Source: a virus. Taken from it: a stretch of DNA of 64,000 nt. The stretch lies in the IMG/VR virus record IMGVR_UViG_3300045988_180399; one strand, given 5' to 3'. Under the pieces are notes generated by a model that worked only from the letters and a program-made list of their open reading frames with translations, ran no database searches and was not told the DNA's origin. Below are positions 1 through 64,000 of this stretch, piece after piece. Numbering within the stretch: position 1 is the stretch's first letter; every line of letters begins with the position of its first letter. The translations under genes were made by a program, and so were the position numbers.

Positions 1-118
1 CGGTATGCTGAGACCATACAAAGGAAGTATCACAAACATAATGAAAGTTCAGTCTGCACCCAACGGGCGCAGGCTTTTATATAAATCAAAAAATAACAAG
101 TAAGGAGAATCAGAAAAA
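1..118 (+). promoter_or_regulatory. Conserved structured leader module, copy A (5' truncated at window edge)
   Basis: Matches other copies: CGGTATGCTGAGACCATACAAAGGAAGTATCACAAACA...AAGTTCAGTC then hairpin (CTGCACCC/GGGCGCAG) + GGCTTTTATATA + AAGGAGA RBS; ATG at 119. Confidence 0.6.
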
Positions 119-1066
119 ATGGTAACAAATGTGATTACCAAGTGTAACGGCAAGGATAAAGTCGTTGACTTTCGCGACAAGCTGAGCCGGTCGCTGCCTG
201 ACGAGTATGCGATGATGCACCAGTCTGGCGGCAAGAAAAATGGGGGAAAGACCTTTCCCTCTGTCATCGAAATGGTCATCTGTGATTTCACGAAGGGAAC
301 GGGCGATAAAAGTGTCACCTGTTCCGTGAATATTGACCCGACCATGTTCGACGAATGGCTCACCGTTTGCCGCTGCAATGTCGGTACGATGGCTGTTCCG
401 CTGATTGGACGTGTCGCGAAGGATGCGCAGAAACCCTGGGAGACTGTTTTGGCCCCCAATGCTGTCAATGGTCTGATGAAGTCGATTCATCGCACTGCCA
501 GCGTTGCAAAGGCTTATGGCAGTCTTCTGAGCAAGAGCGTAAGCATTGTGGCCAAGGCCGTTAAGGGAGCAGAAAAGAAGGATATCCTCATGGCAGCCGG
601 CACAGTTCTGAAAGAAGCCCGTACTGCTATCGCGGATGCGGACGTTGGGACTGCGCTCAAATTTCCGAACCGAATGGACTACCAGTATGCCATGTCCAAG
701 GTCAATACCTACAAGAAAGGCACGGACGGATTTGCGCCGGTGTCTATGCTGACAGTCACGCATGACAGCGTTCGTCAGGACGGAGACCTTGCAATGTATC
801 CTTGGGTCCTGAAAATCACCAACGGCGAGGCCAAGGTGATTGAGCAGGCGACCGGGGCCACGACATTCGACGGAAAATCCATGCGAAACAAGGTGGAGGT
901 ATTTATCCAGGTTTCTGACCGCGATATGTACCGCATGATGTATCGCGTAACACGCTTCATCGAAACGTGGGAGAATGCCATGTGCATCCCCGTCATCATC
1001 GAAGGAGAGAACAAAAAGGAGGCTGAACGTCAGGAGTATCTGGCGCGGCAGAAGGAAGGAGTTTAA
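119..1066 (+). CDS. hypothetical protein (first gene of cassette)
   Basis: 315 aa ORF directly after leader copy A; no recognisable motif. Confidence 0.5.
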   Translation: MVTNVITKCNGKDKVVDFRDKLSRSLPDEYAMMHQSGGKKNGGKTFPSVIEMVICDFTKGTGDKSVTCSVNIDPTMFDEWLTVCRCNVGTMAVPLIGRVAKDAQKPWETVLAPNAVNGLMKSIHRTASVAKAYGSLLSKSVSIVAKAVKGAEKKDILMAAGTVLKEARTAIADADVGTALKFPNRMDYQYAMSKVNTYKKGTDGFAPVSMLTVTHDSVRQDGDLAMYPWVLKITNGEAKVIEQATGATTFDGKSMRNKVEVFIQVSDRDMYRMMYRVTRFIETWENAMCIPVIIEGENKKEAERQEYLARQKEGV

Positions 1067-1861
1067 TTGAATATGAGCAATAAGAACATTTTTCAGCGTG
1101 TGGCGGCAATCACCGCAGAACTGGGCGCTATTGCCAAGGACCTGACCGTTGGTGAGGGGGATAAGGCGTACAGCGCAACCTCCGAGGCTACGATTCTTGC
1201 GGCAGTCAAGCCGCTGGAAGAGAAGCACGGCGTCTTTTCTTACGCGGTCAGCCGTACCCTCGACCAGAAAATCGTCGAGAAGCCGTATATGTGGAACGGT
1301 GAGCAGCGTTTGGTCCGTTTGGTTATGGCGACGGTAACTGAGGTCTACCGTTTCGTCAACGTTGACGAGCCGACAGACTGTCTGGAGACCGTCAGCTTCG
1401 GCACGGGTATGGATTCCGGAGATAAGGCTCCCGGTAAGGCTATGACCTACGCCGATAAGTACGCTTTGATGAAGACGTACAAAATCAGCACCGGCATTGC
1501 CAATGACCCGGATTCCATTCCGTCTCCCGATGAAGGAGTTGCTTTCGTGGAGACGAATCCCCTGATTCCGTCCTCCAAGAATAACCCCATGATTCCGGCG
1601 ACCAGTCCGGCGGCCAGCACCCCCGTCACCCAGCCCACACAGGCCCCGGCAAAGGCGGTTGCGAATACGCAGATGTCTCTTGACGCGGCGAGACAGGTCA
1701 TCGTTCCGTTCGGCAACTACGCCAAGAAGACGCTTGGTGAGCTGATGACGATTGACCGCAGTCTGGTGGAGTTCTACGCAAGCGACCGCTTCTCCCGCAG
1801 GGATACTTACCCGCAGCTGCATGAGGCTGCACAGGTCATTACGCAGAGCAAAGCCGGTTGA
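1067..1861 (+). CDS. ERF-family single-strand annealing protein (phage-type recombinase), putative
   Basis: 264 aa; N-terminal and central motif (KAMTYADKYALMKTYKISTG) reminiscent of ERF SSAPs; start overlaps stop of upstream ORF (TAATTGAATATG). Confidence 0.45.
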   Translation: MNMSNKNIFQRVAAITAELGAIAKDLTVGEGDKAYSATSEATILAAVKPLEEKHGVFSYAVSRTLDQKIVEKPYMWNGEQRLVRLVMATVTEVYRFVNVDEPTDCLETVSFGTGMDSGDKAPGKAMTYADKYALMKTYKISTGIANDPDSIPSPDEGVAFVETNPLIPSSKNNPMIPATSPAASTPVTQPTQAPAKAVANTQMSLDAARQVIVPFGNYAKKTLGELMTIDRSLVEFYASDRFSRRDTYPQLHEAAQVITQSKAG

Positions 1862-1931
1862 GCGTATCAAACACACAACGGCGGGGGTTTCTACCCCCGC
1901 CGCGCAAAAATGAAGAAAGGAGCCTGCTCGG

Positions 1932-3416
1932 ATGGGCTACGATAAATTCAGCATTGACATCCGAGAGGTTGTCAAACTGCTTGGCTTAAAGGTGTCTCCG
2001 CAATCGGATTTTAATGGGACGTCTTTCAACGTTCGTTGTCCGTTTTGCAATGACACCAAATATCACATGAATATCAATACCGTGAAGAATGCGTATTCGT
2101 GTGTGAAGTGCTCCGGAGGTGAGAAGGGGCAAGGAGCGTTGGACCTGTATGCCCGCGTTGCACATGGCGTTCGCTGTGTTAAGGGACAGAACAGCAGGGA
2201 AATGTACCGAAAGCTCTGCGACGACCTGCACATCGAAGCCCCAGTTCGCAGCCGCGTACAGAAAGCACAACTCCCGGAGGTCGTGGAAATCCACCGCGCC
2301 AGCGACGAGGTGGTGGATAAGGCGTATCGGAAGCTCTTGGACATCAAGTTCTTTCAGCTTTCTGACCTGCACCGTGAGAATCTGCACAGGCGCGGCTTTT
2401 CCGATGAAGCGATTGAGCGAAACGGGTATCGAAGCATTTCGGCCGATTTTCCGTGGGTCAACCGTTACTGGAAAGCGAAGGAGCAGTATCAGAAGCTGAT
2501 TCCGTCTATTCGCAAGGACAATATCCTCAAGCGCCGTACCCCAGAACGGCTTATCGCAGGTCTCATTGCGGCCTCCATCCTTGCCAAATGCGGATGCGAG
2601 CTGCGAGGCGTACCCGGTTTTTTCCGGATAGACGGCGTGTGGTGCTTCAACCTTGAGCCGGGGATGCTGATTCCAACGCGAAATGCGGTAGGTCAAATCG
2701 TTGCCCTGCAAGTACGGCGGGATAAACCGTCCGACTGGAACGATTACTGCAAGCGTACCGGCCAGAACAAGGAGTTTCTTCGGTACATGACCATCTCCGC
2801 GAAAGGCCTGCCAGACGGCGTTACCACGGATATCAGTCAGGCGCATTTCCCACTTGGGAACGATAGCCTGGATGACCCGGAAACCGCTGTCTGCATTACG
2901 GAAGGCCCTCTCAAGGCGGATGCAGCAGTTGAATTGAAGGGCAATCGAAAGATGTTTTTCATTGCGCTGCACGGAACGTCCAATACCAAAACCTTGCCAG
3001 CAATTTTCGCATGGCTGAAAGGCAAAGGTGTTGAAACGGTATTCAATGTATTTGACATGGATAAGGTCACAAATGTCAATGTCGCAAAGGCGGGAAAGCG
3101 TGTTCGAGCTATCGCCGCAGGATACGGCATCAAACTCGCAGAGAAATGCTGGGATGTGGAATATGCACAGCGGAAACTCAGCGAACTGAATGCCATCTGT
3201 TGTGAGCATGGCATTTTCGTTCCGACCACCTTCAACGTGTTCACAGACCTCGCAAATGTTTCTCAGGAGCTTGCAAAGCGAAATATCCGGCACAGCCGCG
3301 TCAAAAACGCAGATGGGCTGGAAGAGAAACACTACTGGTCTGATAAGACCAAGGGAATTGACGACTATCTGTTGTCTATCAGGACCGCCACAGGCGGTGA
3401 AGGGGCCTCTGCTTAA
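1932..3416 (+). CDS. DNA primase, N-terminal zinc finger (CPFC...H...CVKC) + Toprim domain
   Basis: 494 aa; zinc-ribbon CPFCNDTKYH...SCVKC; Toprim-like motif CITEGPLKADAA...FDMDK; typical of conjugative-element/plasmid primases. Confidence 0.6.
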   Translation: MGYDKFSIDIREVVKLLGLKVSPQSDFNGTSFNVRCPFCNDTKYHMNINTVKNAYSCVKCSGGEKGQGALDLYARVAHGVRCVKGQNSREMYRKLCDDLHIEAPVRSRVQKAQLPEVVEIHRASDEVVDKAYRKLLDIKFFQLSDLHRENLHRRGFSDEAIERNGYRSISADFPWVNRYWKAKEQYQKLIPSIRKDNILKRRTPERLIAGLIAASILAKCGCELRGVPGFFRIDGVWCFNLEPGMLIPTRNAVGQIVALQVRRDKPSDWNDYCKRTGQNKEFLRYMTISAKGLPDGVTTDISQAHFPLGNDSLDDPETAVCITEGPLKADAAVELKGNRKMFFIALHGTSNTKTLPAIFAWLKGKGVETVFNVFDMDKVTNVNVAKAGKRVRAIAAGYGIKLAEKCWDVEYAQRKLSELNAICCEHGIFVPTTFNVFTDLANVSQELAKRNIRHSRVKNADGLEEKHYWSDKTKGIDDYLLSIRTATGGEGASA

Positions 3417-3435
3417 CGCAGAGGCTCTTTTTTTG
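3404..3435 (+). terminator. rho-independent terminator
   Basis: GGCCTCTGC-TTAAC-GCAGAGGC followed by T8. Confidence 0.7.
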
Positions 3436-3638
3436 CGCTCACGACCTTCTTAAAGTGTTGCCCATGTGTGGTATAAGGAGGAGGCCTGAATTTTGACTTT
3501 TTGAGAAAGGGTGGGAAAGTTAGACTAAGAGGAGCGCCGCGTCAAGCACCTCTGGCCCGGAGCTGGATTCCCCATGTGGGTGAGGGATTTGACTTTGAGC
3601 GAAAAATATTCTGGGCGCGAGACAGGAGCGATTTTTCT

Positions 3639-4052
3639 ATGATGAATAGCAATCTCGAACAAATTCAAGAGAGACAGCGCGTCCGCGCCCGCATCGTTTC
3701 TTTAGCAACGGTCGTGTGCCTGACGGCTGCTATGTTTACCGTCACCGCTTTTGCGGCGAATACTGAAACCGCGCAGGGCTTCCAGCAAATCACGTCGGCC
3801 GGCAAGACCATTCTGAAGGGCATCTGGGATATGCTGCAAGCGATTACCGCGCCTCTGGCTCTGGTCGGCATTGGCTTCAATGTTGTGAAGGCTCTGCTCG
3901 GTACGGAAAAGGGTATGGAAAAGTGCAAGGACAACATCATCAAGATTCTGTTTGTTGTTGGCGTCATCTTCCTTGCTCCGCTGTTCGTTACGACCGTTAC
4001 CGGCGCGATTGGCAATATTGCTGACAACTCCACGAACCAAATCTTTGGTTGA
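3639..4052 (+). CDS. TrbC/VirB2-like T4SS pilin-family small membrane protein
   Basis: 137 aa from ATGATG at 3639; signal peptide ending AFA-AN, then two hydrophobic helices and short C-tail, architecture of TrbC/VirB2 pilins. Confidence 0.45.
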   Translation: MMNSNLEQIQERQRVRARIVSLATVVCLTAAMFTVTAFAANTETAQGFQQITSAGKTILKGIWDMLQAITAPLALVGIGFNVVKALLGTEKGMEKCKDNIIKILFVVGVIFLAPLFVTTVTGAIGNIADNSTNQIFG

Positions 4053-4238
4053 TAGCTCAGGCTGTTGAGTAGGTCATCCACTGCGTTTGCTTTGTGGTTG
4101 TCAATATAGAGAGAGCTTGTCAGGAGTCCGGCCCACACCGGATTCCGCAAGCCCTCTTTTGTTTTCTATTTTCGGAAAGGAGGACGGGCAGTTCTTCCGC
4201 CGGCTTTGTAGGGCGGGGGTATCCTTGCCCTATTTTTT

Positions 4239-4649
4239 ATGGATGAACGAATTCATAGATTTTTGATTCCCATTTTAGTAGCTCTCTGCATCGTGTCGGT
4301 CAGCCTGACGCTTTCTGCGCCTGTGTTTGCGGCAGACCCGTGGTCCCCGGATGTAGAGTTTGGTACGAATGTATCTGGTTCGTCTATGCGGGAGTATCGG
4401 GACCGCATCAGCGCAACCTACAAATTTATTCTCAGCATGGCAGCCCCATTCGCACTTGTCACGATTACTGTCGGGGGCCTTATTGCTTTTTTTGGGTCTG
4501 AGAAAGATGCGGAAAGGGGCTTCTCCATGATAAAGATGTCCCTGATTGCGCTCATGGCGTTGTACTTATTGCCGCTGGTCATTTCAGCAGCATACAACTC
4601 GTTGAACGGGGTCAAATGGGACCCCGCACATCCAGATTTTACTTGGTGA
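4239..4649 (+). CDS. small secreted/membrane protein (signal peptide + 2 TM), possible second pilin-like T4SS component
   Basis: 136 aa; N-terminal signal peptide (VFAADP), two hydrophobic segments. Confidence 0.4.
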   Translation: MDERIHRFLIPILVALCIVSVSLTLSAPVFAADPWSPDVEFGTNVSGSSMREYRDRISATYKFILSMAAPFALVTITVGGLIAFFGSEKDAERGFSMIKMSLIALMALYLLPLVISAAYNSLNGVKWDPAHPDFTW

Positions 4650-4678
4650 CGGCAGCGGAAGTGGAGGTGAAATAGCTC

Positions 4679-7324
4679 ATGCTCGAAACTATATTTTCCT
4701 GGCTGCTCAGTGCGGTCGGAGAAGGATTGCAGTTGTTTGTCAATTTCTTTTTCGGCAATGGAAACGATGGGGGTCTCCTGAATTTTACCCTGGGAGACCT
4801 TTATCAGAATTTTCCATATTTCGGTACAGCCTATGCGGTTCTACAAGCCTGCGGGCTGGGATTGGTTCTTGCCATTGCGGCTGTCAATTTGTTCAAAGTA
4901 TTCCTTGGCAGCCTGTCCAAAGCGCAGGATACTCCTACGCAAATCCTTGTTCGAGCCGCACTCGCCACGGTTCTCATTTATCTCGGCGGCTATCTTCTTT
5001 CCGCAGTTGTGGGAATCGCGAAAGTCCCATACGACATCTTTGTTGGGTCTGACGCTATCACCCATCATTTTGGCATACCCGACAGTCTCTTAACAGACTT
5101 GTCAGTTGCCGTAGGTGTCGGAGCTGCTGGGCTGCTTGTCTCACTCGTTCTAATCATTGCGATTGCATGGAACCTTATCAAGCTGTTGCTGGAGTGTGTT
5201 GAGCGATACCTGATGGTCGGCGTTCTTGTTTATACATCGCCTCTCATTTACCCGTTCCTGTCCTCTGCCGCGACGGCTACTGTATTTCAACGATGGGTAG
5301 GAATGTTCTGCGGTGAATGCGCCCTGATGTCGCTCTCCGTACTCTTTACCAAACTGTCTATTTCCGCACTCAGTTCAACGAGCGGAGGAAACTCCGTTAT
5401 TGCAAAGCTGATTATGTGCCTGACCATGTGCAAAATCGCACAGCGGGTGGATTCCTATATGCAGCAACTCGGCATCGGTGTTCCGACGACCGGAGAAGGC
5501 ATTCTTGGAAACGCTATGGCAGTCGGCTATGCACTCAAGCACGCATTTGGCGGTACAGCTCAGAAGGCATCCAAAGGAGACGCTCTTTCCGGCAACAACA
5601 GCACGTTCGGCAATCTCTTTCGTGGGAAGCGAGCGTACAATGACGCATTCGCTCAGGGGAATAGTCCGGCGGACAGCCGTGCCGCGAGAAAGGCGGCCAG
5701 GGATTACGCGAAAACTCCTGCTGGAGACTGGGGCATGAACCAGTTCACCCCCCGCAATGCAAACGCTGTGGCAACGGCAAAACGCTCTCAGGAAAGTGCC
5801 GCCGCATGGCAGGAGAAGGTCCAGCGGCAGAGCGGACCCGTCGGAGAGAACGGTGGAGGCCGTACAGGTCAACAGGATTTCCAGGACAATGCCAAGAAGA
5901 TGGGTATGTCTGCACAGCAGTTTGCCCGCATGAATTTGGAGACAAACGGTGCAGGTTGTGCCTTGATTGGACCCGACGGCGACAACAAAGCCAATTTCGA
6001 ACTGTCTCCGGAAGCCAAAAATGCTGGCCTGATGACCTCGTTTCCGTTTGGGGATGACAAGGACGGAATGCTGGTTGGCCCGGACAGCGCTGTGGCCGCG
6101 CATATTCAGGATAACTTTGATAAGGCCGAATTGACTGATTTTGCTCCGGACACGGAGTTCCATGACGTCAATCCCGCCAGCCTATCTCCGGAAAATCTGG
6201 AAAATATGAAGGCGCAGCAGGAAGACTCGACCAATGCGTATCAGAGCACGCTTGCGAATACGCTCGCGCATGGCTCTCCTGTTGTCGCGCAGGAAGTCCT
6301 TTTCAACGACAGAAAGAATATTTCTGGCAACGATACGCTTGCGCAGGCAGCACTCTCCAATACTTTCGGAGAAAATCTCCGCGTAGGCGACCAGTCCGGC
6401 ACGGCGGCGGCCAGTCGCCTCAGTAATATCCGTGCAGAGACACAGCCCCTATACACTGATGAAGCAGGGAATCAGTGGGGCGGCGGCCGAGTGGTCAGCG
6501 GTCTCTGCGCCGTTCCCGGCAGTTCCGGCCGCACCTATGAGGACGGAACGGAAGTCCCGAAGTTCAAGCGTCTGGAAATCATGGACGAGACTGCCTATAA
6601 GCAGATGTCCTCTATCCAGCAGGCTCAGATGCAGCAGATTCCCTCGAAGAACGGGGAGATTTTCTATGCGAGAGCAATGGATGTGGACCAGACTCAGGGC
6701 AGCGTCGAAGATTGGTCTCGCGCTGTTCAGGAGGGCGGCGGACTTCAGGATATCGAGAACCCCAGATTTGAGCAGGGCAGACCTGTCGCACAGAATATTG
6801 CCGCAAGTACGCGGTATGAGCCGCGTACGGACGATTCTCTGCCGAATGCCGGCAGAGGAACAGAAAGTTCCCGCACTCACGAGACTCCTTCCGGCGGCGG
6901 AGAGACGCGCACTTATGAGCGTCGTTCCGAAGACGCAGGTGGTGCCGCAGGCGGTGAGCGTCGTACTTACGAGACTCCCTCCGGCGGTGGAGAAGCCCGC
7001 TCATACGAACCTCCCGCCAGAGATGCGGGTGGTGCTTCGGGCGGAAGTGACGGTGAACCTCGGACCGTCACACAAAACACCATCATCAATCAGCCTCCCA
7101 GCTATACGCCTGCACAGCGTATCGAAGTCATCAACAACCAGTCGTCCGGTACGCCGGCTTCCGGTACGCCGCAGACACCTTCTTCTCCGGAATCTGCCCC
7201 GCGCAGCGAAGGCAGGCAGCGGGATGACGGCTCCCGCAATGGCGGAGGAGGCCCCAAGCCGGAGGAACAGGGCAAGGGCAAGAAGCCTCCTCGCGTAGGT
7301 CCCTTGCGCAACAAGCAAAAGTAA
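4679..7324 (+). CDS. VirB6/TrbL-like polytopic membrane T4SS protein with long low-complexity C-terminal extension
   Basis: 881 aa; about 6 N-terminal TM helices; C-terminal half G/S/E/R/P-rich with 27-aa tandem repeats; position after pilin-like genes. Confidence 0.45.
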   Translation: MLETIFSWLLSAVGEGLQLFVNFFFGNGNDGGLLNFTLGDLYQNFPYFGTAYAVLQACGLGLVLAIAAVNLFKVFLGSLSKAQDTPTQILVRAALATVLIYLGGYLLSAVVGIAKVPYDIFVGSDAITHHFGIPDSLLTDLSVAVGVGAAGLLVSLVLIIAIAWNLIKLLLECVERYLMVGVLVYTSPLIYPFLSSAATATVFQRWVGMFCGECALMSLSVLFTKLSISALSSTSGGNSVIAKLIMCLTMCKIAQRVDSYMQQLGIGVPTTGEGILGNAMAVGYALKHAFGGTAQKASKGDALSGNNSTFGNLFRGKRAYNDAFAQGNSPADSRAARKAARDYAKTPAGDWGMNQFTPRNANAVATAKRSQESAAAWQEKVQRQSGPVGENGGGRTGQQDFQDNAKKMGMSAQQFARMNLETNGAGCALIGPDGDNKANFELSPEAKNAGLMTSFPFGDDKDGMLVGPDSAVAAHIQDNFDKAELTDFAPDTEFHDVNPASLSPENLENMKAQQEDSTNAYQSTLANTLAHGSPVVAQEVLFNDRKNISGNDTLAQAALSNTFGENLRVGDQSGTAAASRLSNIRAETQPLYTDEAGNQWGGGRVVSGLCAVPGSSGRTYEDGTEVPKFKRLEIMDETAYKQMSSIQQAQMQQIPSKNGEIFYARAMDVDQTQGSVEDWSRAVQEGGGLQDIENPRFEQGRPVAQNIAASTRYEPRTDDSLPNAGRGTESSRTHETPSGGGETRTYERRSEDAGGAAGGERRTYETPSGGGEARSYEPPARDAGGASGGSDGEPRTVTQNTIINQPPSYTPAQRIEVINNQSSGTPASGTPQTPSSPESAPRSEGRQRDDGSRNGGGGPKPEEQGKGKKPPRVGPLRNKQK
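6871..7045 (+). repeat. in-frame tandem repeat (2 x ~81 nt) inside VirB6-like CDS
   Basis: Encodes THETPSGGGETRTYERRSEDAGGAAGGERR / TYETPSGGGEARSYEPPARDAGGASGG. Confidence 0.6.
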
Positions 7325-7424
7325 CACCACAAATCCACCCGCCGTCCAGCATTTTCACCGGGCGGCGGGTGGCGGTATAGGACACAATCATTAAGCTCAT
7401 TACAACACGGAAAGGAGTGATTTT

Positions 7425-8750
7425 ATGGATGACAGAAACGAAAAAGTCTCCGATTCCGTAGAACGGGATATACAAGGAGCGGTAAAAATGGGTGCGGATG
7501 CCGCGAGAACCGCCAAAACATTAGGTAAAGCCGCTGCACACGCTGCGGCCGGCGATGTGGCAGGAGCGGCAGCAGAAGTAGTAAAGGACCCGGAAACGCT
7601 CAAAAAAATTCTCCTTATCTTGTTGATACCTGTCATATCTTTCGTGCTGATTACGACCATGTTCCTGTATGCGTTGCCTATCTCCATTTACGAGGGTGTA
7701 TCGACTTATTTTGCGGATATTGAAGAGCAGTGGGAATCTGACGTCTACGGCTCTGACAAAAGCACCTTTGTGGCCGGAGTCGAGGCAACGCTAAAGGCAG
7801 GCGTAAGATTGTCTGGAGAAGGGCTGTCCCGTATCGGAGACGCTGTTTCCGGTTGGTTCCGCAGTATCTGGAATGGCTTACAATCTTGGTTCACAAAAGA
7901 TGATGCCGTTGACGATGAATCAGACATTCTGACGGAAGACGGATATGAATTGTACGTCACAATGAACGAAGCAAACGAAAAAACAACTCTTGATGAAAAG
8001 GTTTCTGCTGCGCAGAAAAAGCTGGACAAACGGGCCGACCAAATTGAGACGGCGATACATAATGCAGAGCCAAGCATCAACACAAAGCTCGCTCAGATGT
8101 ATGCCGGAAGCGGTGTTTGGGACGGGGCAACTGTCTGCGTAGTGAAATCGCCGACCACCAAGAGTGATGCCATTAAGCTGCTCTCCGCCTACACCGTGAT
8201 GAAAGCCGGCTCTCTGGATAATCAGAAGTTGTCAGATTTCATGAAATGGCTTGGCTACTATAAGACCTTTGCCGGAAACGGCGTTTCTTTCAATATTGGA
8301 GGCGCAAGCGGTGTCAATGGCTACGCCAAGACCTGGTGCGGCACTTTTATGCCGCAGTATCTGGAAGAGCAGATGAAACAGGATATTACGGAAAAGAGCA
8401 TGGAGATTGCACAGGCGGGGACGTTGAGCAGCAATGAAGACTATGCAAGGGATATTCGTGAGGAATATGAGAACCACATGGCTCCGGCAGCAGACCTGCT
8501 GTTTGTTGTAACGTCCCCTGATTTTTCTGACTCTTCCGCCATCAATTTAACATCGTATGTTGATGATGACGGTATCACACATTATTCTGCTTATTTTTCA
8601 GTAACTATCTCCATGCGTTCCATAGACGAATTGGCAACAGATATCATGGGCTTCTGGAGTGGAGATTTGAGTGGCATTGGAGTTTCACAGTCGGAAGACG
8701 ATACTGCTCAGGAACCCGAAGATGAACTTGAAGAAGAACCCACAGCATAA
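7425..8750 (+). CDS. membrane-anchored conjugation protein (TcpC/VirB8-like position), hypothetical
   Basis: 441 aa; single TM near residue 65-87, acidic C-terminal tail; gene order within T4SS cluster. Confidence 0.35.
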   Translation: MDDRNEKVSDSVERDIQGAVKMGADAARTAKTLGKAAAHAAAGDVAGAAAEVVKDPETLKKILLILLIPVISFVLITTMFLYALPISIYEGVSTYFADIEEQWESDVYGSDKSTFVAGVEATLKAGVRLSGEGLSRIGDAVSGWFRSIWNGLQSWFTKDDAVDDESDILTEDGYELYVTMNEANEKTTLDEKVSAAQKKLDKRADQIETAIHNAEPSINTKLAQMYAGSGVWDGATVCVVKSPTTKSDAIKLLSAYTVMKAGSLDNQKLSDFMKWLGYYKTFAGNGVSFNIGGASGVNGYAKTWCGTFMPQYLEEQMKQDITEKSMEIAQAGTLSSNEDYARDIREEYENHMAPAADLLFVVTSPDFSDSSAINLTSYVDDDGITHYSAYFSVTISMRSIDELATDIMGFWSGDLSGIGVSQSEDDTAQEPEDELEEEPTA

Positions 8751-8771
8751 CGCGAGGAAAGGAGGCTCTGC

Positions 8772-10097
8772 ATGACTACCCATATCTGGAAAAAGATGCT
8801 TTCCTCACTGCTGTGCGGTATTCTCTCGGTATCCTGCATGACAGCTACCGTATTTGCCATTGACGGCAAGAGCGTAAGCGGCGCATTTGGTGAGCACTGG
8901 GATGAAGTCCAGGAATCGTATGAAACCTCCTTCGGCTGGGACTATAATAAGCATCTTGAGAAGGACTGGACGGATGACGACACCGGAAACGAATATGAGC
9001 GGCAAGCAGGGTATCAGGAAGAGTGGTATCGGAATAACATTCTGACCACAAAGCAATACCTTGGTGTTTCGACTGGAGAAGGCGGAAATGGCAGCAATAT
9101 CGTTGAAGTCGCGCTCAGCCAACTCGGCTTGGATGATTCCATTGAAATCCCGCCGAACTCGAATTTTGTCAAATACAATGACTGGTACTATGGCAGCCAC
9201 CGTTCCGGACAGTGGTGCGCGGCGTTCGTCTCTTGGTGCGCAAATGAATGTGACCTTTTGGAAAATACAATTCCAAAGGATGCCAGTTGCTCAAGTATGT
9301 TTAAGAAACTCACGGGAAGATACGGCTACGCATACTATCCCGTTCGAAGCACAACACCGTTCGGTGGTTCTTATACACCGGTTCCGGGCGACCTTATGTT
9401 TTTTTCAGAGACTGGTAATCTAAGGCTGGCTAAGCCTTTTAATCACATCGGCATCATTGTTGAGGTGGATGAAACCGGATGGTACACGGTCGAGGGCAAC
9501 ACAACTGGCGGCGGGCAAATCCCAGGCGGCGGCGTTGCAAAAAACCACTATACAGCATCGACCACATACAAAGCCGCGAAGAACGGCTATATCGTTCATG
9601 TAGAATATCCTGAAACAGCATTTTCGGAAATCCAGGGCGGCACCAACAAGGAGAAGGTGTTCTCCTTCCTGACAGAAGAACTTGGCCTGAACAATGCTGC
9701 CGCCTGCGGGGTTATGGCAAATATCCAAAATGAATCTGGTTTTAACCCGGCAAGACATGAGGATAAAAACGCATACGGAGATGGACTGGGAGAAGGTTAT
9801 GGTTTATGCCAGTGGTCCTATAGCAGAAAGACATCACTACTGAGCTTTTTGCAGGAAAACGGTTTTGCTGAGGACTCTATAGACGGACAACTCTGGTTTT
9901 TCAAGACCGAAATCGAATCTTCGGAGCGTACAGCGTGGAATGCCATCAAGGACCTGCCTAATACATCAGATGGCGCGTATGAGGCCGGACGCCTGTGGTG
10001 CCTGAAATTTGAGCGTCCGCGTGATGGTGTCGGAGATTCTGTGGAGCGAGGCAATCTCGCGCAAAATACATACTGGCCCGCTTACGGCGGACGGTGA
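8772..10097 (+). CDS. secreted cell-wall hydrolase: CHAP domain + lysozyme-like (phage-tail-lysozyme type) domain (VirB1/TcpG functional analogue)
   Basis: 441 aa; signal peptide; CHAP Cys (GQWCAAFVSWC) and His (HIGIIVEV); C-terminal ...NESGFNP...GLCQWSYS motif. Confidence 0.6.
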   Translation: MTTHIWKKMLSSLLCGILSVSCMTATVFAIDGKSVSGAFGEHWDEVQESYETSFGWDYNKHLEKDWTDDDTGNEYERQAGYQEEWYRNNILTTKQYLGVSTGEGGNGSNIVEVALSQLGLDDSIEIPPNSNFVKYNDWYYGSHRSGQWCAAFVSWCANECDLLENTIPKDASCSSMFKKLTGRYGYAYYPVRSTTPFGGSYTPVPGDLMFFSETGNLRLAKPFNHIGIIVEVDETGWYTVEGNTTGGGQIPGGGVAKNHYTASTTYKAAKNGYIVHVEYPETAFSEIQGGTNKEKVFSFLTEELGLNNAAACGVMANIQNESGFNPARHEDKNAYGDGLGEGYGLCQWSYSRKTSLLSFLQENGFAEDSIDGQLWFFKTEIESSERTAWNAIKDLPNTSDGAYEAGRLWCLKFERPRDGVGDSVERGNLAQNTYWPAYGGR

Positions 10098-10105
10098 GGA
10101 GGTAA

Positions 10106-12382
10106 GTGACCATGACTCAACAACAGCAGAATCTGATTCGCAGACTGAAAATCGCATTGTTGGTAGTCCTCATATTGTCTATTTACATGACGGGGATTGT
10201 TCTCAGCATTTCCGTAGTGAAGTCCACGCTCAACCCGTTCCGTTTGATTCGCCTCTTCGGTGAGTACGGCTTTCCGTGGAAAATGTTCCTTGGCTGTTTT
10301 CTTTTCATCGGTATTGCCATTTCCATCCTGATGGCATACTCCGTTTCCGAGGAAGCGGGTGTCGATAAGATGGGTCGCTTGTTTTCCATGGCGATTGGCC
10401 GCAAGACATACGGAGAAGCGCACTTTGAGGACCCGAAAGAATACGAGGATGTCGCTATCATCCAGCATGAGCCGCAGGCAGTTGGCACTATCCTCGGACA
10501 ACTGGACGAGACAGGCCGCTACCCCATTGTATTCCGAGAGGATAAGATGAACCGTGCGAACCGGCACATTGCCGTCATCGGCGCGTCAGGCTGCGGCAAG
10601 ACCTATACCTTTACAAAGAACTACGCTTTCCAGGCGGTAAAGCGCCGGGAGTCCCTGATATTCACAGACCCGGACGGCGGCCTTTACGCAGATATGGCAA
10701 GGTACTTCATGGACAACGGATATGTCGTGCGACGCTTCGACCTGCACAATATCAGCAAGAGTGACGGCTGGAATTGCATGGACTCGCTTTTGGCAGACCC
10801 AGAACGTATTGGCGAAAATGCAGAGATTTTTGCAAATGTTATCATTTCCAACGCCGGAGGGAGTGCCGGCATTTACGAGAGCGGACCGAAATCTCTTCTG
10901 AAGGCGCTCCTTCTGCGCGTTGCGCTTGGACATGACTACCCGCCTGAGAAGAAAAATATCAACTCTGTCCATCAGATGCTCAAGAACCCAGGGGGAGAGG
11001 CTTATCTGGATATGATGTTTGACCCGGACAGTCTTACGCCGGAGGAACAGCCCTGCGTCGGGCCGTACATGACCTTCAAGCAGTCCTCACCGAATCTTCG
11101 CGGCAACCTCATTGTGAACCTTGCGGCAGATATCGGGGTTATGGATGACGCAAAAGTGCGGACGCTGCTCTCCACCCCCTGCATTGATATGTCTCTTCCC
11201 GGAAAGCAGCCTTGCGCTTATTTCTGCATTTTCCCTGACAGCCATGACACCTACAAATTCATCGTGTCCCTGTTCTTCTCCATGCTGTTCATTACCCTTA
11301 TCAACGACGCGGATAATAACGGCAAGGACCGTATGCTCGATGTCCCTGTTGATTTCCTGCTGGACGAGTTTCCGTCCATCGGTACGATTCCGGATTTTGA
11401 CCGAAAAATGGCGACGATTCGAAAGCGTGCCATGAATGTCTGCATGATATTTCAAGACATCACCCAGCTTCAGAACAACTACCAGACAACCTGGGCAACC
11501 CTCCTGAGTAACTGCTCGACATTAGTGAGCCTTGGTATCAACGACGAATTTACCGCGAAAATGGTGTCCTCTCGTATCGGTGATACGACCGTAAACGTCC
11601 GGACCAACCAGCATAAGGCGATGGAAACGCTGCTGAAAAACAACGAGTTTCTTCACAACTGGTCATCTGGTGAAGGTAAGCGTGCGCTGGTGGGGCTGGA
11701 TGAAGCATTTAAGATGGGGAAGAACGACAGCATCATTATCTTTCAGGGGCATAACCCTATACTTGCGAAAAAATACCCCCACACGCTCCATACGGACGCC
11801 AAGAAACTCAGCAATTTTGATTTCCGTGAAATCCCACCCATCACCGACAAAGAGGGGCGAGAGCTGTTTTATCAGCGTCAGCAAAATATTCTGGACGCTT
11901 TCAATATCACGCATCCGCACATCAACGAGGTAGACCGTTCGTACACGGGGATGTGCAACTCGATACCAGTACAAAGCATTTGGGAAGAGAGCAAGGATGC
12001 CGTTATTGCATACGTCAAGGAGATAAATAAGAAAGGCTCCGATGACGATGTGATAGAGGTCGAGGACTGCGGTGATGAATACATCGAGGTAGACGAGACA
12101 GACGAGGAGCAGGCGGTCGAACCTTCAGCACCACCTGCACAGCAGGAGCCGGTACTGTCCGTTGACGCAAAGCCGAACGCAGATATCGACTTGGAAAGCG
12201 CAGGGGACGAAACAGAACCGCAGCAGGAAGTCATAAGCAAGCCGAAGGAAGCCCCCACGCCTGCCGAAGCAAAAGAGGTAGCGCAGGGTGGGAAGCGCCC
12301 AGCACCGCCGAAGCGCAGCTTTAGTTCTACGCCGACTACAGGGAAACCGAGAATGTCGGGGAAGCTGCCGGGGATGCGGTAA
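10106..12382 (+). CDS. VirD4/TraG-family type IV coupling protein (T4CP)
   Basis: 758 aa; N-terminal TM helices, Walker A GASGCGKT, TraG/TraD-like core, acidic disordered C-terminus. Confidence 0.75.
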   Translation: MTMTQQQQNLIRRLKIALLVVLILSIYMTGIVLSISVVKSTLNPFRLIRLFGEYGFPWKMFLGCFLFIGIAISILMAYSVSEEAGVDKMGRLFSMAIGRKTYGEAHFEDPKEYEDVAIIQHEPQAVGTILGQLDETGRYPIVFREDKMNRANRHIAVIGASGCGKTYTFTKNYAFQAVKRRESLIFTDPDGGLYADMARYFMDNGYVVRRFDLHNISKSDGWNCMDSLLADPERIGENAEIFANVIISNAGGSAGIYESGPKSLLKALLLRVALGHDYPPEKKNINSVHQMLKNPGGEAYLDMMFDPDSLTPEEQPCVGPYMTFKQSSPNLRGNLIVNLAADIGVMDDAKVRTLLSTPCIDMSLPGKQPCAYFCIFPDSHDTYKFIVSLFFSMLFITLINDADNNGKDRMLDVPVDFLLDEFPSIGTIPDFDRKMATIRKRAMNVCMIFQDITQLQNNYQTTWATLLSNCSTLVSLGINDEFTAKMVSSRIGDTTVNVRTNQHKAMETLLKNNEFLHNWSSGEGKRALVGLDEAFKMGKNDSIIIFQGHNPILAKKYPHTLHTDAKKLSNFDFREIPPITDKEGRELFYQRQQNILDAFNITHPHINEVDRSYTGMCNSIPVQSIWEESKDAVIAYVKEINKKGSDDDVIEVEDCGDEYIEVDETDEEQAVEPSAPPAQQEPVLSVDAKPNADIDLESAGDETEPQQEVISKPKEAPTPAEAKEVAQGGKRPAPPKRSFSSTPTTGKPRMSGKLPGMR

Positions 12383-12399
12383 TATCAGCACAGGCCACA

Positions 12400-12432
12400 G
12401 GCACGCCAGCATTTCGTTGGCGTGCCTTTTTG
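12400..12432 (+). terminator. rho-independent terminator
   Basis: GGCACGCC ...loop... GGCGTGCC + TTTTT. Confidence 0.65.
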
Positions 12433-12469
12433 CTTGCGCCGTTGTATGTAATCTCACCTCATTCGTTAC

Positions 12470-12498
12470 TTTACAAATAAGATAAAGTGTGGTATAAT
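12470..12498 (+). promoter_or_regulatory. sigma-A type promoter (TTTACA-N17-extended -10 TGTGGTATAAT)
   Basis: -35 TTTACA 12470-12475, -10 TATAAT 12493-12498 with TGTGG extension; upstream of signal peptidase gene. Confidence 0.6.
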
Positions 12499-12515
12499 AT
12501 AGACATAGAGAAGAG

Positions 12516-13046
12516 GTGATTCCAATGAAAGAACGAAATCTCACCAACCGCACTGTATGGAGCCGTGAAGTGCTCAAGGGTTCCCTGGAGGGGCTTATTA
12601 TCGCTCTCCTTTTGTTCCGAATCCTGTTCAATGTTGTTGTGGTGTCCGGCCCTTCTATGGTGCCGACGCTTGCGGACAATAGTGTGATTCTGACAAATCA
12701 CATTAAGCCGAATCTGGAGTTTGAGAGCATTGTTGTTTGCAATTCGAGCGGTCTGGATGAAAATATCGTTAAGCGTATTATTGGTTGCCCCGGTGATACC
12801 ATCGACATTGATTTCGAACAGGGGGTGGTCTATCGAAACGGAATCGCGCTGAGTGAACCGTACACGAATACCCCGACCAACATCGAATATGACGATGGTA
12901 TATCGTTTCCTCTCACCGTGGAGGATGGCTATTACTTTGTGCTGGGGGATAATCGAAACAACAGCCTTGACAGCCGCAGTTCCATTGTCGGATTGATTCT
13001 GAGAACGGACATCGAATCGTCCTATGTACTCACTATCATCGGGTAA
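12516..13046 (+). CDS. signal peptidase I (S26 family), TraF-like candidate pilin-processing peptidase
   Basis: 176 aa; catalytic Ser box SGPSMVPTL, Lys box VKRIIGCPGD, GDNRNNSLDSR box; size matches plasmid TraF-type peptidases. Confidence 0.75.
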   Translation: MIPMKERNLTNRTVWSREVLKGSLEGLIIALLLFRILFNVVVVSGPSMVPTLADNSVILTNHIKPNLEFESIVVCNSSGLDENIVKRIIGCPGDTIDIDFEQGVVYRNGIALSEPYTNTPTNIEYDDGISFPLTVEDGYYFVLGDNRNNSLDSRSSIVGLILRTDIESSYVLTIIG

Positions 13047-13066
13047 TCATTGAAAAGCAAGTAGAA

Positions 13067-13107
13067 GGCCTATGAGCGGGATTCCGTTCATAGGCCTTTT
13101 GCTTTTG
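13067..13107 (+). terminator. rho-independent terminator
   Basis: GGCCTATGAGCGG...CCGTTCATAGGCC + TTTT. Confidence 0.65.
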
Positions 13108-13203
13108 AAAATCTGCGAAAAAATTGACTTTTGAACGAAAGGTTGTAATAATAAAAGTGTAGGGTATTAAGATGCCCTAAATCATGCAAAGGAGGCAATA
13201 GCA

Positions 13204-14457
13204 ATGGTCAAAAAAGATGGAGCAACTGCTTCAATCGAGGAAAACGCTGAAGTGCAGGCTCCCACTGAGGAACAGAGCAACGTCCAATCCTCCACCGCAG
13301 AGAGCGTTGAAACGCAGGCCACCAATGAAGAGGACGCAGAGATGCAGGCACTCTTTGAAGGGCTTGATGGAAACGAACCTGAGCAGTCCGGCGCGGAGGA
13401 AACCGCTCCCAATGGGAAGCCTACCCGTGCTGATGTACTGAGGGAGGCAAGGCGGCGGAGAGCGGAAAGAAGTGAGTCTGTCCGTGCCTATCAGGAGTTT
13501 CTTATCGGACTTTCTTCATTGACGGTCGCAGCTAAAAACCACAGCATCGTAAACGGTCTCGTCTCTCATATTGAGCAGCGAAACGATGTGGATTCGGAAG
13601 TTCCCTGTGTCATGATTATCGCGCTCGTAGAGGGCCGCTACAAGGTTTCCATTCCCTTTGACGAGTTCTATCAGAAGAATCCCATTGATATGGCGACGGT
13701 AAATATGGAAACTAAGGCCGGTCGTGAAGAGTACGTCAACCGCTGCGCTACGATGGCGGCAAAGCTGTATTCCCTGAATGTGCCGATGGTGATTACGACT
13801 ATCCAGGTCGATGAAAGCACCGATGCTGAAGCCGGAGTTCCGGCTTATGTCATTGTCGCGTCCCGTAAGGCTGCGCTCGACATTATTGAGGAGGCAAATT
13901 ACGGAGACCGACCTGATGGTGATGGCCCGCGCATTCAGGAAGGCGATTTTGTTCGTGCTCAGATTACCTCTGTGGCACGCGACAGCATTGCCGTTGTGGT
14001 TGGCGGAGTCGATACGCGGGTGCCGCTCCACGCCCTGACTTTCGAGTACCTTGTTGACGCGAGAACCAAATACAAGGTGGGGCAGGAAATTATGGTTCAG
14101 GTAGAGCAAATCATCAAAGAGAAAGACGGCCACCACATCGTCGAGGTGAACTGTAAGCAGCCTGAGTTGGAGCGTGCGAAGCAAATGCGCAGTGCTCTTC
14201 CAATCGGCTCCATCGTGTTTGGCATCGTATCTTCCGTGGCTGCGAGTAAGAAGCAGCCTGGGAATATCAATGTGTTGGCGTATATCAAGATGTACGATTT
14301 ACCCGTACTCGTGAACAATATGCCTGCGAAATTCCTTGGGAGCGAGCCTCCGCGTGGTTCGACCGTCCGGCTGAAGGTTCTTAATTATTTGGACAACGGG
14401 ATGATTCTGTGTCGGTGCATCGGCACCCAAGGCCCCATGAATTTCCCCAACGCCTGA
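13204..14457 (+). CDS. hypothetical protein with S1/OB-fold-like repeats
   Basis: 417 aa; acidic N-terminus; segments GDFVRAQITSVARDSIAVVVGGVDTRVPLHAL and GSIVFGIVSSV... resemble S1 domains. Confidence 0.4.
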   Translation: MVKKDGATASIEENAEVQAPTEEQSNVQSSTAESVETQATNEEDAEMQALFEGLDGNEPEQSGAEETAPNGKPTRADVLREARRRRAERSESVRAYQEFLIGLSSLTVAAKNHSIVNGLVSHIEQRNDVDSEVPCVMIIALVEGRYKVSIPFDEFYQKNPIDMATVNMETKAGREEYVNRCATMAAKLYSLNVPMVITTIQVDESTDAEAGVPAYVIVASRKAALDIIEEANYGDRPDGDGPRIQEGDFVRAQITSVARDSIAVVVGGVDTRVPLHALTFEYLVDARTKYKVGQEIMVQVEQIIKEKDGHHIVEVNCKQPELERAKQMRSALPIGSIVFGIVSSVAASKKQPGNINVLAYIKMYDLPVLVNNMPAKFLGSEPPRGSTVRLKVLNYLDNGMILCRCIGTQGPMNFPNA

Positions 14458-14470
14458 CGACCGTTTCGGT

Positions 14471-14512
14471 GCGGCTCCCCTCCACTCGGAGTCGGAGCCG
14501 CGCTTTTCTTTG
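14471..14512 (+). terminator. rho-independent terminator
   Basis: GCGGCTCC...GGAGCCGC + TTTTCTTTG. Confidence 0.55.
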
Positions 14513-14545
14513 AAACGGCTTTTTTGAAAGGAGGCTTGCATTCTC

Positions 14546-15418
14546 GTGAGCGATAAGCGTAACGAGGACTTGAAACAGTTCATTATTCCAGAAAATTTTA
14601 TGGGAGAATCCAGACTATTTCAAGGGCAGTTAAAGACACGCAATGTAGTGGAAGGAGGATTGATTTCGGGGGTATTGGCAATTTTCTTTTGGAATGTCAT
14701 TTCAGTTCCTATCACCACAAAAATATCCCTGGTCATATTCCTTTCCGCACCACTTGGCCTGCTTGGCTTGTTTGGAGTGAACGGCGACCCGCTGTCCACC
14801 TTTATCAAGATTTTCTTTTCATGGCGAAGAAAACGGGGGCTGATGCTGTTCAACAACGAAGCACGAGCGTTGAAGGAAGCCCCCATTAAGCTCATGATGT
14901 CGGAAGATGGCATGGGCGACAAACTCAGGGATTTTCTGGATGCCAGAAAGGAAAAGAAGGCCGCCGAACGGGCGAGTCAGGAGATGGTTGAAGGCAAAAC
15001 ATTCGAGTTTGCACCTGACAGTTCACTTGAGGGCAACTACATTGATGAAGATGACGATGGCGATGGAACGCCGAGCGGCAGCGCCGGCAATCGCCATAAA
15101 ACAAAGCACAACCAATCCTTCGTTGAAGTGGAAGTCCTGGAAGAGGATGACGATACCTCGTTGGAACTGGACGGATTTACGGAGGATATCGACAGCAGCA
15201 CTGTTGAGGAATCTGGCCCGCCGTTGCCGGATTTGGGCGGGGCCGACGATGTGGAATTGAGCAACGATGACACCAACGAGATGCCTGACGCCGAGGAACC
15301 TGACGATAATCCCCCCGCGTGTGAAACGCAACTGGAGCCTGCGGCAGAGGATGATTCTGACGCCGAAGGCGACGCGGATGGGGAAGATGAAGAACTTGAC
15401 GAGGAGGATTTGTTTTAA
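14546..15418 (+). CDS. TcpE/VirB3-like small membrane T4SS protein with long acidic C-terminal tail
   Basis: 290 aa, GTG start after GGAGG; two adjacent TM helices near N-terminus; stop overlaps VirB4 start (TAATG). Confidence 0.5.
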   Translation: MSDKRNEDLKQFIIPENFMGESRLFQGQLKTRNVVEGGLISGVLAIFFWNVISVPITTKISLVIFLSAPLGLLGLFGVNGDPLSTFIKIFFSWRRKRGLMLFNNEARALKEAPIKLMMSEDGMGDKLRDFLDARKEKKAAERASQEMVEGKTFEFAPDSSLEGNYIDEDDDGDGTPSGSAGNRHKTKHNQSFVEVEVLEEDDDTSLELDGFTEDIDSSTVEESGPPLPDLGGADDVELSNDDTNEMPDAEEPDDNPPACETQLEPAAEDDSDAEGDADGEDEELDEEDLF

Positions 15419-17910
15419 TGTCCAGAAAACTGAAACAGGTGATAAGCTGCCAATCTTTCTCGCCCATAAGTGATGTCCGTGACGGCATCATCGTCACGAA
15501 AGACGGGAAATTTGTGAAGTTGATGGAGTTCTCTCCCATTAACTACGGCTTACGGTCGAACGAGGATAAGAACATGATTACGGCACAATATGCGGCCGCA
15601 ATCCGCTCGTTTCCAAGCGTTGTCCAAATCAAAGTTCTGTCCAATCGAGCAAATGTCGAACACTATATTTCCGGCATGGTGGAAAGCGTGCGCCATGAAA
15701 AGAATGAAGGAACCCGTGAACTGATGCGGGAGCAAATCGACATGATGTCAGAATTTGGCGCATCGCAAGGCGTATCCCGTCGCTTCTTTCTCGCATTCCA
15801 GTACGAGGAAGAAGAGGGATTCGCACATCGTTCACCATCATGGAATGAAATCAGAAGCACCATTACGAGACAGGAGGACGCCATCAGAAGCAACCTTCGG
15901 GCCTGCGGCAACATTATGATTTCAAGGCCTCACGATGACGTCTATGTGCTTTCCACGCTTTACGATATCATGTCCAGAGCACAGAGCGCGAACCACCCGT
16001 TTGACGAGAGAATGGCGGATGTTGTTGCCCGATATACGGCGGCAAACATCGACTTCACGCGAGATAGCGCGGCGCATCTTCCTGTCAATGATGTGCTTGC
16101 TCCGTACTGCATTGATACGGAGTCAAGTCCCCGATATATCATCGTGGATGGCATCTACTATATGTGCTGCTATCTTCCGAGCAATGCCTATCCTGTGCGC
16201 GTTCTTGGCGGCTGGATGCAGCTGCTGGCAGGGCTGGGAGAGGGGATTGATGTGGATGTTTGGCTTCAGAAGATTTCACCGGAGAAGATTCAAACGGCAC
16301 TGCATCATGGCCTGCGGTTCAATGCAATGCGCTTCCGCAACACAGAAACCACCAGTAGCGACTACGATGATGTGAAGGCTGCGGTGGACGCAGGATACTA
16401 TCTGAAAAGCTCTCTCGCGGCCGGCGACGAATTTGCCTATATGTCTACAATGCTCACTATTACAGGTGAAAGCGAGCGAGAAATTGACTACAAATTCAAG
16501 GAAATCCGGCGCATTTTCATTGAGAGAGAATTGACTCTGAAGCCTTGTACTTTCCAGCAAGCGGAAGCGTTTCGCTCCACCATTCCCGTATGTGAGTATG
16601 ACAAAAACCTATTCCGTAAGAGCCGCAGAAATATTCTGTGTTCCGATTTTGCGTCCACCTATATGTTCACATCTTCCGAGCTGTGCGATAAGGACGGCGT
16701 GATGCTGGGCGTGGATGATGTGTTCAAATCACCGGTTCTGGTCAACTTCTTCGACCGCCAGCAATACATCAATGCCAACATCAATATTGTCGGCTCCTCT
16801 GGCTCCGGTAAGACCTTCACCACGCAGGTTCTGGCATTGAGAATGCGGGAGAAGGGGGTTCAAACCTTCATTATCGCGCCGCTGAAAGGCAAGGAGTTCC
16901 TGCCGCTTTGCGAGAAGGTCGGGGGTAGTTTCATTGAAATCAAACCTGGCTCCGGACAGAATATCAATATCATGGAGATACGCAAGAAGGAAGAGGGTAA
17001 CGTCTACGATGACGATGGTGCGTTGGTCACTTCCGGCTCGATTTTGGCACAGAAAATCCAGCAACTTCTCATTTTCTTTAAGCTGATTATCCCGGACATG
17101 ACGCCAGAAGAGGTGCAGTATGTGGATGACGCGCTGCTGAAAACTTACGGCAATTTCGGAATTACCCATAAGAACAAGAGCCTGTTGGACCCCAACGACA
17201 AGAAGAAATACCGCAAAATGCCTATCCTTTCGGACGTATATTCCGAGCTGGAAAAGATGGGCGCACCAGCAAATCGTTTGTGCCGTTTGCTGACGCGATA
17301 CACCACAGGTTCTGCATCTTCGTTCAACGCGCAAACCAATGTGAACCTTAACAACAAGTTCGTAGTGCTGGATGTTTCCGATGCGCAGAAAGACTTTCTT
17401 CCTGTGGCTATGTTCCTTGCATTGGATTATGTTTGGGATAAATGCAAAGAAAATCGGAACGTCAACAAGTGTGTTTTCATTGACGAGACTTGGCGCTTGG
17501 TCTGCTCCGATGCACCTATCGAAGCCGCCAATTTCGTGGTCGAAATCTTCCGTACTATCCGAGGCTTCGGCGGAAGTGCCGTCGCTGCCACGCAGAATAT
17601 CGCAGACTTCTTCTCTGCGGGAATTGGCACCGCCATCATCGGAAACGCCAAAATCAAAATGATTTTGCGCAGCGAAAAAGAGGAAGCAAACGCGATTGCG
17701 GATGCGATTGGTCTGACCGACGAAGAACTCAAGCGTGTAAAAACCATGGACCGTGGAACCTGTCTCCTGACCGCAAATGAGAACCACATTTTCATCAATG
17801 TTAAGGCGACGGATACGGAAGAATACCTGATAACGACTGACCCCAAAGCAAGAGCCGCTGCGAAGCGCCGAATTGAGCAGAAGCGTACTTGCGCTGCCTT
17901 CAGGCGCTGA
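15418..17910 (+). CDS. VirB4/TcpF/PrgJ-family conjugal transfer ATPase
   Basis: 830 aa; Walker A GSSGSGKT, Walker B-like VFIDETW, CagE/TrbE/VirB4 architecture. Confidence 0.8.
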   Translation: MSRKLKQVISCQSFSPISDVRDGIIVTKDGKFVKLMEFSPINYGLRSNEDKNMITAQYAAAIRSFPSVVQIKVLSNRANVEHYISGMVESVRHEKNEGTRELMREQIDMMSEFGASQGVSRRFFLAFQYEEEEGFAHRSPSWNEIRSTITRQEDAIRSNLRACGNIMISRPHDDVYVLSTLYDIMSRAQSANHPFDERMADVVARYTAANIDFTRDSAAHLPVNDVLAPYCIDTESSPRYIIVDGIYYMCCYLPSNAYPVRVLGGWMQLLAGLGEGIDVDVWLQKISPEKIQTALHHGLRFNAMRFRNTETTSSDYDDVKAAVDAGYYLKSSLAAGDEFAYMSTMLTITGESEREIDYKFKEIRRIFIERELTLKPCTFQQAEAFRSTIPVCEYDKNLFRKSRRNILCSDFASTYMFTSSELCDKDGVMLGVDDVFKSPVLVNFFDRQQYINANINIVGSSGSGKTFTTQVLALRMREKGVQTFIIAPLKGKEFLPLCEKVGGSFIEIKPGSGQNINIMEIRKKEEGNVYDDDGALVTSGSILAQKIQQLLIFFKLIIPDMTPEEVQYVDDALLKTYGNFGITHKNKSLLDPNDKKKYRKMPILSDVYSELEKMGAPANRLCRLLTRYTTGSASSFNAQTNVNLNNKFVVLDVSDAQKDFLPVAMFLALDYVWDKCKENRNVNKCVFIDETWRLVCSDAPIEAANFVVEIFRTIRGFGGSAVAATQNIADFFSAGIGTAIIGNAKIKMILRSEKEEANAIADAIGLTDEELKRVKTMDRGTCLLTANENHIFINVKATDTEEYLITTDPKARAAAKRRIEQKRTCAAFRR

Positions 17911-17940
17911 TTTCAGGGAAAAAAACTATTTACAAGAGAG

Positions 17941-18561
17941 GTGCTGACTATGTTATATGAAGCTCCTGTTGACAATTTGAAATGTCTCATGAGGTCATGT
18001 ACTGTGCTGAGTCGAAGCGGGTTGTATCGCTTTTTCTCTTCGCAGCTTACGCAAGCGCAGGTTGATTTTCTTATCAATGCGCTGGCAAGCCAACGAGTCC
18101 TTGACATCGACGAACAGGACTACGAGCTTATTTGGTTTCACCGGATGGGCCTGAAAACATCGAGGCTGAGACCGGAATATGTGAAGGCGAAAATCCGTGC
18201 GTTTTGGGTGATTGCCCGTGTCGGATGCGACGCTATTCTGGATGTAACCTCGTTGGACCATCCGATGCAGTTCTCCTTCATCGCGAACACGTTGGACGAG
18301 AACGGTGAAGAGCGGTATATTCCGTATGATATTGCCGTCTGCAACACCGTTGACATCGCAAAGACTGTTGTTTACAAGCGAAGCAAATGCGAACGGAGCG
18401 CCATTGAGGAGGAGGCTACGCACATCGCACTGGTAAATAATAAGGAAACCGGCGAGGCAATTATGAAAGAATGCCTGGACGAAAATAGCCGCCTTTACCG
18501 TGGGTTTGACTGTTTCTGTACGCTGGATAATAACAATATTCCGAGGTATGTCTCATGGTGA
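17941..18561 (+). CDS. hypothetical protein
   Basis: 206 aa ORF with RBS; overlaps next ORF start by 7 nt (coupling). Confidence 0.4.
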   Translation: MLTMLYEAPVDNLKCLMRSCTVLSRSGLYRFFSSQLTQAQVDFLINALASQRVLDIDEQDYELIWFHRMGLKTSRLRPEYVKAKIRAFWVIARVGCDAILDVTSLDHPMQFSFIANTLDENGEERYIPYDIAVCNTVDIAKTVVYKRSKCERSAIEEEATHIALVNNKETGEAIMKECLDENSRLYRGFDCFCTLDNNNIPRYVSW

Positions 18562-19373
18562 ATTCAACTTTGCCGGATGAAGAATTCGTGTTGACGCTCA
18601 TGCAAATCGACGAGGCAAAGTCCGTGGCAGAGGAAGTTGCAGAGGAAGCAAATGCGCTGAATAACCTTGCAGGAAGTGTGTTGAAACTGTCTGAAAAAGT
18701 GGAGCACGACCATGGCTTTCTTGAACGTGAAGCAAATCAAATTGACGCGCAGAAAATTGTGAAGTCCTTCTACGTTTCAGGACTCGTCCACACGCACTCG
18801 CTGTATCAGGCAATCATCGCGCCGAATACCGCAGGCGGACTCCTTTCGCAAGCAGCTGTTCAGAGGGAAAACTATCTTGCATTTGGCGCTGAAATCGAGG
18901 GAATCCGCACTTTCCTCTCGGAGGGAAAGCTGCTAATAAAGTTGCCGATGTTGCCTGTCATTTGGAGCCGAAGCTACGCACTTACACATATCGAAAAGGC
19001 CTCTGCTTTGAAGCGGTTCTTCTCCTTTTTTACGCAGTCTTTGCACGAGAGTCTGATGCTTCTTGACAACGAAATTCCCCCGTTCCCAAGTCAAAGCATC
19101 AACTATATTTTTGTGTTTCCTTGCTCGGAAAATATCGTTGTTGATTGCGATAACTTCGACACAAAAGCAATCACAGACACCATTTGCCTGCATACTTTTT
19201 GCGATGACTCCGCAGAAAAAACCAGCTTTCACATGACGGGTTTTCGCTCTGATGATGTTCCACGAGGAACCTACATTTGCGTCTGTCCAGACAAATTTTC
19301 GGCCGCAAATCCGCACGAAATCATTCAAATTTTCCATCAGAATTTTGCTGATTCACCGGCAAAAAACGGCTGA
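18555..19373 (+). CDS. hypothetical protein
   Basis: 272 aa ORF. Confidence 0.4.
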   Translation: MVNSTLPDEEFVLTLMQIDEAKSVAEEVAEEANALNNLAGSVLKLSEKVEHDHGFLEREANQIDAQKIVKSFYVSGLVHTHSLYQAIIAPNTAGGLLSQAAVQRENYLAFGAEIEGIRTFLSEGKLLIKLPMLPVIWSRSYALTHIEKASALKRFFSFFTQSLHESLMLLDNEIPPFPSQSINYIFVFPCSENIVVDCDNFDTKAITDTICLHTFCDDSAEKTSFHMTGFRSDDVPRGTYICVCPDKFSAANPHEIIQIFHQNFADSPAKNG

Positions 19374-19664
19374 AAAAACACACAAAAAAACCGACATTCG
19401 AAAAAACGATTTATTTGTATACAAAAAAGCTGTAAAAACCGTGATTTTGCAAAGGCTTCGAAGCACGGTCAGCGGAATTTTCCGTCATGCTCAGGAGTCA
19501 GCGGAGAAAGCAATCATTTTTTGGACTTTTGAGCCATCTGCCGCCATCTTGGTAACTGCCAGGGAAATCAGGCGCTTATTTCCGCATAGGCAGAGGTCGA
19601 TAACAGCCGCCGAACGGCTCGGTAAAAGAGCCTGTAAAAGAATGAAAGAGAGGAGGTCTCAAAG

Positions 19665-21053
19665 ATGGAGCGATTGACCTGCTATGAAAGCATCCTATAC
19701 CAACTGCTTGTGTTCAATTATGCGACCAAGAAATCTCTTCTCTTGCTCAACTTTTCAAAAGATGCCATCTATCGTGCTGTTGAACGCGGGTTGGAAGAAC
19801 GAACCATCAGTGATGGGCGAATGACATACAACATCAAAGGCGTATCTCGCAAACATCAACTGACGTATCTCACTATAACACCAATCGGCATTGAATACCT
19901 CAAGCAGAAATGCTCACATAAAATCCAATGGCTTTCCAATCTCAGCGTCGAGGACTCCGAAAGAGTGCAAATCAAAGGCACGCGCTTTTCAACGAATTAC
20001 GCGGAACGGTTCCTTCGGTCAACAGTGTCAATGCAGATGGCGGTGGAAGCTGGCATCAGCGGAAAGATGATGTTTATAGTCAGGAGCGAGGAGGAAACGG
20101 AGAAGAGTGTTTTAGCCTCCAAACAGAAGATGAACACCGACGAGCAATCCGACCGCTGGTGGCTCGACGACATCGAGAGCATTCTTGGGGAAGATGGTGC
20201 GGACAATGACGAGGACGATTACGAGGAGGAAGATTGCGAAGCCGAATACGAAGTTGAGACCTGCGCAGCAGATGACGGAACGCCATTGATGAAGATGATA
20301 ATGGAAGCAACTAACGGAAATATAACGATTCGGAACAGAGGGGAAAAGAAAGATAGCCCCATATTCTATTCGTCCGATGAAGTTAAACGGGTCGAGCTGT
20401 CAACGCTGTCCGAGGAGCGGAAGAAGCAGGCAGCACGCGGGCTTATGATGTGCAGGCTCAGTGGTCTTTTAATCGGCTGTTTTCATAGCTACATTGTCTA
20501 TCTCGCAAACGCGAACGGCATGGATTGGCACGAGCACATTGTATCCAAGGAAATCACACTGAAAAACGGATTTTCCAGAAACGCGAACAGAGCCGGAACC
20601 ATCTCTCAGCAAAACAACGGAATACTCATTGTAAAGAACGCAAAAGACCTGGCCGACATTTACAGCGATAAGTTGAAAAGGCGGAAGCGGAAAGAGCATC
20701 TCGGAAAGGGCTTAGACCACCTTTATGTGCTGACGCTGGATAGAAAGGGCGTTGCACAGATGCGGACGCTGGCAGAGACCGACGTCGATGCGGAGGAGCG
20801 GGACATTATAGAGGCGGCGGTCGAGAGCGGCATCTATACGAAGAACACCGATGTGAGTGCGAAGCTGTTTCCACTCAAGACCAAAGACGGCTTGTTGATA
20901 TCCGTGGGAACCCTTATGGATATCCGGCGAGTCGATACATTGAAAGCAGTCTCGGAAAAGACACAGGTAGAGTATGGAATTCTGTGCGAAGAATGGCAGA
21001 TACCGTACTATGAAGCAATGGAGCAGGATGTCAAATACATGACAGTCTCTTAA
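19665..21053 (+). CDS. hypothetical protein (acidic central region)
   Basis: 462 aa ORF after A-rich 290-nt intergenic region. Confidence 0.45.
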   Translation: MERLTCYESILYQLLVFNYATKKSLLLLNFSKDAIYRAVERGLEERTISDGRMTYNIKGVSRKHQLTYLTITPIGIEYLKQKCSHKIQWLSNLSVEDSERVQIKGTRFSTNYAERFLRSTVSMQMAVEAGISGKMMFIVRSEEETEKSVLASKQKMNTDEQSDRWWLDDIESILGEDGADNDEDDYEEEDCEAEYEVETCAADDGTPLMKMIMEATNGNITIRNRGEKKDSPIFYSSDEVKRVELSTLSEERKKQAARGLMMCRLSGLLIGCFHSYIVYLANANGMDWHEHIVSKEITLKNGFSRNANRAGTISQQNNGILIVKNAKDLADIYSDKLKRRKRKEHLGKGLDHLYVLTLDRKGVAQMRTLAETDVDAEERDIIEAAVESGIYTKNTDVSAKLFPLKTKDGLLISVGTLMDIRRVDTLKAVSEKTQVEYGILCEEWQIPYYEAMEQDVKYMTVS

Positions 21054-21073
21054 CTGCATGAGGAGGATACAGT

Positions 21074-21559
21074 ATGGAACAGAAATATTTAGTACGAATC
21101 AAAAGCGATGTCAGGGAAGCCGAGTTCGATGTGACCGGCGAGAACGGAGTGTGTACGAGCGTAAGACTGAAATCACTCCGCTACCTGAAGGCAAACCCGA
21201 ACAGTGGACATGGGGAAGTAATGGATGCACACATCTATGAGAACGATGACAGCCCCATGAACTCCAATATGCTCTATAAGTGGATTGTTCTGTGGGGTAG
21301 TATCCCGGAAGTCATCAAGGAAGTCGAAACGAACCTGCCCGTTGTTATGCTGGAAACGAATGTGGTGTGGGACGGTTTTGAGGAAGACGAAGGAAAATCG
21401 GAAATCTGCTATACCTATCCGTTCTCCCACGCATGGGGTGGCAAATACGCAAAGTACGCAATTTCCAAGGTACTATTCAGCGGCCAAGGCGAAATGGTTG
21501 CAAAAATGTTCAATAAAAATCTGGAAGATGTCCGTGTCCTCGTTCCCGAATTCTGCTGA
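21074..21559 (+). CDS. hypothetical protein
   Basis: 161 aa ORF with GGAGG RBS. Confidence 0.45.
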   Translation: MEQKYLVRIKSDVREAEFDVTGENGVCTSVRLKSLRYLKANPNSGHGEVMDAHIYENDDSPMNSNMLYKWIVLWGSIPEVIKEVETNLPVVMLETNVVWDGFEEDEGKSEICYTYPFSHAWGGKYAKYAISKVLFSGQGEMVAKMFNKNLEDVRVLVPEFC

Positions 21560-21644
21560 GCGAATGCGAAGCTACGAAGCCAAAAAGTCAGCTTGTCAGA
21601 AACCGAGATATACGGTAGAATGAAGACATAGCTTTTGGGGGTGA

Positions 21645-23384
21645 TTGCTTATGTTGGATTCCATCAAAGATTGGTTTGTTGACCGGCTTCATAAGTACAT
21701 GGATGCCGCACGGGAAATTGTGGAGAGCGACGAGGGGATAAGGTCTGCGGAAACCTACTACAGTACAGTCAAGGCAACACTGAAAAAGGAAACCGCACTG
21801 CTCACTAAGACCTTCTGCATCGGCATGGGCGGAATTCTGGCGACCCAGCTGTGCGGATGGCTCGCCGAACTGCTCGGTCACGGTATCCTCAAGGTGATTA
21901 GCGCTGTGCTCGCACTCCTCTGTGTCTTCATTGTGGCCTTCATTTTGCCGGCGGTTATCGGTTTGTTGTTAATGCTCCGAACCTTCTTCTTTGCAAACCG
22001 CAGCATGGCGGACGAGTGGCAGAAAGTCGTATCGGACGAACAGTATGCGGATTATGTGGAGCAGAGCAAATTCTTGACCATGACTCGCGACAAAAATCAG
22101 AGGACAAAATGCCTTATCTATCTGGCCGCCTACGTTGCGGCCTTCGTCCTGGTCGTCTCGTTGTGGAAGGCTCTCGGCGTCGTCTCCTATGTGTTCTGCT
22201 ACCTTGGCATTGTCCTGCTGATTCCGTATAGCGCCTATTATGTCTCCGTTCTGCTGAAAGCCCTGTTTGCGACCGGCAAGATGTACGAGTTCAAACCTGG
22301 CGTAAGCGGGAAGACTGCGCAGCATATCCGTGAGGAGCGGCAACGCAGGCAGGAAGAGGCCAGACGCCGGGAAGCGGAGGCGAAGCAGGCCGAGGAAGCA
22401 GCGATTGCTGCGGAGCGAAGCGGCATCATCGCCCATGCGCGACAGTACATCGACACGCTGGAGCAGACGCATCCGGAGTATTGTTGTGTCAGAGCACAGA
22501 AGAGAGCGGAAGTAAAAAGCTGGATAACGGAGAAGTGCAGGCTCAATATCCCAGATGCCTTCTGCGACGCTTACTCCGACCTCACGCTCGGTGAGTGTGT
22601 GCTTCTCGAAAAATCGAAAAACATCTTGCACTTGCGCAGCGAAATAGAGGCCAAACATTTTCAACTCAATAGTCAGCTTAATCTGATACTGGAAGGCGTG
22701 ACTGGTCTCGCGGAAAGCGTGTGCTCGAACTACCGCAATCAAATCGCCAGCGCGGCGGCGGAAGCCGCTCGTGTGGAGCAGGAGCAGGAGGAGCGGGAGC
22801 GCAAAGCACGAGAACTGGGCGAAGCCGGTGAGAGGGAAGTGAATTACAAACTCAAGTGGTGGCTTGCAGAGCACAGTGCATACCGCAGCATCGCGGCAGA
22901 CTGCGTGAGCAAGTACAGCGGAGGATGTATCCGTATCGCCGCATGGGACTATATGAAAGAGCCACAGGAAATCGACCACCTTCTCGTAGGGCCTGCCGGC
23001 ATCATTCATATTGAGACAAAAAACTACGTTGGAACCATCCGCGTCGATGACACGAACTATTGGGACAGGGATATGCGAAATGCGGGGCATTTCACCACAA
23101 CGGAAAGCCCCGCCTTCCAAGTTAAGCGTCACGCTGCCTTACTGTCGAAAATCGTTGGTGAGGATGTTCCGGTATGCGGCATCATCTGCCTTGCCAACCC
23201 AAATGTAAAATTGCAGGATGCGGACAACAGCGAAATCCCGGTCGTAAAACTCGGCGAGCTGCCGGAACTGCTTGACGCACTGGATAAATCCACCGCCAGT
23301 CCTCTAACTGCGCAGAAGGTAACAGAAGTGATTGGAAAAATCGAAAAGGCCAAAGTGAGAGGGGTTCCTCAGAATGACAAATAA
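21645..23384 (+). CDS. NERD (nuclease-related) domain protein with N-terminal TM helices and coiled-coil
   Basis: 579 aa; 3-4 TM helices (res 60-200), E/R/Q-rich coiled-coil, C-terminal NERD motif DHLLVGPAGIIHIETKNYVG. Confidence 0.6.
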   Translation: MLMLDSIKDWFVDRLHKYMDAAREIVESDEGIRSAETYYSTVKATLKKETALLTKTFCIGMGGILATQLCGWLAELLGHGILKVISAVLALLCVFIVAFILPAVIGLLLMLRTFFFANRSMADEWQKVVSDEQYADYVEQSKFLTMTRDKNQRTKCLIYLAAYVAAFVLVVSLWKALGVVSYVFCYLGIVLLIPYSAYYVSVLLKALFATGKMYEFKPGVSGKTAQHIREERQRRQEEARRREAEAKQAEEAAIAAERSGIIAHARQYIDTLEQTHPEYCCVRAQKRAEVKSWITEKCRLNIPDAFCDAYSDLTLGECVLLEKSKNILHLRSEIEAKHFQLNSQLNLILEGVTGLAESVCSNYRNQIASAAAEAARVEQEQEERERKARELGEAGEREVNYKLKWWLAEHSAYRSIAADCVSKYSGGCIRIAAWDYMKEPQEIDHLLVGPAGIIHIETKNYVGTIRVDDTNYWDRDMRNAGHFTTTESPAFQVKRHAALLSKIVGEDVPVCGIICLANPNVKLQDADNSEIPVVKLGELPELLDALDKSTASPLTAQKVTEVIGKIEKAKVRGVPQNDK

Positions 23385-23778
23385 ATTCCCTGAGCCAACC
23401 TGTACCAAACGGGCATCCATTCACCCAGGTATGCCAGTAGATATCGTACTCAAAGCAGACCAGCCGACAGGTAAACTCACACGCGGCGTCGTGAAGCGGA
23501 TTCTCACCAACAGTCCAACACATCCACGCGGTATTAAGGTCATGCTGGAGGATGGACAAGTTGGACGGGTCCAGCGCCTTGCCGGTCCGCAGGAATGCCG
23601 CAAGTGTAGAAACCGCATCGTTCTCCACGCTTTCTCAGACGGCTTTTGTCAGGTCTGCGGCAGACATATCACCTGCGCTGATACTCCGGCCGATGTCCTC
23701 TGCGGATGCTGCGCCGCAACGTCGAACCGTTGCGTGCATTGCGGAGCGGCCTTGGAACCGGAAGACTCTATTGAGTGA
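23374..23778 (+). CDS. YwbE/DUF2196-like protein with C-terminal Cys/His-rich zinc-binding tail
   Basis: 134 aa; N-terminal half matches YwbE family pattern (GxVKRILTNSxxHPRGIKVxLEDGxVGRVQ); overlaps NERD gene end. Confidence 0.45.
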   Translation: MTNKFPEPTCTKRASIHPGMPVDIVLKADQPTGKLTRGVVKRILTNSPTHPRGIKVMLEDGQVGRVQRLAGPQECRKCRNRIVLHAFSDGFCQVCGRHITCADTPADVLCGCCAATSNRCVHCGAALEPEDSIE

Positions 23779-23870
23779 GACGTGCAAAGGCTGCACACGA
23801 TTGAAGTTATATCGTTTGGGCAGACAGGTGGGACGTGTTCAGCGTCTCACCTGTCTTCTTCTATGCAAAA

Positions 23871-23899
23871 TTGACTTACAAGGTGTTATGTGGTATAAT
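23871..23899 (+). promoter_or_regulatory. sigma-A type promoter TTGACT-N17-TGTGGTATAAT
   Basis: -35 23871-23876, -10 23894-23899, extended TGTGG. Confidence 0.65.
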
Positions 23900-23932
23900 A
23901 TATTTACAAAATAAAACTGGAGGTAATACATA

Positions 23933-25426
23933 ATGGAAAATCTCGTGAAGCTGCTGCCTGTAATTGCAGTCGTGGCCCTTGTGGTAATCATCTTTCTTCT
24001 GGGCTATGTAAAGGCTCCGCCCGATGTGGCCTACATCATTTCCGGTATACGAAAAAAGCCCCGCGTTCTGATTGGGCGAGCAGGTATCCGAATTCCATTT
24101 CTGGAGCGTGTAGATAAGCTCATTGTCCGGCAAATCTCCATCGACATCAAGTCGGAAGGCTATATCCCGACCAACGACTTCATCGGCGTCGATGTGGACG
24201 CGGTTGCCAAGGTCAGAGTCAAGACGGACCCGGAAGGCATCCAGCTCGCCATGAAGAACTTTCTGAATATGCGGGAAGCGGATTTCAGCTGCGCCATCGC
24301 GGATTCTCTCCAGGGCAATATGCGCGAAATCATCGGCACCATCTCTCTCAAGGAAATCTGCAATGACCGAAAGAAATTCGGTGACGAGGTACAGTCAAAA
24401 GCACAGACAGATATGAGTGCGCTCGGTATCGAAATCATCTCCTGCAATATCCAGCGTGTCACGGACGAAAACAGCTTAATCAACTCCCTCGGTCAGGACA
24501 ATATGAGCAAAATCCAGAAGGATGCTGCTATCGCCAAAGCTGAGGCGGAGCGTGACGTGGCTATCGCTCAGGCGCAGGCAGCCAAGGCGTCTAACGATGC
24601 CAAAGTCGAGTCCGAAATGCAAATCGCTCAGAAGCTGAACGACCTCTCCATCCGCAAAGCTGAACTCAAGGTTCAGGAGGATACGAAGAAGGCCGAGGCC
24701 GATGCCGCGTATACCATCCAGCAGCAGGAACAGCAGCGCTCCATTGAGACGGCTACCGTAAATGCGCAAATCGCCAAGGCAGAACGCGAAGCGGAGCTGA
24801 AAAACAAAGAGGTCGAAGTTAAGAAGCAGTCTCTGGATGCGGAGGTCCGCGCACAGGCGGATGCCGACCTCTACCGACGTCAGAAGGACGCGGAGGCGCA
24901 GCTTTTCGAGCGCCAGCGTGAGGCAGATGCAAAGAGGGCAGAGGCGGATGCCATCAAGTATGCCCGTGAGCAGGAAGCAGCGGGTATTGCCGCAGTCGGC
25001 GCAGCGGAGGCTAATGTCATCCGCGCCAAGGCCGTTGCCGAAGCAGAAGGTATCGACAAGAAGGCCGAGGCTATGAAGAAATACGGCGACGCGGCCATCG
25101 TTGAGATGATTATGAACGCTTTGCCGGAAATCGCCAAGAATGTCGCTGAACCGCTCAGCAAAGTGGATAAAATCACGATGTACGGCGAAGGCAACAGTGC
25201 GAAGCTGTTGGGCGACATCATCAACGGTACTACGCAGGTCACAGAGGGCCTTTCTTCCGGAATGGGGTTGGATATTAAGCCTCTTATTGCTGGAGCCATC
25301 GGCGGCAAGCTCACGGCCCAGCAGACCTCTCCTGTCATCGTCATGGACAAGCCGGACAATACGGCAGCTCCCACACAGCCGCAGGAACCGCCTGCCAAGA
25401 ACGACGCGGACGGCAAGGCTGAATAA
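23933..25426 (+). CDS. flotillin / SPFH (band-7) family protein
   Basis: 497 aa; N-terminal TM, SPFH domain, long A/E/K/Q-rich coiled-coil flotillin region. Confidence 0.7.
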   Translation: MENLVKLLPVIAVVALVVIIFLLGYVKAPPDVAYIISGIRKKPRVLIGRAGIRIPFLERVDKLIVRQISIDIKSEGYIPTNDFIGVDVDAVAKVRVKTDPEGIQLAMKNFLNMREADFSCAIADSLQGNMREIIGTISLKEICNDRKKFGDEVQSKAQTDMSALGIEIISCNIQRVTDENSLINSLGQDNMSKIQKDAAIAKAEAERDVAIAQAQAAKASNDAKVESEMQIAQKLNDLSIRKAELKVQEDTKKAEADAAYTIQQQEQQRSIETATVNAQIAKAEREAELKNKEVEVKKQSLDAEVRAQADADLYRRQKDAEAQLFERQREADAKRAEADAIKYAREQEAAGIAAVGAAEANVIRAKAVAEAEGIDKKAEAMKKYGDAAIVEMIMNALPEIAKNVAEPLSKVDKITMYGEGNSAKLLGDIINGTTQVTEGLSSGMGLDIKPLIAGAIGGKLTAQQTSPVIVMDKPDNTAAPTQPQEPPAKNDADGKAE

Positions 25427-25465
25427 TACATAGCTGACTGCGGCAGCCCCTTCCAAACAGAACAA

Positions 25466-25498
25466 ATCACTCCTCCGGCAGTGGGGGAGTGATTTTTT
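25466..25498 (+). terminator. rho-independent terminator
   Basis: TCACTCC...GGAGTGA + TTTTTT. Confidence 0.6.
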
Positions 25499-25518
25499 GC
25501 ACATTTTGGATATTGTGC

Positions 25519-25547
25519 TTGACAAGCCGAAAAGCAGGTGATATATT
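25519..25547 (+). promoter_or_regulatory. sigma-A type promoter TTGACA-N17-TATATT
   Basis: -35 25519-25524, -10 25542-25547. Confidence 0.55.
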
Positions 25548-25585
25548 AAAAGTGTACTTAGATAGCGTACCATTAAATATCAAAG

Positions 25586-26155
25586 GTGATTGAAGTGAGT
25601 ATAGATAAGAATGAAAAGAAGCCGACGGAAAAGAACCGCATCCGGAAGCAGCGTCGGGACTTCAAGCTATCTCAGCGGGAATTTTCCCGTGCCACCGGCA
25701 TCCCACTGGGGACGGTCCGGAACTGGGAGCAGGAAAAGTGCAACCCGCCGGAGTATCTCTACGGGATGCTGTATGAACTGCTAAGGAGGAATTCTATGCT
25801 GAACGTAAAGACGTTGAAGGTAATCTCCCTGCTGAATGAACTGGCAAAGAAAGAAAAGAACGGCATCAGGGAATTCAAAAATGCCAACGAGGGCAACAGG
25901 GAGACATTCGTTTTCTATGATGCGACGTCCTGCATGCGGCGGGAGGATGGTGCGCTGCTCTATAAGGTCCCATACGATATGTGCATCATCGACGACGAGA
26001 CAAACAAACATCACGACATCATCTCTTACTACGGAGACGATGACTATAGTGTAATGGTCGTTGATGACAGGGACGGAGAGCTTTTTCTGGAAGTACATTT
26101 TCCTGCCGAGGAAGAATTCATAGAATTCAGCAACGGGGAGTGGTACTTCGCGTGA
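25586..26155 (+). CDS. XRE-family HTH transcriptional regulator with C-terminal uncharacterised domain
   Basis: 189 aa (GTG start); HTH LSQREFSRATGIPLGTVRNWEQEK. Confidence 0.6.
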   Translation: MIEVSIDKNEKKPTEKNRIRKQRRDFKLSQREFSRATGIPLGTVRNWEQEKCNPPEYLYGMLYELLRRNSMLNVKTLKVISLLNELAKKEKNGIREFKNANEGNRETFVFYDATSCMRREDGALLYKVPYDMCIIDDETNKHHDIISYYGDDDYSVMVVDDRDGELFLEVHFPAEEEFIEFSNGEWYFA

Positions 26156-26186
26156 TTCACGCGAAGGCCATTTCTATACGCATTAA

Positions 26187-26215
26187 ATTGACTTTTTAGC
26201 TAATATGTGGTATAA
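26187..26215 (+). promoter_or_regulatory. sigma-A type promoter TTGACT-N17-TGTGGTATAAT
   Basis: -35 26187-26192, -10 26210-26215; shares 19-mer AGCTAATATGTGGTATAAT with promoter at 30916. Confidence 0.65.
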
Positions 26216-26262
26216 TAAAAGCGTGGAGTGAATGAAGAAAATTGCGAAAAGGATGTGTTTTC

Positions 26263-26451
26263 ATGCCTAAGAAACAACGCAATCGCGCACCAAAATATCC
26301 TCAGATACAGAGATTCGCTATCACATTCTCCCGTGACGGACACGGCGTTCCGACCTATACCCTCAACGAGCTGCACGAGAACGGAGACTGTGAGAAACTC
26401 AAGAGCTGCACGGACAGCGAGGAGATGCTCAAGTTCATTGTAGGCGATTAG
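26263..26451 (+). CDS. small hypothetical protein (paralog of 28159..28371)
   Basis: 62 aa; ...ITFSRDGHGVPTYTLNELHENGDCEKLKSCTDSEEMLKFI aligns with ...ITARDGAHYAITQ..PTFTLWSVSEDGGYAKLKSSTDYDALGSLI. Confidence 0.45.
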   Translation: MPKKQRNRAPKYPQIQRFAITFSRDGHGVPTYTLNELHENGDCEKLKSCTDSEEMLKFIVGD

Positions 26452-26479
26452 AATATTTTGAGGGGAGTCAGGAACAGCG

Positions 26480-27157
26480 ATGTGGAAAGAGATATTGCCG
26501 CCAGATGTGCAGGCGCTGGGTGCCGGACTTGCTGAGCGGGCGGCGCGTGAGCGTGAGGCGGGGCATACGATATACCCGCCGCAGGAGCAGATATTCCGTG
26601 CGTTGGAGCTTACCCCGCCGGAGAAGGTGAAGGTATGCCTTGTCGGGCAAGACCCATATCACGAGGCGGGGCAGGCGAACGGGCTGTGTTTTTCAGTAAA
26701 CCGTGGTGTGCTGTTTCCTCCGTCGCTCAGGAACATCTTCAAGGAGCTGGTCAGTGATATTGGTTGTCCGTATCCGAAAAGTGGAGACCTGACTCACTGG
26801 GCGAAACAAGGCGTGCTCATGCTCAATACCGTACTTACGGTACAGGAGGGTGCCGCAAACAGCCATAAAAACTGGGGGTGGCAGAACTTCACGCAGGCGG
26901 TATTCGCGGCGTGTGCGAAGCTGCCGCAGCCGATTGTGTTCATCACATGGGGCGGACAGGCGAGAGCTTTTCTTGCCGGAATTCCAATTTCACAACTGCC
27001 TAATAAGGGTGTGGTATTTTCAAGTCATCCAAGCCCCCTTGGAGCGCGAAAAGGAAACGATGTAGTAAAAGCGTTCATCGGCAGCAGACCTTTTTCTCAA
27101 ACTAACAGATTGTTGGAACAGATGGGAAGCACACCAATTCACTGGGAGCTTCCATAG
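26480..27157 (+). CDS. ung: uracil-DNA glycosylase, family 1
   Basis: 225 aa; GQDPYH water-activating loop, HPSPL(G) DNA-intercalation loop, overall UNG length/order of motifs. Confidence 0.9.
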   Translation: MWKEILPPDVQALGAGLAERAAREREAGHTIYPPQEQIFRALELTPPEKVKVCLVGQDPYHEAGQANGLCFSVNRGVLFPPSLRNIFKELVSDIGCPYPKSGDLTHWAKQGVLMLNTVLTVQEGAANSHKNWGWQNFTQAVFAACAKLPQPIVFITWGGQARAFLAGIPISQLPNKGVVFSSHPSPLGARKGNDVVKAFIGSRPFSQTNRLLEQMGSTPIHWELP

Positions 27158-27177
27158 CCGAACAGGAGGATATCATT

Positions 27178-27708
27178 TTGAACTTTCCGATTATCATGTC
27201 CCTTTGGCTTATGCGGCAGGGGCTTGATGACGATACAGATACGGACATGACAAACGCCAGCGCACTCGAATCAGCTGCATTTGCGCTTTGCTGTATTGTC
27301 GCGGCCACGATTTTGTGCGTTGCATCGGCCTTCGCGTGGGATTTACTTTCAGACTTTCACTTTTTTCTGAATGATTCTATGGCACTTCTTGCGGCGTATA
27401 TTATCTTTCTCTTTGTTTCCGTTGTTGGAAGCATTGGCTTCGGCGTTGTCGCGGTTTGTGAACTCGTGTATCTCTACCGAGTGCAAACCCCTGAGAGGAA
27501 GGTAATTGTGCAGAGGGTTTTATTTCTGCTTGCGGCTGTGGCTGCACTCATTTGCATTACAGTTTATGGAAGCAAAGAATCAAACAAAACGGAACCAGAC
27601 ACTCTCACGTTTCAGGCAGGAGCGCCAATTATTATTTCAAGTGAGGGAGCCTATTCCGTCATTGAGTGCTCAGACGGAGAAATTGTCATAAGCAAAGTGG
27701 CTGATTAA
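27178..27708 (+). CDS. hypothetical membrane protein
   Basis: 176 aa; 3-4 predicted TM helices. Confidence 0.45.
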   Translation: MNFPIIMSLWLMRQGLDDDTDTDMTNASALESAAFALCCIVAATILCVASAFAWDLLSDFHFFLNDSMALLAAYIIFLFVSVVGSIGFGVVAVCELVYLYRVQTPERKVIVQRVLFLLAAVAALICITVYGSKESNKTEPDTLTFQAGAPIIISSEGAYSVIECSDGEIVISKVAD

Positions 27709-27734
27709 CTTTCCTTGAAGAGGAGGACGATACT

Positions 27735-28178
27735 ATGCAGGACAAACTCTGGCTCTCTACCATTAGTGTCGGGCGCGAACTCGTGCTCGTACCGTATGGC
27801 AATTTTGCAAGGACCGCTGGCGGCAGAACACCAATCACAAGAACCGTTACAAAAGTCGGCAAGAAGTATTTCTACATCGGCAACGACGCCTTCAGCCGCA
27901 TGACCGGCGAGTATATTGACCGAGAGGAATTCAACGGCGGCTATGTGCTCTATCCGGATATGGCAGCCTATGAGGAAGCGGTCCGCACAGCAGACGAGCG
28001 CTCTGCCATCAAGAAAATCGTTGATGCTGATTTTTACGGATACGACCCATTCAGTTGCTGGCGAACATACACTGTCTCGGATGCGGCTGTCCATGAGATA
28101 TACCGCATTCTGGTTGAGTGCGGTGCTATCAAAACCAGTACGGAGGAGGGAAAGCCTGATGGCAAAAGCGCAGAATAG
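27735..28178 (+). CDS. hypothetical protein
   Basis: 147 aa ORF with GGAGGA RBS. Confidence 0.45.
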   Translation: MQDKLWLSTISVGRELVLVPYGNFARTAGGRTPITRTVTKVGKKYFYIGNDAFSRMTGEYIDREEFNGGYVLYPDMAAYEEAVRTADERSAIKKIVDADFYGYDPFSCWRTYTVSDAAVHEIYRILVECGAIKTSTEEGKPDGKSAE

Positions 28179-28371
28179 TCTTCCTCCGGAGGAGACACGA
28201 TACCCTGGTGTGTCCATCACCGCACGGGACGGAGCACACTATGCCATCACACAGAGGCGTGACGATGGCCATACACCAACCTTCACGCTCTGGAGCGTTA
28301 GCGAGGACGGCGGCTACGCCAAACTCAAAAGCAGCACAGACTACGACGCCTTGGGTAGTCTGATTTTCTGA
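28159..28371 (+). CDS. small hypothetical protein (paralog of 26263..26451)
   Basis: 70 aa from ATG 28159 after GGAGG; overlaps upstream ORF by 20 nt. Confidence 0.4.
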   Translation: MAKAQNSLPPEETRYPGVSITARDGAHYAITQRRDDGHTPTFTLWSVSEDGGYAKLKSSTDYDALGSLIF

Positions 28372-28391
28372 AGCACAGGGAGGGACCGACC

Positions 28392-30623
28392 ATGCAGGAA
28401 CCTATTTACAACAACGGCACCGTAAAGGTGGCGAAGGAGGGCGTGAGCGCCTATTTGGCGTGGTATCGCACCCTCTCCATGGCTGACGCAAAAGAGATTT
28501 CCGACGTCTGTTCAAGACTGACGAAAGAGGCGGCAAAGAACGCGGGCGTTGACCTCTACGATATTGGCCGCAACACCTTCAGCTTTTTCGGCCATCAGAC
28601 GGAAGAGAATTGGGAGAAGCAGAGAGCATCGGTTTCCGAAAAAATGCTTCAGTTCTTCCACTTCGCGGAGGAGTTTGAACAGCCTATCCGCGCAGCTCTC
28701 TGGTCGAAGGAAGCAGCGTTTTTATACATCGGCAATCCGCAGAAGGGCATCATTGTCATGGAGCCTGAGAAGTACATGACCTATACGCCGGACAGAGACT
28801 ACTCCGACCTGACGCCTGCACAGGCGATGGCGGAGCTTGGCTCGGCGGCCGTCTGCGATATGAGCATCATTCCGGTGGGTGCGGGAACCGCGCTGTCTCA
28901 GAAAACGGTCAAGGAACAGCTTAGCACTCACCAGACCGAAATTGAGAAGCTGAAAAGTGAGATGAAGGATGTCGAAGGCGCAAAGACCGGCGAACTTGCA
29001 GAACTGACAGCGCAAATTGAGGCCCTCAAGCAGGAGCTTTGGCAGAAGAAAGATAAGCTCATGGCGGAACTGAACCGCAAAATGGAGGAGATGGAAGAGA
29101 AAAAGGAACAGCTGGAGGGACAAATCTACCTGCTGGACTCCCAAATCTATGCCATCCGCTGTTATGCCGGAGAAGTCGTCAATTTCACCCGCATCCGCTC
29201 CGGCAAGAACGCGCCGGACACGGAGCCTATCGTCGTGCATCAGAAACTTCGCTTCCTCGACGAGGATTTAGGGAGGCTCGCGTCCCTGTATGAAATTCAG
29301 TGGAATGAGCTGGATATGTTTGAGAGCTTCCTCAAGCACTCTCCATACGCGCTGGACACCTTCGCACCGAACGAACGCTGCATCATGCTCGTGCGCCTCA
29401 GCCGCACCGGAAAATCCATCGGACGCGCAATGGACAATGAGGGCAGACCGTACCACAATATGCTCGACCGCTACGACTACTACCACGGCAAGACCGTTGG
29501 CATTATCATCCGAAACGGTGAAAATCTCTACCTTGGCTGGACGGATGAAAACCGCGTCCATATCAGTGACGACCTGATTCTCACCAGAGCGCAGGTCGTT
29601 ACAGAGACCGTGCCGGAGGAGCCGAAGGAATTCATCTTTGAGTCAGAGCGTAAACGGTATGTGAAAGAGCAGAGAGAACAGCGCAAGCGAATTCTGGACG
29701 GCCTTGTATCCCGCACCTTCGTCTACAACATCCTGCAAGGCGTCGTGGACCACTCCGCACTGCTCCCGCTGCCGAAGGGCGTTACGCTTGCCAAACAGTC
29801 GGAGTATGTCATCTTCTCCGTTGCGGATAAGTGGATTTCAGACAATAAGTACGGCTCCTTTACGGATATCATCGCACGCTGCAATCAGAAGGTTCAGCAG
29901 GGCGACGTACTGCTCACGACCCAGCATCTTGTCCCTGAAACGGACAGACCCGCTTTCTATCCACGGGCATGGGAGAATGTGCGTGGACGCGGCGAGCGCA
30001 ATCGCACGCATGACTGCTCTGTGGATGATTGTACGCTATATAAAGCGAATCTGGTCGAATATGACCCGCCGATTGAGATGGTGGAATTCCAGCGCCGTTC
30101 CTGCCAGGGCTGGATGGATGGTCCCTTCAAGGCGAAAGCGAAGTATTTCGACGAAAAAGAAGGGGACATCATTCTCCGGCACTATCAGACAGAGCCTGAG
30201 CGCCATGTGTTTGTGTCCGCTGAAAAGAGCGGCGAATGGAATTGGAACCGTACAAGCGCCGCAAATGCCCGTGCGAACTTCGAGCTATACGATGGCGAGT
30301 ATATCAACCTGACTTACCTCAATTCGGTCTGGCTGGAATATGTGGTCACAAACAAGTCTCTCGGTGACTGGCGCATCGGCGGCATTGCCGTGGACTATGC
30401 CTACGCCATCCGCTATCTCAAGACAACATTGGATTTCATCCGGAAGAGGGAAGCAGAGGAAAAAACGCTTCTGGACGCTGTGGACACCAGCATCTGCCGG
30501 GACACGGAATGGCCGGTAAAGCTGTCTGAGTGGAAGCTGCGCGCCGGTGTCCGAACCATTACGGAATACCAGGCCAAACGCTTCGCAGCGGCTCTTGGAA
30601 AGGAGGCGCAGACGCATGGTTAA
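28392..30623 (+). CDS. large hypothetical protein with central coiled-coil
   Basis: 743 aa; no Walker motifs; coiled-coil around residues 180-260. Confidence 0.5.
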   Translation: MQEPIYNNGTVKVAKEGVSAYLAWYRTLSMADAKEISDVCSRLTKEAAKNAGVDLYDIGRNTFSFFGHQTEENWEKQRASVSEKMLQFFHFAEEFEQPIRAALWSKEAAFLYIGNPQKGIIVMEPEKYMTYTPDRDYSDLTPAQAMAELGSAAVCDMSIIPVGAGTALSQKTVKEQLSTHQTEIEKLKSEMKDVEGAKTGELAELTAQIEALKQELWQKKDKLMAELNRKMEEMEEKKEQLEGQIYLLDSQIYAIRCYAGEVVNFTRIRSGKNAPDTEPIVVHQKLRFLDEDLGRLASLYEIQWNELDMFESFLKHSPYALDTFAPNERCIMLVRLSRTGKSIGRAMDNEGRPYHNMLDRYDYYHGKTVGIIIRNGENLYLGWTDENRVHISDDLILTRAQVVTETVPEEPKEFIFESERKRYVKEQREQRKRILDGLVSRTFVYNILQGVVDHSALLPLPKGVTLAKQSEYVIFSVADKWISDNKYGSFTDIIARCNQKVQQGDVLLTTQHLVPETDRPAFYPRAWENVRGRGERNRTHDCSVDDCTLYKANLVEYDPPIEMVEFQRRSCQGWMDGPFKAKAKYFDEKEGDIILRHYQTEPERHVFVSAEKSGEWNWNRTSAANARANFELYDGEYINLTYLNSVWLEYVVTNKSLGDWRIGGIAVDYAYAIRYLKTTLDFIRKREAEEKTLLDAVDTSICRDTEWPVKLSEWKLRAGVRTITEYQAKRFAAALGKEAQTHG

Positions 30624-30813
30624 TTCTCCTTGTCTCGACTGCCCCGACCGCGCTCCCGGATGCCACAAGCCGGAGGTGTGTTCTGCATGGGCGGAGTTTC
30701 AGAAAGCGCTGACGGCGGAAAAGGACATGATTGACGAGGCTCAGAAACCGCTTAAAGCATTCGACGAATACAAAATCGCACGACGCAAGTGGCATCATCA
30801 TTCGCGGCGGTAG
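30617..30813 (+). CDS. small Cys-rich (zinc-ribbon-like) protein
   Basis: 65 aa; CLDCPDRAPGCHKPEVC; start ATG overlaps stop of upstream gene (ATGGTTAA). Confidence 0.4.
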
Positions 30814-30915
30814 CTATTTGCGCACAAAGTCCTATGTGATATGCTGTATTTGAAGAACCCCCAAAAGCAAGCCGAGCGCTCCTGGAATTGGAGCGTTTAG
30901 CTTTTCTCAAACGAA

Positions 30916-30944
30916 TTGACAATTAAGCTAATATGTGGTATAAT
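30916..30944 (+). promoter_or_regulatory. sigma-A type promoter TTGACA-N17-TGTGGTATAAT
   Basis: -35 30916-30921, -10 30939-30944. Confidence 0.65.
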
Positions 30945-30973
30945 GTAAATATAGAGGTTCGGGGGGTGCTGCA

Positions 30974-32842
30974 TTGGATTACCACACTTTTTGCCAAAAA
31001 TTCAATATTTGCGGACTCAACGAACAGCAGGAAGCCGCTGTCCGGCGCGTGAATGGAGCAACGCTGCTCCTTGCTGTGCCGGGAAGCGGAAAAACTACGG
31101 TCATCGTAGCGAGAACCGGCTATCTCATGTATGTCGCAGGCGTACAGCCGGAGAACATCCTGACCATCACATATACCCGCGCGGCGGCGAAGGAGATGAA
31201 AGAGCGCTTCGCAAAGAAGTTTGCGACGGAACGGATGCCGGCATTCTCCACCATCAACAGCTTCTGCCTGTCCGTCATCAATACCTGCGTGAAAGAAAAG
31301 TATATCCATGTGCCAAAGCTGGTGCCGAACAATGAGAGCATCATCCGCGCCATCGCAGCGAAGATGCTCCCGGAGTACCCCAGCGACTCGCAGGTACGGT
31401 CACTGGCGCAGAAGGTGTGTAAAGTAAAGAACAAGCTCATGACCTTGCAGGAAATCGAGGCCATTGAGGAAAACAGCCTTGAGTTCCCCGTGTTTTATCA
31501 GGCGTACAAGCTGTATATGAGCGAACACGACCTGATGGATTTTGATGACCAACTGCTCATGGCTAATGATTTGCTGGATGAATACCCGGACATCTTACAG
31601 CGGGCGCATGAGAAGTTCCGCTATGTGAGCGTGGACGAGGCGCAGGACACCTCGTATGTCCAGCACCTTATCGTCCGGAAGCTGGTTGGCCGGAACGGCA
31701 ATATCTTCATGGTCGGAGACGAAGACCAGAGCATCTACGGCTTCCGGGGCGCGTATCCTGCTGCATTGCTGGACTTCCAGAGCAACTATAACGAACCCTG
31801 TATCCTGCGTATGGAGACCAATTACCGCAGCGACAGGAACATCGTCTTAGCGGCCAATCAGTTCATCAAACGGAATACGAGGCGACTCGACAAGAATATG
31901 CGTGCCCAGTCTCAAAAGGACGGAGCCATCGTCGTGACCTGCATCGACCGCATGGAACAGCAGGCAGAGCTTCTGCTGGAGCGCATCCGGAATCAGAAGC
32001 CGGATGAATCTCTGGCAATTCTGTATCGGAATAACGACTCCGCTATCCCCCTTATCAATCTGCTCCAGATGAACGGCATTCAGGTTCAAACCAGAGATGC
32101 GACGGGGACGTTCTTGACGAACTACGTCATTCGGGACCTGCTCGACTTTATGCTCCTGGCCCTGAACCCTGCTGACACCACCGCTTTTGGGCATCTGTAC
32201 TACAAAATGGGACTTTACATGAAGGGTGTCACCGCCAAGCGCATTATCGAGGCGGTTGAAGAAGGGGAGTGCCGGAACGTATTCAGCGCCGCGATGAAAT
32301 TCGCGGGCGGCAAGGGAGACACATGGAAAATAGGATGCCTGCCGAGGGACTTTTCAGACATTGCGAAGAAGAAGCCCGTCGAGGCTATCGACTACATTCT
32401 GTTCGTGCTCGACTATTGGAACAACTGGCTGACGAAGAAAATTGACGCCGGTGCTTCCGAGCAGTTTATCCGCCTGCGTATCAGCATTTTGAAGATGGTA
32501 GCGGAGAAGTATTCGACCATTCCGGACTTTCTTGCCGCACTCAAAAACATCACGGAATATAAGGGCTGCGAGGATTCCAATGTGACCGTTACCACCATCC
32601 ATTCCAGTAAAGGTCTGGAGTTCGATAAGGTCATCTTAATCGACATGGTATCTGGCATCATTCCCGGTGACAGCGACGACCGCGACGCGGAGGATGACGA
32701 AGAGGATGCACGAGCATTCTACGTCGGAGCGACGCGGGCGCGGCACGAACTGGAAATCATCACCTGCCGAAAGATGTACGAAGAAAAACTGGAAGTATCT
32801 GAATTTGTGCCGCGTCTGCTGGCGGCGGGGAAAGGAGACTGA
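30974..32842 (+). CDS. UvrD/PcrA/Rep-family SF1A DNA helicase
   Basis: 622 aa; motif I AVPGSGKTTV, Ia TITYTRAAAKEMKER, II VDEAQDT, later motifs VGDEDQSIYGFRGA and YRS. Confidence 0.8.
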   Translation: MDYHTFCQKFNICGLNEQQEAAVRRVNGATLLLAVPGSGKTTVIVARTGYLMYVAGVQPENILTITYTRAAAKEMKERFAKKFATERMPAFSTINSFCLSVINTCVKEKYIHVPKLVPNNESIIRAIAAKMLPEYPSDSQVRSLAQKVCKVKNKLMTLQEIEAIEENSLEFPVFYQAYKLYMSEHDLMDFDDQLLMANDLLDEYPDILQRAHEKFRYVSVDEAQDTSYVQHLIVRKLVGRNGNIFMVGDEDQSIYGFRGAYPAALLDFQSNYNEPCILRMETNYRSDRNIVLAANQFIKRNTRRLDKNMRAQSQKDGAIVVTCIDRMEQQAELLLERIRNQKPDESLAILYRNNDSAIPLINLLQMNGIQVQTRDATGTFLTNYVIRDLLDFMLLALNPADTTAFGHLYYKMGLYMKGVTAKRIIEAVEEGECRNVFSAAMKFAGGKGDTWKIGCLPRDFSDIAKKKPVEAIDYILFVLDYWNNWLTKKIDAGASEQFIRLRISILKMVAEKYSTIPDFLAALKNITEYKGCEDSNVTVTTIHSSKGLEFDKVILIDMVSGIIPGDSDDRDAEDDEEDARAFYVGATRARHELEIITCRKMYEEKLEVSEFVPRLLAAGKGD

Positions 32843-32844
32843 AA

Positions 32845-33216
32845 ATGCCGGATGCAAAGAGCAGCACGGTCGTAGTGCAGCGCGGCGTCTACACGGTGGC
32901 CAGAAAAACTGTGGACACGGAGGGCAACACCATCCGGGAAACACCGCCGCAATGGCGGGAAGACATCACCGGCGGCTCTATCATCACCTGTCCCATAGAC
33001 CCGGAAACGGACGAGCCGCTGTGCGACGCAGAGCTGGTGTCTGCCATGTCACAGGACGTGCTTCTCGACAATCTCGGAAAGGCGCTGGGCTTCCACTGGC
33101 CGAACTTCGCCGCCATCTTTGAGAAGATGCGGGAAAGCGAGGTGGATTTCTGCCAGTTCTGCGGCGAGGACCTGCAAAAGTGTATGCTTTGCCCCTTCAA
33201 TTCCTACAACAATTAG
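32845..33216 (+). CDS. hypothetical protein (C-terminal Cys cluster)
   Basis: 123 aa, starts 3 nt after helicase stop. Confidence 0.4.
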   Translation: MPDAKSSTVVVQRGVYTVARKTVDTEGNTIRETPPQWREDITGGSIITCPIDPETDEPLCDAELVSAMSQDVLLDNLGKALGFHWPNFAAIFEKMRESEVDFCQFCGEDLQKCMLCPFNSYNN

Positions 33217-33274
33217 TCGGCACTCCCGCCGAATAAATGACAGGAATCAGTAAATTTTTCAGGAGGAATGAACA

Positions 33275-33877
33275 ATGACTTTTGTTAGTTTTGCTCTGGA
33301 ATTAGGGCGGCTCATGATGCCGCAGCTTGCGGTACTCATTGTGCTATGGGTGTTGTGCGATTTCGCCGTGGGCAAGCTCAATGCGCCGAGACCGCTGGTG
33401 CTTGCGGTTCTGTGGCTATTCCTACTCATTGAAACACTGAACGTCGGCAGCCGCGTGACGCTGTTCTTCCAGAGCCGGGAGTTCCAGATTCCCAAAGTCT
33501 CTCTTGGTATCCAGCTTGTGCTGCTGGCAGTCCTGGTGGGCTTGCCGGCTGCGAAGTATTTCGTGGAGAAGAAGTTCGCCAACTGCGGTGCTGTGAGTAA
33601 GGCGCTCGCTTTATTCTTCCATACCGTTCTTTCCCTCACAGCGGCGATTGTACTGCTGGCAAGCCTGTATTCTGTAGTTATGGCACGGGCGGATTTCCCT
33701 GCGGGTACTGCTGATGCCGTCTGCTTTGTTGTGGCGGTATTGGCGCTGTATCAGCCATTACTTGTGTACTTTGGCGGAAACAGGCTGGACGATATCCTGT
33801 CGCTCATTCGGCAGGCCAATCGCAACGCGGTGTCTGTCCATCAGAATGATACGAACCATGTCAGCGCAGGTAAGTAA
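33275..33877 (+). CDS. hypothetical integral membrane protein
   Basis: 200 aa; 5-6 TM helices. Confidence 0.45.
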   Translation: MTFVSFALELGRLMMPQLAVLIVLWVLCDFAVGKLNAPRPLVLAVLWLFLLIETLNVGSRVTLFFQSREFQIPKVSLGIQLVLLAVLVGLPAAKYFVEKKFANCGAVSKALALFFHTVLSLTAAIVLLASLYSVVMARADFPAGTADAVCFVVAVLALYQPLLVYFGGNRLDDILSLIRQANRNAVSVHQNDTNHVSAGK

Positions 33878-34196
33878 ACACGCGAGGAAGCGTACAAAAC
33901 AGCGTGCTGGTCTCGGCAAAAGAGCAGCCGTGCGCAATGCACAGAAAGCCTTTGACTTTGGCGTGAAGCACTCGGAGACCAGAGGCCACCTGAATGGATA
34001 CCTTGCATCCATCCGCTTCAAAAACAAAACCATCAACAATATTCGAGTATATCACCGGCACGTCTATCTGTTTGCAGGGGATGTCCTCGTAACGGTGCTC
34101 AATCTACCAAACAGCTTGTGGTCGCAGGCAGAGTCCTGTGAGAAGAGAAAAAACATGAGTCTCGAATGTCCTGTCAATCAGGACGCTGCTCTTTAG
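33858..34196 (+). CDS. hypothetical basic protein (possible RelE/ParE-like fold)
   Basis: 112 aa from ATG 33858, overlapping upstream gene end; weak RelE/YoeB-like C-terminal pattern RVYHRHVYLFAGDVLVTVL. Confidence 0.3.
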   Translation: MSAQVSKHARKRTKQRAGLGKRAAVRNAQKAFDFGVKHSETRGHLNGYLASIRFKNKTINNIRVYHRHVYLFAGDVLVTVLNLPNSLWSQAESCEKRKNMSLECPVNQDAAL

Positions 34197-34711
34197 CTTT
34201 ACCCCGCCGAATAGCGGGCGGGTGCGCCGGAAACTCCGGCCCAGCCTCCTATGAAGAAAATCCAGCTTGTTCGTCACAAGGGCGGCTGGGTGCGGCTTCC
34301 CCAGGCGGCAGCCGGGGCAAAAGAATAACCGCCTGCGGATAAACCGTGGGCGGCAGAAATTGACAAAGCGGGGCCTTTTTGGTAAGATAACAATGCTCCA
34401 AAAGGAGCCAGAAAGGCGTTACCATATACGGTAGGCGGTCGGCACTTCCCTGTGGAGGGAGGTGATGCCAATGGTTACTTACGAATCGCTTTTTGCGTAT
34501 TCTCTTGTTATCATCGGCCTTGTGGGTCTGATAGTTCAGATTTGCAAACGAAAATGACCGCCCCTCGCCAAAGGAAGACGGTCATTTCGTTTGACTCTAT
34601 TCTCTTAGGCTGACCGCTTATCGGTATCGCCTTTCTGCTTTTATTATACACCAGCAAGCCGCTTTGTCAAGCAAGACAAGGCGGCTTTTGCCGTCGGAAA
34701 GGAGTTTTCCT

Positions 34712-35209
34712 ATGAAAAACATCATGCTCAGCATCCGACCTGAGTGGCTCCAGAAAATCCTGTCGGGCCAGAAGACCGTGGAGCTGCGCCTGTCCAGACC
34801 GAACCTTACGCCGCCCTTCATGGTATTTCTCTACTGCTCCTGCAAGGGTACAAAGAAGCCCGGTGAAATTCTTGAAATCCATAGCGGCGGCAAAATCTAC
34901 AAGGCAAACGGTCTTGTGGTAGGGGAGTTTACCTGTACCGAAATTGACCGTGTGGTGCGCGTGGGCTATATGGGCAGCAACGCGCCGCTTCAATACTGTG
35001 TCAACGCACAACCTGGAAACTACACCCCAGCGGGGAAACTGTATGAGGACGCCTGCCTCACCGTGAAGCAAGCAGAGGACTACCTCTGTGGCCGCGTGGG
35101 ATACGGATGGCACATCTCTGATGTGCAGACCTATGACCGGCCCAAGAGCCTCGACTGCTTCGCACTTGCGAGAGCACCGCAGAGTTGGCAGTACGTCCAC
35201 GATTTTTAA
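34712..35209 (+). CDS. ASCH domain protein
   Basis: 165 aa; N-terminal MKNIMLSIRPEWLQKILSGQKTVELR typical of ASCH domain. Confidence 0.55.
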   Translation: MKNIMLSIRPEWLQKILSGQKTVELRLSRPNLTPPFMVFLYCSCKGTKKPGEILEIHSGGKIYKANGLVVGEFTCTEIDRVVRVGYMGSNAPLQYCVNAQPGNYTPAGKLYEDACLTVKQAEDYLCGRVGYGWHISDVQTYDRPKSLDCFALARAPQSWQYVHDF

Positions 35210-35224
35210 GGAGGGATTCAAAAA

Positions 35225-35443
35225 ATGGCAAATTACAGAGTTTGTTTTCGGCTGCCCACATTTGTGGTACAGCTGAGCTTTGAGGCGGCAGAGAGGGATA
35301 TCTCATACGAGGAAATTGCCGCATCCATCAACAAAGAGAAGGTCGCGGAACTTCTGTGTCTTGACGCACTGGGCTACAGTGCGGAAGACATAGAAATCAT
35401 CACCCCGGAAGAGTATGACGAGGAGATGTCCGGTGATGACTGA
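35225..35443 (+). CDS. small acidic hypothetical protein
   Basis: 72 aa ORF. Confidence 0.3.
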   Translation: MANYRVCFRLPTFVVQLSFEAAERDISYEEIAASINKEKVAELLCLDALGYSAEDIEIITPEEYDEEMSGDD

Positions 35444-36080
35444 GAACTCAACCGGACGGAAGGAATGCACCCGCCAGCTTTCCGCCATGCTGGAGCGACA
35501 CATCGACCCGCGCAACGACCCACGCATCTACTGGGCGAAAGAGGTCACATTCGATTACTCGACCAATCACAAAATCCGCGTGGACTATATGCGCTTCCAG
35601 CCGCTCAACAATACGACCTCCGGCATTGAGAAGGGGGACTTCTACGCCTATGAGGTGAAGTCCTCCGTGGAGGATTTTAAGTCTCCTAACGGACACAATT
35701 TCATCGCGGACTACAACTACTACGTTATGCCCGCAGACGTCTTCGAAGCGGTGAAGGATACTGTGCCATACGGCGTCGGTGTGCTTTGCCCGGACGGCGG
35801 GCATCTGCGATGCGTGAGGAAAGCCGTGAGGAAGGACCGAACCAGACCGGTCAGCGAGATGCTGCTCATGCTGTGGCGCAGCTCACGAAGAGATTTTCTC
35901 ACCACTGACGTGGCCCCGGTAATGCACACCAGCTGGGCGCATCTTGGCGGGGACGAGTGGTGTTGCCCTGCGTGCGGCTTTGTCATTACCACTGAGGGCA
36001 GTTGGGACAAGCCTACCAAAAAATACTGCGAGGATTGCGGGGCCAAGATGGACGGAGGTGCTGACCATGAATCTGGTTGA
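35415..36080 (+). CDS. PD-(D/E)XK nuclease-like protein (MmcB/DUF1052-like) with C-terminal zinc ribbon
   Basis: 221 aa; D...E(Y)EVKSS catalytic-like motif, C-terminal CCPACG...CEDCG. Confidence 0.35.
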   Translation: MTRRCPVMTENSTGRKECTRQLSAMLERHIDPRNDPRIYWAKEVTFDYSTNHKIRVDYMRFQPLNNTTSGIEKGDFYAYEVKSSVEDFKSPNGHNFIADYNYYVMPADVFEAVKDTVPYGVGVLCPDGGHLRCVRKAVRKDRTRPVSEMLLMLWRSSRRDFLTTDVAPVMHTSWAHLGGDEWCCPACGFVITTEGSWDKPTKKYCEDCGAKMDGGADHESG

Positions 36081-36357
36081 TATTGATAAATTGGGCGTGG
36101 GGCGGTGCAGCAAAGATGTTCTCCCTGCGGCGTATTGTGCTGGTTGGAACGGCTTACTTGGCTTGCTCGAAAAAGCCCCCACTGTGGATGCCGTGCCGGT
36201 GGTGCGATGTGAGGGCTGTGTATTTTCGCAATCAGACGGTTGGGTTTGCGGTGGTACATCTCTCATGCCGCAGCATCGAACATTTCCAAATAGTTTTTGC
36301 AGCGACGGAGAAAGGAAAAACAAAAATGACAAAGAAACAAACGACAGACAAGATTAA
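36067..36357 (+). CDS. small Cys-rich hypothetical protein
   Basis: 97 aa, ATG overlaps upstream stop (ATGA); CxxC..CxGC pattern. Confidence 0.25.
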   Translation: MNLVDIDKLGVGRCSKDVLPAAYCAGWNGLLGLLEKAPTVDAVPVVRCEGCVFSQSDGWVCGGTSLMPQHRTFPNSFCSDGERKNKNDKETNDRQD

Positions 36358-36724
36358 CCAGCCTGAGTTTGCCCCGGAGGAGTGGCGGAAGGCGGCCATT
36401 ATGTACGATACATCCTTTGCCTGGTGTAAGAATCAAATTTCAGCCTGGGGTAAGAATCAAATTTCATTTACACCGGGCTTTAACGAGATGTTCGATGAAG
36501 CGCTGGACACACTTCCTGAGCGAAACCGCGATATCGTCCAAAAGTATTTTCGTGACAGAATGACGTTTTCGCAAATCGCCGACCTGCACGGCACCAGCAG
36601 AAGCATAGTTCGCCATCTGTGTATCTGGACGGTATGGAAGGTCATGAATTTGATTCTGCTGCGAGAAGGAAGCAGCCAAAATGCCGCGCCACAAACAGGC
36701 GGAGGAACTGAAGGTGGGTATTGA
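36326..36724 (+). CDS. small sigma-70 region-4 (HTH) domain protein / ECF-like sigma factor fragment
   Basis: 132 aa from ATG 36326 (RBS GGAGAAAGG); LDTLPERNRDIVQKYFRDRMTFSQIADLHGTSRSIVRHL = sigma region 4.2-like HTH; contains 24-nt in-frame tandem duplication. Confidence 0.45.
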   Translation: MTKKQTTDKINQPEFAPEEWRKAAIMYDTSFAWCKNQISAWGKNQISFTPGFNEMFDEALDTLPERNRDIVQKYFRDRMTFSQIADLHGTSRSIVRHLCIWTVWKVMNLILLREGSSQNAAPQTGGGTEGGY

Positions 36725-37208
36725 CATCAATAGCCTGCCGCTTTCCGCACAGATTCAGGTGCGTGCAAAGCTCGACGAGCAGAAGCGCGAACAGAAACAG
36801 CAGCAAGCAAAAAAACAGCCGGAAGCACAGAAAAGGCAAAAACAGCCGAAAGAAGCGGACGCTGCTGAGCCATCCAAATATCGCAACATAAAGGTCATTC
36901 GTGTGGTGGATGGAGAAACCGTGAAATTCCCCAGCAAGCGGGAGGCACGGCGCTTCGATGAACTGTATTTGCAGTACAAGGGCGGTGCAATCCAGGACCT
37001 GCGGCTCCAGCAGGACTTCACGCTGGTCGAGGGCTATACACGGCCAAATGGCAAGCGGGTTCGCCCAATGGTCTATAAGGCAGATTTCGTATACCTTCGC
37101 AACGGTAAACGCATCGTGGAAGACGCGAAGGGAAAACGAACCGAAAAGTATCTCATGAAACGCAAACTCATGTTGGAAAAGTACGGAATCGAAATTTCGG
37201 AGGTGTAA
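36681..37208 (+). CDS. DUF1064 family protein (phage/plasmid associated)
   Basis: 175 aa; pattern KYRNIKV...G..FDS..EARR...L.....G.I.DL..Q..F.L......G...R...Y.ADF.Y...G...VEDAKG..T matches DUF1064. Confidence 0.5.
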   Translation: MPRHKQAEELKVGIDINSLPLSAQIQVRAKLDEQKREQKQQQAKKQPEAQKRQKQPKEADAAEPSKYRNIKVIRVVDGETVKFPSKREARRFDELYLQYKGGAIQDLRLQQDFTLVEGYTRPNGKRVRPMVYKADFVYLRNGKRIVEDAKGKRTEKYLMKRKLMLEKYGIEISEV

Positions 37209-37213
37209 TATCA

Positions 37214-37717
37214 ATGTTTGAAAACGGTAAGTTCCCAACGATTGAAGAGCTTTTGGAACGGGGAGAACACCTCATTCAGAAGGCAGTTGACGGAAAAAGA
37301 TTAAGCGGCGAGGAAACGCATTTTCTCGAATTGCAAAATATATGGCTTGCGCAAAGGAGGGATGAACAGGAAAAAAACTGCGCGCGTCCTCTTGTGGAGC
37401 AGCTCAAGAAAACAAACCCCTTTGTGCAGGATGTATTCCGCAGCACCGAATATTCCGAGTTCGCCCTCTGGTGCATTGAGATTCCCACTACCGCCAGCCG
37501 GCACAACGAGGACGGCTCAAACGACATCTGCGGTTGTTGGATTACGGCAGACAACAGCGCGACCTACGAGGAGATGTGTCGCCGTCTGGAAGGAGTGAAG
37601 ACGAAAGCCGATATTCTGGCTCTCTCCACCACGCCAAGTACCGTTGAGGCAATCAGTACGGCCACACCGCGCTGGAGGGCGGAGGTGGAGCAACTCCGAG
37701 CACAACAGCAAAAATAG
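37214..37717 (+). CDS. hypothetical protein
   Basis: 167 aa ORF starting 6 nt after DUF1064 stop. Confidence 0.4.
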   Translation: MFENGKFPTIEELLERGEHLIQKAVDGKRLSGEETHFLELQNIWLAQRRDEQEKNCARPLVEQLKKTNPFVQDVFRSTEYSEFALWCIEIPTTASRHNEDGSNDICGCWITADNSATYEEMCRRLEGVKTKADILALSTTPSTVEAISTATPRWRAEVEQLRAQQQK

Positions 37718-37733
37718 TCTCTCCCATCCTGGA

Positions 37734-37764
37734 AGGCCGTCAGCACATCGCTGGCGGCCTTTTG
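37734..37764 (+). terminator. rho-independent terminator
   Basis: AGGCCGTCAGC..GCTGGCGGCCT + TTTG. Confidence 0.5.
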
Positions 37765-37765
37765 A

Positions 37766-37794
37766 TTGACAAGTAAGCTATTGTGTGGTATAAT
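37766..37794 (+). promoter_or_regulatory. sigma-A type promoter TTGACA-N17-TGTGGTATAAT
   Basis: -35 37766-37771, -10 37789-37794. Confidence 0.65.
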
Positions 37795-37818
37795 TGCTGC
37801 ATTCAATGAAGGGGGGGT

Positions 37819-38938
37819 GGTTGACATCACGAATACCAGTAATTTAGCCGCTGACCGTGCGCTTGCCTATGAAGCCATTGAAAGGCAGCCTGAAACAGAA
37901 GAAATCGCAGCTTCGAATGAACAGGAGACCGAAGCGAAGCAGCCGGGAAATATCGGCGACCATGTGGCGATGTATCTCAGCCAAATTGGCAGCATCCCCA
38001 TTATGCCGCAGGTGGAAGCGAATCGCTGTATTGAAAAAGTGCAGAAGGGGAATGCCGCTGCCGAACAGCTCGAAACGCTGCGGGTGATTGCCGAGGAGAG
38101 CGGGAATGCAGTTGACCCCGAAATCAAGAAAGACCTGATGAAGGCCATAGAAGCAGGAAGACGGGCGAAAGATAAGGTTGTTGAGGGCAATCTTCGGCTT
38201 GTTGTGTCCATCGCAAAGAAATATATAAACTCAGCCGATTCTATGGTGTTCATGGACCTCATTCAGGAGGGCAACATTGGCCTCATGCGTTCCATCGACT
38301 CTTTTGACATTTCGAGGAATGTGAAGTTTTCCACCTACGCAACCTTCTGGATAAGGCAAAACATCACAAGAGCGCTTGCCACGACGGACCCAGCCATTCG
38401 CAAGCCCATCTATGTTGCGGAGGGCAGGCGGAGCGTCAATAATGCAAAAGAACAAATGCAACAAAAAGGCTTACCTTGTGATGACCCTTTAGAAATCGCA
38501 AAATACATGGAGGGGGATGCGTGGGATTCCCTTTCAAAAAGGGAGCAGCAGAAAAAACTGCGCATCATCCAACACTCGCTCCAGTACCGGAAGCCGGACT
38601 CGTTGGATGCGCCCGTCAATTCGGACGCCGCAAGCGATTCCAACACACCGCTTTCGGAATTCATCCCAAGCCATAACGAGTGGGATAACCCGGAAATTTC
38701 AACGTCAGGGAAGGCACTATGGGAAACGATGGACAAAATCCTGCACGATATGCCCGCACGAGACGCCTGTGTGCTTCGCTTACGATTCGGATTGGAGGAT
38801 GGTTGTGCTTATACCCTCAAAGAAATCGGGGACGAAATGGACTTAACGCGAGAGCGTGTCCGTCAGGTTACAGATAAAACACTCGATAAGCTACGCAACG
38901 GAAAGGCAGGGAAGATGCTTCAGGACTTTCTTGAATAA
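37819..38938 (+). CDS. RNA polymerase sigma-70 family sigma factor (regions 1.2, 2, 3, 4)
   Basis: ~373 aa; likely GTG start 37819 after GAAGGGGGGG (ORF open from 37766); region 1.2 DHVAMYLSQIGSIPIMP, region 2 NLRLVVSIAKKY...LIQEGNIGLMRSIDSFD...FSTYATFWIRQ, region 4 LTRERVRQVTDKTLDKLR. Confidence 0.8.
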
Positions 38939-38941
38939 GAA

Positions 38942-38970
38942 ACGCCGCCCAGATGGGCGGCGTTTTTTTG
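38942..38970 (+). terminator. rho-independent terminator
   Basis: ACGCCGCCC-AGAT-GGGCGGCGT + T7. Confidence 0.8.
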
Positions 38971-39044
38971 CTATTCTCCGTTTCTTAAATCCAATCGAGC
39001 AGTTCCGCCAGCGTGAAGCGGACATTGCGCGTGACGATATGTAT

Positions 39045-39213
39045 TCTTCGGTTCTCAGGTTCCCAACATTAAAATAGGCGTGTTTCCATATTTGCCGGTA
39101 TGCTCAGAGCATACAAAGGAAGTATCTCAAACACAAAGAAAGTTCAGTCAGCGTCCGTTGCGGATGCTGGCTTTTATATATAAAAAATTCATAAACAAAA
39201 AGGAGAAATGAAC
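39045..39213 (+). promoter_or_regulatory. Conserved structured leader module, copy B
   Basis: GGTTCTCAGGTTCC box; hairpin-1 GTATGCTC-A-GAGCATAC; AAGTATCTCAAACACAAAGAAAGTTCAGTCAGCG; hairpin-2 TCCG-TTGC-CGGA in CAGCGTCCG..CGGATGCTG; GGCTTTTATATATA; AAAAGGAGAAATGAAC ATG. Confidence 0.7.
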
Positions 39214-39579
39214 ATGAAAGCAATGATGTTTAAGAGGGGTTTCGGTGACGAAACAAAGTGGAAAGAGGTCTGCGCGGAGCTTGGGCTGCCGGAAGATACG
39301 GAGCAGGTTGAGTTGTCCGTATCCGCAACAAAGGTCCGTACCAGCCAAAACCGCAGTTGGGAAGCGACCGACGAGGAGATGTCCCGAATTTGGGAACGCC
39401 TCGGCTCGTATTTCTTGCGCTGCGAGAGCATCTCCAGAACGAACATTCGCGTTTTCTGTGGCGGCGGAGATTCCTTTTCCGTTGTTCGCGGCACAACGCA
39501 GCCTGGATTCGTCGAGGTGGATGGACGGCTGATGGACTATGAAGACTTTGAAGCCTGGCTGTACCAGATGGCAGCTTGA
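39214..39579 (+). CDS. hypothetical protein
   Basis: 122 aa. Confidence 0.45.
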   Translation: MKAMMFKRGFGDETKWKEVCAELGLPEDTEQVELSVSATKVRTSQNRSWEATDEEMSRIWERLGSYFLRCESISRTNIRVFCGGGDSFSVVRGTTQPGFVEVDGRLMDYEDFEAWLYQMAA

Positions 39580-39592
39580 GAAAGGAGAAAAC

Positions 39593-40006
39593 ATGAACGC
39601 ACAGGAAAAAATCGACCAGCTTATGCAAGCCGAGATGGAGCATATCCGTTCCGTCGGCGGCATTTTGAATCTGCCGGAGGCCGACAGTGTTCTGAACGAC
39701 CTGAACCGAGAAAAGCTGAAGGCTCTGAAGGAACTGCACGGACATCTCTACCTCGGACGCATCAACATCCACGATACAGCCAAGCGGATTCGTATTGTGG
39801 AAGGAACCGAAGATGTGTACGAGGAAATGCTGGACCAGCCCCTATACAACTTCTGCTGTGATTTTGCCGTGCCCGTCAAGGATAAAACCTTGTCGGATTT
39901 GATTCGTGCTTGGAACGCAAGATTCGCGATTCCCGGTATGAAGGACGCGCAGAAAATCACAGAGCGTGTGGAGCAGGTTGGCGGCATAAATTTGATGTGG
40001 ACTTAA
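39593..40006 (+). CDS. hypothetical protein
   Basis: 137 aa; RBS AAAGGAGAAAAC. Confidence 0.45.
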   Translation: MNAQEKIDQLMQAEMEHIRSVGGILNLPEADSVLNDLNREKLKALKELHGHLYLGRINIHDTAKRIRIVEGTEDVYEEMLDQPLYNFCCDFAVPVKDKTLSDLIRAWNARFAIPGMKDAQKITERVEQVGGINLMWT

Positions 40007-40023
40007 AAAAGGAGAAATGAAAC

Positions 40024-41019
40024 ATGAATAATAGAATCATGCCGAAGTGGAGCGAAGTAAAGGATGTCAATGGCATCAACCTTCACCTGTTCGACGCCGT
40101 ACAGGTCATCACCTCCGGCAACAAGCGCCATAACCAGACGGGCAGAATCATGGCCCTTCTGAAGACCAAGCCTTACCTCCAGATGGTAGAGGTGCTGTTT
40201 CAGGACGAGAAGCGGTCAAATTTCCTTACGTCATCTCTTCGTCTCGTTGAAAGCTCAGAGGAAGAGAAGGGAAAGTCACTGGCAAAAATCGACTCCCTGA
40301 AGCTCATGGGAGCAGAAATCACCGACTCTGATTTCTGCGTTGACCGTTATAATAACGATGCTTTCCTATTTGACGATGAAACGCAGACGTGGAACGTCAT
40401 GCTGGAAGGCATTTCCGATGTGGACCGACTATTCGGAACCTTTTTTGAAACGGAGCAGAACGATTCCTACTGTAACATCTATGCGGATGTAGACGAATAC
40501 TGCACCAAGCTCGCAAAGCCATACCTCACGGTATCTCTGTGGCTCGGTGATGTCTGTGTAGAGGCAGTGCGCCCCTTATCAAAGGACGAGCAGGAAGCAG
40601 TGCTTCGCATCATCCGTCCTACCTACGAGAAGATGGACTACAAGAAGCTCCTGAAGGAGTGGGATGCGGAAGAGCAGAAATATGTGAACAGCATCATGCT
40701 GGAAGACGGCGATGGCTGCTACGGGTACAAATTCGCTGCCGATACCATTGAGGCCGCTAAGGCTGGCTTCCATGAGGTCATCTGGATGGCGATTGAGCTG
40801 AAGCAGTACCGTTCCGGTCAGGATTTCAGCGTCAACTCCTTTATCGAGGACGGTGACGGCAAGTATGTCGAGTCCGACAGGGAAGGCCACATCGTCATCA
40901 ATCGCGTCGTCACAACGCAGGAACCCAGCAAGTATATCAACTGGGAGATGGCTGGCACGCTGCCATTCATCTATACGGTGGACCGCGAGAAGAGCGAGTG
41001 GAAGCTCCACGCGACTTAA
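40024..41019 (+). CDS. hypothetical protein
   Basis: 331 aa; RBS AAAAAGGAGAAATGAAAC. Confidence 0.5.
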   Translation: MNNRIMPKWSEVKDVNGINLHLFDAVQVITSGNKRHNQTGRIMALLKTKPYLQMVEVLFQDEKRSNFLTSSLRLVESSEEEKGKSLAKIDSLKLMGAEITDSDFCVDRYNNDAFLFDDETQTWNVMLEGISDVDRLFGTFFETEQNDSYCNIYADVDEYCTKLAKPYLTVSLWLGDVCVEAVRPLSKDEQEAVLRIIRPTYEKMDYKKLLKEWDAEEQKYVNSIMLEDGDGCYGYKFAADTIEAAKAGFHEVIWMAIELKQYRSGQDFSVNSFIEDGDGKYVESDREGHIVINRVVTTQEPSKYINWEMAGTLPFIYTVDREKSEWKLHAT

Positions 41020-41029
41020 CAACTGAAGC

Positions 41030-41063
41030 GCCGGTGGATGAAAATATCCGCCGGCGCTTTTTC
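41030..41063 (+). terminator. rho-independent terminator
   Basis: GCGCCGG...CCGGCGC + TTTTT. Confidence 0.7.
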
Positions 41064-41089
41064 CATGTTTTGCCACAATCGAGTTCTCA

Positions 41090-41257
41090 TATTCTTAGGT
41101 TCTCAATCAGGAAATAGGTGATTTTTTCTCTTCTGCCGGTATGCTGAAATCATACAAAAGAAGTATCTCAAACACAAAGAAAGTTCAGTCAGCGTCCGTT
41201 GCGGATGCTGGCTTTTATATATAAAAATTTCATAAACAAAAAGGAGAAACGAAAAAA
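41090..41257 (+). promoter_or_regulatory. Conserved structured leader module, copy C
   Basis: Same block order as copy B; 3' 95 nt nearly identical to copy B. Confidence 0.7.
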
Positions 41258-41956
41258 ATGAAGAACAAGGCATATCTCTTACCAGCGTGCAAGACTGCTG
41301 ACGGCGTTCCCATCGGCATTGGCTCCGAGGTGTACGCAATCACCTTTAAGCAGAAAGTCAACAAATACGGTCGGCTGTATCGTCCGTCCACGAGAGAGTT
41401 GGCGGTCGTAAAAGTAACGGTGTCTACTGTGACCTTCTCCGAATTTGTGGAACCCGGTTGGTTTGGCTGGACGGGCGTTGCCTATTCGGGAATGACCGAA
41501 GTCGAATGCTCTGATGGTAAAACGAAGACGTTTTCCTACTTGCCCGGTATCGAGGTCAGCCAGTACACCATCTTCGCATCCGAGGACGCCGCAAAGGCCG
41601 CCTTGGAGAAGGCGGAGGCGGGCGGCGGTCTCTATACGAGAGCCGGATTCCCGTTGATGCCTTCTTGGCAGATTGGCGAGGTACGGGCAGCTCTGGAGAA
41701 AGCTGAGCAGAGCACTGAGGAAGAGCCTTCCATCGTTCGCAACATCCCTTATGTCTCCGTTTGGGACGGCGGAAATTGCATTGCGGCGACAAAGGCAGAC
41801 GTCTGTCTGGACACAAAGCAGGTATTCAACATTCAGACCATTGACGTTGGAGATTCTGTCAATGTTCTGAACCATGAGTACATCGTGCTGCACGGAACAG
41901 AGTATACCGTTTTCCCGAAGGGCGAAGCGAAAGACGGCGCATACTGGCGTGACTGA
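41258..41956 (+). CDS. hypothetical protein
   Basis: 232 aa. Confidence 0.5.
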   Translation: MKNKAYLLPACKTADGVPIGIGSEVYAITFKQKVNKYGRLYRPSTRELAVVKVTVSTVTFSEFVEPGWFGWTGVAYSGMTEVECSDGKTKTFSYLPGIEVSQYTIFASEDAAKAALEKAEAGGGLYTRAGFPLMPSWQIGEVRAALEKAEQSTEEEPSIVRNIPYVSVWDGGNCIAATKADVCLDTKQVFNIQTIDVGDSVNVLNHEYIVLHGTEYTVFPKGEAKDGAYWRD

Positions 41957-41980
41957 CAAAAAAGAAGGAGAATGAGAATT

Positions 41981-42646
41981 ATGACTAATATTAGTGAGAA
42001 AACCACCGGTTCCTGCAAAGACCGCGAGTATATCGTGACAGAGGTCTGCCCGCATTGCGAAGCAGAGGTTGAGATGCGATGGAATGTGGCCGCAGACGGC
42101 TACAAGGCGTTCTGCCCTCATTGCGGCAAGCGGCTGATGCTCTGTGACGCCTGCCAGCATCCGGAGGACAAGTGCGTGGAGAACTGCGATTACAACTCCG
42201 AGACCGATACCTGCCGTCACAATCAGCCTGAACAGGAGCTGAAGGCCGGCGATGTCTGTACCTATGGCTTTGGAACGGAGAATGCTTCCCGTGCCACGGT
42301 CAAAATCATCGAGCTGCTGCCTCGTTCTGAGGCTGCAACCGTGATGTTCCTGAGCGTGGAGAGGGACGATACCGGAAACGGTATGTTCAACTACCTGCTC
42401 AAAACCGGGAATACCATGAATGCCAGCCTGAAATATCTGACGAAGATTGAGTGCAGTTCCGACCAGGAACGGGATAACTACGCCGAACTGGAGAAGCTGT
42501 GTACGGAATGCGACACGGAGTTCTGTGTCTTCAATCCGCACGGCATCTGCAAGCTACCCTTCGTCACCGGAAAGGCTCCGAGACTGGGCGATGACGGCTG
42601 CCAGGACTACGCTATGAAGGATTTCATGATGAAGGAGGATTGCTGA
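41981..42646 (+). CDS. hypothetical protein with N-terminal double zinc-ribbon
   Basis: 222 aa; CPHCEAEV...CPHCGKRLMLCDACQH. Confidence 0.45.
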   Translation: MTNISEKTTGSCKDREYIVTEVCPHCEAEVEMRWNVAADGYKAFCPHCGKRLMLCDACQHPEDKCVENCDYNSETDTCRHNQPEQELKAGDVCTYGFGTENASRATVKIIELLPRSEAATVMFLSVERDDTGNGMFNYLLKTGNTMNASLKYLTKIECSSDQERDNYAELEKLCTECDTEFCVFNPHGICKLPFVTGKAPRLGDDGCQDYAMKDFMMKEDC

Positions 42647-42647
42647 A

Positions 42648-43052
42648 ATGCAGAAGACTTGTCTCAACTGTGCTCATGTGGGCGTGTGCTCCAAGCGGAT
42701 GCAGTTCATCGTGAACAACTATCTCGTCAAAAGACACTACAACGAGATTGAGAATGTCAGCAAAACGCTCGATATCTCCGTGAACTGCGACAGCTATGCA
42801 GAAAAGGATTTCTTTTCGTTCATCTGTGCGCGGGTTCGCGACTATTCCGATGGCGAAGTCTGGAGCGATGCGGACCAGATTCTGTGCAAGACAGAATCTG
42901 CCGCGAACGCGCTGTGCGACCTCCTGTGGCAGCTTTACAACGAACGGGGGGAGGCCTTTGACCTCCACACCGGCTACTACGACCCCAAGGAGGACAAGAA
43001 AAACAACGAAGAGGACCGATACACCGGCTGGTGGTATGTGTCCGCCGACTGA
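42648..43052 (+). CDS. hypothetical protein
   Basis: 134 aa; ATG overlaps upstream stop. Confidence 0.45.
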   Translation: MQKTCLNCAHVGVCSKRMQFIVNNYLVKRHYNEIENVSKTLDISVNCDSYAEKDFFSFICARVRDYSDGEVWSDADQILCKTESAANALCDLLWQLYNERGEAFDLHTGYYDPKEDKKNNEEDRYTGWWYVSAD

Positions 43053-43063
43053 AAGGAGAAAAA

Positions 43064-43267
43064 ATGAAAATTGGCAATATCCTTTGGGACACCGACGGCG
43101 ACAGGGAGGCTCTTGCCTCCCTGCCGAAGGAAGTTGAGCTGCCAAGCAGATTCGACCAGTCCCATTTTGCAAGTAGGGAAGAATGGCTCGACACGATTTC
43201 CAACTGGCTGTCCGACGAGTTTGGATTCTGTCATTTGGGGTTCGATGTCGGTGATGACGACATCTGA
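43064..43267 (+). CDS. small acidic hypothetical protein
   Basis: 67 aa; RBS AAAGGAGAAAAA. Confidence 0.4.
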   Translation: MKIGNILWDTDGDREALASLPKEVELPSRFDQSHFASREEWLDTISNWLSDEFGFCHLGFDVGDDDI

Positions 43268-43305
43268 GAATCTACGATTTTTTAACAATAAGGAGAAGTG
43301 AAAAA

Positions 43306-44223
43306 ATGGGAAAAGGTAATGTTTGTGTGAGCGGTCCGTATGAGGGCCTGTTCTATATCGACAACGACTATACCACAGTGCTTCGCCGCGAGGATGACTG
43401 TGAGGATACCATCCTCCAGAAAGACCTCAGCGCCAAGGATTTGTCCGGCAACGACTGGCTCTTCGATGACGAAGGCAGTGCGAACGAGCTGGAGGATGTG
43501 CTGGAGTGCTTTGTGGAGAACTTCACGCACAGGTATCCCAGCTTTGCGCGTGTCAAGCAGGACAAGTGGCTTGGCCGCAATGTGCGCGTCATCCTCGAAA
43601 GCAGCCTGTTTTACATCGGCATTGAGGACAGCGACTGGGCCTATGCCGTGGAACTGCTTCAGAAGGATAACCCCTGTTCGGAGGGTTTCCAGAGGAAGCA
43701 CTACAAGGCGTACCTTGACGGCATGAAAGCAGCCCTGCTGGAGCGCCTGCCAAGCATCGGCACCTACACGGGGCCGTGGACGCATGGCACCATCCGCAGG
43801 GAGCCTGTCAAGGACAACGACCTCCTCGCCGAGGCCGGCGACCGCATCGACAACGCAGTGTTCGACTTCATCTGCGCGGTTGTCACAGGCCACAGCGTAA
43901 ACGGGGAAGCGCCGAAAGAGGCTCTTCTCGCAGCTGTGAATGAGCTTTCCGTGGAACACGTCAACGCGCTTCCGGAGGGCCTCCTGTCTGACGCTACGGA
44001 CGAGGCGAAGGAAGCCGCCGGCGAACACTCCTTACAGGAGGATGCCGACGACGGGCTTCCGCTTCGCTGGGATATGGCCGCCATTGGTCCTGTGGCCGAC
44101 TATCTGGAAACCGCGCTTTCCGCACGGTTCCGCATCAATACCTGCCACCCCTGGCAGGATGATACCGAGTGCATCTGCTACGCGACAGACGAGCGCTGCC
44201 CGTACTGCACCCACAAAATTTGA
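43306..44223 (+). CDS. hypothetical protein (C-terminal Cys cluster)
   Basis: 305 aa; RBS AAGGAGAAGTGAAAAA. Confidence 0.5.
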   Translation: MGKGNVCVSGPYEGLFYIDNDYTTVLRREDDCEDTILQKDLSAKDLSGNDWLFDDEGSANELEDVLECFVENFTHRYPSFARVKQDKWLGRNVRVILESSLFYIGIEDSDWAYAVELLQKDNPCSEGFQRKHYKAYLDGMKAALLERLPSIGTYTGPWTHGTIRREPVKDNDLLAEAGDRIDNAVFDFICAVVTGHSVNGEAPKEALLAAVNELSVEHVNALPEGLLSDATDEAKEAAGEHSLQEDADDGLPLRWDMAAIGPVADYLETALSARFRINTCHPWQDDTECICYATDERCPYCTHKI

Positions 44224-44230
44224 TAAAAAA

Positions 44231-44259
44231 GCGCCGCCCGTAATGGACGGCGCTTTTTC
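44231..44259 (+). terminator. rho-independent terminator
   Basis: GCGCCGCCCG-TAAT-GGACGGCGC + TTTTT. Confidence 0.8.
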
Positions 44260-44269
44260 TTTGCAGTTC

Positions 44270-44444
44270 TCCGGTTCTTCAGTTCTCAGGTTCCTGGAAG
44301 GTGAATGCGGCAATTTCCACTTCCGCCGGTATGCTGAGACCATACCAAAGAAGTATCACAAACAAAAAAGAAAGTTCAGTCAGCGCCCGCGTGGGTGCTG
44401 GCTTTTATATATCACATAACCATCACAAAAAAGGAGAAATGAAA
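44270..44444 (+). promoter_or_regulatory. Conserved structured leader module, copy D
   Basis: GGTTCTTCAGTTCTCAGGTTCC; hairpin-1 GGTATG..CATACC; hairpin-2 CAGCGCCCG-CGTG-GGTGCTG (compensatory changes vs copy B). Confidence 0.7.
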
Positions 44445-45191
44445 ATGGAGATTTATGTAAATTACCTCGCCATTGAGGTCACTCGTCGCTGCAACATGAA
44501 ATGCGAACACTGCCTGCGCGGAGATGCGCAAAATCTTGACATCTCAACCGCAGTTCTGTCGGGCATCGCTAAGCATATCCACCCTGCTTCCGTCATTTTC
44601 ACGGGCGGCGAGCCGTCTTTGAATGTTCCGGCCATCAAGCGGTACTTTGAGCTTGCGGAGCGTTATGACACGATGCCGGCTGCTTTCTATGTCGCCACCA
44701 ACGGAGCGACGTCGAAGGAGCAGATGCGCGACCTCGCGCTGACGCTGCTGGAATCGTATGCTAAGATGGAAGAGCAGGATATGTGCGAGGTCGATGTCTC
44801 TGTGGATATGTTCCACGAGGCGTTCCGCGACAATGACAACGCGAAAATTCTGAGCGGCTTGTCCTTCTTCGGCCAGGGTAAACAGCATTCGGTCAAGGAT
44901 GACGATTTGAATTGGCTGTTAAATACCGGACGTGCCAACAAGAACGGCATCGGCGTAAGAGCACCGGAGGTGCTCAGGACCGACATGGACGAGCTGGTAA
45001 CGGATTACTCCACAGAGTACAACAGCATTGCCTTCGATACGCTCTACATTGCCGCAAACGGTAATGTGGTAGACGGCTGTGACAGCAGTTACGAGGATAT
45101 CGACGACGAGGAGAACGTGATTTGCAAGGTCAACCAGCTTCAGAAGAAAGTGAAAGACTATGTGAAGAACGCCGATTCTCAAATCTCATAA
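44445..45191 (+). CDS. radical SAM enzyme (small, QueE/activase-like size)
   Basis: 249 aa; CNMKCEHC (CxxxCxxC) cluster motif at residues 15-22; SAM-binding glycine motif IFTGGEPSL. Confidence 0.65.
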   Translation: MEIYVNYLAIEVTRRCNMKCEHCLRGDAQNLDISTAVLSGIAKHIHPASVIFTGGEPSLNVPAIKRYFELAERYDTMPAAFYVATNGATSKEQMRDLALTLLESYAKMEEQDMCEVDVSVDMFHEAFRDNDNAKILSGLSFFGQGKQHSVKDDDLNWLLNTGRANKNGIGVRAPEVLRTDMDELVTDYSTEYNSIAFDTLYIAANGNVVDGCDSSYEDIDDEENVICKVNQLQKKVKDYVKNADSQIS

Positions 45192-45203
45192 GGAGGGCTG
45201 AAG

Positions 45204-46634
45204 ATGTTTGGTTTAGACAATCTGTTTGCTCAGACATCCGCACAGAAATTCTACATTAGCAGAGACCGAATCGCGGAAATCCTGCGCGTCAGTCCTGATG
45301 CACTGGACGCCTTCGAGAAGGCTTATTCCAAAGCTGCGTTGCAGACTGAGCCAGGAAGCATTTTCGAGGTCAATTCCAGGCAGGCAGCGGCGAAAAACGA
45401 GCGGCTCGGCGACGACAGCCCGGAAGAGCTGAAAGCTCTTACGGAACGCATCGTGAAGGAGCTTATCGGGCAGACGCTGACCTACACTTATGATGGGAAA
45501 ACAGGCAAAATTGAAAAATCGCTTTCCAACGCACCGGAGAAAAATGCTCCTGTCACCAATCAGGACCTGCTGCGAATTCCCGCTTCGCTGCGACCGCAGC
45601 TGAGTGGGGAACTGATGAAGCGAGACCTTGACATCACCGCCTCAGCTGCGCTCCTGTTCTACTACGACAAGATGCAGAACGGGAAGACGCCGAAGGACCG
45701 TCGGGATGCGTATAACCGCTTTCGGCAGGGACTGGACATCCTTGACCTTGATGCGCTGGCCTACCGCATCATCGGGCAGAATCGCAACTCCATCGGACAT
45801 TGGTTCCCGGAGCTTGTGAGTGCCTACCGGGATTCTGGATTCTTCCGGATTCCGGCAACGACGATAGCCAAGGTCCCCCTGACGCTCTTACAGCTGACTC
45901 GTCTGGACTATCACAGCCTAACGCCTTCGACCATCCAAATCGTCGATAACTGGGCGCACGCTGTATTTCGCCTGAATGACGAGCGGGATTACTTCGTGAA
46001 AACCGGCACCTATTCATCGAAGTTCGACTTCCGGAATTGTCTGGTACACGGAGAAAAAGAGGTTCGAGAGCTTGGCGAGTATTTGCTCTACATCCACCAT
46101 CAGGCGTTACAGATGGCCGGTCCCCTTAGCTTTCCCTGCATTTATGGGGTCTCAACGACAAATGAGTGGGTCGTGCGGGAATTCATTCCAGATAAAGAGG
46201 GAAATCCCTGTATCTATCATGGTTTGCCGCTTCATACGGAATATCGCGTATTTGTTGACTGTGACAGCGATGCTGTCATCGGTGTCTCTCCCTATTGGGA
46301 GCCGAAGACTATGCTCAATCGCTTTGGTTCATGCTCGGACGCAAACAGTCCGCATCAGATGCACGATTATGTGATTTTCAAAAGTCACGAAGCGACCTTG
46401 ATGCGGCGCTACCATGAGAATGTCGATTCCGTGGTGGAACACATTCGGGAATTCCTGCCGGCGCTTGACCTGCAAGGCCAGTGGAGCATCGACGTGATGC
46501 AGAATGGTGACGATTTCTGGATTATCGACATGGCTGTGGCGGAAAATTCGGCGTTCTATGATTGCGTGCCGGAGAGCCTCCGCAGGCCATCTGCTGAAAA
46601 CTGGATACCCGATATTCTGAAGCCCAACAACTGA
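45204..46634 (+). CDS. hypothetical protein, possible ATP-grasp-like C-terminal domain
   Basis: 476 aa; C-terminal segments EYRVFVD and DFWIIDMAVAENS resemble ATP-grasp strand/Mg-binding motifs (weak). Confidence 0.3.
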   Translation: MFGLDNLFAQTSAQKFYISRDRIAEILRVSPDALDAFEKAYSKAALQTEPGSIFEVNSRQAAAKNERLGDDSPEELKALTERIVKELIGQTLTYTYDGKTGKIEKSLSNAPEKNAPVTNQDLLRIPASLRPQLSGELMKRDLDITASAALLFYYDKMQNGKTPKDRRDAYNRFRQGLDILDLDALAYRIIGQNRNSIGHWFPELVSAYRDSGFFRIPATTIAKVPLTLLQLTRLDYHSLTPSTIQIVDNWAHAVFRLNDERDYFVKTGTYSSKFDFRNCLVHGEKEVRELGEYLLYIHHQALQMAGPLSFPCIYGVSTTNEWVVREFIPDKEGNPCIYHGLPLHTEYRVFVDCDSDAVIGVSPYWEPKTMLNRFGSCSDANSPHQMHDYVIFKSHEATLMRRYHENVDSVVEHIREFLPALDLQGQWSIDVMQNGDDFWIIDMAVAENSAFYDCVPESLRRPSAENWIPDILKPNN

Positions 46635-46662
46635 TTTTCTTGACTTGAAAGGAGACAGAAGC

Positions 46663-47208
46663 ATGAAATTGCTGAAAGACTACGAATCCTCCTCTCTCAC
46701 CCTTAAACGGGTTCGGGAGGTCATCGACAGGGCACTGGACGAGCTGGAGTATGACTCCAGGTTCGACGTCAATGTGGCTGCCGAGAACGCCTATTATTAC
46801 TTGGCACACACCGCCTGTTGGGACGAGGACTTGGCCGCATTCCAGGCCCAGCTGGACAACGGCTGCGGTCCTGACGACGGTGCCGGGGCGCTGACCGCTT
46901 ATGAGCGCGTCGAAATCCTGGCCGCACAGGTCGAACGACTCCTGAACGACAAGGAGACCTATGCGTACAGCAAGACCATCGACGAAGATGCCCTGCTGGA
47001 CATTGTTGCCAAGACCCATCCAAGGCTGCTGGCTAAGCGGCCAGCCGATATGTCCGTTGAGGATTTCAAACACCTCTGGACTATGGTAGTTTCTGCCTAC
47101 ATCGTGGGCGGACGCGACTATGCCGAGGACGAGTTCATCAACTATACGGATGCCATCGGCGCGACGCCAGAGGCCGTCGCTGCGGTTATCCGGGCGGGCA
47201 ATGAATAA
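46663..47208 (+). CDS. hypothetical acidic protein
   Basis: 181 aa. Confidence 0.45.
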   Translation: MKLLKDYESSSLTLKRVREVIDRALDELEYDSRFDVNVAAENAYYYLAHTACWDEDLAAFQAQLDNGCGPDDGAGALTAYERVEILAAQVERLLNDKETYAYSKTIDEDALLDIVAKTHPRLLAKRPADMSVEDFKHLWTMVVSAYIVGGRDYAEDEFINYTDAIGATPEAVAAVIRAGNE

Positions 47209-47237
47209 GAAAAATACGGAAAAAGGAGAAATGAAAA

Positions 47238-47999
47238 ATGATTAAAAGTTTGAACAAAGCATATCAGACCGATTCCATGTATTACTGGTGTAACGCCGAG
47301 GGCGAGGTAAACTATCCCGGTTCTGGGTTTTCGACAGGTGACTCTGAGCGGCTTCCCGCTGCGGTGAAGGAACTGTACGAACACTATCAGTTCAGCCCCG
47401 GCTGCGACGCAAATCTCTATACGGTCACTTACAGCGGCGAGGATGGGATGCTCCTCACGACGATGTTCAACAGTAACTGGATGGATGTCCCTGCTGTCAA
47501 GGACGCCAAACAGAAGGCGAGGAAAGCGCTCCGCAGCATTGCAACGGAACTGACCAGACAGTGCAAGCCGTGGGGGACCGTTCTGTTCGGCGAGGATACC
47601 GACCCGGAGGGTGACGAAATTGCCCTGTTTGTCCCTGCGGAGGAGTGTGCGAGTCACTTTGAGGAAGCGGTAAAGCTCTTCGATGCCAGCGCCTTCTTTG
47701 AGCGAGTCAGGGACAAGGTTGCGGAATGCCGCTATCTTGTGTTCCTGAATAGCTCGTATGTGCGCGACGCGCAGGGCTACTTCCCCCAGCAGCTGTCCGA
47801 GGATGCTGACCCGATGGATGAATCCCAGGAGGGCAACTGGGCGGACTGCGGTGGTCCCATGCTCGTCATGGACGTATACGCAGCCTCCAAGGCCGAGGTC
47901 GCCCAGAAGATTGCCGAGGCATATCCCAATGTGGATATGGCGGTCTTCAAGATTCTCCGCTGCGACGGGGAAATGACAGAGGTGACGGCCCTTGTATAA
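47238..47999 (+). CDS. hypothetical protein
   Basis: 253 aa; RBS AAAAAGGAGAAATGAAAA. Confidence 0.5.
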   Translation: MIKSLNKAYQTDSMYYWCNAEGEVNYPGSGFSTGDSERLPAAVKELYEHYQFSPGCDANLYTVTYSGEDGMLLTTMFNSNWMDVPAVKDAKQKARKALRSIATELTRQCKPWGTVLFGEDTDPEGDEIALFVPAEECASHFEEAVKLFDASAFFERVRDKVAECRYLVFLNSSYVRDAQGYFPQQLSEDADPMDESQEGNWADCGGPMLVMDVYAASKAEVAQKIAEAYPNVDMAVFKILRCDGEMTEVTALV

Positions 48000-48204
48000 A
48001 ATCAAGAACTTGACGTCTCTGCTGCATACCGTGGAAGCCGGCAGATACGGCAGCCTACCCGTCTATACACTGCACGGGGAGAAGGTCTGGAACAGAATCG
48101 GCGACCGCGTGGAACTGCACCTTGGCAACGGAAATAATGTTCTCTGCTCTGAGAAGGTGTTCCGGAAGGTCGAACCCTTTCTGGAGGCCATTCCCAAGTC
48201 TTAA
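47992..48204 (+). CDS. small hypothetical protein
   Basis: 70 aa, overlaps upstream stop (coupled). Confidence 0.35.
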   Translation: MYKIKNLTSLLHTVEAGRYGSLPVYTLHGEKVWNRIGDRVELHLGNGNNVLCSEKVFRKVEPFLEAIPKS

Positions 48205-48210
48205 ACCTGA

Positions 48211-48243
48211 GCGCCGCCCCTTTGTGGGCGGCGCTTTTTCTTT
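48211..48243 (+). terminator. rho-independent terminator
   Basis: GCGCCGCCC-CTTTGT-GGGCGGCGC + TTTTTCTTTTT. Confidence 0.8.
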
Positions 48244-48264
48244 TTGTCTTTTCACACTCCAGAT

Positions 48265-48438
48265 TTGAGGTTCCTCGGTTCTTAGGTTCCAATTTGCAAA
48301 ATGCGGAGTTTTCCGTGCCTGCCGGTATGCTGAGACCATACAAAAGAAGTATCACAAACACAAAGAAAATTCAGTCAGCGTCCATACGGATACTGGCTTT
48401 TATATATCAAAAAAATTTCAAAAAAGGAGAATTAAAAA
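48265..48438 (+). promoter_or_regulatory. Conserved structured leader module, copy E
   Basis: GAGGTTCCTCGGTTCTTAGGTTCC; GCCGGTATGCTGAGACCATACAAAAGAAGTATCACAAACACAAAGAAAATTCAGTCAGCG; hairpin-2 TCC-ATAC-GGA; GGCTTTTATATAT. Confidence 0.7.
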
Positions 48439-48984
48439 ATGGAAAAAATGATTCAAATTGCAGAAAGCTACGGATGGGCAGTCGATATGGACAGCGATAG
48501 CATCGAATTTAACCAGTGCAGTCCGGCGGGGGAAGATTTCTCCTTCACGGTTCTGACGAAAGACGCATCTGACGCCGAGAGTCTTGCAGCCGAAGTCCGT
48601 TCTTACGCGGACAGCTTCGATACCGAGGAACACGTCAAGATGTTGGTCGATGCGCAGGGCAGCGTGAGTGGTGTGCCAGACATCAAGACGTTGGTGGAAG
48701 ACGCTGACGCCATCCAAGAGATGCTCAACGACCTTGCTGACGCTCTTGAAAATGGCGACGCCAACACAGATGACGAGGAGACTGAAGCCTGCGGCCTCGA
48801 AGGCACTTACGAGTGGCTTCTGAACAACTTCGACATCGACGGCACGGCGGGTCGCATTATCCACAATGTTTTGGAGTATGCCGACCGCATGACTGGCGAC
48901 GAGCAGTATGAGTTCTTGACGGAGATGCTGGATGGAACGATTGGTCTGTCTGACCGCGAAATCAGGAATCTCTGCTGGAACTGA
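48439..48984 (+). CDS. highly acidic hypothetical protein (candidate DNA-mimic type)
   Basis: 181 aa; >25% D/E, no basic patches. Confidence 0.45.
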   Translation: MEKMIQIAESYGWAVDMDSDSIEFNQCSPAGEDFSFTVLTKDASDAESLAAEVRSYADSFDTEEHVKMLVDAQGSVSGVPDIKTLVEDADAIQEMLNDLADALENGDANTDDEETEACGLEGTYEWLLNNFDIDGTAGRIIHNVLEYADRMTGDEQYEFLTEMLDGTIGLSDREIRNLCWN

Positions 48985-48999
48985 GTGGGGGATAACCCT

Positions 49000-49230
49000 A
49001 TGAAGAAACTGACTGTTTTCGACTTTTGCAGCCAAATCGGTGCCGCCAGCGATGAAATCCCTGTCGTAGTTCGCGTCGGCTTGCAGGAGATTGGGCATTT
49101 TCGCAGCCTATACCAGATTCCGGCAGTCGCTATGCCGGGTATCCTGGAAGCAAAAGTGACCTTCGTGACTGTCAAATGTACGCAAATTATCATCCAAGTG
49201 AAGATGAAGGATTACAACACAACCATTTGA
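49000..49230 (+). CDS. small hypothetical protein
   Basis: 76 aa. Confidence 0.35.
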   Translation: MKKLTVFDFCSQIGAASDEIPVVVRVGLQEIGHFRSLYQIPAVAMPGILEAKVTFVTVKCTQIIIQVKMKDYNTTI

Positions 49231-49252
49231 AAACCGAAAGGAGAAGATTTCT

Positions 49253-49444
49253 ATGTTTTATGTTTTGGATTTCCATTCTCACCGGTTCACCACCTGTGAG
49301 ACCGTGGAGGAAGTGAACGAGAAGCTCAAGCAGCTTCAGGATGCCGGTGTTGCCGAGGACGAAATCTCCGTCATCAACCGACTGGTCGATGACTGTGAAA
49401 TGAGTATCGACGCTTACCGGGATTTTGCACGCAGCTACTGCTGA
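49253..49444 (+). CDS. small hypothetical protein (paralog of 52190..52555 N-terminus)
   Basis: 63 aa; MFYVLDFHSHRFTTCETVEEV..KLKQLQDAGVAEDEISVINRLVDDCEMSIDAY vs MYYVLNFRGHEFVSCETIGDAMAQLNKLFAAGVPYDEITVINRAVDGCEMDVAAF. Confidence 0.5.
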   Translation: MFYVLDFHSHRFTTCETVEEVNEKLKQLQDAGVAEDEISVINRLVDDCEMSIDAYRDFARSYC

Positions 49445-49466
49445 ACGCGGAAAGGAGAAGTAAAAA

Positions 49467-50381
49467 ATGAATCAGGAAATTGTAAAAGCTGAAAAGCGAT
49501 TCGCAAACCACAAGGCACGCCTCGACATTCTGGACGAAAATGTGCGCGTTCTGAACTGGAGACAGCCAGGGACGCAGGCGTACGCGATTCGTGCGGTGAT
49601 GGACGGCTATCATGTGTATATCACCGGAGACCTTGGCTCTGCGGTCATCTGTCTGACGGAGACTGCCACTTTGAAGGCTATTTCCCGTTACTGGAAGACC
49701 CCTGGCTATTTCATGGAGAAATTCGTCTGCACAACGGATGACTACTTCTTTGATTACGACACAGCCAAGCGTGAGCTTCGCGAGCGCAAGACCATGTTAC
49801 TGGAAGAGTATAGGGACAATCATCCCGATATTCTCGAAAACGGAGAAACAGAGTATCAGTACGACCTCGACGAGAGAGAAACGGACCTGCTGGACGGCTT
49901 CAGCGCTGAGGAGGGCTTCGCGGCAAATCCCGATGCCTTCTCCGCATGGCTGGAGATGGACGCGGACGGCGTGGAGACCGTCCCGTATATGGGACGAACC
50001 ATCGCACACCGCATTTGGCTGTGGCTGGCCGCGTTCAAGATGGCCTATGAGGCGCTTCAAGACACCTCCACCGAGCGTTACACGCAGGAGTACCTGGACG
50101 CCATTGAGCGGAATACTCCACCCCGCAACGGCGCACCCATCGGCCGAGACTCCTTCGAGTGGGCCGGATGCGCAGAAGAGTTGAGTGTCTGCAACGTAGC
50201 ACATCTGCTGGCTGCCGCCAAGCGGACGCCGGGATATTTTCAGGTTCGTTCCGCGCTCTGCGGTATGCCTGTCATCAGAGAGCGTTATGCGGACACAATG
50301 GCACTGCTCAACAAGGTAAAGGGTACAGACGCCTACGATATCCTTGCCCAGCTGATGCAGCAGGCGGAAAGGGAGGCGTAA
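49467..50381 (+). CDS. hypothetical protein
   Basis: 304 aa. Confidence 0.5.
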   Translation: MNQEIVKAEKRFANHKARLDILDENVRVLNWRQPGTQAYAIRAVMDGYHVYITGDLGSAVICLTETATLKAISRYWKTPGYFMEKFVCTTDDYFFDYDTAKRELRERKTMLLEEYRDNHPDILENGETEYQYDLDERETDLLDGFSAEEGFAANPDAFSAWLEMDADGVETVPYMGRTIAHRIWLWLAAFKMAYEALQDTSTERYTQEYLDAIERNTPPRNGAPIGRDSFEWAGCAEELSVCNVAHLLAAAKRTPGYFQVRSALCGMPVIRERYADTMALLNKVKGTDAYDILAQLMQQAEREA

Positions 50382-50382
50382 A

Positions 50383-51165
50383 ATGAGCATGACAATCTTC
50401 GATGCGTGGCACATCGGAAAGCCGCAGAGTATCTACGACCTCACGATTATGGCGCGTTGCGTACAGGGTATTCAGGAAGAAACACGAGCGGCGGATATCG
50501 CCGAAGATGTAGTTTCTTCTGCCTTGCTGCCGTGGCTCAGAAGCGCTCTTGAGTTCTTCGGAGATGATGCGGCGGATGAATTCGCCATTCTCGTCGGCGG
50601 CGCGGTCTACCCCGTCTTACTGCGGAATTCGTGGCGAGCCACATGGTTATTCCCGTCTGAGGAGCGCAAAGGCTTGGAGGAGTTCCTGACCAAACATCTG
50701 GAAGGGAACGATGTCCCCAATCGCAAAGAAAGCATGGAAAATTTGCAGGTTGTCTGCGAGGCGGTCTACGAATTCTCCGCGCAGTCCAGTCCGAGCCTCT
50801 GCTTCCTGAGCGATTCTGCCGGGAAAGACGTCTATGTAAGGGGTTTTGGCTTAACAAAAAAAGCCACCCAGTACCTTGATTCGCTCTATGAGCGTTTCGA
50901 GTATACGAACGCCTGCGAAATGGACGAACGCGATTTCCCCGCGCTGAAGAAGCAGCTCGCCGCGTCTTCGGATAAGGCGGCGCTGCTCAGCAAGGCACAG
51001 GAGGAACGCGGTGCGCTCTGGGATGACGCTCTGAATGGCTGTACGCGGTTCAAGGATGCTGCCCTTACTTTCGACCTGGATGACACGGGAAATAAAGCAA
51101 AAAAGGTCGCGGAGCTTCGCAAGGCAGCCAAAATCATTTTTGAAAAAGGTAAAGGAGAAAAATGA
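50383..51165 (+). CDS. hypothetical protein
   Basis: 260 aa. Confidence 0.5.
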   Translation: MSMTIFDAWHIGKPQSIYDLTIMARCVQGIQEETRAADIAEDVVSSALLPWLRSALEFFGDDAADEFAILVGGAVYPVLLRNSWRATWLFPSEERKGLEEFLTKHLEGNDVPNRKESMENLQVVCEAVYEFSAQSSPSLCFLSDSAGKDVYVRGFGLTKKATQYLDSLYERFEYTNACEMDERDFPALKKQLAASSDKAALLSKAQEERGALWDDALNGCTRFKDAALTFDLDDTGNKAKKVAELRKAAKIIFEKGKGEK

Positions 51166-51578
51166 CAATGAGAACACTGGTGCGTTTTGAGTATGACATT
51201 GAGAATGTGAAGCTGTTCGATATCGTGGATGGCGGCGCTGTGCATGGCGCGTTCAACGGCAACCTGACCATTTACTTCGACATGAGTGAGGATGGGAAGT
51301 TGCTGGATGAATCCAAGCAGGCGCTCCGTCTGGAGGCGCGGCGCATCTGCCGTGCGCTCAAGAGCCGGGGGATGAATGCTACCGTGTCCATCCTGAACGC
51401 CGATACGAAGGCCGTATATGGCCGCGTGTTTGCGGAGCACCCTGAAATCTTCACGCTTCTCCTGTGGAACCACGGGAGAGGGAATGACCTGTCGAAGGAA
51501 CAGCACGCGCTTACGCCGTCCGGCGTATACAAGGCGCTGGAGCGTATCCTCACGGACATTCGTTCCAACGCGGCGTGA
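51162..51578 (+). CDS. hypothetical protein
   Basis: 138 aa, 4-nt overlap with upstream. Confidence 0.45.
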   Translation: MTMRTLVRFEYDIENVKLFDIVDGGAVHGAFNGNLTIYFDMSEDGKLLDESKQALRLEARRICRALKSRGMNATVSILNADTKAVYGRVFAEHPEIFTLLLWNHGRGNDLSKEQHALTPSGVYKALERILTDIRSNAA

Positions 51579-51594
51579 GAGGGGAGGCGGAGAC

Positions 51595-52140
51595 ATGGGA
51601 TGCTTTTCCTGGCTTTTTGCCGATACTGACAACACACAGAACCTGCGTATTGACCGGGCAGGCTATATTGCCTGCCCGGACGGAACCTTTATCCACGAGC
51701 AATGCTATGAAGGCTACGGCGAGTTCAACGGGCAGGATGTGTACGAACTGGTCGTTCGGTGGAACCGCGCATTCATCGCGGAGAATCCGGACTTCCTGCT
51801 TCCGCATATCCACCGCTTCTACAACGGGAGCGTAAAGCAGTGCCGTCTGAAGGATTTCAGATGGTATCCGGTCATTGCAGACCTGTCCATCCCGTTTGAG
51901 CAGTTGCGTGACGCGCTCGACAAGCATCTGAGGGAAACCGTCAGCTTATACCGGCCCTATAGTGCCGAGCTTCGCGGCGTCGGCATCGACATTGCCTGCT
52001 ACAACGAGGACAACGCAGCTCTTCCGTATCCCATCAAGATTACCCGGAAGATGCGGGGAGTCCACTATAAAGACCTCCCAGCAAGTAAAAGGGACCCGGA
52101 ACAGGGAATGGTAATCTACCGTGCCGAGAGATGGCAATAA
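51595..52140 (+). CDS. hypothetical protein
   Basis: 181 aa from ATG 51595 after GAGGGGAGG. Confidence 0.45.
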   Translation: MGCFSWLFADTDNTQNLRIDRAGYIACPDGTFIHEQCYEGYGEFNGQDVYELVVRWNRAFIAENPDFLLPHIHRFYNGSVKQCRLKDFRWYPVIADLSIPFEQLRDALDKHLRETVSLYRPYSAELRGVGIDIACYNEDNAALPYPIKITRKMRGVHYKDLPASKRDPEQGMVIYRAERWQ

Positions 52141-52189
52141 TTTTTTCAAGTTCGATATTCTTGGAGACGTATAAGAGGAGGTATTTGAT

Positions 52190-52555
52190 ATGTACTATGT
52201 TCTTAACTTTAGAGGTCACGAATTTGTGTCCTGCGAAACCATCGGCGATGCCATGGCTCAGCTGAACAAGCTGTTCGCAGCCGGCGTGCCTTACGACGAA
52301 ATCACCGTCATCAACCGTGCAGTTGATGGTTGTGAGATGGATGTGGCCGCATTTATGGAGCATCGGAAAGCTTACGAGCTGGAGGAATCCGCGCCCGATA
52401 ACGACAAGCAGCACACTGAGTTGGAGGAATACTCCTCCGCGTACTGCAACTGCTGCGGGCTGGATTTCGATATTTCCGGCTGGCCCATCGTCTGCCCCAA
52501 CTGCGGGGCGGAATACGACGCGGACAAGCCCTATATCGTTGAGCTGTCCCGGTAA
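52190..52555 (+). CDS. hypothetical protein with C-terminal zinc ribbon (paralog of 49253..49444)
   Basis: 121 aa; CNCCG...CPNCG. Confidence 0.5.
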   Translation: MYYVLNFRGHEFVSCETIGDAMAQLNKLFAAGVPYDEITVINRAVDGCEMDVAAFMEHRKAYELEESAPDNDKQHTELEEYSSAYCNCCGLDFDISGWPIVCPNCGAEYDADKPYIVELSR

Positions 52556-52573
52556 GCGCCGGGACATGGAGGA

Positions 52574-52603
52574 AGGAGGCTGCTTTTGCAGCCTCCTTTT
52601 TTC
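52574..52603 (+). terminator. rho-independent terminator
   Basis: AGGAGGCTGC-TTTT-GCAGCCTCCT + TTTTTT. Confidence 0.75.
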
Positions 52604-52794
52604 TGCAAAATCCTGCAAAACAGCGCATACGGTGCGTACAACCTCATGTGCTACAATCCTGACACGGGCTGCGGCGTGGTCGTACTTACCTCCGGAGCCA
52701 GCGGAAAGAAAGATACCGCCGGCATCTACGCTGTGTGCGGAGAAATCAGTAACCTGCTTTTTGGCGCAAACCCCTGAATTATCTTTCCGGAACA

Positions 52795-52828
52795 GAAGCG
52801 TCGCCCATCACGGGCGACGCTTTTCTTT
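52795..52828 (+). terminator. rho-independent terminator (second, tandem)
   Basis: AGCGTCGCCC-ATCAC-GGGCGACGCT + TTTCTTTG. Confidence 0.7.
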
Positions 52829-53004
52829 GTGGTTCTTTGGTTCTCAGGTTCCTTGAAATAGAATAAAGCGTTTTCTTCATCCGCCGGTATGCTGAGACCA
52901 TACAAAGGAAGTATCACATACATAAAGAAAGTTCAGTCAGCATCCCTTGCGGATGCTGGCTTTTATATATCACCTAATAATTCACGAAAAGGAGAAATGA
53001 AAAA
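52829..53004 (+). promoter_or_regulatory. Conserved structured leader module, copy F
   Basis: GGTTCTTTGGTTCTCAGGTTCC; hairpin-1; hairpin-2 perfect CAGCATCC-CTTGC-GGATGCTG; GGCTTTTATATAT; AAAAGGAGAAATGAAAAA ATG. Confidence 0.7.
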
Positions 53005-54201
53005 ATGAGCAACAAGATTTTTGACGATTTCCAAGAAATGTTCCATGACGAGTCGGAATTTATCGACTCTATCCGGGACATGGAAAACAACAGTGAGTGG
53101 CTCCCCGAAATCCCTCGCAAAGAGCTTCAGGTCATTCCTCTGGATGGGCCGATGTTCGTAGCGGACGCTGTGGCAAAGTATGGCGTTGACCATGATACGG
53201 CACATGATACCGCCGTCAACGATTTGCATGGTGGTTACGGTACGAACCTCATGGTTCAGTATCAGGGCACGACCTGGTGCCTGCGTGATACCGGTCGTGC
53301 GACACTCTACACCACCGCCGGTTTGATTGGACCCGCCAATGCGAACATGGTGAAAGCGGAAGGGTTTGCCGACCTTGCGCAGTGCTTGAATATCGCTCTG
53401 CGGTATGCCAAGGGAAACGGGCTTCTCCTGCTGCGTTATGGCAAACTGTCCGCGCTGCACAGCGGCGCATCCGACGGTTACGCTATAATGCGCATCAGCG
53501 AGTTGGTCCGTATCACAAAGGAGAAGCTGAACAACCGATTCGGCGTCCCGAAGTTCAAGGAAGGGTTCAATTCCCATAGCTATACCAGCGCTGTCTGGGA
53601 GTTGCCCGACGTCCGAGACGAACTCATTGATAAGTACCAGAAGGCGCTATCGAACGCAGTCTCTCGGAATCACGCCATCAACTGGATTCCTGTTGTCCGT
53701 CTGTCTACCAGCGACACGGCGACCAGTTCGGCGATTCTGATGCCGAAGCTGATGTCCCCCGGCGGTTCCTTCTCCTTTGCCATTGGAAAGGGAATCCGTG
53801 TCGAGCACAAGAAGCAGGCGGCAGGGAAGTACGGCCTGGAGAAATTTGAGGACGAAGCGGGCGGACTGTATGCGCTATTTGAGGATGGCGCAGCAATGAT
53901 GCAGAAGATGGGAAGCATGGAAATTTCCAATCCCGTCAACTGCCTCGTTGGCATCTGCTCCTACCTGAAAATCCCCAGAAAGTATGCTGACCCTGCGCGT
54001 GAAGAAGTTGATACCTTTGCTATCAACTCCCCGCGTATGTCTGCGCTGGACATCTACCTGAGCATGGCACAAATTCCCACCTACGCCAAGCACGCAGGTG
54101 CGAGCGATGCGAAGGTTCTGGAGTTGGAAGAGCTTATCGGAAAGACGCTGAACCTCAACTGGTCCGATTATGACATCGGTGGAACAGTTGCTTGGAAGTA
54201 A
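53005..54201 (+). CDS. hypothetical protein (size/position compatible with DUF932-type plasmid leading-region protein; unverified)
   Basis: 398 aa. Confidence 0.45.
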   Translation: MSNKIFDDFQEMFHDESEFIDSIRDMENNSEWLPEIPRKELQVIPLDGPMFVADAVAKYGVDHDTAHDTAVNDLHGGYGTNLMVQYQGTTWCLRDTGRATLYTTAGLIGPANANMVKAEGFADLAQCLNIALRYAKGNGLLLLRYGKLSALHSGASDGYAIMRISELVRITKEKLNNRFGVPKFKEGFNSHSYTSAVWELPDVRDELIDKYQKALSNAVSRNHAINWIPVVRLSTSDTATSSAILMPKLMSPGGSFSFAIGKGIRVEHKKQAAGKYGLEKFEDEAGGLYALFEDGAAMMQKMGSMEISNPVNCLVGICSYLKIPRKYADPAREEVDTFAINSPRMSALDIYLSMAQIPTYAKHAGASDAKVLELEELIGKTLNLNWSDYDIGGTVAWK

Positions 54202-54260
54202 GTGATTACGGCGGTGTGTGGAGCAATCCTACACCGCCGCCCATAAAAGGAGAACTGCTT

Positions 54261-54509
54261 ATGTATGTCGAAAAGACAGATACCTACACCTGCGATTTCT
54301 GCGGCCACAACGCGAAGTGGGACGCCTCCGATGACGTCCACGGGGAACTGTGGTCGTGTGAGGCGGAAGGCTGCGGAAAGGTTTTTTGCTCCAAGTGCTT
54401 CATCAGCGCGTTTGGACAGGAAATCTACATGACCATGATGCAGAGCGGCGAGAACGTCCTCTGCCCGGAATGCGCGAAGAAAAAGTACAAAAAGGAGAAT
54501 GAGAAATGA
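54261..54509 (+). CDS. small zinc-ribbon protein
   Basis: 82 aa; CDFCGH...CEAEGCG..CSKC...CPEC. Confidence 0.45.
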   Translation: MYVEKTDTYTCDFCGHNAKWDASDDVHGELWSCEAEGCGKVFCSKCFISAFGQEIYMTMMQSGENVLCPECAKKKYKKENEK

Positions 54510-55873
54510 GTTATTTTGAATGCAATCTGCCTGATTCCTGCCCGCACATCTGTGCAGGAAAACGGTCCTACTTTGAGGACACGGTGAAAGTCATTAAGGC
54601 CCGTATGGCAAAACTTGATGACGCGCTCGCAAAGTCCGGCATGGACGGCGCGGCGTTCGCGAAGACGGCCAAAATCCTGTTTGACAACAGCTTTGACCTG
54701 TTCGAGCGGATGGACGGCGTGGAACTTGCCATGTGGGTGCAGAACAGCTACGACGGAAAGCCTGTCGAGCATCGCTTCGAGTGGCCGAATGCGGAGGTTG
54801 TCGTTGACTGCGCTTTCGTGCAGACGAAAGAGTGGGAGGCCCTTCGTCACTTCGGCATCGGCGGCTCTGACGCCGCCGCCATCCGTGGCGAGAGCCGGTA
54901 CAAAACGGCGCAGGAGACCTACCACGACAAGGTGGGCACCCCTGAACTCATTCCGTCTAATGATGCCCAGGCCGTCTTCGAGCGTGGACACATCATGGAG
55001 GATAGAGTCATTGACGCCTTTCTGAAGCTGACTGGCTTCAAGCGGATTCCCGAAACACGGATGTTCCGTTCCCGGAAGTACCCGCATCAGACGGCGAACA
55101 TTGATGGCATTGTCATCTCGCCGGATGGCCGCATCTTTGTCTTTGAGGCGAAAACGACCGTCGCGGAAAACTGGGACGCATGGAAAGACGGCAAGATTCC
55201 CCGCTCTTATGTCCCGCAGACGCGCCAGTATCCGGCAGTGCTGGATGATGACCGCGTGCAGGGAACATACATTGGCTGCCTGTTCATCGTTGACCTTATC
55301 GTTGGCGGACTTTACGTCGGCAGTGCGTACAGCGGCGAGCAGTTCGTCGCCCGCTGCGTCGAGCGCGATAAGCTGGCGGAAGATGACCAGCTGGCAAACG
55401 GAGAAGAGTGGTGGAACACCTATGTGGAGCCGAATGTGGAGCCGGAGGCTTCCGGTATCCCGAAGAAGGATATCGAAGTCATCCGAACCTATCACAGCGG
55501 CTATGCAGACCCCAGTGCCGATGCTGTCGATATGACGCACGACTTGGATATGCTGGCCGCCGCAAATGAGTGGCTCACGCTTGGTGAAAACCGCGCCGCG
55601 AAGCAGAAGGAAGTCGATGCCATCAAGGAGCGCCAGGATGCTATCTCTGAATTGTTCATGCTCAAGCTGAACGACGCCGTAGAGGGACGTATCAATCTTC
55701 CCGACAATGAGTTTATGGAAGTCAAATGGAGTCCGCGTTCGAGAACGAACGTGGATATGGAAACTCTGAAAATCCGCTTCCCTGATGCGTACAATCAGTG
55801 TGTGTCAGTAAATCCGGAAAGTTCACGGGTCTTCAGCATCAAACGGAAAAAGGTGCGTACTCGCAAAAAGTGA
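54506..55873 (+). CDS. YqaJ-like / lambda-exonuclease-type PD-(D/E)XK recombination exonuclease
   Basis: 455 aa; YqaJ motif LRHFGIGGSDAAAIRGESRYKTAQETY, catalytic D..E.K in NIDGIVISPDGRIFVFEAKT; overlaps upstream stop (ATGA). Confidence 0.6.
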   Translation: MSYFECNLPDSCPHICAGKRSYFEDTVKVIKARMAKLDDALAKSGMDGAAFAKTAKILFDNSFDLFERMDGVELAMWVQNSYDGKPVEHRFEWPNAEVVVDCAFVQTKEWEALRHFGIGGSDAAAIRGESRYKTAQETYHDKVGTPELIPSNDAQAVFERGHIMEDRVIDAFLKLTGFKRIPETRMFRSRKYPHQTANIDGIVISPDGRIFVFEAKTTVAENWDAWKDGKIPRSYVPQTRQYPAVLDDDRVQGTYIGCLFIVDLIVGGLYVGSAYSGEQFVARCVERDKLAEDDQLANGEEWWNTYVEPNVEPEASGIPKKDIEVIRTYHSGYADPSADAVDMTHDLDMLAAANEWLTLGENRAAKQKEVDAIKERQDAISELFMLKLNDAVEGRINLPDNEFMEVKWSPRSRTNVDMETLKIRFPDAYNQCVSVNPESSRVFSIKRKKVRTRKK

Positions 55874-55954
55874 TGCTTCTTCATTGAGAGGAGAAATGAA
55901 AAAATGAGACACATCAGCCACAGACGCTGTGCCTCCGGAAGGAGGTGACAGCCT

Positions 55955-58180
55955 TTGTGTAACGATATCAACCAGACGCTGAAGGAGGAGGTGCGCTGCA
56001 AACACTCCTTCACCATCCATTCGGCGGACGGCTTCATGGTCGTCCGCTATAAGGATGCGGATACCGGTGAGTATCTCGTCGCGTGCGGAAGCAACCTTCC
56101 GACGGCAAGCGACATCATCTACACCCTTCACGGAAAGTGGGGAATGAGCAAGAATGGGAAGTATGGACGCCAATTCGAAGTAAGCTACTTCGATATGGAG
56201 CAGCCAAAAGGTAAGGCGGCCATTGTCTCTTATTTTTGCAGCTTGAAATGCGGTATCGGGAAAGTCGTTTCCGGGCGTATCTACGCCAAATGGGGCGATG
56301 GCGTCTGGAATGTACTGGAGTCTGACCCGTCTCAACTCAAGGCTGTCAATGGCGTTACTGATAAAACAGTAACAAAGCTGATGACCAGACTGAAAGAGAC
56401 GGAGTTTCAGCGGCAAATCATTGCAAAGCTCGGCGATGCAGCGGCGGCGATTACGCCAAAGATGCTCAACGACCTGGTACGCTACTGCAACAAGAATGAG
56501 CTTGACCCGCTGGATACCGTTGAGCATCATACTTATTCCCTGATGCTGGTGCGAGGCTTCGGCTTCGAGACCGTGGATAGGCTGGCGCGTGCGCTGCCGG
56601 ATTTTGACCCCGCGAGGTCGGCACGCCTTATCGCATCCCTTGCTTATATTTTCGAGCAAAAATCTATGGAAGGCCATGTGTGCGTTCCAAAGGACGAACT
56701 GCTCGGTGAGATGACCAGGGTGCTTAATGCTGGCTTCCATAACGCGGTGTCCGAGGACAACTGCAAAGAGGCGCTGAACTTAGCGTATAAGATGAAGACC
56801 ATCAAGGTCACAGCCAACATGGTCTATTCCACCAAATCCTTTGAGGAGGAGACGGGGATTGTCAAAGATATTCGCCGCATTATGAGCGCTTCCGATTCTA
56901 AAATCACAGAAATTGATACCTTTATCGAAGAGTACGAAGATGCGAACTTCAAGCTGGCCGACAGCCAGCGAGACGCCGTACACGGTGTTTTTGAGCATCA
57001 GGTCGAAATCATCACCGGCGGACCCGGCACAGGCAAAACAACAGTCACAAAGGCTGTTCTCTATGTCCATCAGCAAGTGTTCGGTGGAGATTCCAATGCT
57101 GTGCTTCTGGCTCCGACGGGAAGAGCCGCAAGAAGAATGTCTGAGGCGACCGGCTTTCCGGCACAGACCATTCATTCTGCTATCGGTTACACCGGAGTAC
57201 CGGAGCTGGACAACCGCAACGAGGGCTTCCTGGAAGGGAACTTGTTTATTATTGACGAGTCCTCCATGATGGACCAGTTCATCGCTGCGAAACTTCTGTC
57301 CATGATTCCTGATGGAGCAAAGGTCGTCTTTGTCGGCGACCCTGACCAGCTGCCATCTGTCGGTGCTGGTAATGTGCTTCGTGAAATGATTCGCAGCAAG
57401 GCTGTTCCAACAACCAGACTGAGCGTCATTTTCCGTCAGGCACAGGATAACCCCATTGTTGGGAATAGCCTGAAAATCAACCAGGGCTGCACAAACCTCA
57501 CTTTTACTAACACATTCTGTTTCATTGAGCGGTCTGCACCGGAAGAAATTCTCCGCACCGCCTGCGCGTTCTATGTGAAAGCGGTGAAGAAATTTGGTCT
57601 GGAGAATGTGATTCTGCTGAATCCGTTCCGGAACAAGGGCCTGCTCTCCGTCAACGAGTTCAACCGCCAGCTCCAGAATCTTATCAATCCGCCCATAGAA
57701 GGGGAGGAGAGCATCAAGATTCGAAAGCTGGAGTTTCGTCCGCGTGATTTGGTCATGCAGACGAAAAACACGGAAATCGCTATGAACGGCGATATCGGCG
57801 TTATCCATGAAATCAGCAAAATGCCGGACCCGGACGATATGAACAGATGGACTTACATCGCGTCTATCGAATTCAACGGGGACGGCAAACGCCATGACTA
57901 TACGCCTGAGATGATGCAGGACCTTGACCTTGCTTACTGCACAACCGTGCATAAAAGCCAAGGCTCAGAGTACCAAACCGTCATCATGGTGGTATCCGAG
58001 GAACACAAAGTTATGCTCAAGCGCAATATCATCTATACGGGCGTGACGAGAGCCAAGCAGAACGTCGCGTTGATTGGTCAGACAGAGGCGCTCAACACCG
58101 CCATACTGAACAACCAGACAGATGTTCGGCACACCCTTTTGGGCGACCGGCTTCACGCTGCGTTCACGGTGAAAAGTTGA
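55955..58180 (+). CDS. RecD2-like SF1B DNA helicase (AAA_30 + UvrD_C-like) with N-terminal accessory domain
   Basis: 741 aa (TTG start after GGAGGT); Walker A GGPGTGKTT, LAPTGRAARR, Walker B FIIDESSM, VGDPDQLPSV, C-terminal YCTTVHKSQGSEY and IYTGVTRAK motifs. Confidence 0.75.
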   Translation: MCNDINQTLKEEVRCKHSFTIHSADGFMVVRYKDADTGEYLVACGSNLPTASDIIYTLHGKWGMSKNGKYGRQFEVSYFDMEQPKGKAAIVSYFCSLKCGIGKVVSGRIYAKWGDGVWNVLESDPSQLKAVNGVTDKTVTKLMTRLKETEFQRQIIAKLGDAAAAITPKMLNDLVRYCNKNELDPLDTVEHHTYSLMLVRGFGFETVDRLARALPDFDPARSARLIASLAYIFEQKSMEGHVCVPKDELLGEMTRVLNAGFHNAVSEDNCKEALNLAYKMKTIKVTANMVYSTKSFEEETGIVKDIRRIMSASDSKITEIDTFIEEYEDANFKLADSQRDAVHGVFEHQVEIITGGPGTGKTTVTKAVLYVHQQVFGGDSNAVLLAPTGRAARRMSEATGFPAQTIHSAIGYTGVPELDNRNEGFLEGNLFIIDESSMMDQFIAAKLLSMIPDGAKVVFVGDPDQLPSVGAGNVLREMIRSKAVPTTRLSVIFRQAQDNPIVGNSLKINQGCTNLTFTNTFCFIERSAPEEILRTACAFYVKAVKKFGLENVILLNPFRNKGLLSVNEFNRQLQNLINPPIEGEESIKIRKLEFRPRDLVMQTKNTEIAMNGDIGVIHEISKMPDPDDMNRWTYIASIEFNGDGKRHDYTPEMMQDLDLAYCTTVHKSQGSEYQTVIMVVSEEHKVMLKRNIIYTGVTRAKQNVALIGQTEALNTAILNNQTDVRHTLLGDRLHAAFTVKS

Positions 58181-58184
58181 AAAG

Positions 58185-58225
58185 CTGCGCGTCTTCCTGA
58201 AAAAGGAGGACGCGCAGTTTTTTTG
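58185..58225 (+). terminator. rho-independent terminator
   Basis: CTGCGCGTCTTCC..GGAGGACGCGCAG + TTTTTTT. Confidence 0.75.
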
Positions 58226-58264
58226 TATAATTTTTGCCTTTTTGGATATTCAGTCAGAAATAAA

Positions 58265-58293
58265 TTGACTAATAGGTGTATATGTGGGATAAT
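58265..58293 (+). promoter_or_regulatory. sigma-A type promoter TTGACT-N17-TGTGGGATAAT
   Basis: -35 58265-58270, -10 58288-58293. Confidence 0.6.
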
Positions 58294-58336
58294 ATATAGA
58301 GCGGAACCCCAAAAATTTTGAAAGGAGAAATTTTGC

Positions 58337-60757
58337 ATGAATAGGAAAAACCGTGTGTGTTCCGCCGCACTCTCGGCAGTTCTGACGCTTACGCTGGTCA
58401 CAGCACCGGCACAAGCTCTCGGCACTGCTGGGGCGGAGAGGACAGAAGGAGACTATGCCGTAATGCAGGCCGTGTCCGGCCCCAGTATCGGCGAAATCGA
58501 CAGCAGCGGCATCATCTACAACGGAAAAGCACAGACGCCGACGCCAAAAATCACAGTGGGCGGCATGGAACTGGTTGCTGGTACTGACTTCCGGATGGAA
58601 TACAGCAACAATGTTCACGCCGGCACGGGAATTGCGTACATTCTCGGAATGGGGAAGTATGCAGGGTATGTTGACAGCTGTGAGTTCACCATTCACCCCG
58701 CTCAGTTAGTCGTGAAGGTGGACGATGTGCAGGATGTCAAGGACCCGGCCTCCTACACCTACACGATTCTTCAGGGAACACTTGCTTCCGGAGATTCGCT
58801 TGGACAGCCGCAGTATTCCGTGAAGGATAACGGGAACCGCACCAAGACGGTCAGCGCGACCTTCCAGGACAACGCCGATTACGAAATCACGGTTCTGCCC
58901 GGTACTCTGACGATTGTCCAAACGCTCGGCACCGTCGTTATCAGCGGCCCGTCCAATGTCTTCTACAACGGCAGTGCTCAGACGCCGAAGCCCACCGTTC
59001 AGGACGCTTCCACCGGAAAGACGCTGACAGAGGGACGGGACTACAATCTCGTTTACCGCAACAACGTCAATGCTGGCAAGGCCAGCGTCACCATCAACGG
59101 AATCGGCAGCTACAGCAAGGTCAGCGAGGTGCGTGAGTTCACCATCCAGGCAGCTCCCATCACGGTGCGCATCCGCGACGTGCGTTGCAGCATCCGAGAT
59201 ACCGACCCGACCTTCCGCTATGACATCACCAGCGGCAGCCTCGCCCCCGGCGACAGCCTCGGTTCGCCTCGTTATTCCGTCTATTCCAAGACGGGCTACT
59301 CTTATGGCCCGTACTTTGGCATCCGTGCGGAATTCCCCGTGAACCCGAATTATGCTATTACGGTTCGTGAAGGAACAATGACCTACTATGATGTCAAGGT
59401 CGATGATGACGTCATTAGCACGGACTTCCGCGTGGTTGTCAATGATGTCTACTATAACGGCACCTACCAGGAGCCGACGGTAAAGGTCTATGACCGCTAT
59501 AACAACCGTCTGACGGAAGGCGAGGACTACACTCTGAGCTTCTCCAACAACAGACAGGTTGGCACGGCAACCGTCTTTGTTACCGGCATCAATAGTTACC
59601 GAGGCTCGTATGCCACGGAGCATTTCGAAATTCTTTCCAATCACTCCAAACCGACGAATGACCGGTATACCATCGACGCTTCCGCTTCCGATGGCGGCCG
59701 CATTTCTCCGTCTGGCACGAATACCGTGCGGGATGGTGCGGATAAGACTTTCAACTTCTATGCGAACAGTGGCTATGAGATTATCGGCGTCTATGTCGAT
59801 AACGAGTATGTCGGAACCAAGAGCAGCTACACCTTCCGCGATGTCAGCGAGGACCACGAGATTTACGTTGAGTTCGCAAAGCGTAATTCCTCTAACTCCA
59901 GATATGACATCACCATTCGCTCCAGCTATGGCGGTACGGTAACGCCCAATGACAGCGGCAGTGTCACCGTTGCCAGAGGAAATAGCCGCACGTTCTACTT
60001 TGAACCCGATGCAGGCTATCGGATTTCTGCCGTTTATGTGGACGGTTCTCTGGTTTCCACCCGCAACAATCAGTACACCTTCACCAACGTCAGAGATGAC
60101 CACCGCCTCGACGTGGAGTTCACCAGAATCAACGGGTACTGGGACAATGCCGGCAACTGGTATCCCGGTGGACCGAACCATGACTGGACTCCGGGCTGGA
60201 AGAATCCGTACTATGACGTGAGCAACTCTGCATGGTACTACAATGAGCTGTGCTACATGACTTCTCGCGGCATCGTCAACGGTGTGTCCAATGACGTATT
60301 CTCCCCGAACACGCCCGTTTCTCGCGGTGAGCTGGTTCTGCTCCTGTACCGTATCTGCGGAAGCCCAAATCCCGGACGTCACACCTACTTCAACGATGTC
60401 GCTGCTTCCTCTCCCTTTGCTCATGCAATCTACTGGGCTGCGGAGAACGGCATTGTCACCGGCTACGGTGATAACTCCTTTAAGCCGTATGCCGCCGTTA
60501 CTCGTGAGCAGGCAGCCGCTATCCTGTACCGCTACGCTACCTACCGTGGCTTCGCTTACTATCAGGAGACTGGCGTGCTGAACGCTTACGCTGATTTCTA
60601 CGCGGTTTCTTCTTACGCCGTTCGCCCGCTGAGCTGGGCAGCGACCAATGGCATTGTCGTGGGGCAGTCGAACCAAACGCTTGGTCCGCAGTACCACATG
60701 ACGAGAGCTGAAACCATTGTCATGCTCTATCGCTTCTGCACCATGTTCGGCCAGTGA
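58337..60757 (+). CDS. large cell-surface protein: signal peptide, repeated ~90-aa beta-rich domains, Listeria-Bacteroides-type repeats, three C-terminal SLH domains
   Basis: 806 aa; signal peptide ...APAQALG; internal repeats (FYNGSAQTPKPTV...); repeats RYTIDASASDGG.../RYDITIRSSYGG...; three SLH motifs (..FSPNTPVSRGELVLLLYR / FNDVAASSPFAHAIYWAAENGIVTGYGDNSFKPYAAVTREQAAAILYRY / ..MTRAETIVMLYRF). Confidence 0.7.
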   Translation: MNRKNRVCSAALSAVLTLTLVTAPAQALGTAGAERTEGDYAVMQAVSGPSIGEIDSSGIIYNGKAQTPTPKITVGGMELVAGTDFRMEYSNNVHAGTGIAYILGMGKYAGYVDSCEFTIHPAQLVVKVDDVQDVKDPASYTYTILQGTLASGDSLGQPQYSVKDNGNRTKTVSATFQDNADYEITVLPGTLTIVQTLGTVVISGPSNVFYNGSAQTPKPTVQDASTGKTLTEGRDYNLVYRNNVNAGKASVTINGIGSYSKVSEVREFTIQAAPITVRIRDVRCSIRDTDPTFRYDITSGSLAPGDSLGSPRYSVYSKTGYSYGPYFGIRAEFPVNPNYAITVREGTMTYYDVKVDDDVISTDFRVVVNDVYYNGTYQEPTVKVYDRYNNRLTEGEDYTLSFSNNRQVGTATVFVTGINSYRGSYATEHFEILSNHSKPTNDRYTIDASASDGGRISPSGTNTVRDGADKTFNFYANSGYEIIGVYVDNEYVGTKSSYTFRDVSEDHEIYVEFAKRNSSNSRYDITIRSSYGGTVTPNDSGSVTVARGNSRTFYFEPDAGYRISAVYVDGSLVSTRNNQYTFTNVRDDHRLDVEFTRINGYWDNAGNWYPGGPNHDWTPGWKNPYYDVSNSAWYYNELCYMTSRGIVNGVSNDVFSPNTPVSRGELVLLLYRICGSPNPGRHTYFNDVAASSPFAHAIYWAAENGIVTGYGDNSFKPYAAVTREQAAAILYRYATYRGFAYYQETGVLNAYADFYAVSSYAVRPLSWAATNGIVVGQSNQTLGPQYHMTRAETIVMLYRFCTMFGQ

Positions 60758-60761
60758 ACCG

Positions 60762-60982
60762 CTGGGGTTCTTGAGTTCTCAGGTTCCGAACAGACAGGTT
60801 TTGAAAATTGAAAATCGTAGGGTATGATGGCGTTACATTAAAGAAGTATCTCTCATGAAATTGACTTGATACTTCGCTGGGACAAGCGCATTCGGAACTG
60901 TCCGCAGGGAAGAATCGCTTGTCCCATTTTTTTAATGTGCAAGCTACAACCACAAAAATTATTTCGAAAAGGAGAAAAAATC
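60762..60982 (+). promoter_or_regulatory. Divergent copy G of leader module (5' half conserved; 3' half replaced by TTGACT box and long hairpin+T7)
   Basis: GGTTCTTGAGTTCTCAGGTTCC ... GTAGGGTATGATGGCGTTACATTAAAGAAGTATC; then GAAGTATC..TTGACT..GATACTTC inverted repeat; GGGACAAGCG...CGCTTGTCCC+T7 at 60879-60934; RBS AAAAGGAGAAAAAATC ATG. Confidence 0.55.
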
Positions 60983-61633
60983 ATGTCTGAGTACACCAAC
61001 AACCTGAACGTCGTCTCCACCTACAAGGGCGAAAAGAGCGTCAGCATCACCGGCACGTTCCAGTGCGGCATTCACTTCCCCAAGAGTGGGGCAAAGCCGT
61101 TCAAGGTCATCGAGCGCACATCCAAGAACAACAAGCAGTACAAGCAGATTGCCTGTACTGTTGTTATCTCCCCGGATGACCGCAAGAACAACAACGGCAA
61201 TCCTTTCTCTTCTGTCTATTACGATGGGAAGTACCTGACCTTCAAGGAGTTCCTGGAAACCACCGGCGTCGAGCTTATCAAGGGCAAGCTGTATGCCGGC
61301 GTGTTCATGGACCGCAGCACGATGGGCCTGTATCAGGTCATGGGCGACCCCAATTTGACCTTCAAGCAGAACATCGTTCTCTCCGGCGAACTGTCCGTCT
61401 ATACGGATAAGGAAGGGAAGAAGCGTGCCGCTTTCGGCCGCGTGTCCCTGTTTGCCAAGGACCATGTGGGAGCCGATAAGGTGGAAAAAGAGAACGCAAA
61501 CGTCATGCTGGAGAGCGGCGGCAACGCGCAGGCGTCCGGCGGTAGTCCTGCCGCATACGCTTCCGCAGCGCCCGCTATGAACGATGACGGCTTTATCGAC
61601 ATCTCTGATGATGACGGTGAGCTGCCGTTCTGA
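60983..61633 (+). CDS. single-stranded DNA-binding protein-like (OB-fold) with SSB-type acidic C-terminal tail
   Basis: 216 aa; G/S/A-rich linker and C-terminus ...ISDDDGELPF resembling SSB DDDIPF protein-interaction tail. Confidence 0.5.
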   Translation: MSEYTNNLNVVSTYKGEKSVSITGTFQCGIHFPKSGAKPFKVIERTSKNNKQYKQIACTVVISPDDRKNNNGNPFSSVYYDGKYLTFKEFLETTGVELIKGKLYAGVFMDRSTMGLYQVMGDPNLTFKQNIVLSGELSVYTDKEGKKRAAFGRVSLFAKDHVGADKVEKENANVMLESGGNAQASGGSPAAYASAAPAMNDDGFIDISDDDGELPF

Positions 61634-61651
61634 TTCGGCACATACAATGCA

Positions 61652-61686
61652 AGGAGACACCGATTTCTCGGTGTCTCCTTTGTTGT
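61652..61686 (+). terminator. rho-independent terminator
   Basis: AGGAGACACCG-ATTTCT-CGGTGTCTCCT + TTGTTG. Confidence 0.65.
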
Positions 61687-61710
61687 AAAAACTTTTTAGG
61701 GAGATGCAAC

Positions 61711-62256
61711 ATGAAGGAGAAAGAACCCAAAATTGCCTCATTTCGGAATGCTACGACCATCTATATGGGCCATGCAAACGGACAGGACGGGGAGTGGGAC
61801 CTGTTTTACAGCGTACATTTCGAGGACCGTTCCGCCGAAAGAAAATGCTCCGTTGAGAAAGCTGGAATTATCCTTGGCACCATTTTCGAAGACGCCATCT
61901 TCGCCGATAAGGTCTCCGAGGATATCGTGCTGTCCCGTGCTTCTCGCCGCCAGTCTTACGACTATGTTGAGAAGCGGCAGCGTTTTCAGATTCTGGACAT
62001 GGTGAACAAGGTTTCTTTCATCCTGGAATTGTATCCGAGAACGAAGGAAATCTACGCCATCACAGTCCTCACACAGGACAGAGAGGCCATCAATAAAAAA
62101 AGAAATACCGTTGTCATAAAGATTCTTCCGGCTGTTGAGCGGGAGGATGTCGTGGAATCAAAAGTTGTCTATTATGATTACGACTTGCGCATCCGGGCAT
62201 TCAAGAAACTGTACGAGCAGGTTATGGATGCGTCCTGCCTGCCTTGCGAAGATTGA
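61711..62256 (+). CDS. hypothetical protein
   Basis: 181 aa; RBS AGGGAGATG. Confidence 0.45.
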   Translation: MKEKEPKIASFRNATTIYMGHANGQDGEWDLFYSVHFEDRSAERKCSVEKAGIILGTIFEDAIFADKVSEDIVLSRASRRQSYDYVEKRQRFQILDMVNKVSFILELYPRTKEIYAITVLTQDREAINKKRNTVVIKILPAVEREDVVESKVVYYDYDLRIRAFKKLYEQVMDASCLPCED

Positions 62257-62295
62257 GTTGCCACAGCAGAAAGAATCACACAACACGACACATCA

Positions 62296-62325
62296 ACAGG
62301 GCAGCATAGCTGCCCTGTTTTTTTG
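62296..62325 (+). terminator. rho-independent terminator (between convergent genes)
   Basis: ACAGGGCAGC-ATA-GCTGCCCTGT + T8. Confidence 0.75.
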
Positions 62326-62343
62326 CGTATTGATGAAAAAAGA

Positions 62344-62661
62344 TTATTCGAACAACTCCCCCTCCTCGTCAGCGAGTGTCTTTAGATACTTGAACACCGT
62401 CTCAAACGAATCAGGCGAGTGGTCATACTCTGTAATATGGTTGAGCGCAAAGTAAGGTTCAACCATATTCACAACCATGAAGATGGGTAGGTGGTTGTCC
62501 TGTGCGAGTTTCACAATGCGTTCTCGGCGCTCAGGCAGTAAAAAGATATCGTCGATGAACCCGCACAGGGCGTAGAACTCGTTGTCATCAGGTGTGAGGG
62601 GAGCAACTGGCAGATTGGCAGCCTCCGGTATATCGTGGCCGGAAAAAAACTTCTTGTTCAT
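62344..62661 (-). CDS. hypothetical protein (only minus-strand gene in the array)
   Basis: 105 aa; acidic C-terminus; convergent with 61711..62256. Confidence 0.45.
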   Translation of the reverse strand: MNKKFFSGHDIPEAANLPVAPLTPDDNEFYALCGFIDDIFLLPERRERIVKLAQDNHLPIFMVVNMVEPYFALNHITEYDHSPDSFETVFKYLKTLADEEGELFE

Positions 62662-62857
62662 AAAAACCTCCGCAAAAAAGAAATATGGTGAATGGACACA
62701 GTTTCACAAAGAACTGTCCATCCACCATATTATTGAAGGGGAGAAATGAAAAAAATGATGCAAACGTGTTATCCATCGTTGCAAGCATATTATACCAAAT
62801 TTGCATTAAAAAGTCAATCCAATTTTGAGGATTCCCAGAAAACCATTCCAATTCGCA

Positions 62858-63029
62858 AGAATTCTTGGGTTCTTGGGTTCCTTGTGCAAAAATGGGCCAT
62901 TCCTCATATTTGTCGGTATGCTAAGAACATACCAAGGAAGTATCACAAACAAAAAGAAAGTTCAGTCAGCGGTTATAGACCATTGGCTTTTATATAAATA
63001 AACAGCTATTGTAAAGGAGAAATGAAAAA
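62858..63029 (+). promoter_or_regulatory. Conserved structured leader module, copy H
   Basis: TTCTTGGGTTCTTGGGTTCC; hairpin-1 GGTATG-CTAAGAA-CATACC; AAGTATCACAAACAAAAAGAAAGTTCAGTCAGCG; GGCTTTTATATAAATA; AAAGGAGAAATGAAAAA ATG. Confidence 0.65.
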
Positions 63030-63413
63030 ATGAAACTGACAACAGAAGAAAAGGCAAAGTTGAAATCCAATATTGAGAAAATCAAGGCATACATCGAAGC
63101 CGAAATCAGCCCGAAGCTCTGTGGTGAAGCGATTACTGTCTATTTTGGCAATGTGGTACACTTTGCCAACGGCACCACCGGGAAGAAGTATCGTCTCTAT
63201 GTAGACGGACGCAGTGTTTGCGGAGGTGCAGGGAATCTGCTCATGAACCTGCTGCCAACCGGCACGCAGAAATTCGACTGTTCTGACTTCTGCACTCGTT
63301 CGGATGCTGGCCTTGAGCTGATTCATTCGTGGCCTGCTATCAAGCAGGAACTACTCCAAAAGGTGCAGAATGTTGCGGAGCGCAAAAGCAGCCTTGATAA
63401 TTTTGAACTTTGA
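63030..63413 (+). CDS. hypothetical protein
   Basis: 127 aa. Confidence 0.45.
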   Translation: MKLTTEEKAKLKSNIEKIKAYIEAEISPKLCGEAITVYFGNVVHFANGTTGKKYRLYVDGRSVCGGAGNLLMNLLPTGTQKFDCSDFCTRSDAGLELIHSWPAIKQELLQKVQNVAERKSSLDNFEL

Positions 63414-63428
63414 AAGAGAGGATAAGCA

Positions 63429-64000
63429 ATGTTGAGCAATGTGAAACTGACTGCGGCCAATGTCCCACACAAGGAAAGCCTGACCACGGAAGAGAAGGCA
63501 ACTCTTTGGAAGAACATTTCTTCAGCCCTTATTGAGACTGGTCGTCCAGGCATCAAGCGACTCCTGAACTGGATGCAGTCGGACTGTGGAAACGGCGTGA
63601 TGAACTATGTCAATGCGCCCGCATCTACGAAGTACCACGGGAACTATCCTGGCGGTTTGATGGAGCATTCCTGGAATGTTTATGTATGGCTGACTATCAT
63701 CGTAGGCAACGCCAACTCTATGAAGGACGCCGACGCGCAACTTCAAACTGAGGAAAGCAATGCCATGATGACGTCTGTTGCCATCGTCGCGCTTCTCCAT
63801 GACATCTGCAAGGTCGGGTTCTATTCGATGGAGCCGAAGAACCGGAAGACGTATGACGCGGAGAAGGTGAAAAACGCTCTCCAGAAGGACGTGAAGCACG
63901 ACAGCCTCGGAGACTTCATCTGGGAGACTGTCATGAGCTACACTGTGACCGATACACACAAGTTCGGCCACGGAGAGTCCTCCGTTGCCATTATCGAGAA
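63429..64000 (+). CDS. HD-domain phosphohydrolase-like protein (3' partial, continues beyond window)
   Basis: 190+ aa; His...HD pattern (KYHGNYPGGLMEHSWNV ... ALLHDICK). Confidence 0.45.
   Translation, partial: MLSNVKLTAANVPHKESLTTEEKATLWKNISSALIETGRPGIKRLLNWMQSDCGNGVMNYVNAPASTKYHGNYPGGLMEHSWNVYVWLTIIVGNANSMKDADAQLQTEESNAMMTSVAIVALLHDICKVGFYSMEPKNRKTYDAEKVKNALQKDVKHDSLGDFIWETVMSYTVTDTHKFGHGESSVAIIE

What the first reader, a model, noticed from the sequence alone, without database searches (positions are those of the whole stretch)
12516..13046. TraF-like signal peptidase I embedded in a Gram-positive-type T4SS next to a TrbC/VirB2-like pilin
A 176-aa S26 peptidase with intact Ser/Lys boxes sits between the VirD4 coupling protein and the VirB3/VirB4 pair. 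It has its own TTTACA-N17-TGTGGTATAAT promoter. Its size is that of plasmid TraF peptidases, which mature or cyclise TrbC pilin in P-type systems. The cluster also encodes a TrbC/VirB2-like protein with a signal peptide (3639..4052) and a second small signal-peptide/2-TM protein (4239..4649). Dedicated pilin processing is not a standard feature of Firmicutes MPF_FA systems. This suggests a hybrid architecture or a pilus-like structure in this element.
Basis: partly seen in the sequence, partly recalled or inferred. Interest (0 to 1): 0.55.

Follow-up and report, generated by a model that had tools for sequence, protein, structure and literature searches.

The report
Signal peptidase fixed in clostridial conjugation module
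A gut Clostridia mobile element carries its own ordinary-type signal peptidase, kept for a long time right after the DNA-transfer coupling protein in a conjugation gene cluster that also encodes two pilin-like membrane proteins; it most likely trims the export signals of those proteins and is not a member of the TraF pilin-cyclising family.

Summary
An S26 signal peptidase I gene lies at 12516/12525..13046 (probably 173 aa from the ATG at 12525). It has intact Ser, Lys and GDNR..S.DSR boxes and sits after VirD4. It has its own near-consensus extended -10 promoter and hairpin terminators on both sides. Two VirB2-topology proteins (3639..4052, 4239..4649) lie 8.5 kb upstream.

The TraF label fails. 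The protein scores 103 bits on the general bacterial SPase I model (cut-off 47) but 20 bits on the TraF model (cut-off 100). Its nearest non-element relatives are chromosomal Oscillospiraceae LepB proteins.

The new result is conservation. In 11 diverged lineages of this T4SS family (VirD4 41-87% identical between lineages) the peptidase directly follows VirD4. It co-diverges with VirD4 (Mantel r 0.91), is under strong purifying selection (dN/dS 0.04-0.09), and usually keeps its own promoter.

One lineage and all distant relatives lack it, yet they carry VirB2-like proteins with the same ..FA| cleavage site. It is therefore auxiliary, not obligatory.

The T4SS is of the VirD4/PrgI (CD1115, MPF_FATA-like) type, not Tn916-type MPF_FA.

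Best reading: an element-borne LepB-type peptidase that matures the module's exported proteins. Cyclisation and a true pilus remain untested. Interest is moderate.

The parts
12399..12427 (+). Intrinsic terminator hairpin after virD4 (12-bp stem, then a T-run)
   Evidence: One search lists it as the best terminator-like site. fold: -26.1 kcal/mol, z -4.6. An equivalent hairpin is present in other lineages.
12470..12498 (+). Promoter of the peptidase gene: TTTACA, 17 nt, TGgTATAAT (extended -10)
   Evidence: 11/12 plus TG. The TGTGGTATAA motif occurs 6 times exactly on the + strand of the window, against about 1.5 expected. It aligns with a shared TTGAC -35. It is conserved upstream of the peptidase in L002, L006, L013, L027, L028, L032 and L052.
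12525..13046 (+). Type I signal peptidase (S26, LepB/SipS type), 173 aa. It has an N-terminal membrane anchor (residues ~16-34), catalytic Ser in SGPSM, Lys in VKRIIG, and box E GDNRNNSLDSR. The maximal ORF starts at GTG 12516.
13059..13104 (+). Strong hairpin terminator after the peptidase gene (21-bp stem, U-rich tail)
   Evidence: -35.2 kcal/mol, z -8.7. Hairpins are also seen downstream of the gene in other lineages.
13124..13152 (+). Next promoter (TTGACT, 17 nt, TG-AATAAT), driving the S1-domain gene and probably the VirB3/VirB4 operon
   Evidence: A similar TTGAC..TGGTA(C/T)AAT promoter lies at this place in other lineages.
3639..4052 (+). VirB2/TrbC-like protein 1 (137 aa): signal peptide ending TAFA|A, two TM helices, basic loop. 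Candidate substrate.
   Evidence: AF2 model is a two-helix hairpin, pLDDT 71.7.
4239..4649 (+). VirB2-like protein 2 (136 aa), a distant paralogue of protein 1 (19% identity, E 5e-7): signal peptide ending PVFA|A, two TM helices. Candidate substrate.
8772..10097 (+). VirB1-like cell-wall hydrolase (CHAP + Phage_lysozyme2) with signal peptide ..TVFA|I. Candidate substrate.
   Evidence: Signal peptides are present in all 13 lineages examined.
10106..12382 (+). VirD4 coupling protein, CD1115 family. The peptidase gene always follows it.
13204..14457 (+). Conserved 417-aa protein with an S1/OB domain and one TM segment. It is the neighbour of VirD4 in distant relatives that lack the peptidase.
14546..15418 (+). 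PrgI/VirB3-like membrane protein (weak Pfam hit, 2 TM segments)
15418..17910 (+). VirB4 ATPase

Best explanation
The gene encodes an active, membrane-anchored type I signal peptidase of the ordinary Gram-positive LepB/SipS kind. An ancestor of this conjugation-module family took it from a Clostridia host and inserted it between virD4 and the S1-domain gene.

It is transcribed as its own unit: terminator, strong extended -10 promoter, gene, terminator. In two lineages it is instead translationally coupled to virD4.

On the outer face of the membrane it removes the Sec-type leader peptides (..A/V-F/x-A|) of the module's exported proteins. These are the two VirB2-like proteins, the VirB1-like CHAP/lysozyme hydrolase, and probably other surface proteins of the element. 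This would make assembly of the transfer apparatus independent of the capacity or specificity of the recipient host's own peptidase.

Shown: family, intact catalytic boxes, conserved position, co-divergence with VirD4, purifying selection, conserved promoter, and signal peptides on the candidate substrates.

Inferred: which proteins it cleaves, and that this helps transfer.
For: Family:
- TIGR02227 scores 103.2 bits (cut-off 47) and PF10502 scores 96.5 bits.
- PDB best hits are Gram-positive SPase I enzymes.
- Boxes B, D and E are invariant in 11 T4SS-linked lineages.

Linkage:
- The peptidase lies immediately downstream of VirD4 in L001, L002-5, L006/7, L010/11, L013, L027-L033, L035, L052 and L057.
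- In an NJ tree, five of the six context-checked T4SS-linked peptidases cluster in one clade of short (168-198 aa) proteins, apart from the 200-240 aa chromosomal LepB group. P0054 branches just outside that cluster, below the chromosomal pair P0022/P0077.
- Pairwise identity of S26 tracks that of VirD4 (Mantel r 0.91, p 2e-4).
- dN/dS is 0.04-0.09.
- The promoter and flanking terminators are conserved in 8 lineages. The gene overlaps the virD4 stop codon in L010 and L033.

Substrates:
- Signal peptides with canonical small-x-small sites are found on pil1, pil2 and the hydrolase in all lineages.
- The pil1 family keeps xAFA|.
Against: - Nothing shows cleavage of these particular proteins.
- One member of the same module family (L056) and the distant relatives carry VirB2-topology proteins with the same ..FA| sites but no S26 gene in the stretch available. 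The relatives are L049, Vescimonas plasmid pMM35_02 and C. botulinum pCLK. Host LepB evidently suffices there.
- The stand-alone promoter/terminator layout is also what an accessory 'moron' gene looks like.
- Plasmid-borne lepB genes unrelated to conjugation are common in Firmicutes (168 plasmid records).
Confidence: 0.55

Rival explanations
1. It is a general secretion helper or cargo gene, like SipP of small Bacillus plasmids. The element-borne SPase I simply adds signal-peptidase capacity for host or element secretory proteins and has no specific role in the T4SS. Its place next to virD4 is historical.
For: - The gene has its own strong promoter and terminators on both sides.
- lepB genes are frequent on Firmicutes plasmids, most of them non-conjugative. 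Examples are NC_001765 and the 8-kb B. velezensis/amyloliquefaciens plasmids (SipP on pS499, PMC5243856).
- Related T4SS manage without it.
- The same promoter type drives unrelated genes across the element.
Against: - A cargo gene would not be expected to keep exactly the same slot inside the transfer module through divergence down to ~41% VirD4 identity, nor to co-diverge with VirD4.
- It would not be expected to be translationally coupled to virD4 in two lineages.
Confidence: 0.25
2. It is a functional analogue of TraF/TrhF. Besides or instead of leader removal, the peptidase cuts the C-terminal tail of VirB2-like protein 1 and joins its ends (a cyclic pilin), as proposed for RP4 TrbC and shown for the R27 H-pilus. 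This would imply a true VirB2 pilus on a monoderm cell.
For: - TraF and TrhF are S26 homologues encoded in T4SS clusters and linked to pilin cyclisation (PMC12037004).
- Here an S26 enzyme is fixed in a T4SS with TrbC-family proteins.
- Both termini of the two-helix hairpin would lie on the outer face, where the active site is (topology).
- Pil1 homologues have variable 0-15-residue tails after a conserved G/Q-V/I-F.
Against: - It is not a TraF-family sequence (20.3 bits against a cut-off of 100.25).
- It is nested among Clostridia LepB-type enzymes.
- There is no conserved small-x-small or other motif at the pil1 C-terminus. In the window's lineage the tail is a single Gly.
- Pil1-type proteins exist without the peptidase.
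Confidence: 0.07
3. It is a regulatory or other proteolytic enzyme. The peptidase would act as a site-1 protease on a membrane regulator, as SipP does on the anti-sigma RsiP in B. thuringiensis. Alternatively it would act on recipient or exclusion factors, tying into the element's own sigma factor.
For: - Signal peptidases can carry out regulatory cleavage (PMC8844934, listed).
- The element encodes an RpoD-like sigma factor (37766..38938) and uses a uniform promoter type.
Against: - No anti-sigma factor or ECF sigma was found.
- The element's sigma is group-1/2-like.
- The fixed neighbour is VirD4, not a regulator.
Confidence: 0.05

Closest known systems
RP4 TraF / Ti TraF / R27 TrhF (conjugative-transfer signal-peptidase homologues, TIGR02771)
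   Same: It is an S26 Ser/Lys peptidase of ~170-180 aa encoded inside a T4SS gene cluster that also encodes TrbC/VirB2-family proteins.
   Different: - It fails the family model (20 bits against 100).
- It descends from Clostridia LepB-type enzymes, so this is an independent recruitment.
- The host is a monoderm.
- There is no sequence sign of a C-terminal processing site on the pilin-like proteins.
Housekeeping LepB/SipS-type signal peptidase I of Clostridia (e.g. the tandem lepB pair after rplS in L008)
   Same: - It matches the same family model (TIGR02227).
- Identity is ~50-56%.
- The boxes and the single N-terminal anchor are the same.
   Different: - It is shorter (168-198 aa against 200-240 aa) and mostly clusters apart from the chromosomal group.
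- It is carried on a mobile element, in a fixed slot after virD4, with its own strong promoter.
SipP and other plasmid-borne SPase I genes of Bacillus (pTA1015-type small plasmids; large B. cereus-group plasmids)
   Same: It is an extra LepB-type peptidase carried by a mobile replicon of Firmicutes.
   Different: - Those genes are mostly on non-conjugative plasmids and are not embedded in a T4SS operon.
- Identity is only 34-39%.
- Here the linkage with VirD4 is conserved and co-diverging.
Dedicated signal-peptidase homologues in Gram-positive fibre operons: SipA/LepA of S. pyogenes pilus islands (PDB 4n31) and SipW of the B. subtilis tapA-sipW-tasA operon (the latter from general knowledge)
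   Same: It fits the same theme: a peptidase-I homologue encoded beside the subunits of a surface polymer. 4n31 is a weak hit (E 4e-5).
   Different: - From general knowledge, SipA lacks the catalytic residues and acts as a chaperone for sortase pili.
- From general knowledge, SipW is of the ER/archaeal Ser-His type.
- The present enzyme is a catalytically intact P-type enzyme, and its putative substrates are VirB2-like.
T4SS of Patescibacteria with VirB2-like pilin arrays (PMC12102498, PMC12857230)
   Same: It is a monoderm, MPF_FATA-related T4SS with VirB1/3/4/6/D4 homologues plus multiple divergent VirB2-like genes matched by PF04956/PF18895.
   Different: - Here the host is an Oscillospiraceae (Clostridia) bacterium.
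- The system has VirD4 and looks conjugative.
- It has 2-3 pilin paralogues rather than larger arrays.
- A signal peptidase gene is part of the module.
CD1110/CD1115-type conjugation systems of Clostridia (C. difficile CTn-type; C. botulinum pCLK; Vescimonas pMM35_02)
   Same: - VirD4 passes the CD1115 model (314.7 bits against 250).
- VirB4 is closest to CD1110.
- The S1-domain neighbour, DUF5697 and the CHAP hydrolase are shared.
   Different: - VirB4 is below the CD1110 cut-off (253.6 against 325).
- Gene order differs.
- Those relatives lack the S26 gene.

Membership tests
TraF/TrhF conjugative-transfer signal peptidase (NCBIfam TIGR02771) | Sequence scores above the family model's trusted cut-off | tested here: not met
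   20.3 bits against a cut-off of 100.25; only positions 79-168 match
TraF/TrhF conjugative-transfer signal peptidase (NCBIfam TIGR02771) | S26 fold with Ser/Lys catalytic dyad | tested here: met
   PF10502 at 96.5 bits. SGPSM and VKRIIG are present and invariant in homologues.
TraF/TrhF conjugative-transfer signal peptidase (NCBIfam TIGR02771) | Encoded in a T4SS cluster together with a TrbC/VirB2-family pilin | tested here: met
   The gene lies after VirD4, with VirB2-like genes 8.5 kb upstream in the same module.
TraF/TrhF conjugative-transfer signal peptidase (NCBIfam TIGR02771) | Cleaves the pilin C-terminus and cyclises the pilin | not testable with these tools
   No conserved C-terminal motif was found, and the tail is one residue in this lineage. 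Mass spectrometry is needed.
Bacterial type I signal peptidase, LepB/SipS type (TIGR02227, PF10502) | Scores above the family cut-offs | tested here: met
   TIGR02227 at 103.2 against 47; PF10502 at 96.5 against 22.9
Bacterial type I signal peptidase, LepB/SipS type (TIGR02227, PF10502) | Conserved boxes B (S), D (K) and E (GDNRxxSxDSR), and an N-terminal membrane anchor placing the catalytic domain outside | tested here: met
   It aligns with solved Gram-positive SPases 4me8, 4nv4 and 4wvg.
Bacterial type I signal peptidase, LepB/SipS type (TIGR02227, PF10502) | Cleaves Sec signal peptides after small-x-small sites | not testable with these tools
   Candidate substrates with such sites are present. 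No activity assay was possible.
TrbC/VirB2 pilin superfamily (PF04956, PF18895), for 3639..4052 and 4239..4649 | Sequence match to the family models | tested here: inconclusive
   The window proteins score just below the gathering cut-offs (26.1 against 27.9; 25.2 against 26.6). However, 11 of 13 pil1 homologues match both models (best E 1.6e-9 and 2.9e-9), and most database homologues carry both precomputed hits. A pil2 homologue scores 26.5 against 26.6.
TrbC/VirB2 pilin superfamily (PF04956, PF18895), for 3639..4052 and 4239..4649 | Long signal peptide, then a two-helix hydrophobic hairpin with a short charged loop; the gene lies in a T4SS cluster | tested here: met
   The AF2 model has helices 4-48 and 51-96.
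TrbC/VirB2 pilin superfamily (PF04956, PF18895), for 3639..4052 and 4239..4649 | Structural match to solved conjugative pilins; polymerises into a pilus | tested here: inconclusive
   Foldseek against the PDB gave no hit with E below 1, because hairpins are unspecific. A profile search against PDB sequences found no pilin. Polymerisation is not testable here.
MPF_FA (Tn916/ICEBs1/pCW3-type) T4SS | TcpA-type coupling protein instead of VirD4 (PMC4027160) | tested here: not met
   The coupling protein is VirD4-type, CD1115 family, 314.7 bits. The TcpF model gives only 23.8 bits on VirB4. The definition was read.
MPF_FATA-like, CD1110/CD1115 clostridial conjugation systems | VirD4 of the CD1115 family, VirB4 of the CD1110 family, PrgI-type VirB3, VirB1-type hydrolase | tested here: inconclusive
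   VirD4 is met (314.7 against 250). VirB4 is below the cut-off (253.6 against 325). PrgI is weak (19.6 against 27). The CHAP hydrolase is present. CONJScan typing is not available.

The most novel reading that the evidence does not exclude
A family of conjugative elements of monoderm gut Clostridia (Oscillospiraceae) builds a VirB2-based extracellular conduit or pilus. Independently of the proteobacterial TraF/TrhF lineage, it has recruited a host LepB-type peptidase as a dedicated pilin-maturation enzyme. That would be convergent evolution of 'T4SS pilin plus private S26 peptidase'. It would also contradict the textbook statement that Gram-positive conjugation systems lack VirB2 pilins.
Probability: 0.25. 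Interest if true: 0.7.

Novelty: new variant of a known kind. Interest (0 to 1): 0.45.

Why it matters

This element is very common in human-gut metagenomes. Its pilin-like protein cluster was seen on 639 contigs, and the peptidase cluster has 806 members. It shows three things:
- A clostridial T4SS has two or three TrbC/VirB2-family genes.
- A signal peptidase has been held in the module through long divergence.
- The same idea as TraF arose from a different branch of the S26 family.

This gives a concrete, testable entry point for two questions. What do VirB2-like proteins do in monoderm conjugation? Does leader-peptide processing limit transfer between hosts? A cultured carrier exists, Pseudoflavonifractor sp. 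Marseille-P3106.

If the peptidase turns out to be a plain secretion helper, the finding is ordinary.

Tried and rejected
- Megablast of 3400-18000 against PLSDB plasmids and INPHARED phages found no match.
- tblastn of the peptidase against plasmids at E 1e-8 found nothing. At E 0.01 it found only 34-39%-identical lepB genes, none in a related T4SS.
- An AF2 model of mature pil1 searched with Foldseek against the PDB gave only unspecific helical hairpins, all with E above 1. This is uninformative for or against a VirB2 fold.
- A profile of the pil1 family searched against PDB sequences found no pilin.
- PHROGs on 10 proteins found no phage structural genes. The IMG/VR 'viral' label of two related contigs is therefore probably a misclassification.
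- The tRNA scan found none. Pfam on the window's last ORFs found nothing. The element's ends, integrase and relaxase were not located.
- A literature search for VirB2 in pCP13 was irrelevant, and one search was malformed.
- I considered whether the small ORFs between VirD4 and the S1 gene in L048/L049 are diverged peptidases. They are RepA_N and DUF5697 proteins, and no S26 signal appears even with filters off.
- I considered a special cleavage motif that would demand a private enzyme. I rejected it because the same ..AFA|/..VFA| sites occur in systems without the gene.
- I considered that the element is one of the 'Hodor' gut megaplasmids (PMC12934698). Shared features are Phage_lysozyme2 domains, misfiling as virus, no obvious relaxase, and Rep_3 next to the module in L055/L057. 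GC content differs (about 52% against 45-47%), and the relationship was not tested.
Full report
1. THE OBSERVATION

The ORF at 12516..13046 (+) exists. It translates to a protein with the three diagnostic S26 motifs: SGPSMVPTL, VKRIIGCPGD and GDNRNNSLDSR.

The maximal ORF starts at GTG 12516. An in-frame ATG at 12525 follows AGAGGTGA at a proper distance. Independent gene calls on a 97%-identical metagenomic contig give 173 aa. The gene is therefore most likely 12525..13046.

Pfam gives Peptidase_S26 at E 2.2e-27.

- VirD4 at 10106..12382 (T4SS-DNA_transf, TraG-D_C).
- A PrgI-like two-TM protein at 14546..15418, and VirB4 at 15418..17910.
- A CHAP + Phage_lysozyme2 hydrolase at 8772..10097.

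Two details need correcting. A conserved 417-aa gene with an S1 domain (13204..14457) lies between the peptidase and the VirB3/VirB4 pair. The pilin-like genes are 8.5 kb away.

2. PROMOTER AND TRANSCRIPTION UNIT

TTTACA (12470), 17 nt, TGgTATAAT (12493-98) is the best sigma-70 match in 3-19 kb.

Two hairpins flank the gene. One lies at 12399-12427 after virD4. A 21-bp stem lies at 13059-13104 after the peptidase (-35.2 kcal/mol, z -8.7). The gene is thus a monocistronic unit.

The motif TGTGGTATAA occurs six times exactly on the + strand, against about 1.5 expected. It always follows a TTGAC -35 element. It stands in front of pil1, the peptidase, the SPFH gene, a UvrD helicase, an RpoD-like sigma gene and others. 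The promoter type is therefore element-wide, not peptidase-specific.

Across seven other lineages the virD4-peptidase spacer again holds a terminator followed by TTGAC-N17-(T)GTGGTATAAT, with unrelated spacer sequence. This is phylogenetic support that the promoter is real. In two lineages (L010, L033) the peptidase start overlaps the virD4 stop.

3. WHICH KIND OF S26 ENZYME

NCBIfam gives two clear scores:
- sigpep_I_bact (TIGR02227): 103.2 bits, cut-off 47.
- TraF_Ti (TIGR02771): 20.3 bits, cut-off 100.25.

Solved-structure hits are Gram-positive SPase I enzymes (4me8, 4nv4, SpsB 4wvg).

Among 1132 homologues, the closest outside the element family are ~50-56%-identical proteins of Oscillospiraceae. 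One of them, P0021, is the classical housekeeping lepB just downstream of rplS, next to a second lepB, ylqF-type GTPase and rnhB genes.

The length of ~175 aa is normal for Gram-positive SPases, so size does not point to TraF. The enzyme is not a TraF-family member. It is a LepB/SipS-type enzyme of clostridial origin.

4. IS THE LINKAGE MEANINGFUL?

Contexts of homologues at 97%, 54%, 50%, 54% and 53% identity (P0001, P0015, P0017, P0018, P0054) all show the same module. Its order is: primase-like, pil1, pil2, a ~700-880-aa membrane protein, a ~440-aa protein, the CHAP hydrolase, VirD4, S26, the S1-domain protein, the PrgI-like protein, VirB4.

I scanned genome, metagenome and viral collections with a VirD4 alignment and ran jackhmmer over all fetched loci.

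Wherever the stretch after VirD4 is present in this family, the S26 gene follows directly, with one exception described in section 6. VirD4 identity to the window's protein runs from 99% down to ~45%. A further lineage came from a distant pilin homologue (L057).

In an NJ tree of 113 homologues, five of the six context-checked T4SS-linked peptidases cluster within one clade of short (168-198 aa) proteins, separate from the 200-240 aa chromosomal group. P0054 branches just outside that cluster, below the pair P0022/P0077. P0022 is chromosomal and not T4SS-linked. The T4SS-linked set is therefore not strictly monophyletic in this unsupported tree.

Further measures:
- Catalytic boxes are invariant.
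- dN/dS is 0.04-0.09 for the least saturated pairs.
- Pairwise S26 identity correlates with pairwise VirD4 identity over 11 lineages (Mantel r 0.91, p 2e-4).

The gene has therefore been inherited with the module since the family's ancestor and is under selection. It is not a recent passenger.

5. THE PILIN-LIKE PROTEINS

The 3639..4052 product has a basic n-region, a hydrophobic core and TAFA|ANT. Two hydrophobic helices separated by TEKGMEKCKDN follow.

The 4239..4649 product has PVFA|ADP and the same layout.

The two align over their full length (19% identity, E 5e-7), so they are old paralogues. L032 has three.

The window proteins sit just under the Pfam thresholds. At family level, 11 of 13 pil1 members hit TrbC (best E 1.6e-9) and T4SS_pilin (best E 2.9e-9). 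Most database homologues carry both precomputed hits.

An exhaustive profile search finds 1657 50%-identity clusters at E<=1e-3 and 277 at E<=1e-10. NCBI already names one relative 'TrbC/VirB2 family protein [Lachnospiraceae bacterium]'.

AF2 gives a two-helix hairpin (pLDDT 71.7). Foldseek and PDB profile searches are uninformative for such a simple fold.

Homology to the VirB2 superfamily is therefore well supported by sequence profiles and topology. Pilus formation is not addressed.

The pil1 family keeps xAFA| at the leader junction. Pil2 and the CHAP hydrolase have ordinary A/V-x-A sites in all lineages.

6. EVIDENCE THAT THE PEPTIDASE IS AUXILIARY

L056 has the same upstream module (primase-like, pil1 with ..NAFA|T, pil2-like, 664 aa, 418 aa, CHAP, VirD4). 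It has no S26 gene anywhere on its 13.9-kb contig.

More distant relatives have no S26 gene in the stretches available, although VirB2-topology proteins with SAFA|V and PVFA|A leaders are seen in L049 and pMM35_02. They are:
- L048 and L049 (VirD4 25-26% identical).
- Vescimonas fastidiosa plasmid pMM35_02 (36%).
- C. botulinum pCLK (33%).

In pMM35_02 VirD4 is followed directly by the S1-domain gene. The S26 gene therefore looks like an insertion between virD4 and the S1 gene that became fixed in one sub-family. The host peptidase can evidently process such leaders elsewhere.

7. WHAT THE ELEMENT IS

VirD4 passes the CD1115-family model (314.7 against 250). VirB4 is nearest to CD1110 (253.6 against 325) and to the Mycoplasma ICE VirB4.

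According to Guglielmini et al. (PMC4027160), MPF_FA uses TcpA instead of VirD4. VirD4 plus PrgI-type VirB3 belongs to MPF_FATA. This is an inference, since CONJScan is not available.

The closest genomes are Oscillospiraceae bacterium CM18GR_63 (99% VirD4 identity, on a 571-kb contig) and Pseudoflavonifractor sp. Marseille-P3106 (58%, on a 1.03-Mb scaffold). Related contigs of 86 and 147 kb are filed as viral in IMG/VR, but no phage structural genes were detected.

The window also encodes:
- ERF and YqaJ recombination proteins.
- A primase-like protein and a UDG.
- UvrD and RecD2 helicases.
- An RpoD-like sigma factor.
- An SPFH protein and an SLH-domain surface protein.

I did not find an integrase, a relaxase or the element's ends. 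Whether it is an ICE or part of a megaplasmid is unresolved. A 2026 preprint describes gut 'Hodor' megaplasmids with similar oddities (PMC12934698). It does not mention a peptidase or pilins.

8. MECHANISM

The best-supported reading (about 0.55) is an element-borne LepB-type signal peptidase. It would cleave the leaders of the module's exported proteins and so secure assembly of the transfer machinery in whatever host the element enters. The candidate substrates are the two VirB2-like proteins, the VirB1-like hydrolase and possibly the SLH surface protein.

The rivals are:
- A SipP-like general secretion helper (0.25). Plasmid lepB genes are common.
- TraF-like C-terminal cleavage and cyclisation (0.07). 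TraF/TrhF precedent is in PMC12037004, but there is no family membership and no C-terminal motif.
- Regulatory proteolysis (0.05).

9. NOVELTY AND VERDICT

Private S26 peptidases in T4SS clusters are known in proteobacteria (TraF, TrhF). Extra SPase I genes on Firmicutes plasmids are also known (SipP).

What I did not find described in the papers searched is a LepB-type peptidase held inside a monoderm clostridial T4SS module that also carries VirB2-family genes. Current reviews say Gram-positive T4SSs, other than those of Patescibacteria, lack VirB2.

I rate it a new variant of a known kind and of moderate interest (0.45). The function is still inferred, and the peptidase is dispensable in relatives.

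Noticed in passing
window 3467, 12488, 23889, 26206, 30934, 37784 (+), and 58283 with one mismatch: There is an element-wide promoter type, AATTGAC-N17-TGTGGTATAAT, with a partly conserved spacer (..AAGCTAATA..). It precedes pil1, the peptidase, the SPFH gene, an HTH/UDG region, UvrD, the sigma-factor gene and the SLH protein. There are six exact copies against ~1.5 expected.
   Followed up: partly
window 37766..38938 (+): The element encodes its own RpoD-like (group 1/2) sigma-70 factor (RpoD models ~220-230 bits). The promoter motif at 37784 lies inside the maximal ORF, so the true start is further downstream. Related plasmids (pMM35_02, pCLK) also carry sigma-70 genes near VirD4.
   Followed up: partly
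window 13204..14457 (+); L053 15576-16820; L054 17845-18633: A membrane-associated protein with an S1/OB domain is the conserved neighbour of VirD4. This holds even in distant relatives (Vescimonas plasmid, C. botulinum pCLK, L048/L049). It is an uncharacterised candidate T4SS component, possibly binding ssDNA.
   Followed up: partly
L046, L047 (IMG/VR UViG contigs of 86 and 147 kb): Close relatives of this element are filed as viral genomes in IMG/VR, although no phage structural genes were found in the window by PHROGs. The same kind of misfiling is reported for gut 'Hodor' megaplasmids (PMC12934698).
   Followed up: partly
protein P0185 (583 aa, NCBI source): A single 583-aa protein matches the VirB2-like profile in 7 separate stretches. 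It looks like a tandem fusion of pilin-like units.
   Followed up: no
L032 2945-4452: One lineage carries three tandem VirB2-like paralogues instead of two. This is reminiscent of the pilin arrays reported in Patescibacteria.
   Followed up: no
window 58337..60757 (+): An 806-aa secreted protein has three SLH domains plus MBG and InlB-B-repeat-like domains. It is a candidate cell-wall-anchored adhesin of the element and another likely signal-peptidase substrate.
   Followed up: no
window 1067..1861, 1932..3416, 26480..27157, 30974..32842, 54506..55873, 55955..58180: There is a large set of DNA-metabolism genes: ERF annealing protein, primase-like protein (CHC2 + DUF3854), UDG, UvrD helicase, YqaJ exonuclease with a NERD domain, and RecD2 helicase. 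No recognisable relaxase or integrase is in the 64 kb. The RecD2-type helicase has weak TraA/TraI helicase-domain similarity.
   Followed up: partly
L055 10892-11692; L057 5315-6316: In more distant members of the module family, a Rep_3 replication initiator gene lies beside the pilin genes. This suggests that some relatives are plasmids rather than integrated elements.
   Followed up: no
L010 10647-11137 (-); L056 12303-12524: In two lineages the first half of the module (pilins to VirD4) ends at a ParE/DUF6290 toxin-antitoxin pair instead of continuing into the S1/PrgI/VirB4 genes. The module can therefore be split.
   Followed up: no

What the first reader, a model, noticed from the sequence alone, without database searches (positions are those of the whole stretch)
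36326..38938. Two element-encoded sigma-70-family proteins sit immediately upstream of the leader-module array: candidate dedicated sigma regulon
There is a full-length sigma-70 protein at 37819..38938, with regions 1.2, 2, 3 and 4 recognisable. There is also a small region-4-only sigma-like protein at 36326..36724. Both lie directly 5' of the first leader-module copy at 39045. The leader modules have no good TTGACA-17-TATAAT host promoter. The accessory genes, including the sigma gene itself, use a clean TTGACW-N17-TGTGGTATAAT promoter. The conserved blocks of the module (AAGTATCAC, GTTCAGTCAGCG, GGCTTTTATATAT) could be the recognition elements of this element-encoded sigma. That would give a two-tier cascade: host sigma-A drives the element sigma, which drives the cassette array.
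Basis: inference. Interest (0 to 1): 0.7.

Follow-up and report, generated by a model that had tools for sequence, protein, structure and literature searches.

The report
Mobile-element sigma beside gated promoter-terminator modules
A conjugative element common in human-gut Oscillospiraceae really does encode a housekeeping-type sigma factor and a small sigma-domain-4 protein next to an array of repeated regulatory modules, but the "recognition blocks" are a transcribed leader and its terminator, and the sigma looks built to read ordinary promoters, not a private motif.

Summary
37817..38938 encodes a 373-aa RpoD-type sigma (regions 1.2-4.2, no region 1.1). 36326..36724 encodes a 132-aa protein whose only recognisable part is a sigma region-4 helix-turn-helix.

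- The sigma keeps the DNA-contact residues of primary sigmas (FWIRQNITR; TRERVRQ). This predicts TTGACA/TATAAT specificity, which matches its own promoter and eight similar ones in the window.
- Two of the three proposed "recognition blocks" are the arms and T-tract of an intrinsic terminator. Six of its 11 stem pairs show compensatory changes. The third block lies in the leader.
- The promoter-like part of a module lies upstream: 2-5 GGTTCY hexamers, 35±1 bp, a -10-like TATGCT with no -35, 14 bp, GAAGTAT, then the terminator and ribosome-binding site. This spacing is kept in 127 unique copies and in a sister element whose sigma is only 48% identical.

Best reading: each module is a gated unit. 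It has an activator- or repressor-dependent, sigma-A-type promoter plus a leader terminator that must be read through. The small domain-4 protein is a weak candidate for the factor that binds the hexamers. A sigma-to-module cascade is not excluded, but not through the named blocks.

The parts
36326..36724 (+). Small 132-aa protein with a sigma region-4-type helix-turn-helix (residues about 54-97). It has no region 2, so it is not a complete sigma.
   Evidence: Pfam Sigma70_r4 33.4 bits and r4_2 25.9 bits. Fold matches to sigma domain 4, KorA and ArdK are weak, E 0.06-0.4. The family has only 21 clusters, all from this element family.
36681..37208 (+). DUF1064 / Holliday-junction-resolvase-like gene. 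It overlaps the small gene and belongs to the same operon.
   Evidence: Pfam DUF1064 70.9 bits; PHROG 190. It is also kept next to the sigma in the sister element L285.
37214..37717 (+). 167-aa protein of unknown function between DUF1064 and the sigma.
   Evidence: No Pfam, NCBIfam or PHROG hit. No homologue in L285.
37766..37794 (+). Consensus sigma-A-type promoter of the sigma gene: TTGACA-N17-TATAAT with TGTG upstream of the -10.
   Evidence: 12/12 match with TG; one of 9 matches to the class-A pattern.
37817..38938 (+). RpoD-type sigma, 373 aa, with regions 1.2, 2, 3 and 4. Region 1.1 is lost. It starts at a GTG directly after a G6/G7 tract.
38943..38969 (+). Intrinsic terminator of the sigma gene: CGCCGCCC-AGAT-GGGCGGCG followed by T7.
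   Evidence: Read from the sequence. The Rfam E-value scan hit only terminator-like ends of leader models here.
39042..39063 (+). Module 1: three hexamers with 8-bp period (TATTCT, GGTTCT, GGTTCC). These are the proposed regulator-binding sites.
   Evidence: (13 matches against 1.0 expected).
39099..39104 (+). Module 1: invariant -10-like hexamer TATGCT, 35 bp after the last hexamer. There is no -35 (best 3/6).
39119..39125 (+). Module 1: invariant GAAGTAT, 14 bp after the -10-like hexamer.
39146..39180 (+). Module 1: leader intrinsic terminator (AGTCAGCGTCCG-TTG-CGGATGCTGGCT plus TTTATATAT).
   Evidence: Six of 11 stem pairs have compensatory changes and 96.8% of cells are paired.
39201..39579 (+). 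Ribosome-binding site AGGAGA and the first gene of cassette 1 (ATG 39208).
41082..41257 (+). Module 2 (repeats 41082-41103, TATGCT 41140, terminator 41187-41221).
44265..44444 (+). Module 3 (four repeats 44265-44294, TATGCT 44330, terminator 44378-44411).
48269..48438 (+). Module 4 (repeats 48269-48290, TATGCT 48326).
52831..53004 (+). Module 5 (repeats 52831-52852, TATGCT 52888).
60766..60933 (+). Degenerate module. It has the same repeats and spacing, but carries TTGAAA-N16-TATGAT (a full sigma-A-like promoter), a GAAGTATC/GATACTTC hairpin and a different terminator (60879-60933).
62860..63029 (+). Module 7 (repeats 62860-62881, TATGCT 62917).
1..118 (+). 3' part of a further module, cut by the window edge, ahead of the ERF, primase-like and T4SS genes.
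30916..30944 (+). Example of the other class-A consensus promoters. The rest are at 12470, 23871, 26188 and 58265 on the + strand, and 62817-62789 on the - strand.

Best explanation
The window is part of a conjugative element, apparently integrated (ICE-like), of human-gut Oscillospiraceae. It uses two kinds of transcription signal.

(A) Nine near-perfect TTGACA-N17-(TGTG)nTATAAT promoters. One of them drives a monocistronic sigma gene. That sigma is a region-1.1-less RpoD-type protein that keeps the primary-sigma residues contacting the -10, extended -10 and -35 elements. It is therefore most likely a second sigma-A-like factor. It would read the same consensus promoters, its own included, and any sigma-A-type -10. 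It is unlikely to be a factor with a private motif.

(B) At least 8 copies per window of a roughly 180-bp gate placed in front of operons. Each gate runs, in order:
- 2-5 GGTTCY hexamers (8-bp period, sometimes inverted);
- 35±1 bp;
- a -10-like TATGCT with no -35 and no TG;
- 14 bp;
- GAAGTAT;
- an intrinsic terminator;
- an A-rich spacer, then the ribosome-binding site.

Expression of a cassette therefore needs two things. First, a DNA-binding factor at the hexamers, which either helps a sigma-A-type holoenzyme (host or element sigma) start at the -35-less promoter or releases it from repression. Second, read-through of the leader terminator about 35-70 nt downstream.

The small domain-4-only protein is the best, but weak, candidate for the hexamer binder. 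Sigma domain 4 binds one hexamer as a monomer, which fits sites found in either orientation.

Shown here: the protein identities, the terminator, the fixed spacings and the lack of a -35. Inferred: the transcription start site, which sigma fires the modules, who binds the hexamers, and how termination is overcome.
For: Sigma identity and contact residues. These show KFSTYATFWIRQNITRA against KFSTYATWWIRQAITRA, and LTRERVRQV against VTRERIRQI.

Class-A promoters: 9 matches against 0.25 expected; the sigma's own promoter scores 12/12.

Terminator. Six of 11 pairs have compensatory changes, and 0 of 500 shuffles reach the observed covariation.

Hexamer arrays: 13 matches against 1.0 expected. Inverted copies appear in some variants.

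Fixed geometry: the distance from the last hexamer to TATRMT is 34-36 bp in 106 of 127 unique module sequences. The other 21 give 20 bp; in my judgement that comes from the detector matching AATTCT at the AAT site, but this was not re-checked. The three L285 modules give 36 bp (sigma 48% identical), and N14 to GAAGTAT is built into the detector.

TATRMT behaves as a -10 element. It is TATGCT, TATACT or TATGAT in all families. The degenerate module has gained TTGAAA at 16 bp, and the L029 variant has TTCACG-17-TGgTATGCT.

No -35 in canonical modules: best match 3/6 or less.

Each operon ends in its own terminator, so the modules must start transcription themselves.

Small protein: domain-4 fold, with KorA and ArdK (global plasmid regulators) among its neighbours. 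The family is confined to this element.
Against: - No transcription start site or expression data exist. An alternative start upstream, from the family-specific nnnAAT 21 nt before GGTATG, cannot be excluded.
- GTATG-N7-CATAC forms a hairpin with one compensatory pair in the sister element. This would favour an RNA-level role for that segment.
- Hexamers centred near -51, -59 and -67 with an 8-bp period are an unusual geometry for an activator.
- The small protein gene is missing from the syntenic place in the 9.8-kb sister contig. One variant (P0128) lacks 19 residues of the helix-turn-helix.
- The sigma has W433F, Y425V and H455Y changes whose effect is unknown.
- In the sister element, sigma regions 2.4 and 4.2 have changed (IWIKQSIIQ; TRECIRR) while the module motifs have not. 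This argues against direct reading of the hexamers, but leaves the sigma's role open.
Confidence: 0.45

Rival explanations
1. The element sigma has its own promoter specificity and directly drives the modules, giving a host sigma-A to element sigma to cassette cascade.
For: Sigma and modules are adjacent. They also occur together in a sister element whose sigma is 48% identical. The modules lack a -35. The sigma lineage is isolated: only one relative lies above 40% identity among 1.8 billion representatives.
Against: The contact residues of regions 2.4 and 4.2 are those of primary sigmas. The named blocks are a terminator and a leader. The only -10-like element is a sigma-A-type TATGCT. The sister sigma changed its contact residues without any change in the module motifs. 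The sigma has a constitutive-type consensus promoter.
Confidence: 0.12
2. Transcription starts upstream of GGTATG, from the nnnAAT element. The whole conserved segment is then an RNA attenuator. Hairpin GGUAUG..CAUACC plus the terminator is the OFF state. Pairing of GG(U)AUGCUGA with UCAGCRUCC (an antiterminator) is the ON state, and a protein or ligand that binds the A-rich loop sets the balance.
For: AAT is invariant in 58 unique upstream sequences, at a fixed 21 nt from GGTATG. Hairpin 1 is 96.5% paired, with one G-C to A-U compensation. Truncated leaders fold into the alternative helix in 12 of 21 variants. S1-domain and ProQ-like RNA-binding proteins are encoded in the element.
Against: AAT is not kept in the sister element (AAT shifted, AAA, AAG), while the distance from the hexamers to TATRCT is kept. 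nnnAAT often lacks the A at position -11. The antiterminator pairing shows no covariation when the terminator arm changes. There is no Rfam match.
Confidence: 0.2
3. The co-oriented block of at least 64 kb is transcribed as very long operons under processive antitermination, as in pLS20 conAn or Tn916 canT. On this view the modules are internal insulators and re-loading sites rather than promoters.
For: All genes but one lie on one strand. There are many internal terminators. Processive antitermination is widespread in Gram-positive conjugative elements (PMC8191782, PMC11658703).
Against: Two strong terminators at each junction, together with a conserved DNA-level geometry that includes inverted hexamers, fit independent promoters better. 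No ConAn1-like, NusG-like or Q-like protein was seen among about 60 ORFs scanned. The degenerate module has a complete promoter.
Confidence: 0.13

Closest known systems
Primary/group-2 sigma-70 factors (RpoD/SigA; e.g. Clostridioides difficile SigA, PDB 7L7B)
   Same: Regions 1.2-4.2 in the same order. Core-binding region 2.1-2.2. Q437, T440 and R441 of region 2.4, E458 of region 3.0, and R584, E585, R586, R588 and Q589 of region 4.2 are all kept (E. coli numbering from my own knowledge; alignments).
   Different: Only 35-40% identical. Scores below every RpoD/SigA equivalog cut-off. No region 1.1. W433F, Y425V and H455Y changes. A lineage-specific insert in region 3 shared with P0144 and P0148. 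Encoded on a mobile element.
Plasmid- or phage-encoded sigma cascades (SigN/ZpdN of pBS32, PMC6751061; SPO1 gp28 and TcdR-type factors, from general knowledge)
   Same: An element-encoded sigma expressed from a host-type promoter.
   Different: Those factors have diverged recognition regions and private promoter motifs. This one keeps primary-type residues, and no private motif was found.
Promoter-proximal terminator gates and antitermination in mobile elements (lambda pR'-tR'/Q from general knowledge; pLS20 conAn, PMC8191782; Tn916 canT, PMC11658703)
   Same: An intrinsic terminator a few tens of nt after the start of element operons, so that expression needs read-through.
   Different: Here the gate is a short module of about 180 bp repeated at least 8 times, once per operon. 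No homologue of Q, ConAn1 or NusG was detected. conAn2 and canT are single, larger RNA elements at the start of an operon.
Global plasmid regulators that bind repeated operators at many promoters (KorA of RK2, ArdK of R388)
   Same: A small helix-turn-helix protein plus the same short DNA site repeated in front of many operons of one conjugative element. KorA and ArdK appear among the fold neighbours of the small protein.
   Different: The fold matches are weak (E 0.06-0.4, model pLDDT 67). There is no sequence similarity. Binding to GGTTCY is untested. KorA and ArdK are repressors of complete promoters.

Membership tests
Sigma-70 family (large ORF) | Region 2 and region 4 domains above Pfam gathering scores | tested here: met
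   Sigma70_r2 64.3 bits (cut-off 24); Sigma70_r4 51.2 bits (cut-off 24.1).
Housekeeping RpoD/SigA (group 1) | Reaches the NCBIfam RpoD/SigA equivalog cut-off | tested here: not met
   Best score 226.5 bits against a cut-off of 555 (NF004208). All other RpoD/SigA models are also below cut-off.
Housekeeping RpoD/SigA (group 1) | N-terminal region 1.1 | tested here: not met
   Only about 44 residues precede region 1.2. Relatives P0144 and P0148 have 45-90 extra N-terminal residues with the region-1.1-like helix motif. The ORF cannot extend upstream of its own promoter.
Primary-type promoter specificity (groups 1 and 2) | Region 2.4 Q/T/R and region 4.2 R-E-R-x-R-Q contact residues | tested here: met
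   FWIRQNITR and LTRERVRQV, aligned to WWIRQAITR and VTRERIRQI of SigA structures.
ECF (group 4) or TcdR-like (group 5) sigma | Only regions 2 and 4, with no region 1.2 or 3; best hits to ECF or TcdR models | tested here: not met
   Alignment to RpoD models runs through regions 1.2 and 3. The top 25 NCBIfam hits are RpoD, SigA, RpoS, RpoH, SigK and SigB/F/G. Only the superfamily model TIGR02937 passes.
Complete sigma factor (small ORF) | A region-2 core- and -10-binding domain in addition to region 4 | tested here: not met
   Only Sigma70_r4 and r4_2 hit, at residues 54-97. About 50 residues lie N-terminal to them, modelled as one long helix.
Intrinsic (Rho-independent) terminator (leader blocks 2 and 3) | G+C-rich stem-loop followed by a T-run; the stem kept through compensatory changes | tested here: met
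   12-pair stems plus TTTATATAT. Six of 11 pairs have changes on both sides, 96.8% of cells are paired, and slid controls give 24-41%.
Sigma-A-type promoter (modules) | A -35 TTGACA-like hexamer 16-18 bp upstream of a -10 TATAAT-like hexamer | tested here: not met
   A -10-like TATGCT is present, but the best -35 match is 3/6 or less in the six canonical window modules. Only the degenerate module has TTGAAA-16-TATGAT.
Any described RNA family (Rfam 15) | Covariance-model match at gathering score | tested here: not met
   No hit in the whole window. The E-value scan gave only generic terminator ends.
conAn / canT / Q-type processive antitermination | A homologous protein (ConAn1, Q) or RNA element, plus demonstrated read-through | not testable with these tools
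   No models of these were available. No NusG/KOW or Q-like Pfam hit among the ORFs scanned. Function needs experiment.

The most novel reading that the evidence does not exclude
The modules and the two sigma-family proteins could form a new kind of element-wide switch. A domain-4-only protein docks on the GGTTCY arrays of at least 8-15 identical gates. Together with the region-1.1-less element sigma, it would load RNA polymerase in a form that both starts at -35-less promoters and resists the terminator 35-70 nt downstream. That would be antitermination that depends on an initiation factor, set up at the promoter, without Q, NusG or RNA-element homologues.
Probability: 0.12. Interest if true: 0.8.

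Novelty: new variant of a known kind. Interest (0 to 1): 0.5.

Why it matters
The element is very common in human-gut metagenomes: the sigma search returned thousands of near-identical proteins, and single sequences occur on up to 251 contigs.

Its T4SS genes and many cargo cassettes sit behind one repeated gate, so whatever opens that gate controls transfer and cargo expression of a major gut mobile element.

The gate is also the point where cassettes recombine. The repeated combination of a promoter with only a -10 element and a leader terminator is undescribed in Rfam and would be a compact model for coordinated control. The sigma itself is an ordinary type of protein in an unusual place. 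It is more likely a way to claim RNA polymerase for consensus promoters than a private regulon.

Tried and rejected
- Leader peptide starting at the ATG inside GGTATG: rejected. There is no Shine-Dalgarno sequence, indels shift the frame between copies, and one variant has a stop at codon 3.
- Known RNA families: none match. There are no tRNAs.
- SigH (GAAT -10), ECF (GGAAC -35 on the other strand) and sigma-54 (-24/-12) readings of the hexamer/AAT geometry: the spacings do not fit and the partner elements are not conserved (inspection).
- A promoter formed by TATATAT after the terminator: its -35 position would fall in the variable stem.
- Near-identical DNA in PLSDB plasmids: none. The small protein has no plasmid hit. 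The sigma is only 32-39% identical to plasmid rpoD genes.
- Searching IMG/VR for hexamer arrays or for a relaxed leader pattern gave only chance hits, apart from the same element family.
- Co-occurrence testing within the family is uninformative. The eight relatives compared directly carry sigma 98-100% identical with the same synteny, and the 120 best hits listed in the database search are 99-100% identical.
- A Q-like model with the hexamers as the Q-binding element: the sites lie too far (-49 and beyond) from a polymerase paused downstream.
- Single-strand promoter or attC-like readings: the hairpins are too short, and the conserved geometry is that of duplex DNA.
Full report
WHAT IS AT THE COORDINATES

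The ORF ending at 38938 is a genuine sigma-70-family protein.
- Pfam finds region 2 (64 bits) and region 4 (51 bits).
- NCBIfam RpoD/SigA models align over nearly the whole protein at 200-227 bits, but none reaches its equivalog cut-off.
- Solved SigA/RpoD structures match at E about 1e-50, from region 1.2 (GDHVAMYLSQIGSIP) to the C-terminus.
- The only in-frame start after the promoter is GTG 37817, giving 373 aa. Many database gene calls of 390 aa start at the TTG of the -35 box itself.
- Compared with its two nearest relatives, the protein has lost the N-terminal region-1.1-like segment.

The ORF 36326..36724 (132 aa) has a single recognisable domain, a sigma region-4 helix-turn-helix at residues about 54-97 (33 bits, cut-off 24).
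- About 50 residues lie upstream of that domain, which is too few for a region-2 domain.
- An AlphaFold model of moderate quality (pLDDT 67) has isolated sigma domain-4 structures as best neighbours. The plasmid global regulators KorA and ArdK follow. All of these matches are weak.
- It overlaps DUF1064 (36681..37208), so it belongs to an upstream operon and not to the sigma transcription unit.

CONTEXT

The window is part of a conjugative element.
- It encodes a VirD4/TraG coupling protein (10106..12382), a VirB4-type ATPase (15418..17910), pilin-like proteins and a CHAP/lysozyme protein. It also encodes ERF, UvrD, RecD2-like, YqaJ and UDG proteins.
- All genes but one are on the + strand.
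- A 92-99% identical copy lies inside a 570-kb contig of Oscillospiraceae bacterium CM18GR_63, which suggests an integrated element.
- The sigma occurs in thousands of near-identical metagenome proteins, mostly from human gut. Single sequences are seen on up to 251 contigs.
- Among 1.8 billion 50%-identity representatives, only one specific relative exists (P0144, 49% identical). After it comes the general pool of primary sigmas at 35-45%.
- The small protein family has 21 clusters in 5.8 billion. Every member whose genomic context I looked up (P0136, P0128, P0127) lies in this element family.

WHAT THE SIGMA IS PREDICTED TO READ

In the alignments to SigA structures, region 2.3-2.4 reads KFSTYATFWIRQNITRA (SigA: KFSTYATWWIRQAITRA). 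Region 3.0 keeps the glutamate of the extended -10 contact (IRKPIYVAEG against IRIPVHMVET). Region 4.2 reads LTRERVRQV (SigA: VTRERIRQI).

By established knowledge of sigma-70 (Q437/T440 for position -12; R584/E585/R588/Q589 for the -35), this predicts TTGACA/TATAAT specificity.

The window holds nine matches to TTGAC-N13-TGTGGTATAAT against 0.25 expected. One is the sigma's own promoter (12/12 with TG). These are the obvious targets, and host sigma-A should read them too.

ANATOMY OF THE MODULES

Copies lie at 1 (cut by the window edge), 39044, 41085, 44275, 48271, 52833 and 62862, with a degenerate one at 60766.

A pattern scan found the module in more than 116 gut-metagenome stretches and 32 IMG/VR stretches, all from the same element family. 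These gave 85 unique 300-nt copies.

From 5' to 3' a module contains:
- The terminator of the preceding operon.
- 2-5 hexamers GGTTCY with an 8-bp period (13 matches against 1.0 expected). In some variants copies are inverted (GGAACY) or read TATTCC.
- A fixed 35±1 bp.
- TATGCT.
- 14 bp.
- GAAGTAT.
- An A-rich stretch.
- A 10-12-bp stem followed by GGCTTTTATATAT, which the terminator scan picks up.
- An A-rich spacer, the ribosome-binding site AAAGGAGAA, and ATG.

The stem is proven by covariation. Six of 11 pairs change on both sides, 96.8% of cells pair, slid controls give 24-41%, and 0 of 500 shuffles reach the observed score.

AAGTATCAC lies between the -10-like hexamer and that terminator.

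WHERE THE PROMOTER IS

Each operon ends in a strong terminator, so the modules must start transcription themselves.

The distance from the last hexamer to TATRMT is 34-36 bp in 106 of 127 unique module sequences. The other 21 give 20 bp. I attribute that to the detector matching AATTCT at the AAT site, but I did not re-check it.

The hexamer is TATGCT in this family, TATACT in the sister element and TATGAT in the degenerate module. That is the T-A-x-x-x-T signature of a sigma-70-family -10 element.

Canonical modules have no -35 (3/6 or less at 16-18 bp) and no TG.
- The degenerate module has acquired TTGAAA at 16 bp.
- One variant (L029) has TTCACG-17-TGgTATGCT.

I therefore read TATRMT as the -10 of a sigma-A-type promoter that depends on a factor bound at the hexamers (centred near -51, -59 and -67). 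Transcription would start about 7 nt downstream, and the terminator would span roughly +35 to +70. The start site is inferred, not shown.

THE SISTER ELEMENT

P0144 (sigma 48% identical) lies on a 9.8-kb contig, L285. Its neighbouring genes are 57-80% identical to the window's ASCH-like, 221-aa, DUF1064 and cassette-1 genes.

It carries three modules with GGTTCY-N36-TATACT-N14-GAAGTAT, different terminator stems, and the same CTTTTTATATAT tail.

The differences are informative:
- The family-specific AAT 21 nt before GGTATG is not kept.
- The small domain-4 gene is absent from the syntenic place.
- No class-A promoter is seen.
- The sigma's contact residues have changed (IWIKQSIIQ; TRECIRR).

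The sigma-module association is therefore older than the present family, which is the best evidence for some functional link. However, the module motifs did not change when the sigma's recognition residues did. That argues against direct reading of those motifs by the sigma.

JUDGEMENT

The cascade idea survives only in a weakened form. The element sigma may be one of the sigmas that fire the modules, because it should recognise TATGCT like any primary-type sigma. Nothing indicates a dedicated specificity, and the named blocks are not recognition elements.

The sigma's perfect constitutive-type promoter also makes it a poor sole switch for modules that control T4SS genes. The more interesting object is the module itself. 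It is a repeated double lock (a factor-dependent promoter with only a -10 element, plus a leader terminator) whose keys are unknown.

RIVALS

- The segment from GGTATG onward may be RNA. Hairpin GUAUG/CAUAC is 96.5% paired with one compensatory change, and an alternative helix with the terminator's 5' arm forms in 12 of 21 truncated folds. But that helix shows no covariation, and the upstream nnnAAT is not conserved in the sister element.
- Long operons under processive antitermination, as in pLS20 or Tn916 (PMC8191782, PMC11658703), are possible. They are less consistent with the DNA-level geometry and with the complete promoter in the degenerate module. No ConAn1-, Q- or NusG-like protein was found among about 60 ORFs scanned.

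LIMITS

- There are no transcript data.
- The metagenome and genome scans were capped.
- All close relatives are nearly identical, so phylogenetic profiling has power only through one short sister contig.
- Residue numbering and contact assignments rest on general knowledge of E. coli sigma-70.

Noticed in passing
L162-L167 11496-12788 (relatives); the insertion point corresponds to window about 38970-39040: In many relatives an IscB-like gene (RRXRR + HNH, 430 aa) is inserted between the sigma terminator and the first module. A second RRXRR gene (448-464 aa) lies upstream of the ASCH-like gene in some copies. Both are absent from the window.
   Followed up: partly
L098, L018 (metagenome loci) compared with window modules 44275/39044 and 1/41085: Mosaic modules. 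The repeat half of one module type is joined to the leader half of another. This implies homologous recombination inside modules and shuffling of cassettes.
   Followed up: partly
window 36425-36472: A 24-nt tandem duplication inside the small domain-4 gene (AWCKNQIS/AWGKNQIS), absent in several variants. Another variant (P0128) has lost 19 residues of the helix-turn-helix. The C-terminal tail differs by frame between variants.
   Followed up: partly
window 37806-37819: A homopolymeric G tract directly before the sigma GTG start is G6 in 12 loci and G7 in 11. Database proteins starting MKGVVD, and 377-aa forms, imply G5 and G8 versions that put an upstream, almost leaderless ATG (37806) in frame. 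This could be phase variation or sequencing noise.
   Followed up: partly
window 62344-62661 (-) with promoter 62817-62789 (-): This is the only convincing minus-strand gene (105 aa, no family). It is driven by a class-A consensus promoter placed back-to-back with module 62860.
   Followed up: no
window 60766-60933: A degenerate module in which GAAGTATC pairs with GATACTTC, the terminator is different (GGGACAAGCG...CGCTTGTCCC followed by T7), and a -35-like TTGAAA has appeared. It follows the SLH-domain surface protein gene (58337-60757).
   Followed up: partly
window 27735-28178; 13204-14457; 52190-52555; 44445-45191: Possible RNA- or nucleic-acid-related accessory genes: a ProQ C-terminal-like protein, an S1-domain protein behind a class-A-like promoter, a small Cas12f-TNB-like zinc-ribbon protein, and a radical-SAM protein as the first gene of cassette 3.
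   Followed up: no
L166 7418-8542, L279 987-2249, L280 8908-10032: In some relatives the gene just upstream of the small domain-4 gene is a 374-420-aa protein with a weak RNA-polymerase alpha-CTD hit (PF03118). The window has a 221-aa plus 97-aa arrangement there instead.
   Followed up: no
L285 5559-6105 (-): The sister element carries a minus-strand PhdYeFM-type antitoxin pair between two modules. It is flanked by a 17-bp-stem bidirectional terminator.
   Followed up: no
IMG/VR loci L130-L161: Contigs of this conjugative element (27-94 kb) are filed in IMG/VR as viral genomes. This is probably because of its phage-like ERF, DUF1064, YqaJ and UDG genes.
   Followed up: no

What the first reader, a model, noticed from the sequence alone, without database searches (positions are those of the whole stretch)
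39045..63029. Array of cassette-like operons, each headed by the same ~170-bp conserved leader module and closed by a strong terminator
From 39 kb to the window end there are at least 7 unidirectional transcription units. Each begins with a nearly identical ~170-bp non-coding module: copies B-H at 39045, 41090, 44270, 48265, 52829, 60762 and 62858. An eighth, 5'-truncated copy occupies positions 1-118. Each unit ends in a GC-rich hairpin plus T-run terminator. The module is conserved right through to the RBS (AAAGGAGAAATGAAAAA-ATG). The cargo behind each copy is unrelated: small unknown proteins, a radical SAM enzyme, a YqaJ-like exonuclease, a RecD2-like helicase, an SSB-like protein and an HD hydrolase. 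This looks like a modular, recombinogenic gene array. It is reminiscent of plasmid leading-region, anti-defence or establishment islands whose genes share a common promoter type, but the element itself matches nothing I recognise as described. It is not an integron attC: the conserved part is the whole 5' UTR plus RBS, not an imperfect inverted repeat at the 3' end of a cassette.
Basis: seen in the sequence. Interest (0 to 1): 0.88.

Follow-up and report, generated by a model that had tools for sequence, protein, structure and literature searches.

The report
Repeated promoter and attenuator leader module
A ~170-bp block that heads at least 18 operons of a large conjugative element from a gut Oscillospiraceae bacterium is a shared promoter plus a leader RNA with its own terminator hairpin. 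It matched no curated RNA family and no annotated plasmid or phage, and it probably lets the element switch many gene sets on together.

Summary
The repeat is real. There are seven full copies plus one copy cut by the window start, all on the + strand, and each sits directly in front of a ribosome-binding site and ATG. It is not one long 5' UTR.

The upstream half is promoter DNA:
- three 8-bp-spaced GGTTCY boxes;
- no -35 element;
- a weak -10, TATGCT.

The downstream half is a ~100-nt leader:
- an invariant A(A/G)GAAGTATC box about 5-10 nt after the inferred start site;
- a G-poor linker;
- a covarying hairpin followed at once by a U-run, which is an intrinsic-terminator shape;
- then the RBS.

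A closely related genome, Oscillospiraceae CM18GR_63, carries 18 copies across 144 kb. Human-gut metagenomes hold a large, diverged family with the same leader behind consensus TTGAC-N17-TGnTAnnAT promoters. In both lineages the modules lie downstream of an element-encoded SigA-like sigma factor.

My best reading (confidence about 0.5) is a regulon-wide promoter plus transcription-attenuator module. Read-through would depend on an unidentified factor acting at the box.

Rfam, PLSDB and INPHARED gave no match. The ssDNA-promoter, attC/MITE and riboswitch readings are not supported. Evidence for cassette shuffling is weak.

The parts
1..118 (+). Module A, cut by the window start. It begins inside the -10 (CGGTATGCT). 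Box at 22-31, leader hairpin ~51-75, T-run, SD, ATG at 119. It heads a unit with an unknown 315-aa protein, an ERF recombinase and a primase-like protein.
   Evidence: The full copy is seen in the related genome locus L007. Pfam and NCBIfam.
37766..38938 (+). Element-encoded primary-like (SigA/RpoD family) sigma factor, 390 aa. It is the last gene of a consensus-promoter operon and lies just upstream of the first module. Its operon terminator is at 38941-38968.
   Evidence: Pfam r2 + r4. PDB SigA hits at E~1e-50; the region 2.4 and 4.2 contact residues look kept when the alignment is read by eye. NCBIfam hits are below all equivalog cut-offs. Homologues at 35-37% identity sit ~1 kb upstream of a module in diverged loci L195, L151 and L110.
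36077..36724 (+). 215-aa protein with only a sigma region-4-type HTH. It is my candidate (inferred, not shown) for the factor that binds the GGTTCY boxes.
   Evidence: Pfam Sigma70_r4 only, with no region 2. The NCBIfam hit covers region 4 only. No PDB sequence hit. No homologue within 7.6 kb upstream of sigma in diverged locus L151.
39044..39216 (+). Module B. GGTTCY boxes 39050-39063, -10 TATGCT 39099-39104, box 39117-39126, leader hairpin 39146-39172 followed by T-run, SD 39201, ATG 39214. The unit ends at a terminator ~41026-41063.
41085..41260 (+). Module C. -10 41140-41145, box 41158-41167, hairpin 41187-41213, SD 41242, ATG 41258. The unit ends at a terminator ~44225-44262.
44265..44447 (+). 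Module D. GGTTCY-like boxes 44265-44294, -10 44330-44335, box 44348-44357, hairpin 44378-44403, SD 44432, ATG 44445 (radical SAM protein). The unit ends at terminator 48209-48236.
48269..48441 (+). Module E. Boxes 48269-48290, -10 48326-48331, box 48344-48353, hairpin ending ~48397, SD 48425, ATG 48439. The unit ends at terminator 52794-52824.
52831..53007 (+). Module F. Boxes 52831-52852, -10 52888-52893, box 52906-52915, hairpin 52935-52961, SD 52990, ATG 53005. The unit includes the YqaJ/NERD nuclease and the RecD2-like helicase and ends at a 20-bp-stem terminator 58179-58223.
60766..60985 (+). Module G, the diverged copy. Boxes 60766-60787, -10 TATGAT 60823-60828, box 60841-60850. The box is paired with GATACTTC at ~60866-60873. 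Terminator GGGACAAGCG...CGCTTGTCCC plus T7 at ~60879-60933, SD 60970, ATG 60983 (SSB-like protein). The unit ends at terminator 62295-62319.
62860..63032 (+). Module H. Boxes 62860-62881, -10 62917-62922, box 62935-62944, hairpin ~62964-62987, SD 63015, ATG 63030. The next ORF (~63428 onward) carries an HD motif.
30913..30945 (+). One of the second promoter class, with no leader: AATTGAC-N17-TGTGGTATAAT. Others are at 13121, 26185 and 58265. This one drives the operon that ends with the two sigma-like genes. It is the same promoter type that heads the modules in the diverged lineage.
   Evidence: (family D3)

Best explanation
Each copy is a self-contained promoter-plus-attenuator module that places one operon under a control shared by the whole element. 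The factor that relieves the attenuator is not identified.

**Shown from sequence and comparison**
- The upstream half is double-stranded promoter DNA. It has a -10 hexamer TATnnT (TATGCT) and no -35. Upstream lie three 8-bp-spaced GGTTCY boxes, at about -70 to -49 from the inferred start site.
- The downstream half has the shape of a leader RNA. An invariant box A(A/G)GAAGTATC sits at a fixed distance from the -10. A G-poor, unstructured linker follows. Then comes a 9-15-bp hairpin whose sequence is free to vary while pairing is kept, followed directly by a U-run.
- An A/U-rich spacer and a strong SD/ATG lie 12-26 nt after the U-run.

**Inferred**
- Transcription starts about 7 nt after the -10.
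- Most RNA polymerases stop at the leader terminator, giving a short RNA of about 60-90 nt. The operon is expressed only when the terminator is read through.
- Read-through is set by a trans-acting factor that recognises the box. This could be a protein loaded close to the promoter, an RNA-binding protein, or the 30S ribosomal subunit.
- In the window's lineage, initiation also depends on a factor bound to the GGTTCY boxes. The candidate is the neighbouring 215-aa region-4-type HTH protein.
- The element's own SigA-like sigma is encoded just upstream of the array and made from a leaderless consensus promoter. It is the likely polymerase specificity factor.
- The result would be a phage-like cascade. 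Consensus promoters make sigma and regulators, which then switch on at least 18 module-headed operons together.
For: **The module is a real repeat**
- 8 copies in the window and 18 in the related genome, all co-oriented with the genes.

**Promoter assignment**
- In the diverged lineage the position homologous to CCGGTATGCT is TGGTATAAT, with TTGAC 17-18 nt upstream.
- Window variants TATGCT, TATACT and TATGAT keep T-12, A-11, T-10 and T-7.
- In one copy the GGTTCY boxes occur inverted (GGAAC). That fits a duplex-DNA protein site, not an RNA element.

**Hairpin**
- In 22 leaders, 96.7% of cells are paired and 7 of 10 pairs show double (compensatory) changes. 0 of 500 shuffles reach these values, and slid controls give 29-48% pairing.
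- In 53 distinct stems there are 82 G.U pairs against 11 A.C mismatches. That places the structure on the + (mRNA) strand.
- Mean folding energy is -16 kcal/mol, and the T-run starts right after the stem in nearly all of the 53.
- The terminator scan flags these hairpins.

**Fixed geometry in 39 non-redundant diverged modules**
- -10 to box: 13-15 nt, with 32 of 39 at exactly 14.
- Box to T-run: 56-66 nt.
- T-run to SD: 12-26 nt in 37 of 39.

**Other support**
- No other conserved fold appears in 22 representative leaders.
- Synteny of a sigma homologue followed by a module holds at 35-37% protein identity.
- Both sigma-like genes lie in a consensus-promoter operon that ends 76 bp before module B.
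- Precedents for terminator-plus-antiterminator logic in Gram-positive conjugative elements: PMC11658703 and PMC8191782.
Against: - There are no expression data. The start site and termination at the hairpin are inferred from sequence alone.
- No antiterminator gene was identified. No NusG, Q, ANTAR or BglG-type domain turned up in about 65 window proteins scanned.
- No alternative antiterminator pairing is conserved.
- The hairpins look like efficient terminators, so without a factor the operons would be nearly silent.
- About half of the window copies have AAAGAAG rather than AAGGAAG. This weakens the reading of the box as a ribosome- or CsrA-type site.
- The linker is G-poor and lacks the TNYG pause consensus expected downstream of a sigma-dependent pause element.
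- At least one natural copy, in L008, lacks the hairpin.
Confidence: 0.5

Rival explanations
1. It is a standardised high-expression cassette, not a switch. The 5'-proximal purine box would act as an SD-like (STAB-SD type) 5' stabiliser that binds 30S subunits. The hairpin would stabilise or insulate the mRNA, perhaps after RNase processing. The A/U- and CA-rich spacer would enhance translation. Termination at the hairpin would be partial and unregulated.
For: - The box resembles the extended SD complement of the 16S 3' end (AAAGGAAGUAUC against AAAGGAGGUGAUC; comparison done by hand).
- The rare variant AAGGGAGTATC moves it closer to a true SD.
- The box sits at a fixed short distance from the inferred 5' end.
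- The SD lies 12-26 nt after the hairpin, with a conserved TATATACACAAAC spacer.
- Diverged-lineage promoters are consensus and carry no obvious operator.
- In copy G the box lies in a 5'-proximal hairpin, the other known class of 5' stabiliser. The stabiliser classes are recalled from memory: Agaisse & Lereclus 1996; Hue et al. 1995.
Against: - The central A (GGAAG, not GGAGG) and the GTATC tail are almost invariant. Selection for 16S pairing would not explain that.
- Half of the window copies have AAAGAAG, a poor SD.
- A stabilising hairpin needs no U-run, yet the T-run follows the stem directly in nearly all of 53 stems.
- The hairpin is not at the 5' end.
Confidence: 0.2
2. The modules are genes for abundant short RNAs (box as a 5' seed, linker, terminator hairpin with U-tail). 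These RNAs would act in trans, for example as ligands or decoys for a FinO/ProQ- or Hfq-type chaperone or for a host factor. Downstream genes would be expressed merely by leaky read-through.
For: - The layout of 5' conserved single-stranded box, unstructured linker and terminator with U-tail is that of a base-pairing sRNA.
- Promoters in the diverged lineage are very strong.
- The element encodes a protein with a Phage_ProQ_C_like domain (27735-28178) and an S1-domain protein.
Against: - Nearly every copy is tightly coupled to an SD/ATG 12-26 nt downstream, with no room for a second promoter.
- 18 near-identical seeds in front of unrelated operons are hard to explain as trans regulators.
- A purine-rich seed would not target SD sequences.
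- No complementary target was found in the window. The box search covered both strands and returned only + strand hits.
Confidence: 0.08
3. The module is a recombination or mobility site (attC-like, MITE-like or HUH-nuclease hairpin site) that bounds mobile gene cassettes.
For: - The hairpin has conserved flanks (TTCAG...GGCTTTTATATA).
- Some relatives show differences next to modules. There is an extra ~660-bp module plus small gene between E and F (L057, L059), a variable 3' end of unit E, and a B unit with a different upstream flank or a chimeric module (L067, L181).
Against: - Gene order is otherwise identical in dozens of independent contigs.
- No integrase or HUH nuclease was detected among the scanned proteins.
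- No terminal inverted repeats or target duplications are present.
- Every copy has the same orientation and carries a promoter and an RBS.
- The G.U versus A.C asymmetry points to RNA, not DNA.
- The observed variation is what homologous recombination between 170-bp repeats would give.
Confidence: 0.04
4. It is a single-strand DNA signal of a plasmid leading region: an Frpo-like ssDNA promoter or a single-strand origin used just after transfer.
For: - The element is conjugative.
- The cargo includes SSB-like, ERF, primase-like and nuclease/helicase genes typical of establishment regions.
- Leading-region genes are one-directional and can use ssDNA promoters (PMC11541004, PMC9849209).
Against: - Folding the whole module as DNA gives no long promoter-forming hairpin on either strand. 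The z-score is weak in 7 of the 8 copies (+0.9 to -1.7). One copy from the related genome reaches about -3, driven mostly by the terminator stem.
- The homologous promoters in the diverged lineage are ordinary duplex consensus promoters.
- The only stable hairpin carries G.U pairs on the coding strand.
- Modules are spread over 144 kb, not gathered beside an oriT.
Confidence: 0.04

Closest known systems
Lambdoid late-gene control: pR' promoter, sigma-dependent pause element, tR' terminator and Q antiterminator (lambda, phage 82)
   Same: - A strong promoter is followed by a conserved element at a fixed position in the initially transcribed region.
- An intrinsic terminator then makes a short abortive RNA, and the genes lie behind it.
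- The box AGGAAGTAT partly copies the module's own extended -10 (tGGtAnnAT).
- In phage 82 the -10-like element, with an extended -10, lies at about +9 to +14 (PMC5001585).
- The regulator-like gene (here sigma) sits just upstream.
   Different: - There are 18 or more copies per element, not one.
- No Q-like gene or Q-binding element was found.
- The TNYG pause consensus downstream of the element is absent (PMC9191641).
- Operon-end terminators would have to resist a processive factor.
- The hosts are Clostridia.
Tn916 terminator T1 with the canT antiterminator, and the pLS20 conAn1/conAn2 system
   Same: Both are Gram-positive conjugative elements that place terminators in front of or inside their operons and bypass them with an element-specific antitermination device (PMC11658703, PMC8191782, PMC8955417).
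   Different: - Those systems occur once per element, at the head of one long operon.
- They act processively.
- They rely on a structured RNA (canT, conAn2).
- Here the leader upstream of the terminator is unstructured, the device is repeated per operon, and the units contain no internal terminators.
Global plasmid regulons with repeated operators (RK2 KorA/KorB; the omega heptads of Inc18 plasmids) and activator-dependent late promoters lacking a -35 (for example TP901-1 Plate/Alt). Recalled from memory.
   Same: - A short DNA box is repeated in tandem upstream of many promoters of one element.
- The boxes occur in direct or inverted orientation, and the -35 is missing or weak.
- This matches the GGTTCY x3 part of the window's modules.
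   Different: - The binding protein is unknown here.
- The 8-bp register and the sequence differ.
- The boxes are fused to a conserved leader with a terminator, which those systems lack.
STAB-SD and polypurine 5' mRNA stabilisers of Bacillus (recalled from memory)
   Same: A purine-rich SD-like sequence lies a few nucleotides from the 5' end of the mRNA, far upstream of the real RBS.
   Different: The box is invariant beyond the SD-like core (GTATC). It is often a poor SD (AAAGAAG). It is followed by a terminator-shaped hairpin.

Membership tests
Intrinsic (Rho-independent) terminator acting as a 5' leader attenuator | Stable stem-loop followed directly by a U-run on the transcribed strand | tested here: met
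   53 distinct stems of 9-15 bp, mean -16 kcal/mol, T-run directly after the stem in nearly all. 82 G.U pairs against 11 A.C mismatches. Covariation: 7 of 10 pairs, 0 of 500 shuffles. Flagged by the terminator scan.
Intrinsic (Rho-independent) terminator acting as a 5' leader attenuator | Lies between the transcription start and the start codon | tested here: inconclusive
   The position follows from the inferred -10 and start site, which rest on homology to consensus promoters in the diverged lineage. No 5'-end data exist.
Intrinsic (Rho-independent) terminator acting as a 5' leader attenuator | Mutually exclusive antiterminator structure, or a defined factor that prevents termination | tested here: not met
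   No conserved alternative pairing in 6-sequence alifold or in 22 single folds. No known antiterminator domain among about 65 scanned proteins.
Intrinsic (Rho-independent) terminator acting as a 5' leader attenuator | Measured termination and regulated read-through | not testable with these tools
   Needs Term-seq, in vitro transcription or reporter assays.
Sigma-70/SigA-type promoter | -35 TTGACA, 16-18 bp spacer, -10 TATAAT | tested here: met
   Diverged lineage: TTGAC-N17/18-TGnTAnnAT in 39 of 39 non-redundant modules selected with that promoter pattern. Window lineage: only the -10 (TATGCT, TATACT or TATGAT) is kept, and there is no -35.
Lambdoid Q-type late control (pR'-SDPE-tR') | A -10-like sigma-dependent pause element in the initially transcribed region | tested here: inconclusive
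   AAGTAT keeps A-11, A-8 and T-7, is preceded by GG, and sits at a fixed 13-15 nt from the -10. The TNYG pause consensus downstream is absent in the G-poor linker.
Lambdoid Q-type late control (pR'-SDPE-tR') | A Q protein gene and a Q-binding element | tested here: not met
   No Q-family Pfam hit in the window proteins. Only 64 kb of an element of at least 144 kb was examined.
Cis-acting processive antiterminator RNA (put, EAR, canT) | Conserved structured RNA upstream of the terminator(s) | tested here: not met
   The leader between box and terminator is G-poor and has no conserved fold.
Frpo/ssi-type ssDNA promoter of plasmid leading regions | Long imperfect hairpin in the single strand that rebuilds -35 and -10 boxes | tested here: not met
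   DNA-parameter folds of both strands of 8 copies give z between +0.9 and -1.7 in 7 copies. One related-genome copy reaches about -3. No long promoter-forming hairpin appears in any.
Integron attC / MITE / IS | Imperfect inverted repeat with R/L boxes at the cassette 3' end plus an integrase; or terminal inverted repeats plus a target duplication | tested here: not met
   The module lies at the 5' end of units, carries a promoter and RBS, and always has one orientation. No integrase or transposase domain was found. Synteny is largely fixed.
Any Rfam 15 family (riboswitch, leader, sRNA, ribozyme) | Score at or above the family gathering threshold | tested here: not met
   0 hits at gathering thresholds over the whole window. 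In E-value mode on module F the best hit scored 21.8 bits against a threshold of 50, and it lay on the upstream operon terminator.
STAB-SD-type 5' stabiliser | 5'-proximal sequence strongly complementary to the 16S rRNA 3' end | tested here: inconclusive
   AAGGAAGUAUC can form about 10 bp with one mismatch and one bulge (checked by hand). About half of the window copies have AAAGAAG. The host 16S sequence was not examined.

The most novel reading that the evidence does not exclude
A family of large conjugative elements in gut Clostridia would run almost their whole accessory genome through one new kind of switch. Each of 18 or more operons starts at a promoter read by the element's own SigA-like sigma factor, and RNA polymerase is stopped about 60-90 nt later at a built-in terminator. 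Only polymerases that were modified at the invariant promoter-proximal box A(A/G)GAAGTATC read through. The modifying factor could be a Q-like protein, the retained element sigma, or a 30S subunit bound to the SD-like box that blocks hairpin folding. Polymerases arriving from upstream would always be stopped. This would be a repeated, promoter-coupled antitermination insulator with no described counterpart.
Probability: 0.25. Interest if true: 0.8.

Novelty: new variant of a known kind. Interest (0 to 1): 0.6.

Why it matters
- The element is extremely common in human-gut metagenomes. More than 8000 near-identical sigma sequences were found, on contigs up to 200 kb.
- The leader family occurs in many diverged relatives, yet it is absent from Rfam and from the annotated plasmid and phage collections searched.
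- If the module is a regulon-wide attenuator, it shows how very large conjugative elements of uncultured Clostridia coordinate dozens of genes of unknown function, possibly establishment or anti-defence genes.
- It offers a compact, testable promoter-box-terminator unit for studying antitermination in Firmicutes.
- It gives a sequence signature (box plus hairpin plus TTTTATATA) for finding and delimiting these elements and their operons in metagenomes.
- It also explains assembly breaks: 170-bp repeats fragment short-read assemblies of these elements.

Tried and rejected
**No match or no support**
1. Rfam at gathering thresholds (whole window) and in E-value mode (module F): nothing.
2. Megablast and blastn of the array and of single modules against PLSDB and INPHARED: no match.
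3. ssDNA-promoter idea: whole-module DNA folds give weak z-scores in 7 of 8 copies and no long promoter-forming hairpin in any.
4. Antiterminator/terminator alternative pairing: ATGCTGA upstream resembles the 3' arm, but it does not covary in copies with other stems.

**Readings I dropped**
5. The first 'hairpin' GGTATG-N7-CATAC as an RNA element: rejected. It overlaps the -10, its variants break the pairing, and its homologue is TGGTATAAT.
6. nAnAAT at about -40 as the -10, or an ECF-type promoter (GGTTCC-N17-rTTT) read by the 215-aa protein. I disfavour both: the protein has no sigma region 2, two copies lack the rTTT, and TATnnT is invariant.
7. RfaH ops-like match (GCCGGTATGCTG): dropped once that sequence proved to be the -10.
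8. Leader peptide starting at the ATG in GGTATGCT: rejected. There is no SD, the ATG lies in the -10, and the frame is not kept because hairpin lengths differ by non-multiples of 3.
9. CsrA site (AAACAAGGAAGU against the SELEX consensus RUACARGGAUGU, recalled from memory): weakened by the AAAGAAG copies, and no CsrA gene was found.

**Searches that led nowhere**
10. The Hodor megaplasmid paper: no mention of sigma factors, promoters or repeats.
11. The Subdoligranulum variabile 215-kb plasmid has a 37% identical sigma homologue, but no box within 40 kb of it.
12. PHROGs, NCBIfam and PDB sequence searches of cargo and large unknown proteins: no functional names.
13. Two IMG/VR pattern scans gave mostly chance hits apart from L043.

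Full report

Yes. The direct-repeat search finds a 180-nt family at 39044, 41085, 44275, 48271, 52833 and 62862. A 61-nt core also occurs at 1-61. Alignment adds a diverged copy at about 60762.

An HMM of six copies recovers all eight, at E values from 1e-57 down to 1e-4. A covariance model of the leader, scored over the whole window with filters off, gives seven hits of 84-95 bits, all on the + strand. The next best hit scores 21 bits.

The two short signature motifs are essentially confined to the modules:
- ARGRAGTATC: 9 matches against 0.29 expected. Eight are in modules and one is inside a gene, at 63183.
- GGTTCYNNRGTTCY: 8 matches against 0.08 expected.

Each copy runs into AAAGGAGA...ATG.

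Most units end in GC-rich terminators: 38941-38968, about 41026-41063, about 44225-44262, 48209-48236, 52794-52824, 58179-58223 and 62295-62319. No terminator separates the SLH-domain gene from module G. That gene has its own consensus promoter at 58265.

**2. What the window is**

The window belongs to a large conjugative element. Pfam finds:
- a T4SS coupling protein (10106-12382);
- a VirB4/TraG-like ATPase (15418-17910);
- pilins (3501-4649);
- a CHAP/lysozyme protein;
- ERF, UvrD, UDG, NERD and flotillin proteins.

Just upstream of the first module lie two sigma-like genes. One is a 215-aa protein with only a region-4 HTH (36077-36724). The other is a 390-aa, full-length SigA/RpoD-like sigma (37766-38938). 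When I read the alignment to solved SigA structures by eye, the usual -10 and -35 contact residues are kept (FWIRQNITRA; LTRERVRQ).

This sigma has more than 8000 near-identical relatives in metagenomes, on contigs up to about 200 kb.

A strict module pattern hits one GTDB species only, Oscillospiraceae bacterium CM18GR_63. It matches 12 times on one strand of a 570-kb contig, between 232 and 376 kb. The window is 98-99% identical to part of that contig. With the HMM and a looser regular expression, that genome shows 18 modules, so the module also heads units upstream of window position 1.

**3. Anatomy**

I anchored 18 copies on GTATGCT. From 5' to 3' they show:
- a preceding operon terminator;
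- GGTTCTnnGGTTCTnnGGTTCC, a triple box in 8-bp register;
- a poorly conserved stretch of about 35 nt (rAATgnG, TTTy);
- CCGGTATGCTGAGACCATAC;
- A(A/G)GAAGTATCACAAACA;
- AAAGAAAGTTCAG, then a hairpin, then GGCTTTTATATAT;
- an A-rich spacer, then AAAGGAGAAATGAAAAAATG.

In one copy (L007) the boxes are inverted, as GGAACTCAGGAAC. That argues for a protein site on duplex DNA rather than an RNA element.

**4. The key comparison**

Pattern scans of IMG/VR and of metagenome contigs uncovered a diverged lineage. It was first seen in L043, then in dozens of human-gut contigs of 90-190 kb.

These contigs share 30-49% identical homologues of several window proteins. One is the sigma factor (35-37% identity), which again lies about 1 kb upstream of a module.

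Their modules read:

AATTTGAC-N17/18-(A)TGGTAnnAT - 13-15 nt - AAGGAAGTATC - G-poor linker - TTCAR + hairpin - CTTTTTATATATACACAAAC - 12-26 nt - AAGGAGG-ATG

The position homologous to the window's CCGGTATGCT is therefore the extended -10 of a consensus SigA promoter. So in the window TATGCT is the -10. Its variants TATACT and TATGAT keep T-12, A-11, T-10 and T-7.

The inferred start site is about 7 nt downstream. The 'first hairpin' GGTATG...CATAC is promoter DNA, not RNA. The window lineage has lost the -35 and the TG motif and gained the GGTTCY boxes. That is the signature of a factor-dependent promoter.

The window also keeps leaderless consensus promoters of the ancestral type (AATTGAC-N17-TGTGGTATAAT) at 13121, 26185, 30913 and 58265. 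The one at 30913 drives the operon that encodes both sigma-like proteins.

**5. The leader**

Only one structure is conserved: the hairpin next to the U-run.
- In 22 window-lineage leaders, 96.7% of cells are paired and 7 of 10 pairs show compensatory double changes. No shuffle out of 500 reaches the observed values, and slid controls give 29-48% pairing.
- Across 53 distinct stems from both lineages, stems are 9-15 bp with a mean of -16 kcal/mol. The T-run follows the stem directly in nearly all.
- There are 82 G.U pairs against only 11 A.C mismatches. The structure is therefore selected on the mRNA strand.

This is the shape of an intrinsic terminator. It sits roughly 45-90 nt after the inferred start site and 12-26 nt before the SD.

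The box keeps a fixed distance from the -10: 11-12 nt in all window-lineage copies, and 13-15 nt in the diverged lineage, with 32 of 39 at exactly 14. With an anchor that does not require the box, 41 of 43 leaders have GAAGTATC and 2 have GGAGTATC.

**6. Mechanism**

The best-supported reading is a promoter-plus-attenuator module shared by a regulon. Polymerase would start at the module promoter and stop at the leader terminator unless a factor acting through the box allows read-through.

In the window lineage, initiation would also need a GGTTCY-binding factor. The neighbouring 215-aa HTH protein is a candidate. It has no sigma region 2, and no homologue appears near sigma in a diverged locus whose modules have a normal -35.

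What reads the box is unresolved.
- **Sigma-dependent pause element.** AGGAAGTAT partly copies the module's own extended -10 (G-14, G-13, A-11, A-8, T-7). Its position resembles the -10-like element of phage 82 pR', at about +9 to +14 with the pause at +25/26 (PMC5001585). However, the G-poor linker lacks the TNYG pause consensus (PMC9191641), and no Q-like gene was found.
- **SD mimic.** The box also resembles an extended SD, but half of the window copies read AAAGAAG.
- **RNA-level role.** In copy G the box is perfectly paired with GATACTTC about 15 nt downstream. This hints at an RNA-level function.

Candidate RNA-binding proteins in the window are an S1-domain protein (13204-14457) and a Phage_ProQ_C_like protein (27735-28178). 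None of these links is shown.

**7. Rival readings**
- A constitutive 'expression cassette' (stabiliser plus enhancer) fits the SD-like box and the conserved spacer. It does not explain the obligatory U-run.
- Trans-acting sRNA genes fit the RNA layout. They do not fit the tight coupling to an RBS in front of 18 unrelated operons.
- A recombination or cassette site is disfavoured by largely fixed synteny (sigma-B-C-D-E-F-G-H in dozens of contigs). The exceptions are a few module-adjacent indels and chimeric modules, as expected from homologous recombination between repeats.
- An ssDNA promoter or single-strand origin is disfavoured by the lack of any long promoter-forming DNA fold and by the G.U asymmetry.

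**8. Comparison with known systems**

The logic resembles four known systems:
- lambdoid pR'-tR'/Q control;
- the terminator-plus-antiterminator devices of Tn916 (T1/canT, PMC11658703);
- the pLS20 conAn system (PMC8191782);
- for the GGTTCY boxes, global plasmid operators.

It differs in four ways. It is repeated once per operon. Its leader is unstructured. It has an invariant 10-nt box at a fixed distance from the promoter. It is associated with an element-encoded primary-like sigma.

It is not a member of any Rfam family. Its sequence is absent from PLSDB and INPHARED. Literature searches found no description.

**9. Verdict**

I rate the finding as a new variant of a known kind (promoter plus leader attenuator). 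Its interest is moderate to high, because the family is widespread in the human gut, undescribed, and directly testable.

Noticed in passing
window 13121-13165, 26185-26229, 30913-30957, 58265-58293: A second, leaderless promoter class (AATTGAC-N17-TGnTATAAT, conserved beyond the hexamers) heads the T4SS, regulator and SLH-protein operons. It is the same promoter type that heads the modules in the diverged lineage.
   Followed up: partly
window 62344-62661 (-), promoter 62817-62789 (-): The only convincing minus-strand gene in the array. It encodes 105 aa with no family hit and is driven by an 11/12 consensus promoter with TG. It is divergent from module H and could be a regulator.
   Followed up: no
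window 27735-28178 (+): A 147-aa protein that matches Pfam Phage_ProQ_C_like (36 bits, above the cut-off). It may be an RNA-chaperone-type protein, in an element full of terminator-hairpin leaders.
   Followed up: no
window 13204-14457 (+): A 417-aa protein with a single S1 RNA-binding domain. It is the first gene behind a consensus promoter, and the rest of the protein matches nothing.
   Followed up: partly
window 58179-58223 (+): An unusually long (20-bp stem) terminator closes unit F. Long stems have been reported to resist processive antitermination in pLS20 (PMC10325885).
   Followed up: no
window 58337-60757 (+): An 806-aa surface protein with three SLH domains and InlB-B/MBG repeats sits inside the array under its own promoter. 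No terminator lies between it and module G.
   Followed up: no
L057 6803 and 7463; L059 3923 and 4581: Relatives carry an extra module plus a small gene (~660 bp) inserted between units E and F. The 3' end of unit E also varies in length among relatives (unit length 5.7-6.2 kb against 4.6 kb in the window).
   Followed up: partly
L008 ~4551-4651 (-): One module copy in the related genome has the boxes, the -10 and the A(A/G)GAAGTATC box but no leader hairpin. It is a natural 'terminator-less' variant that would be useful as a control.
   Followed up: no
window 17639-17683 and 22606-22650: A 45-nt two-copy direct repeat at 73% identity (TCGGAAACGCCAAAATC...GCGCAGCGAAAAAGAGG) lies in the T4SS region. 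I did not examine it, and it may be a chance match.
   Followed up: no
one search hit list (contig lengths): Many metagenome contigs that carry the sigma gene are about 6.7-6.9 kb long. This suggests that short-read assemblies of this element break at the repeated promoters and modules.
   Followed up: no
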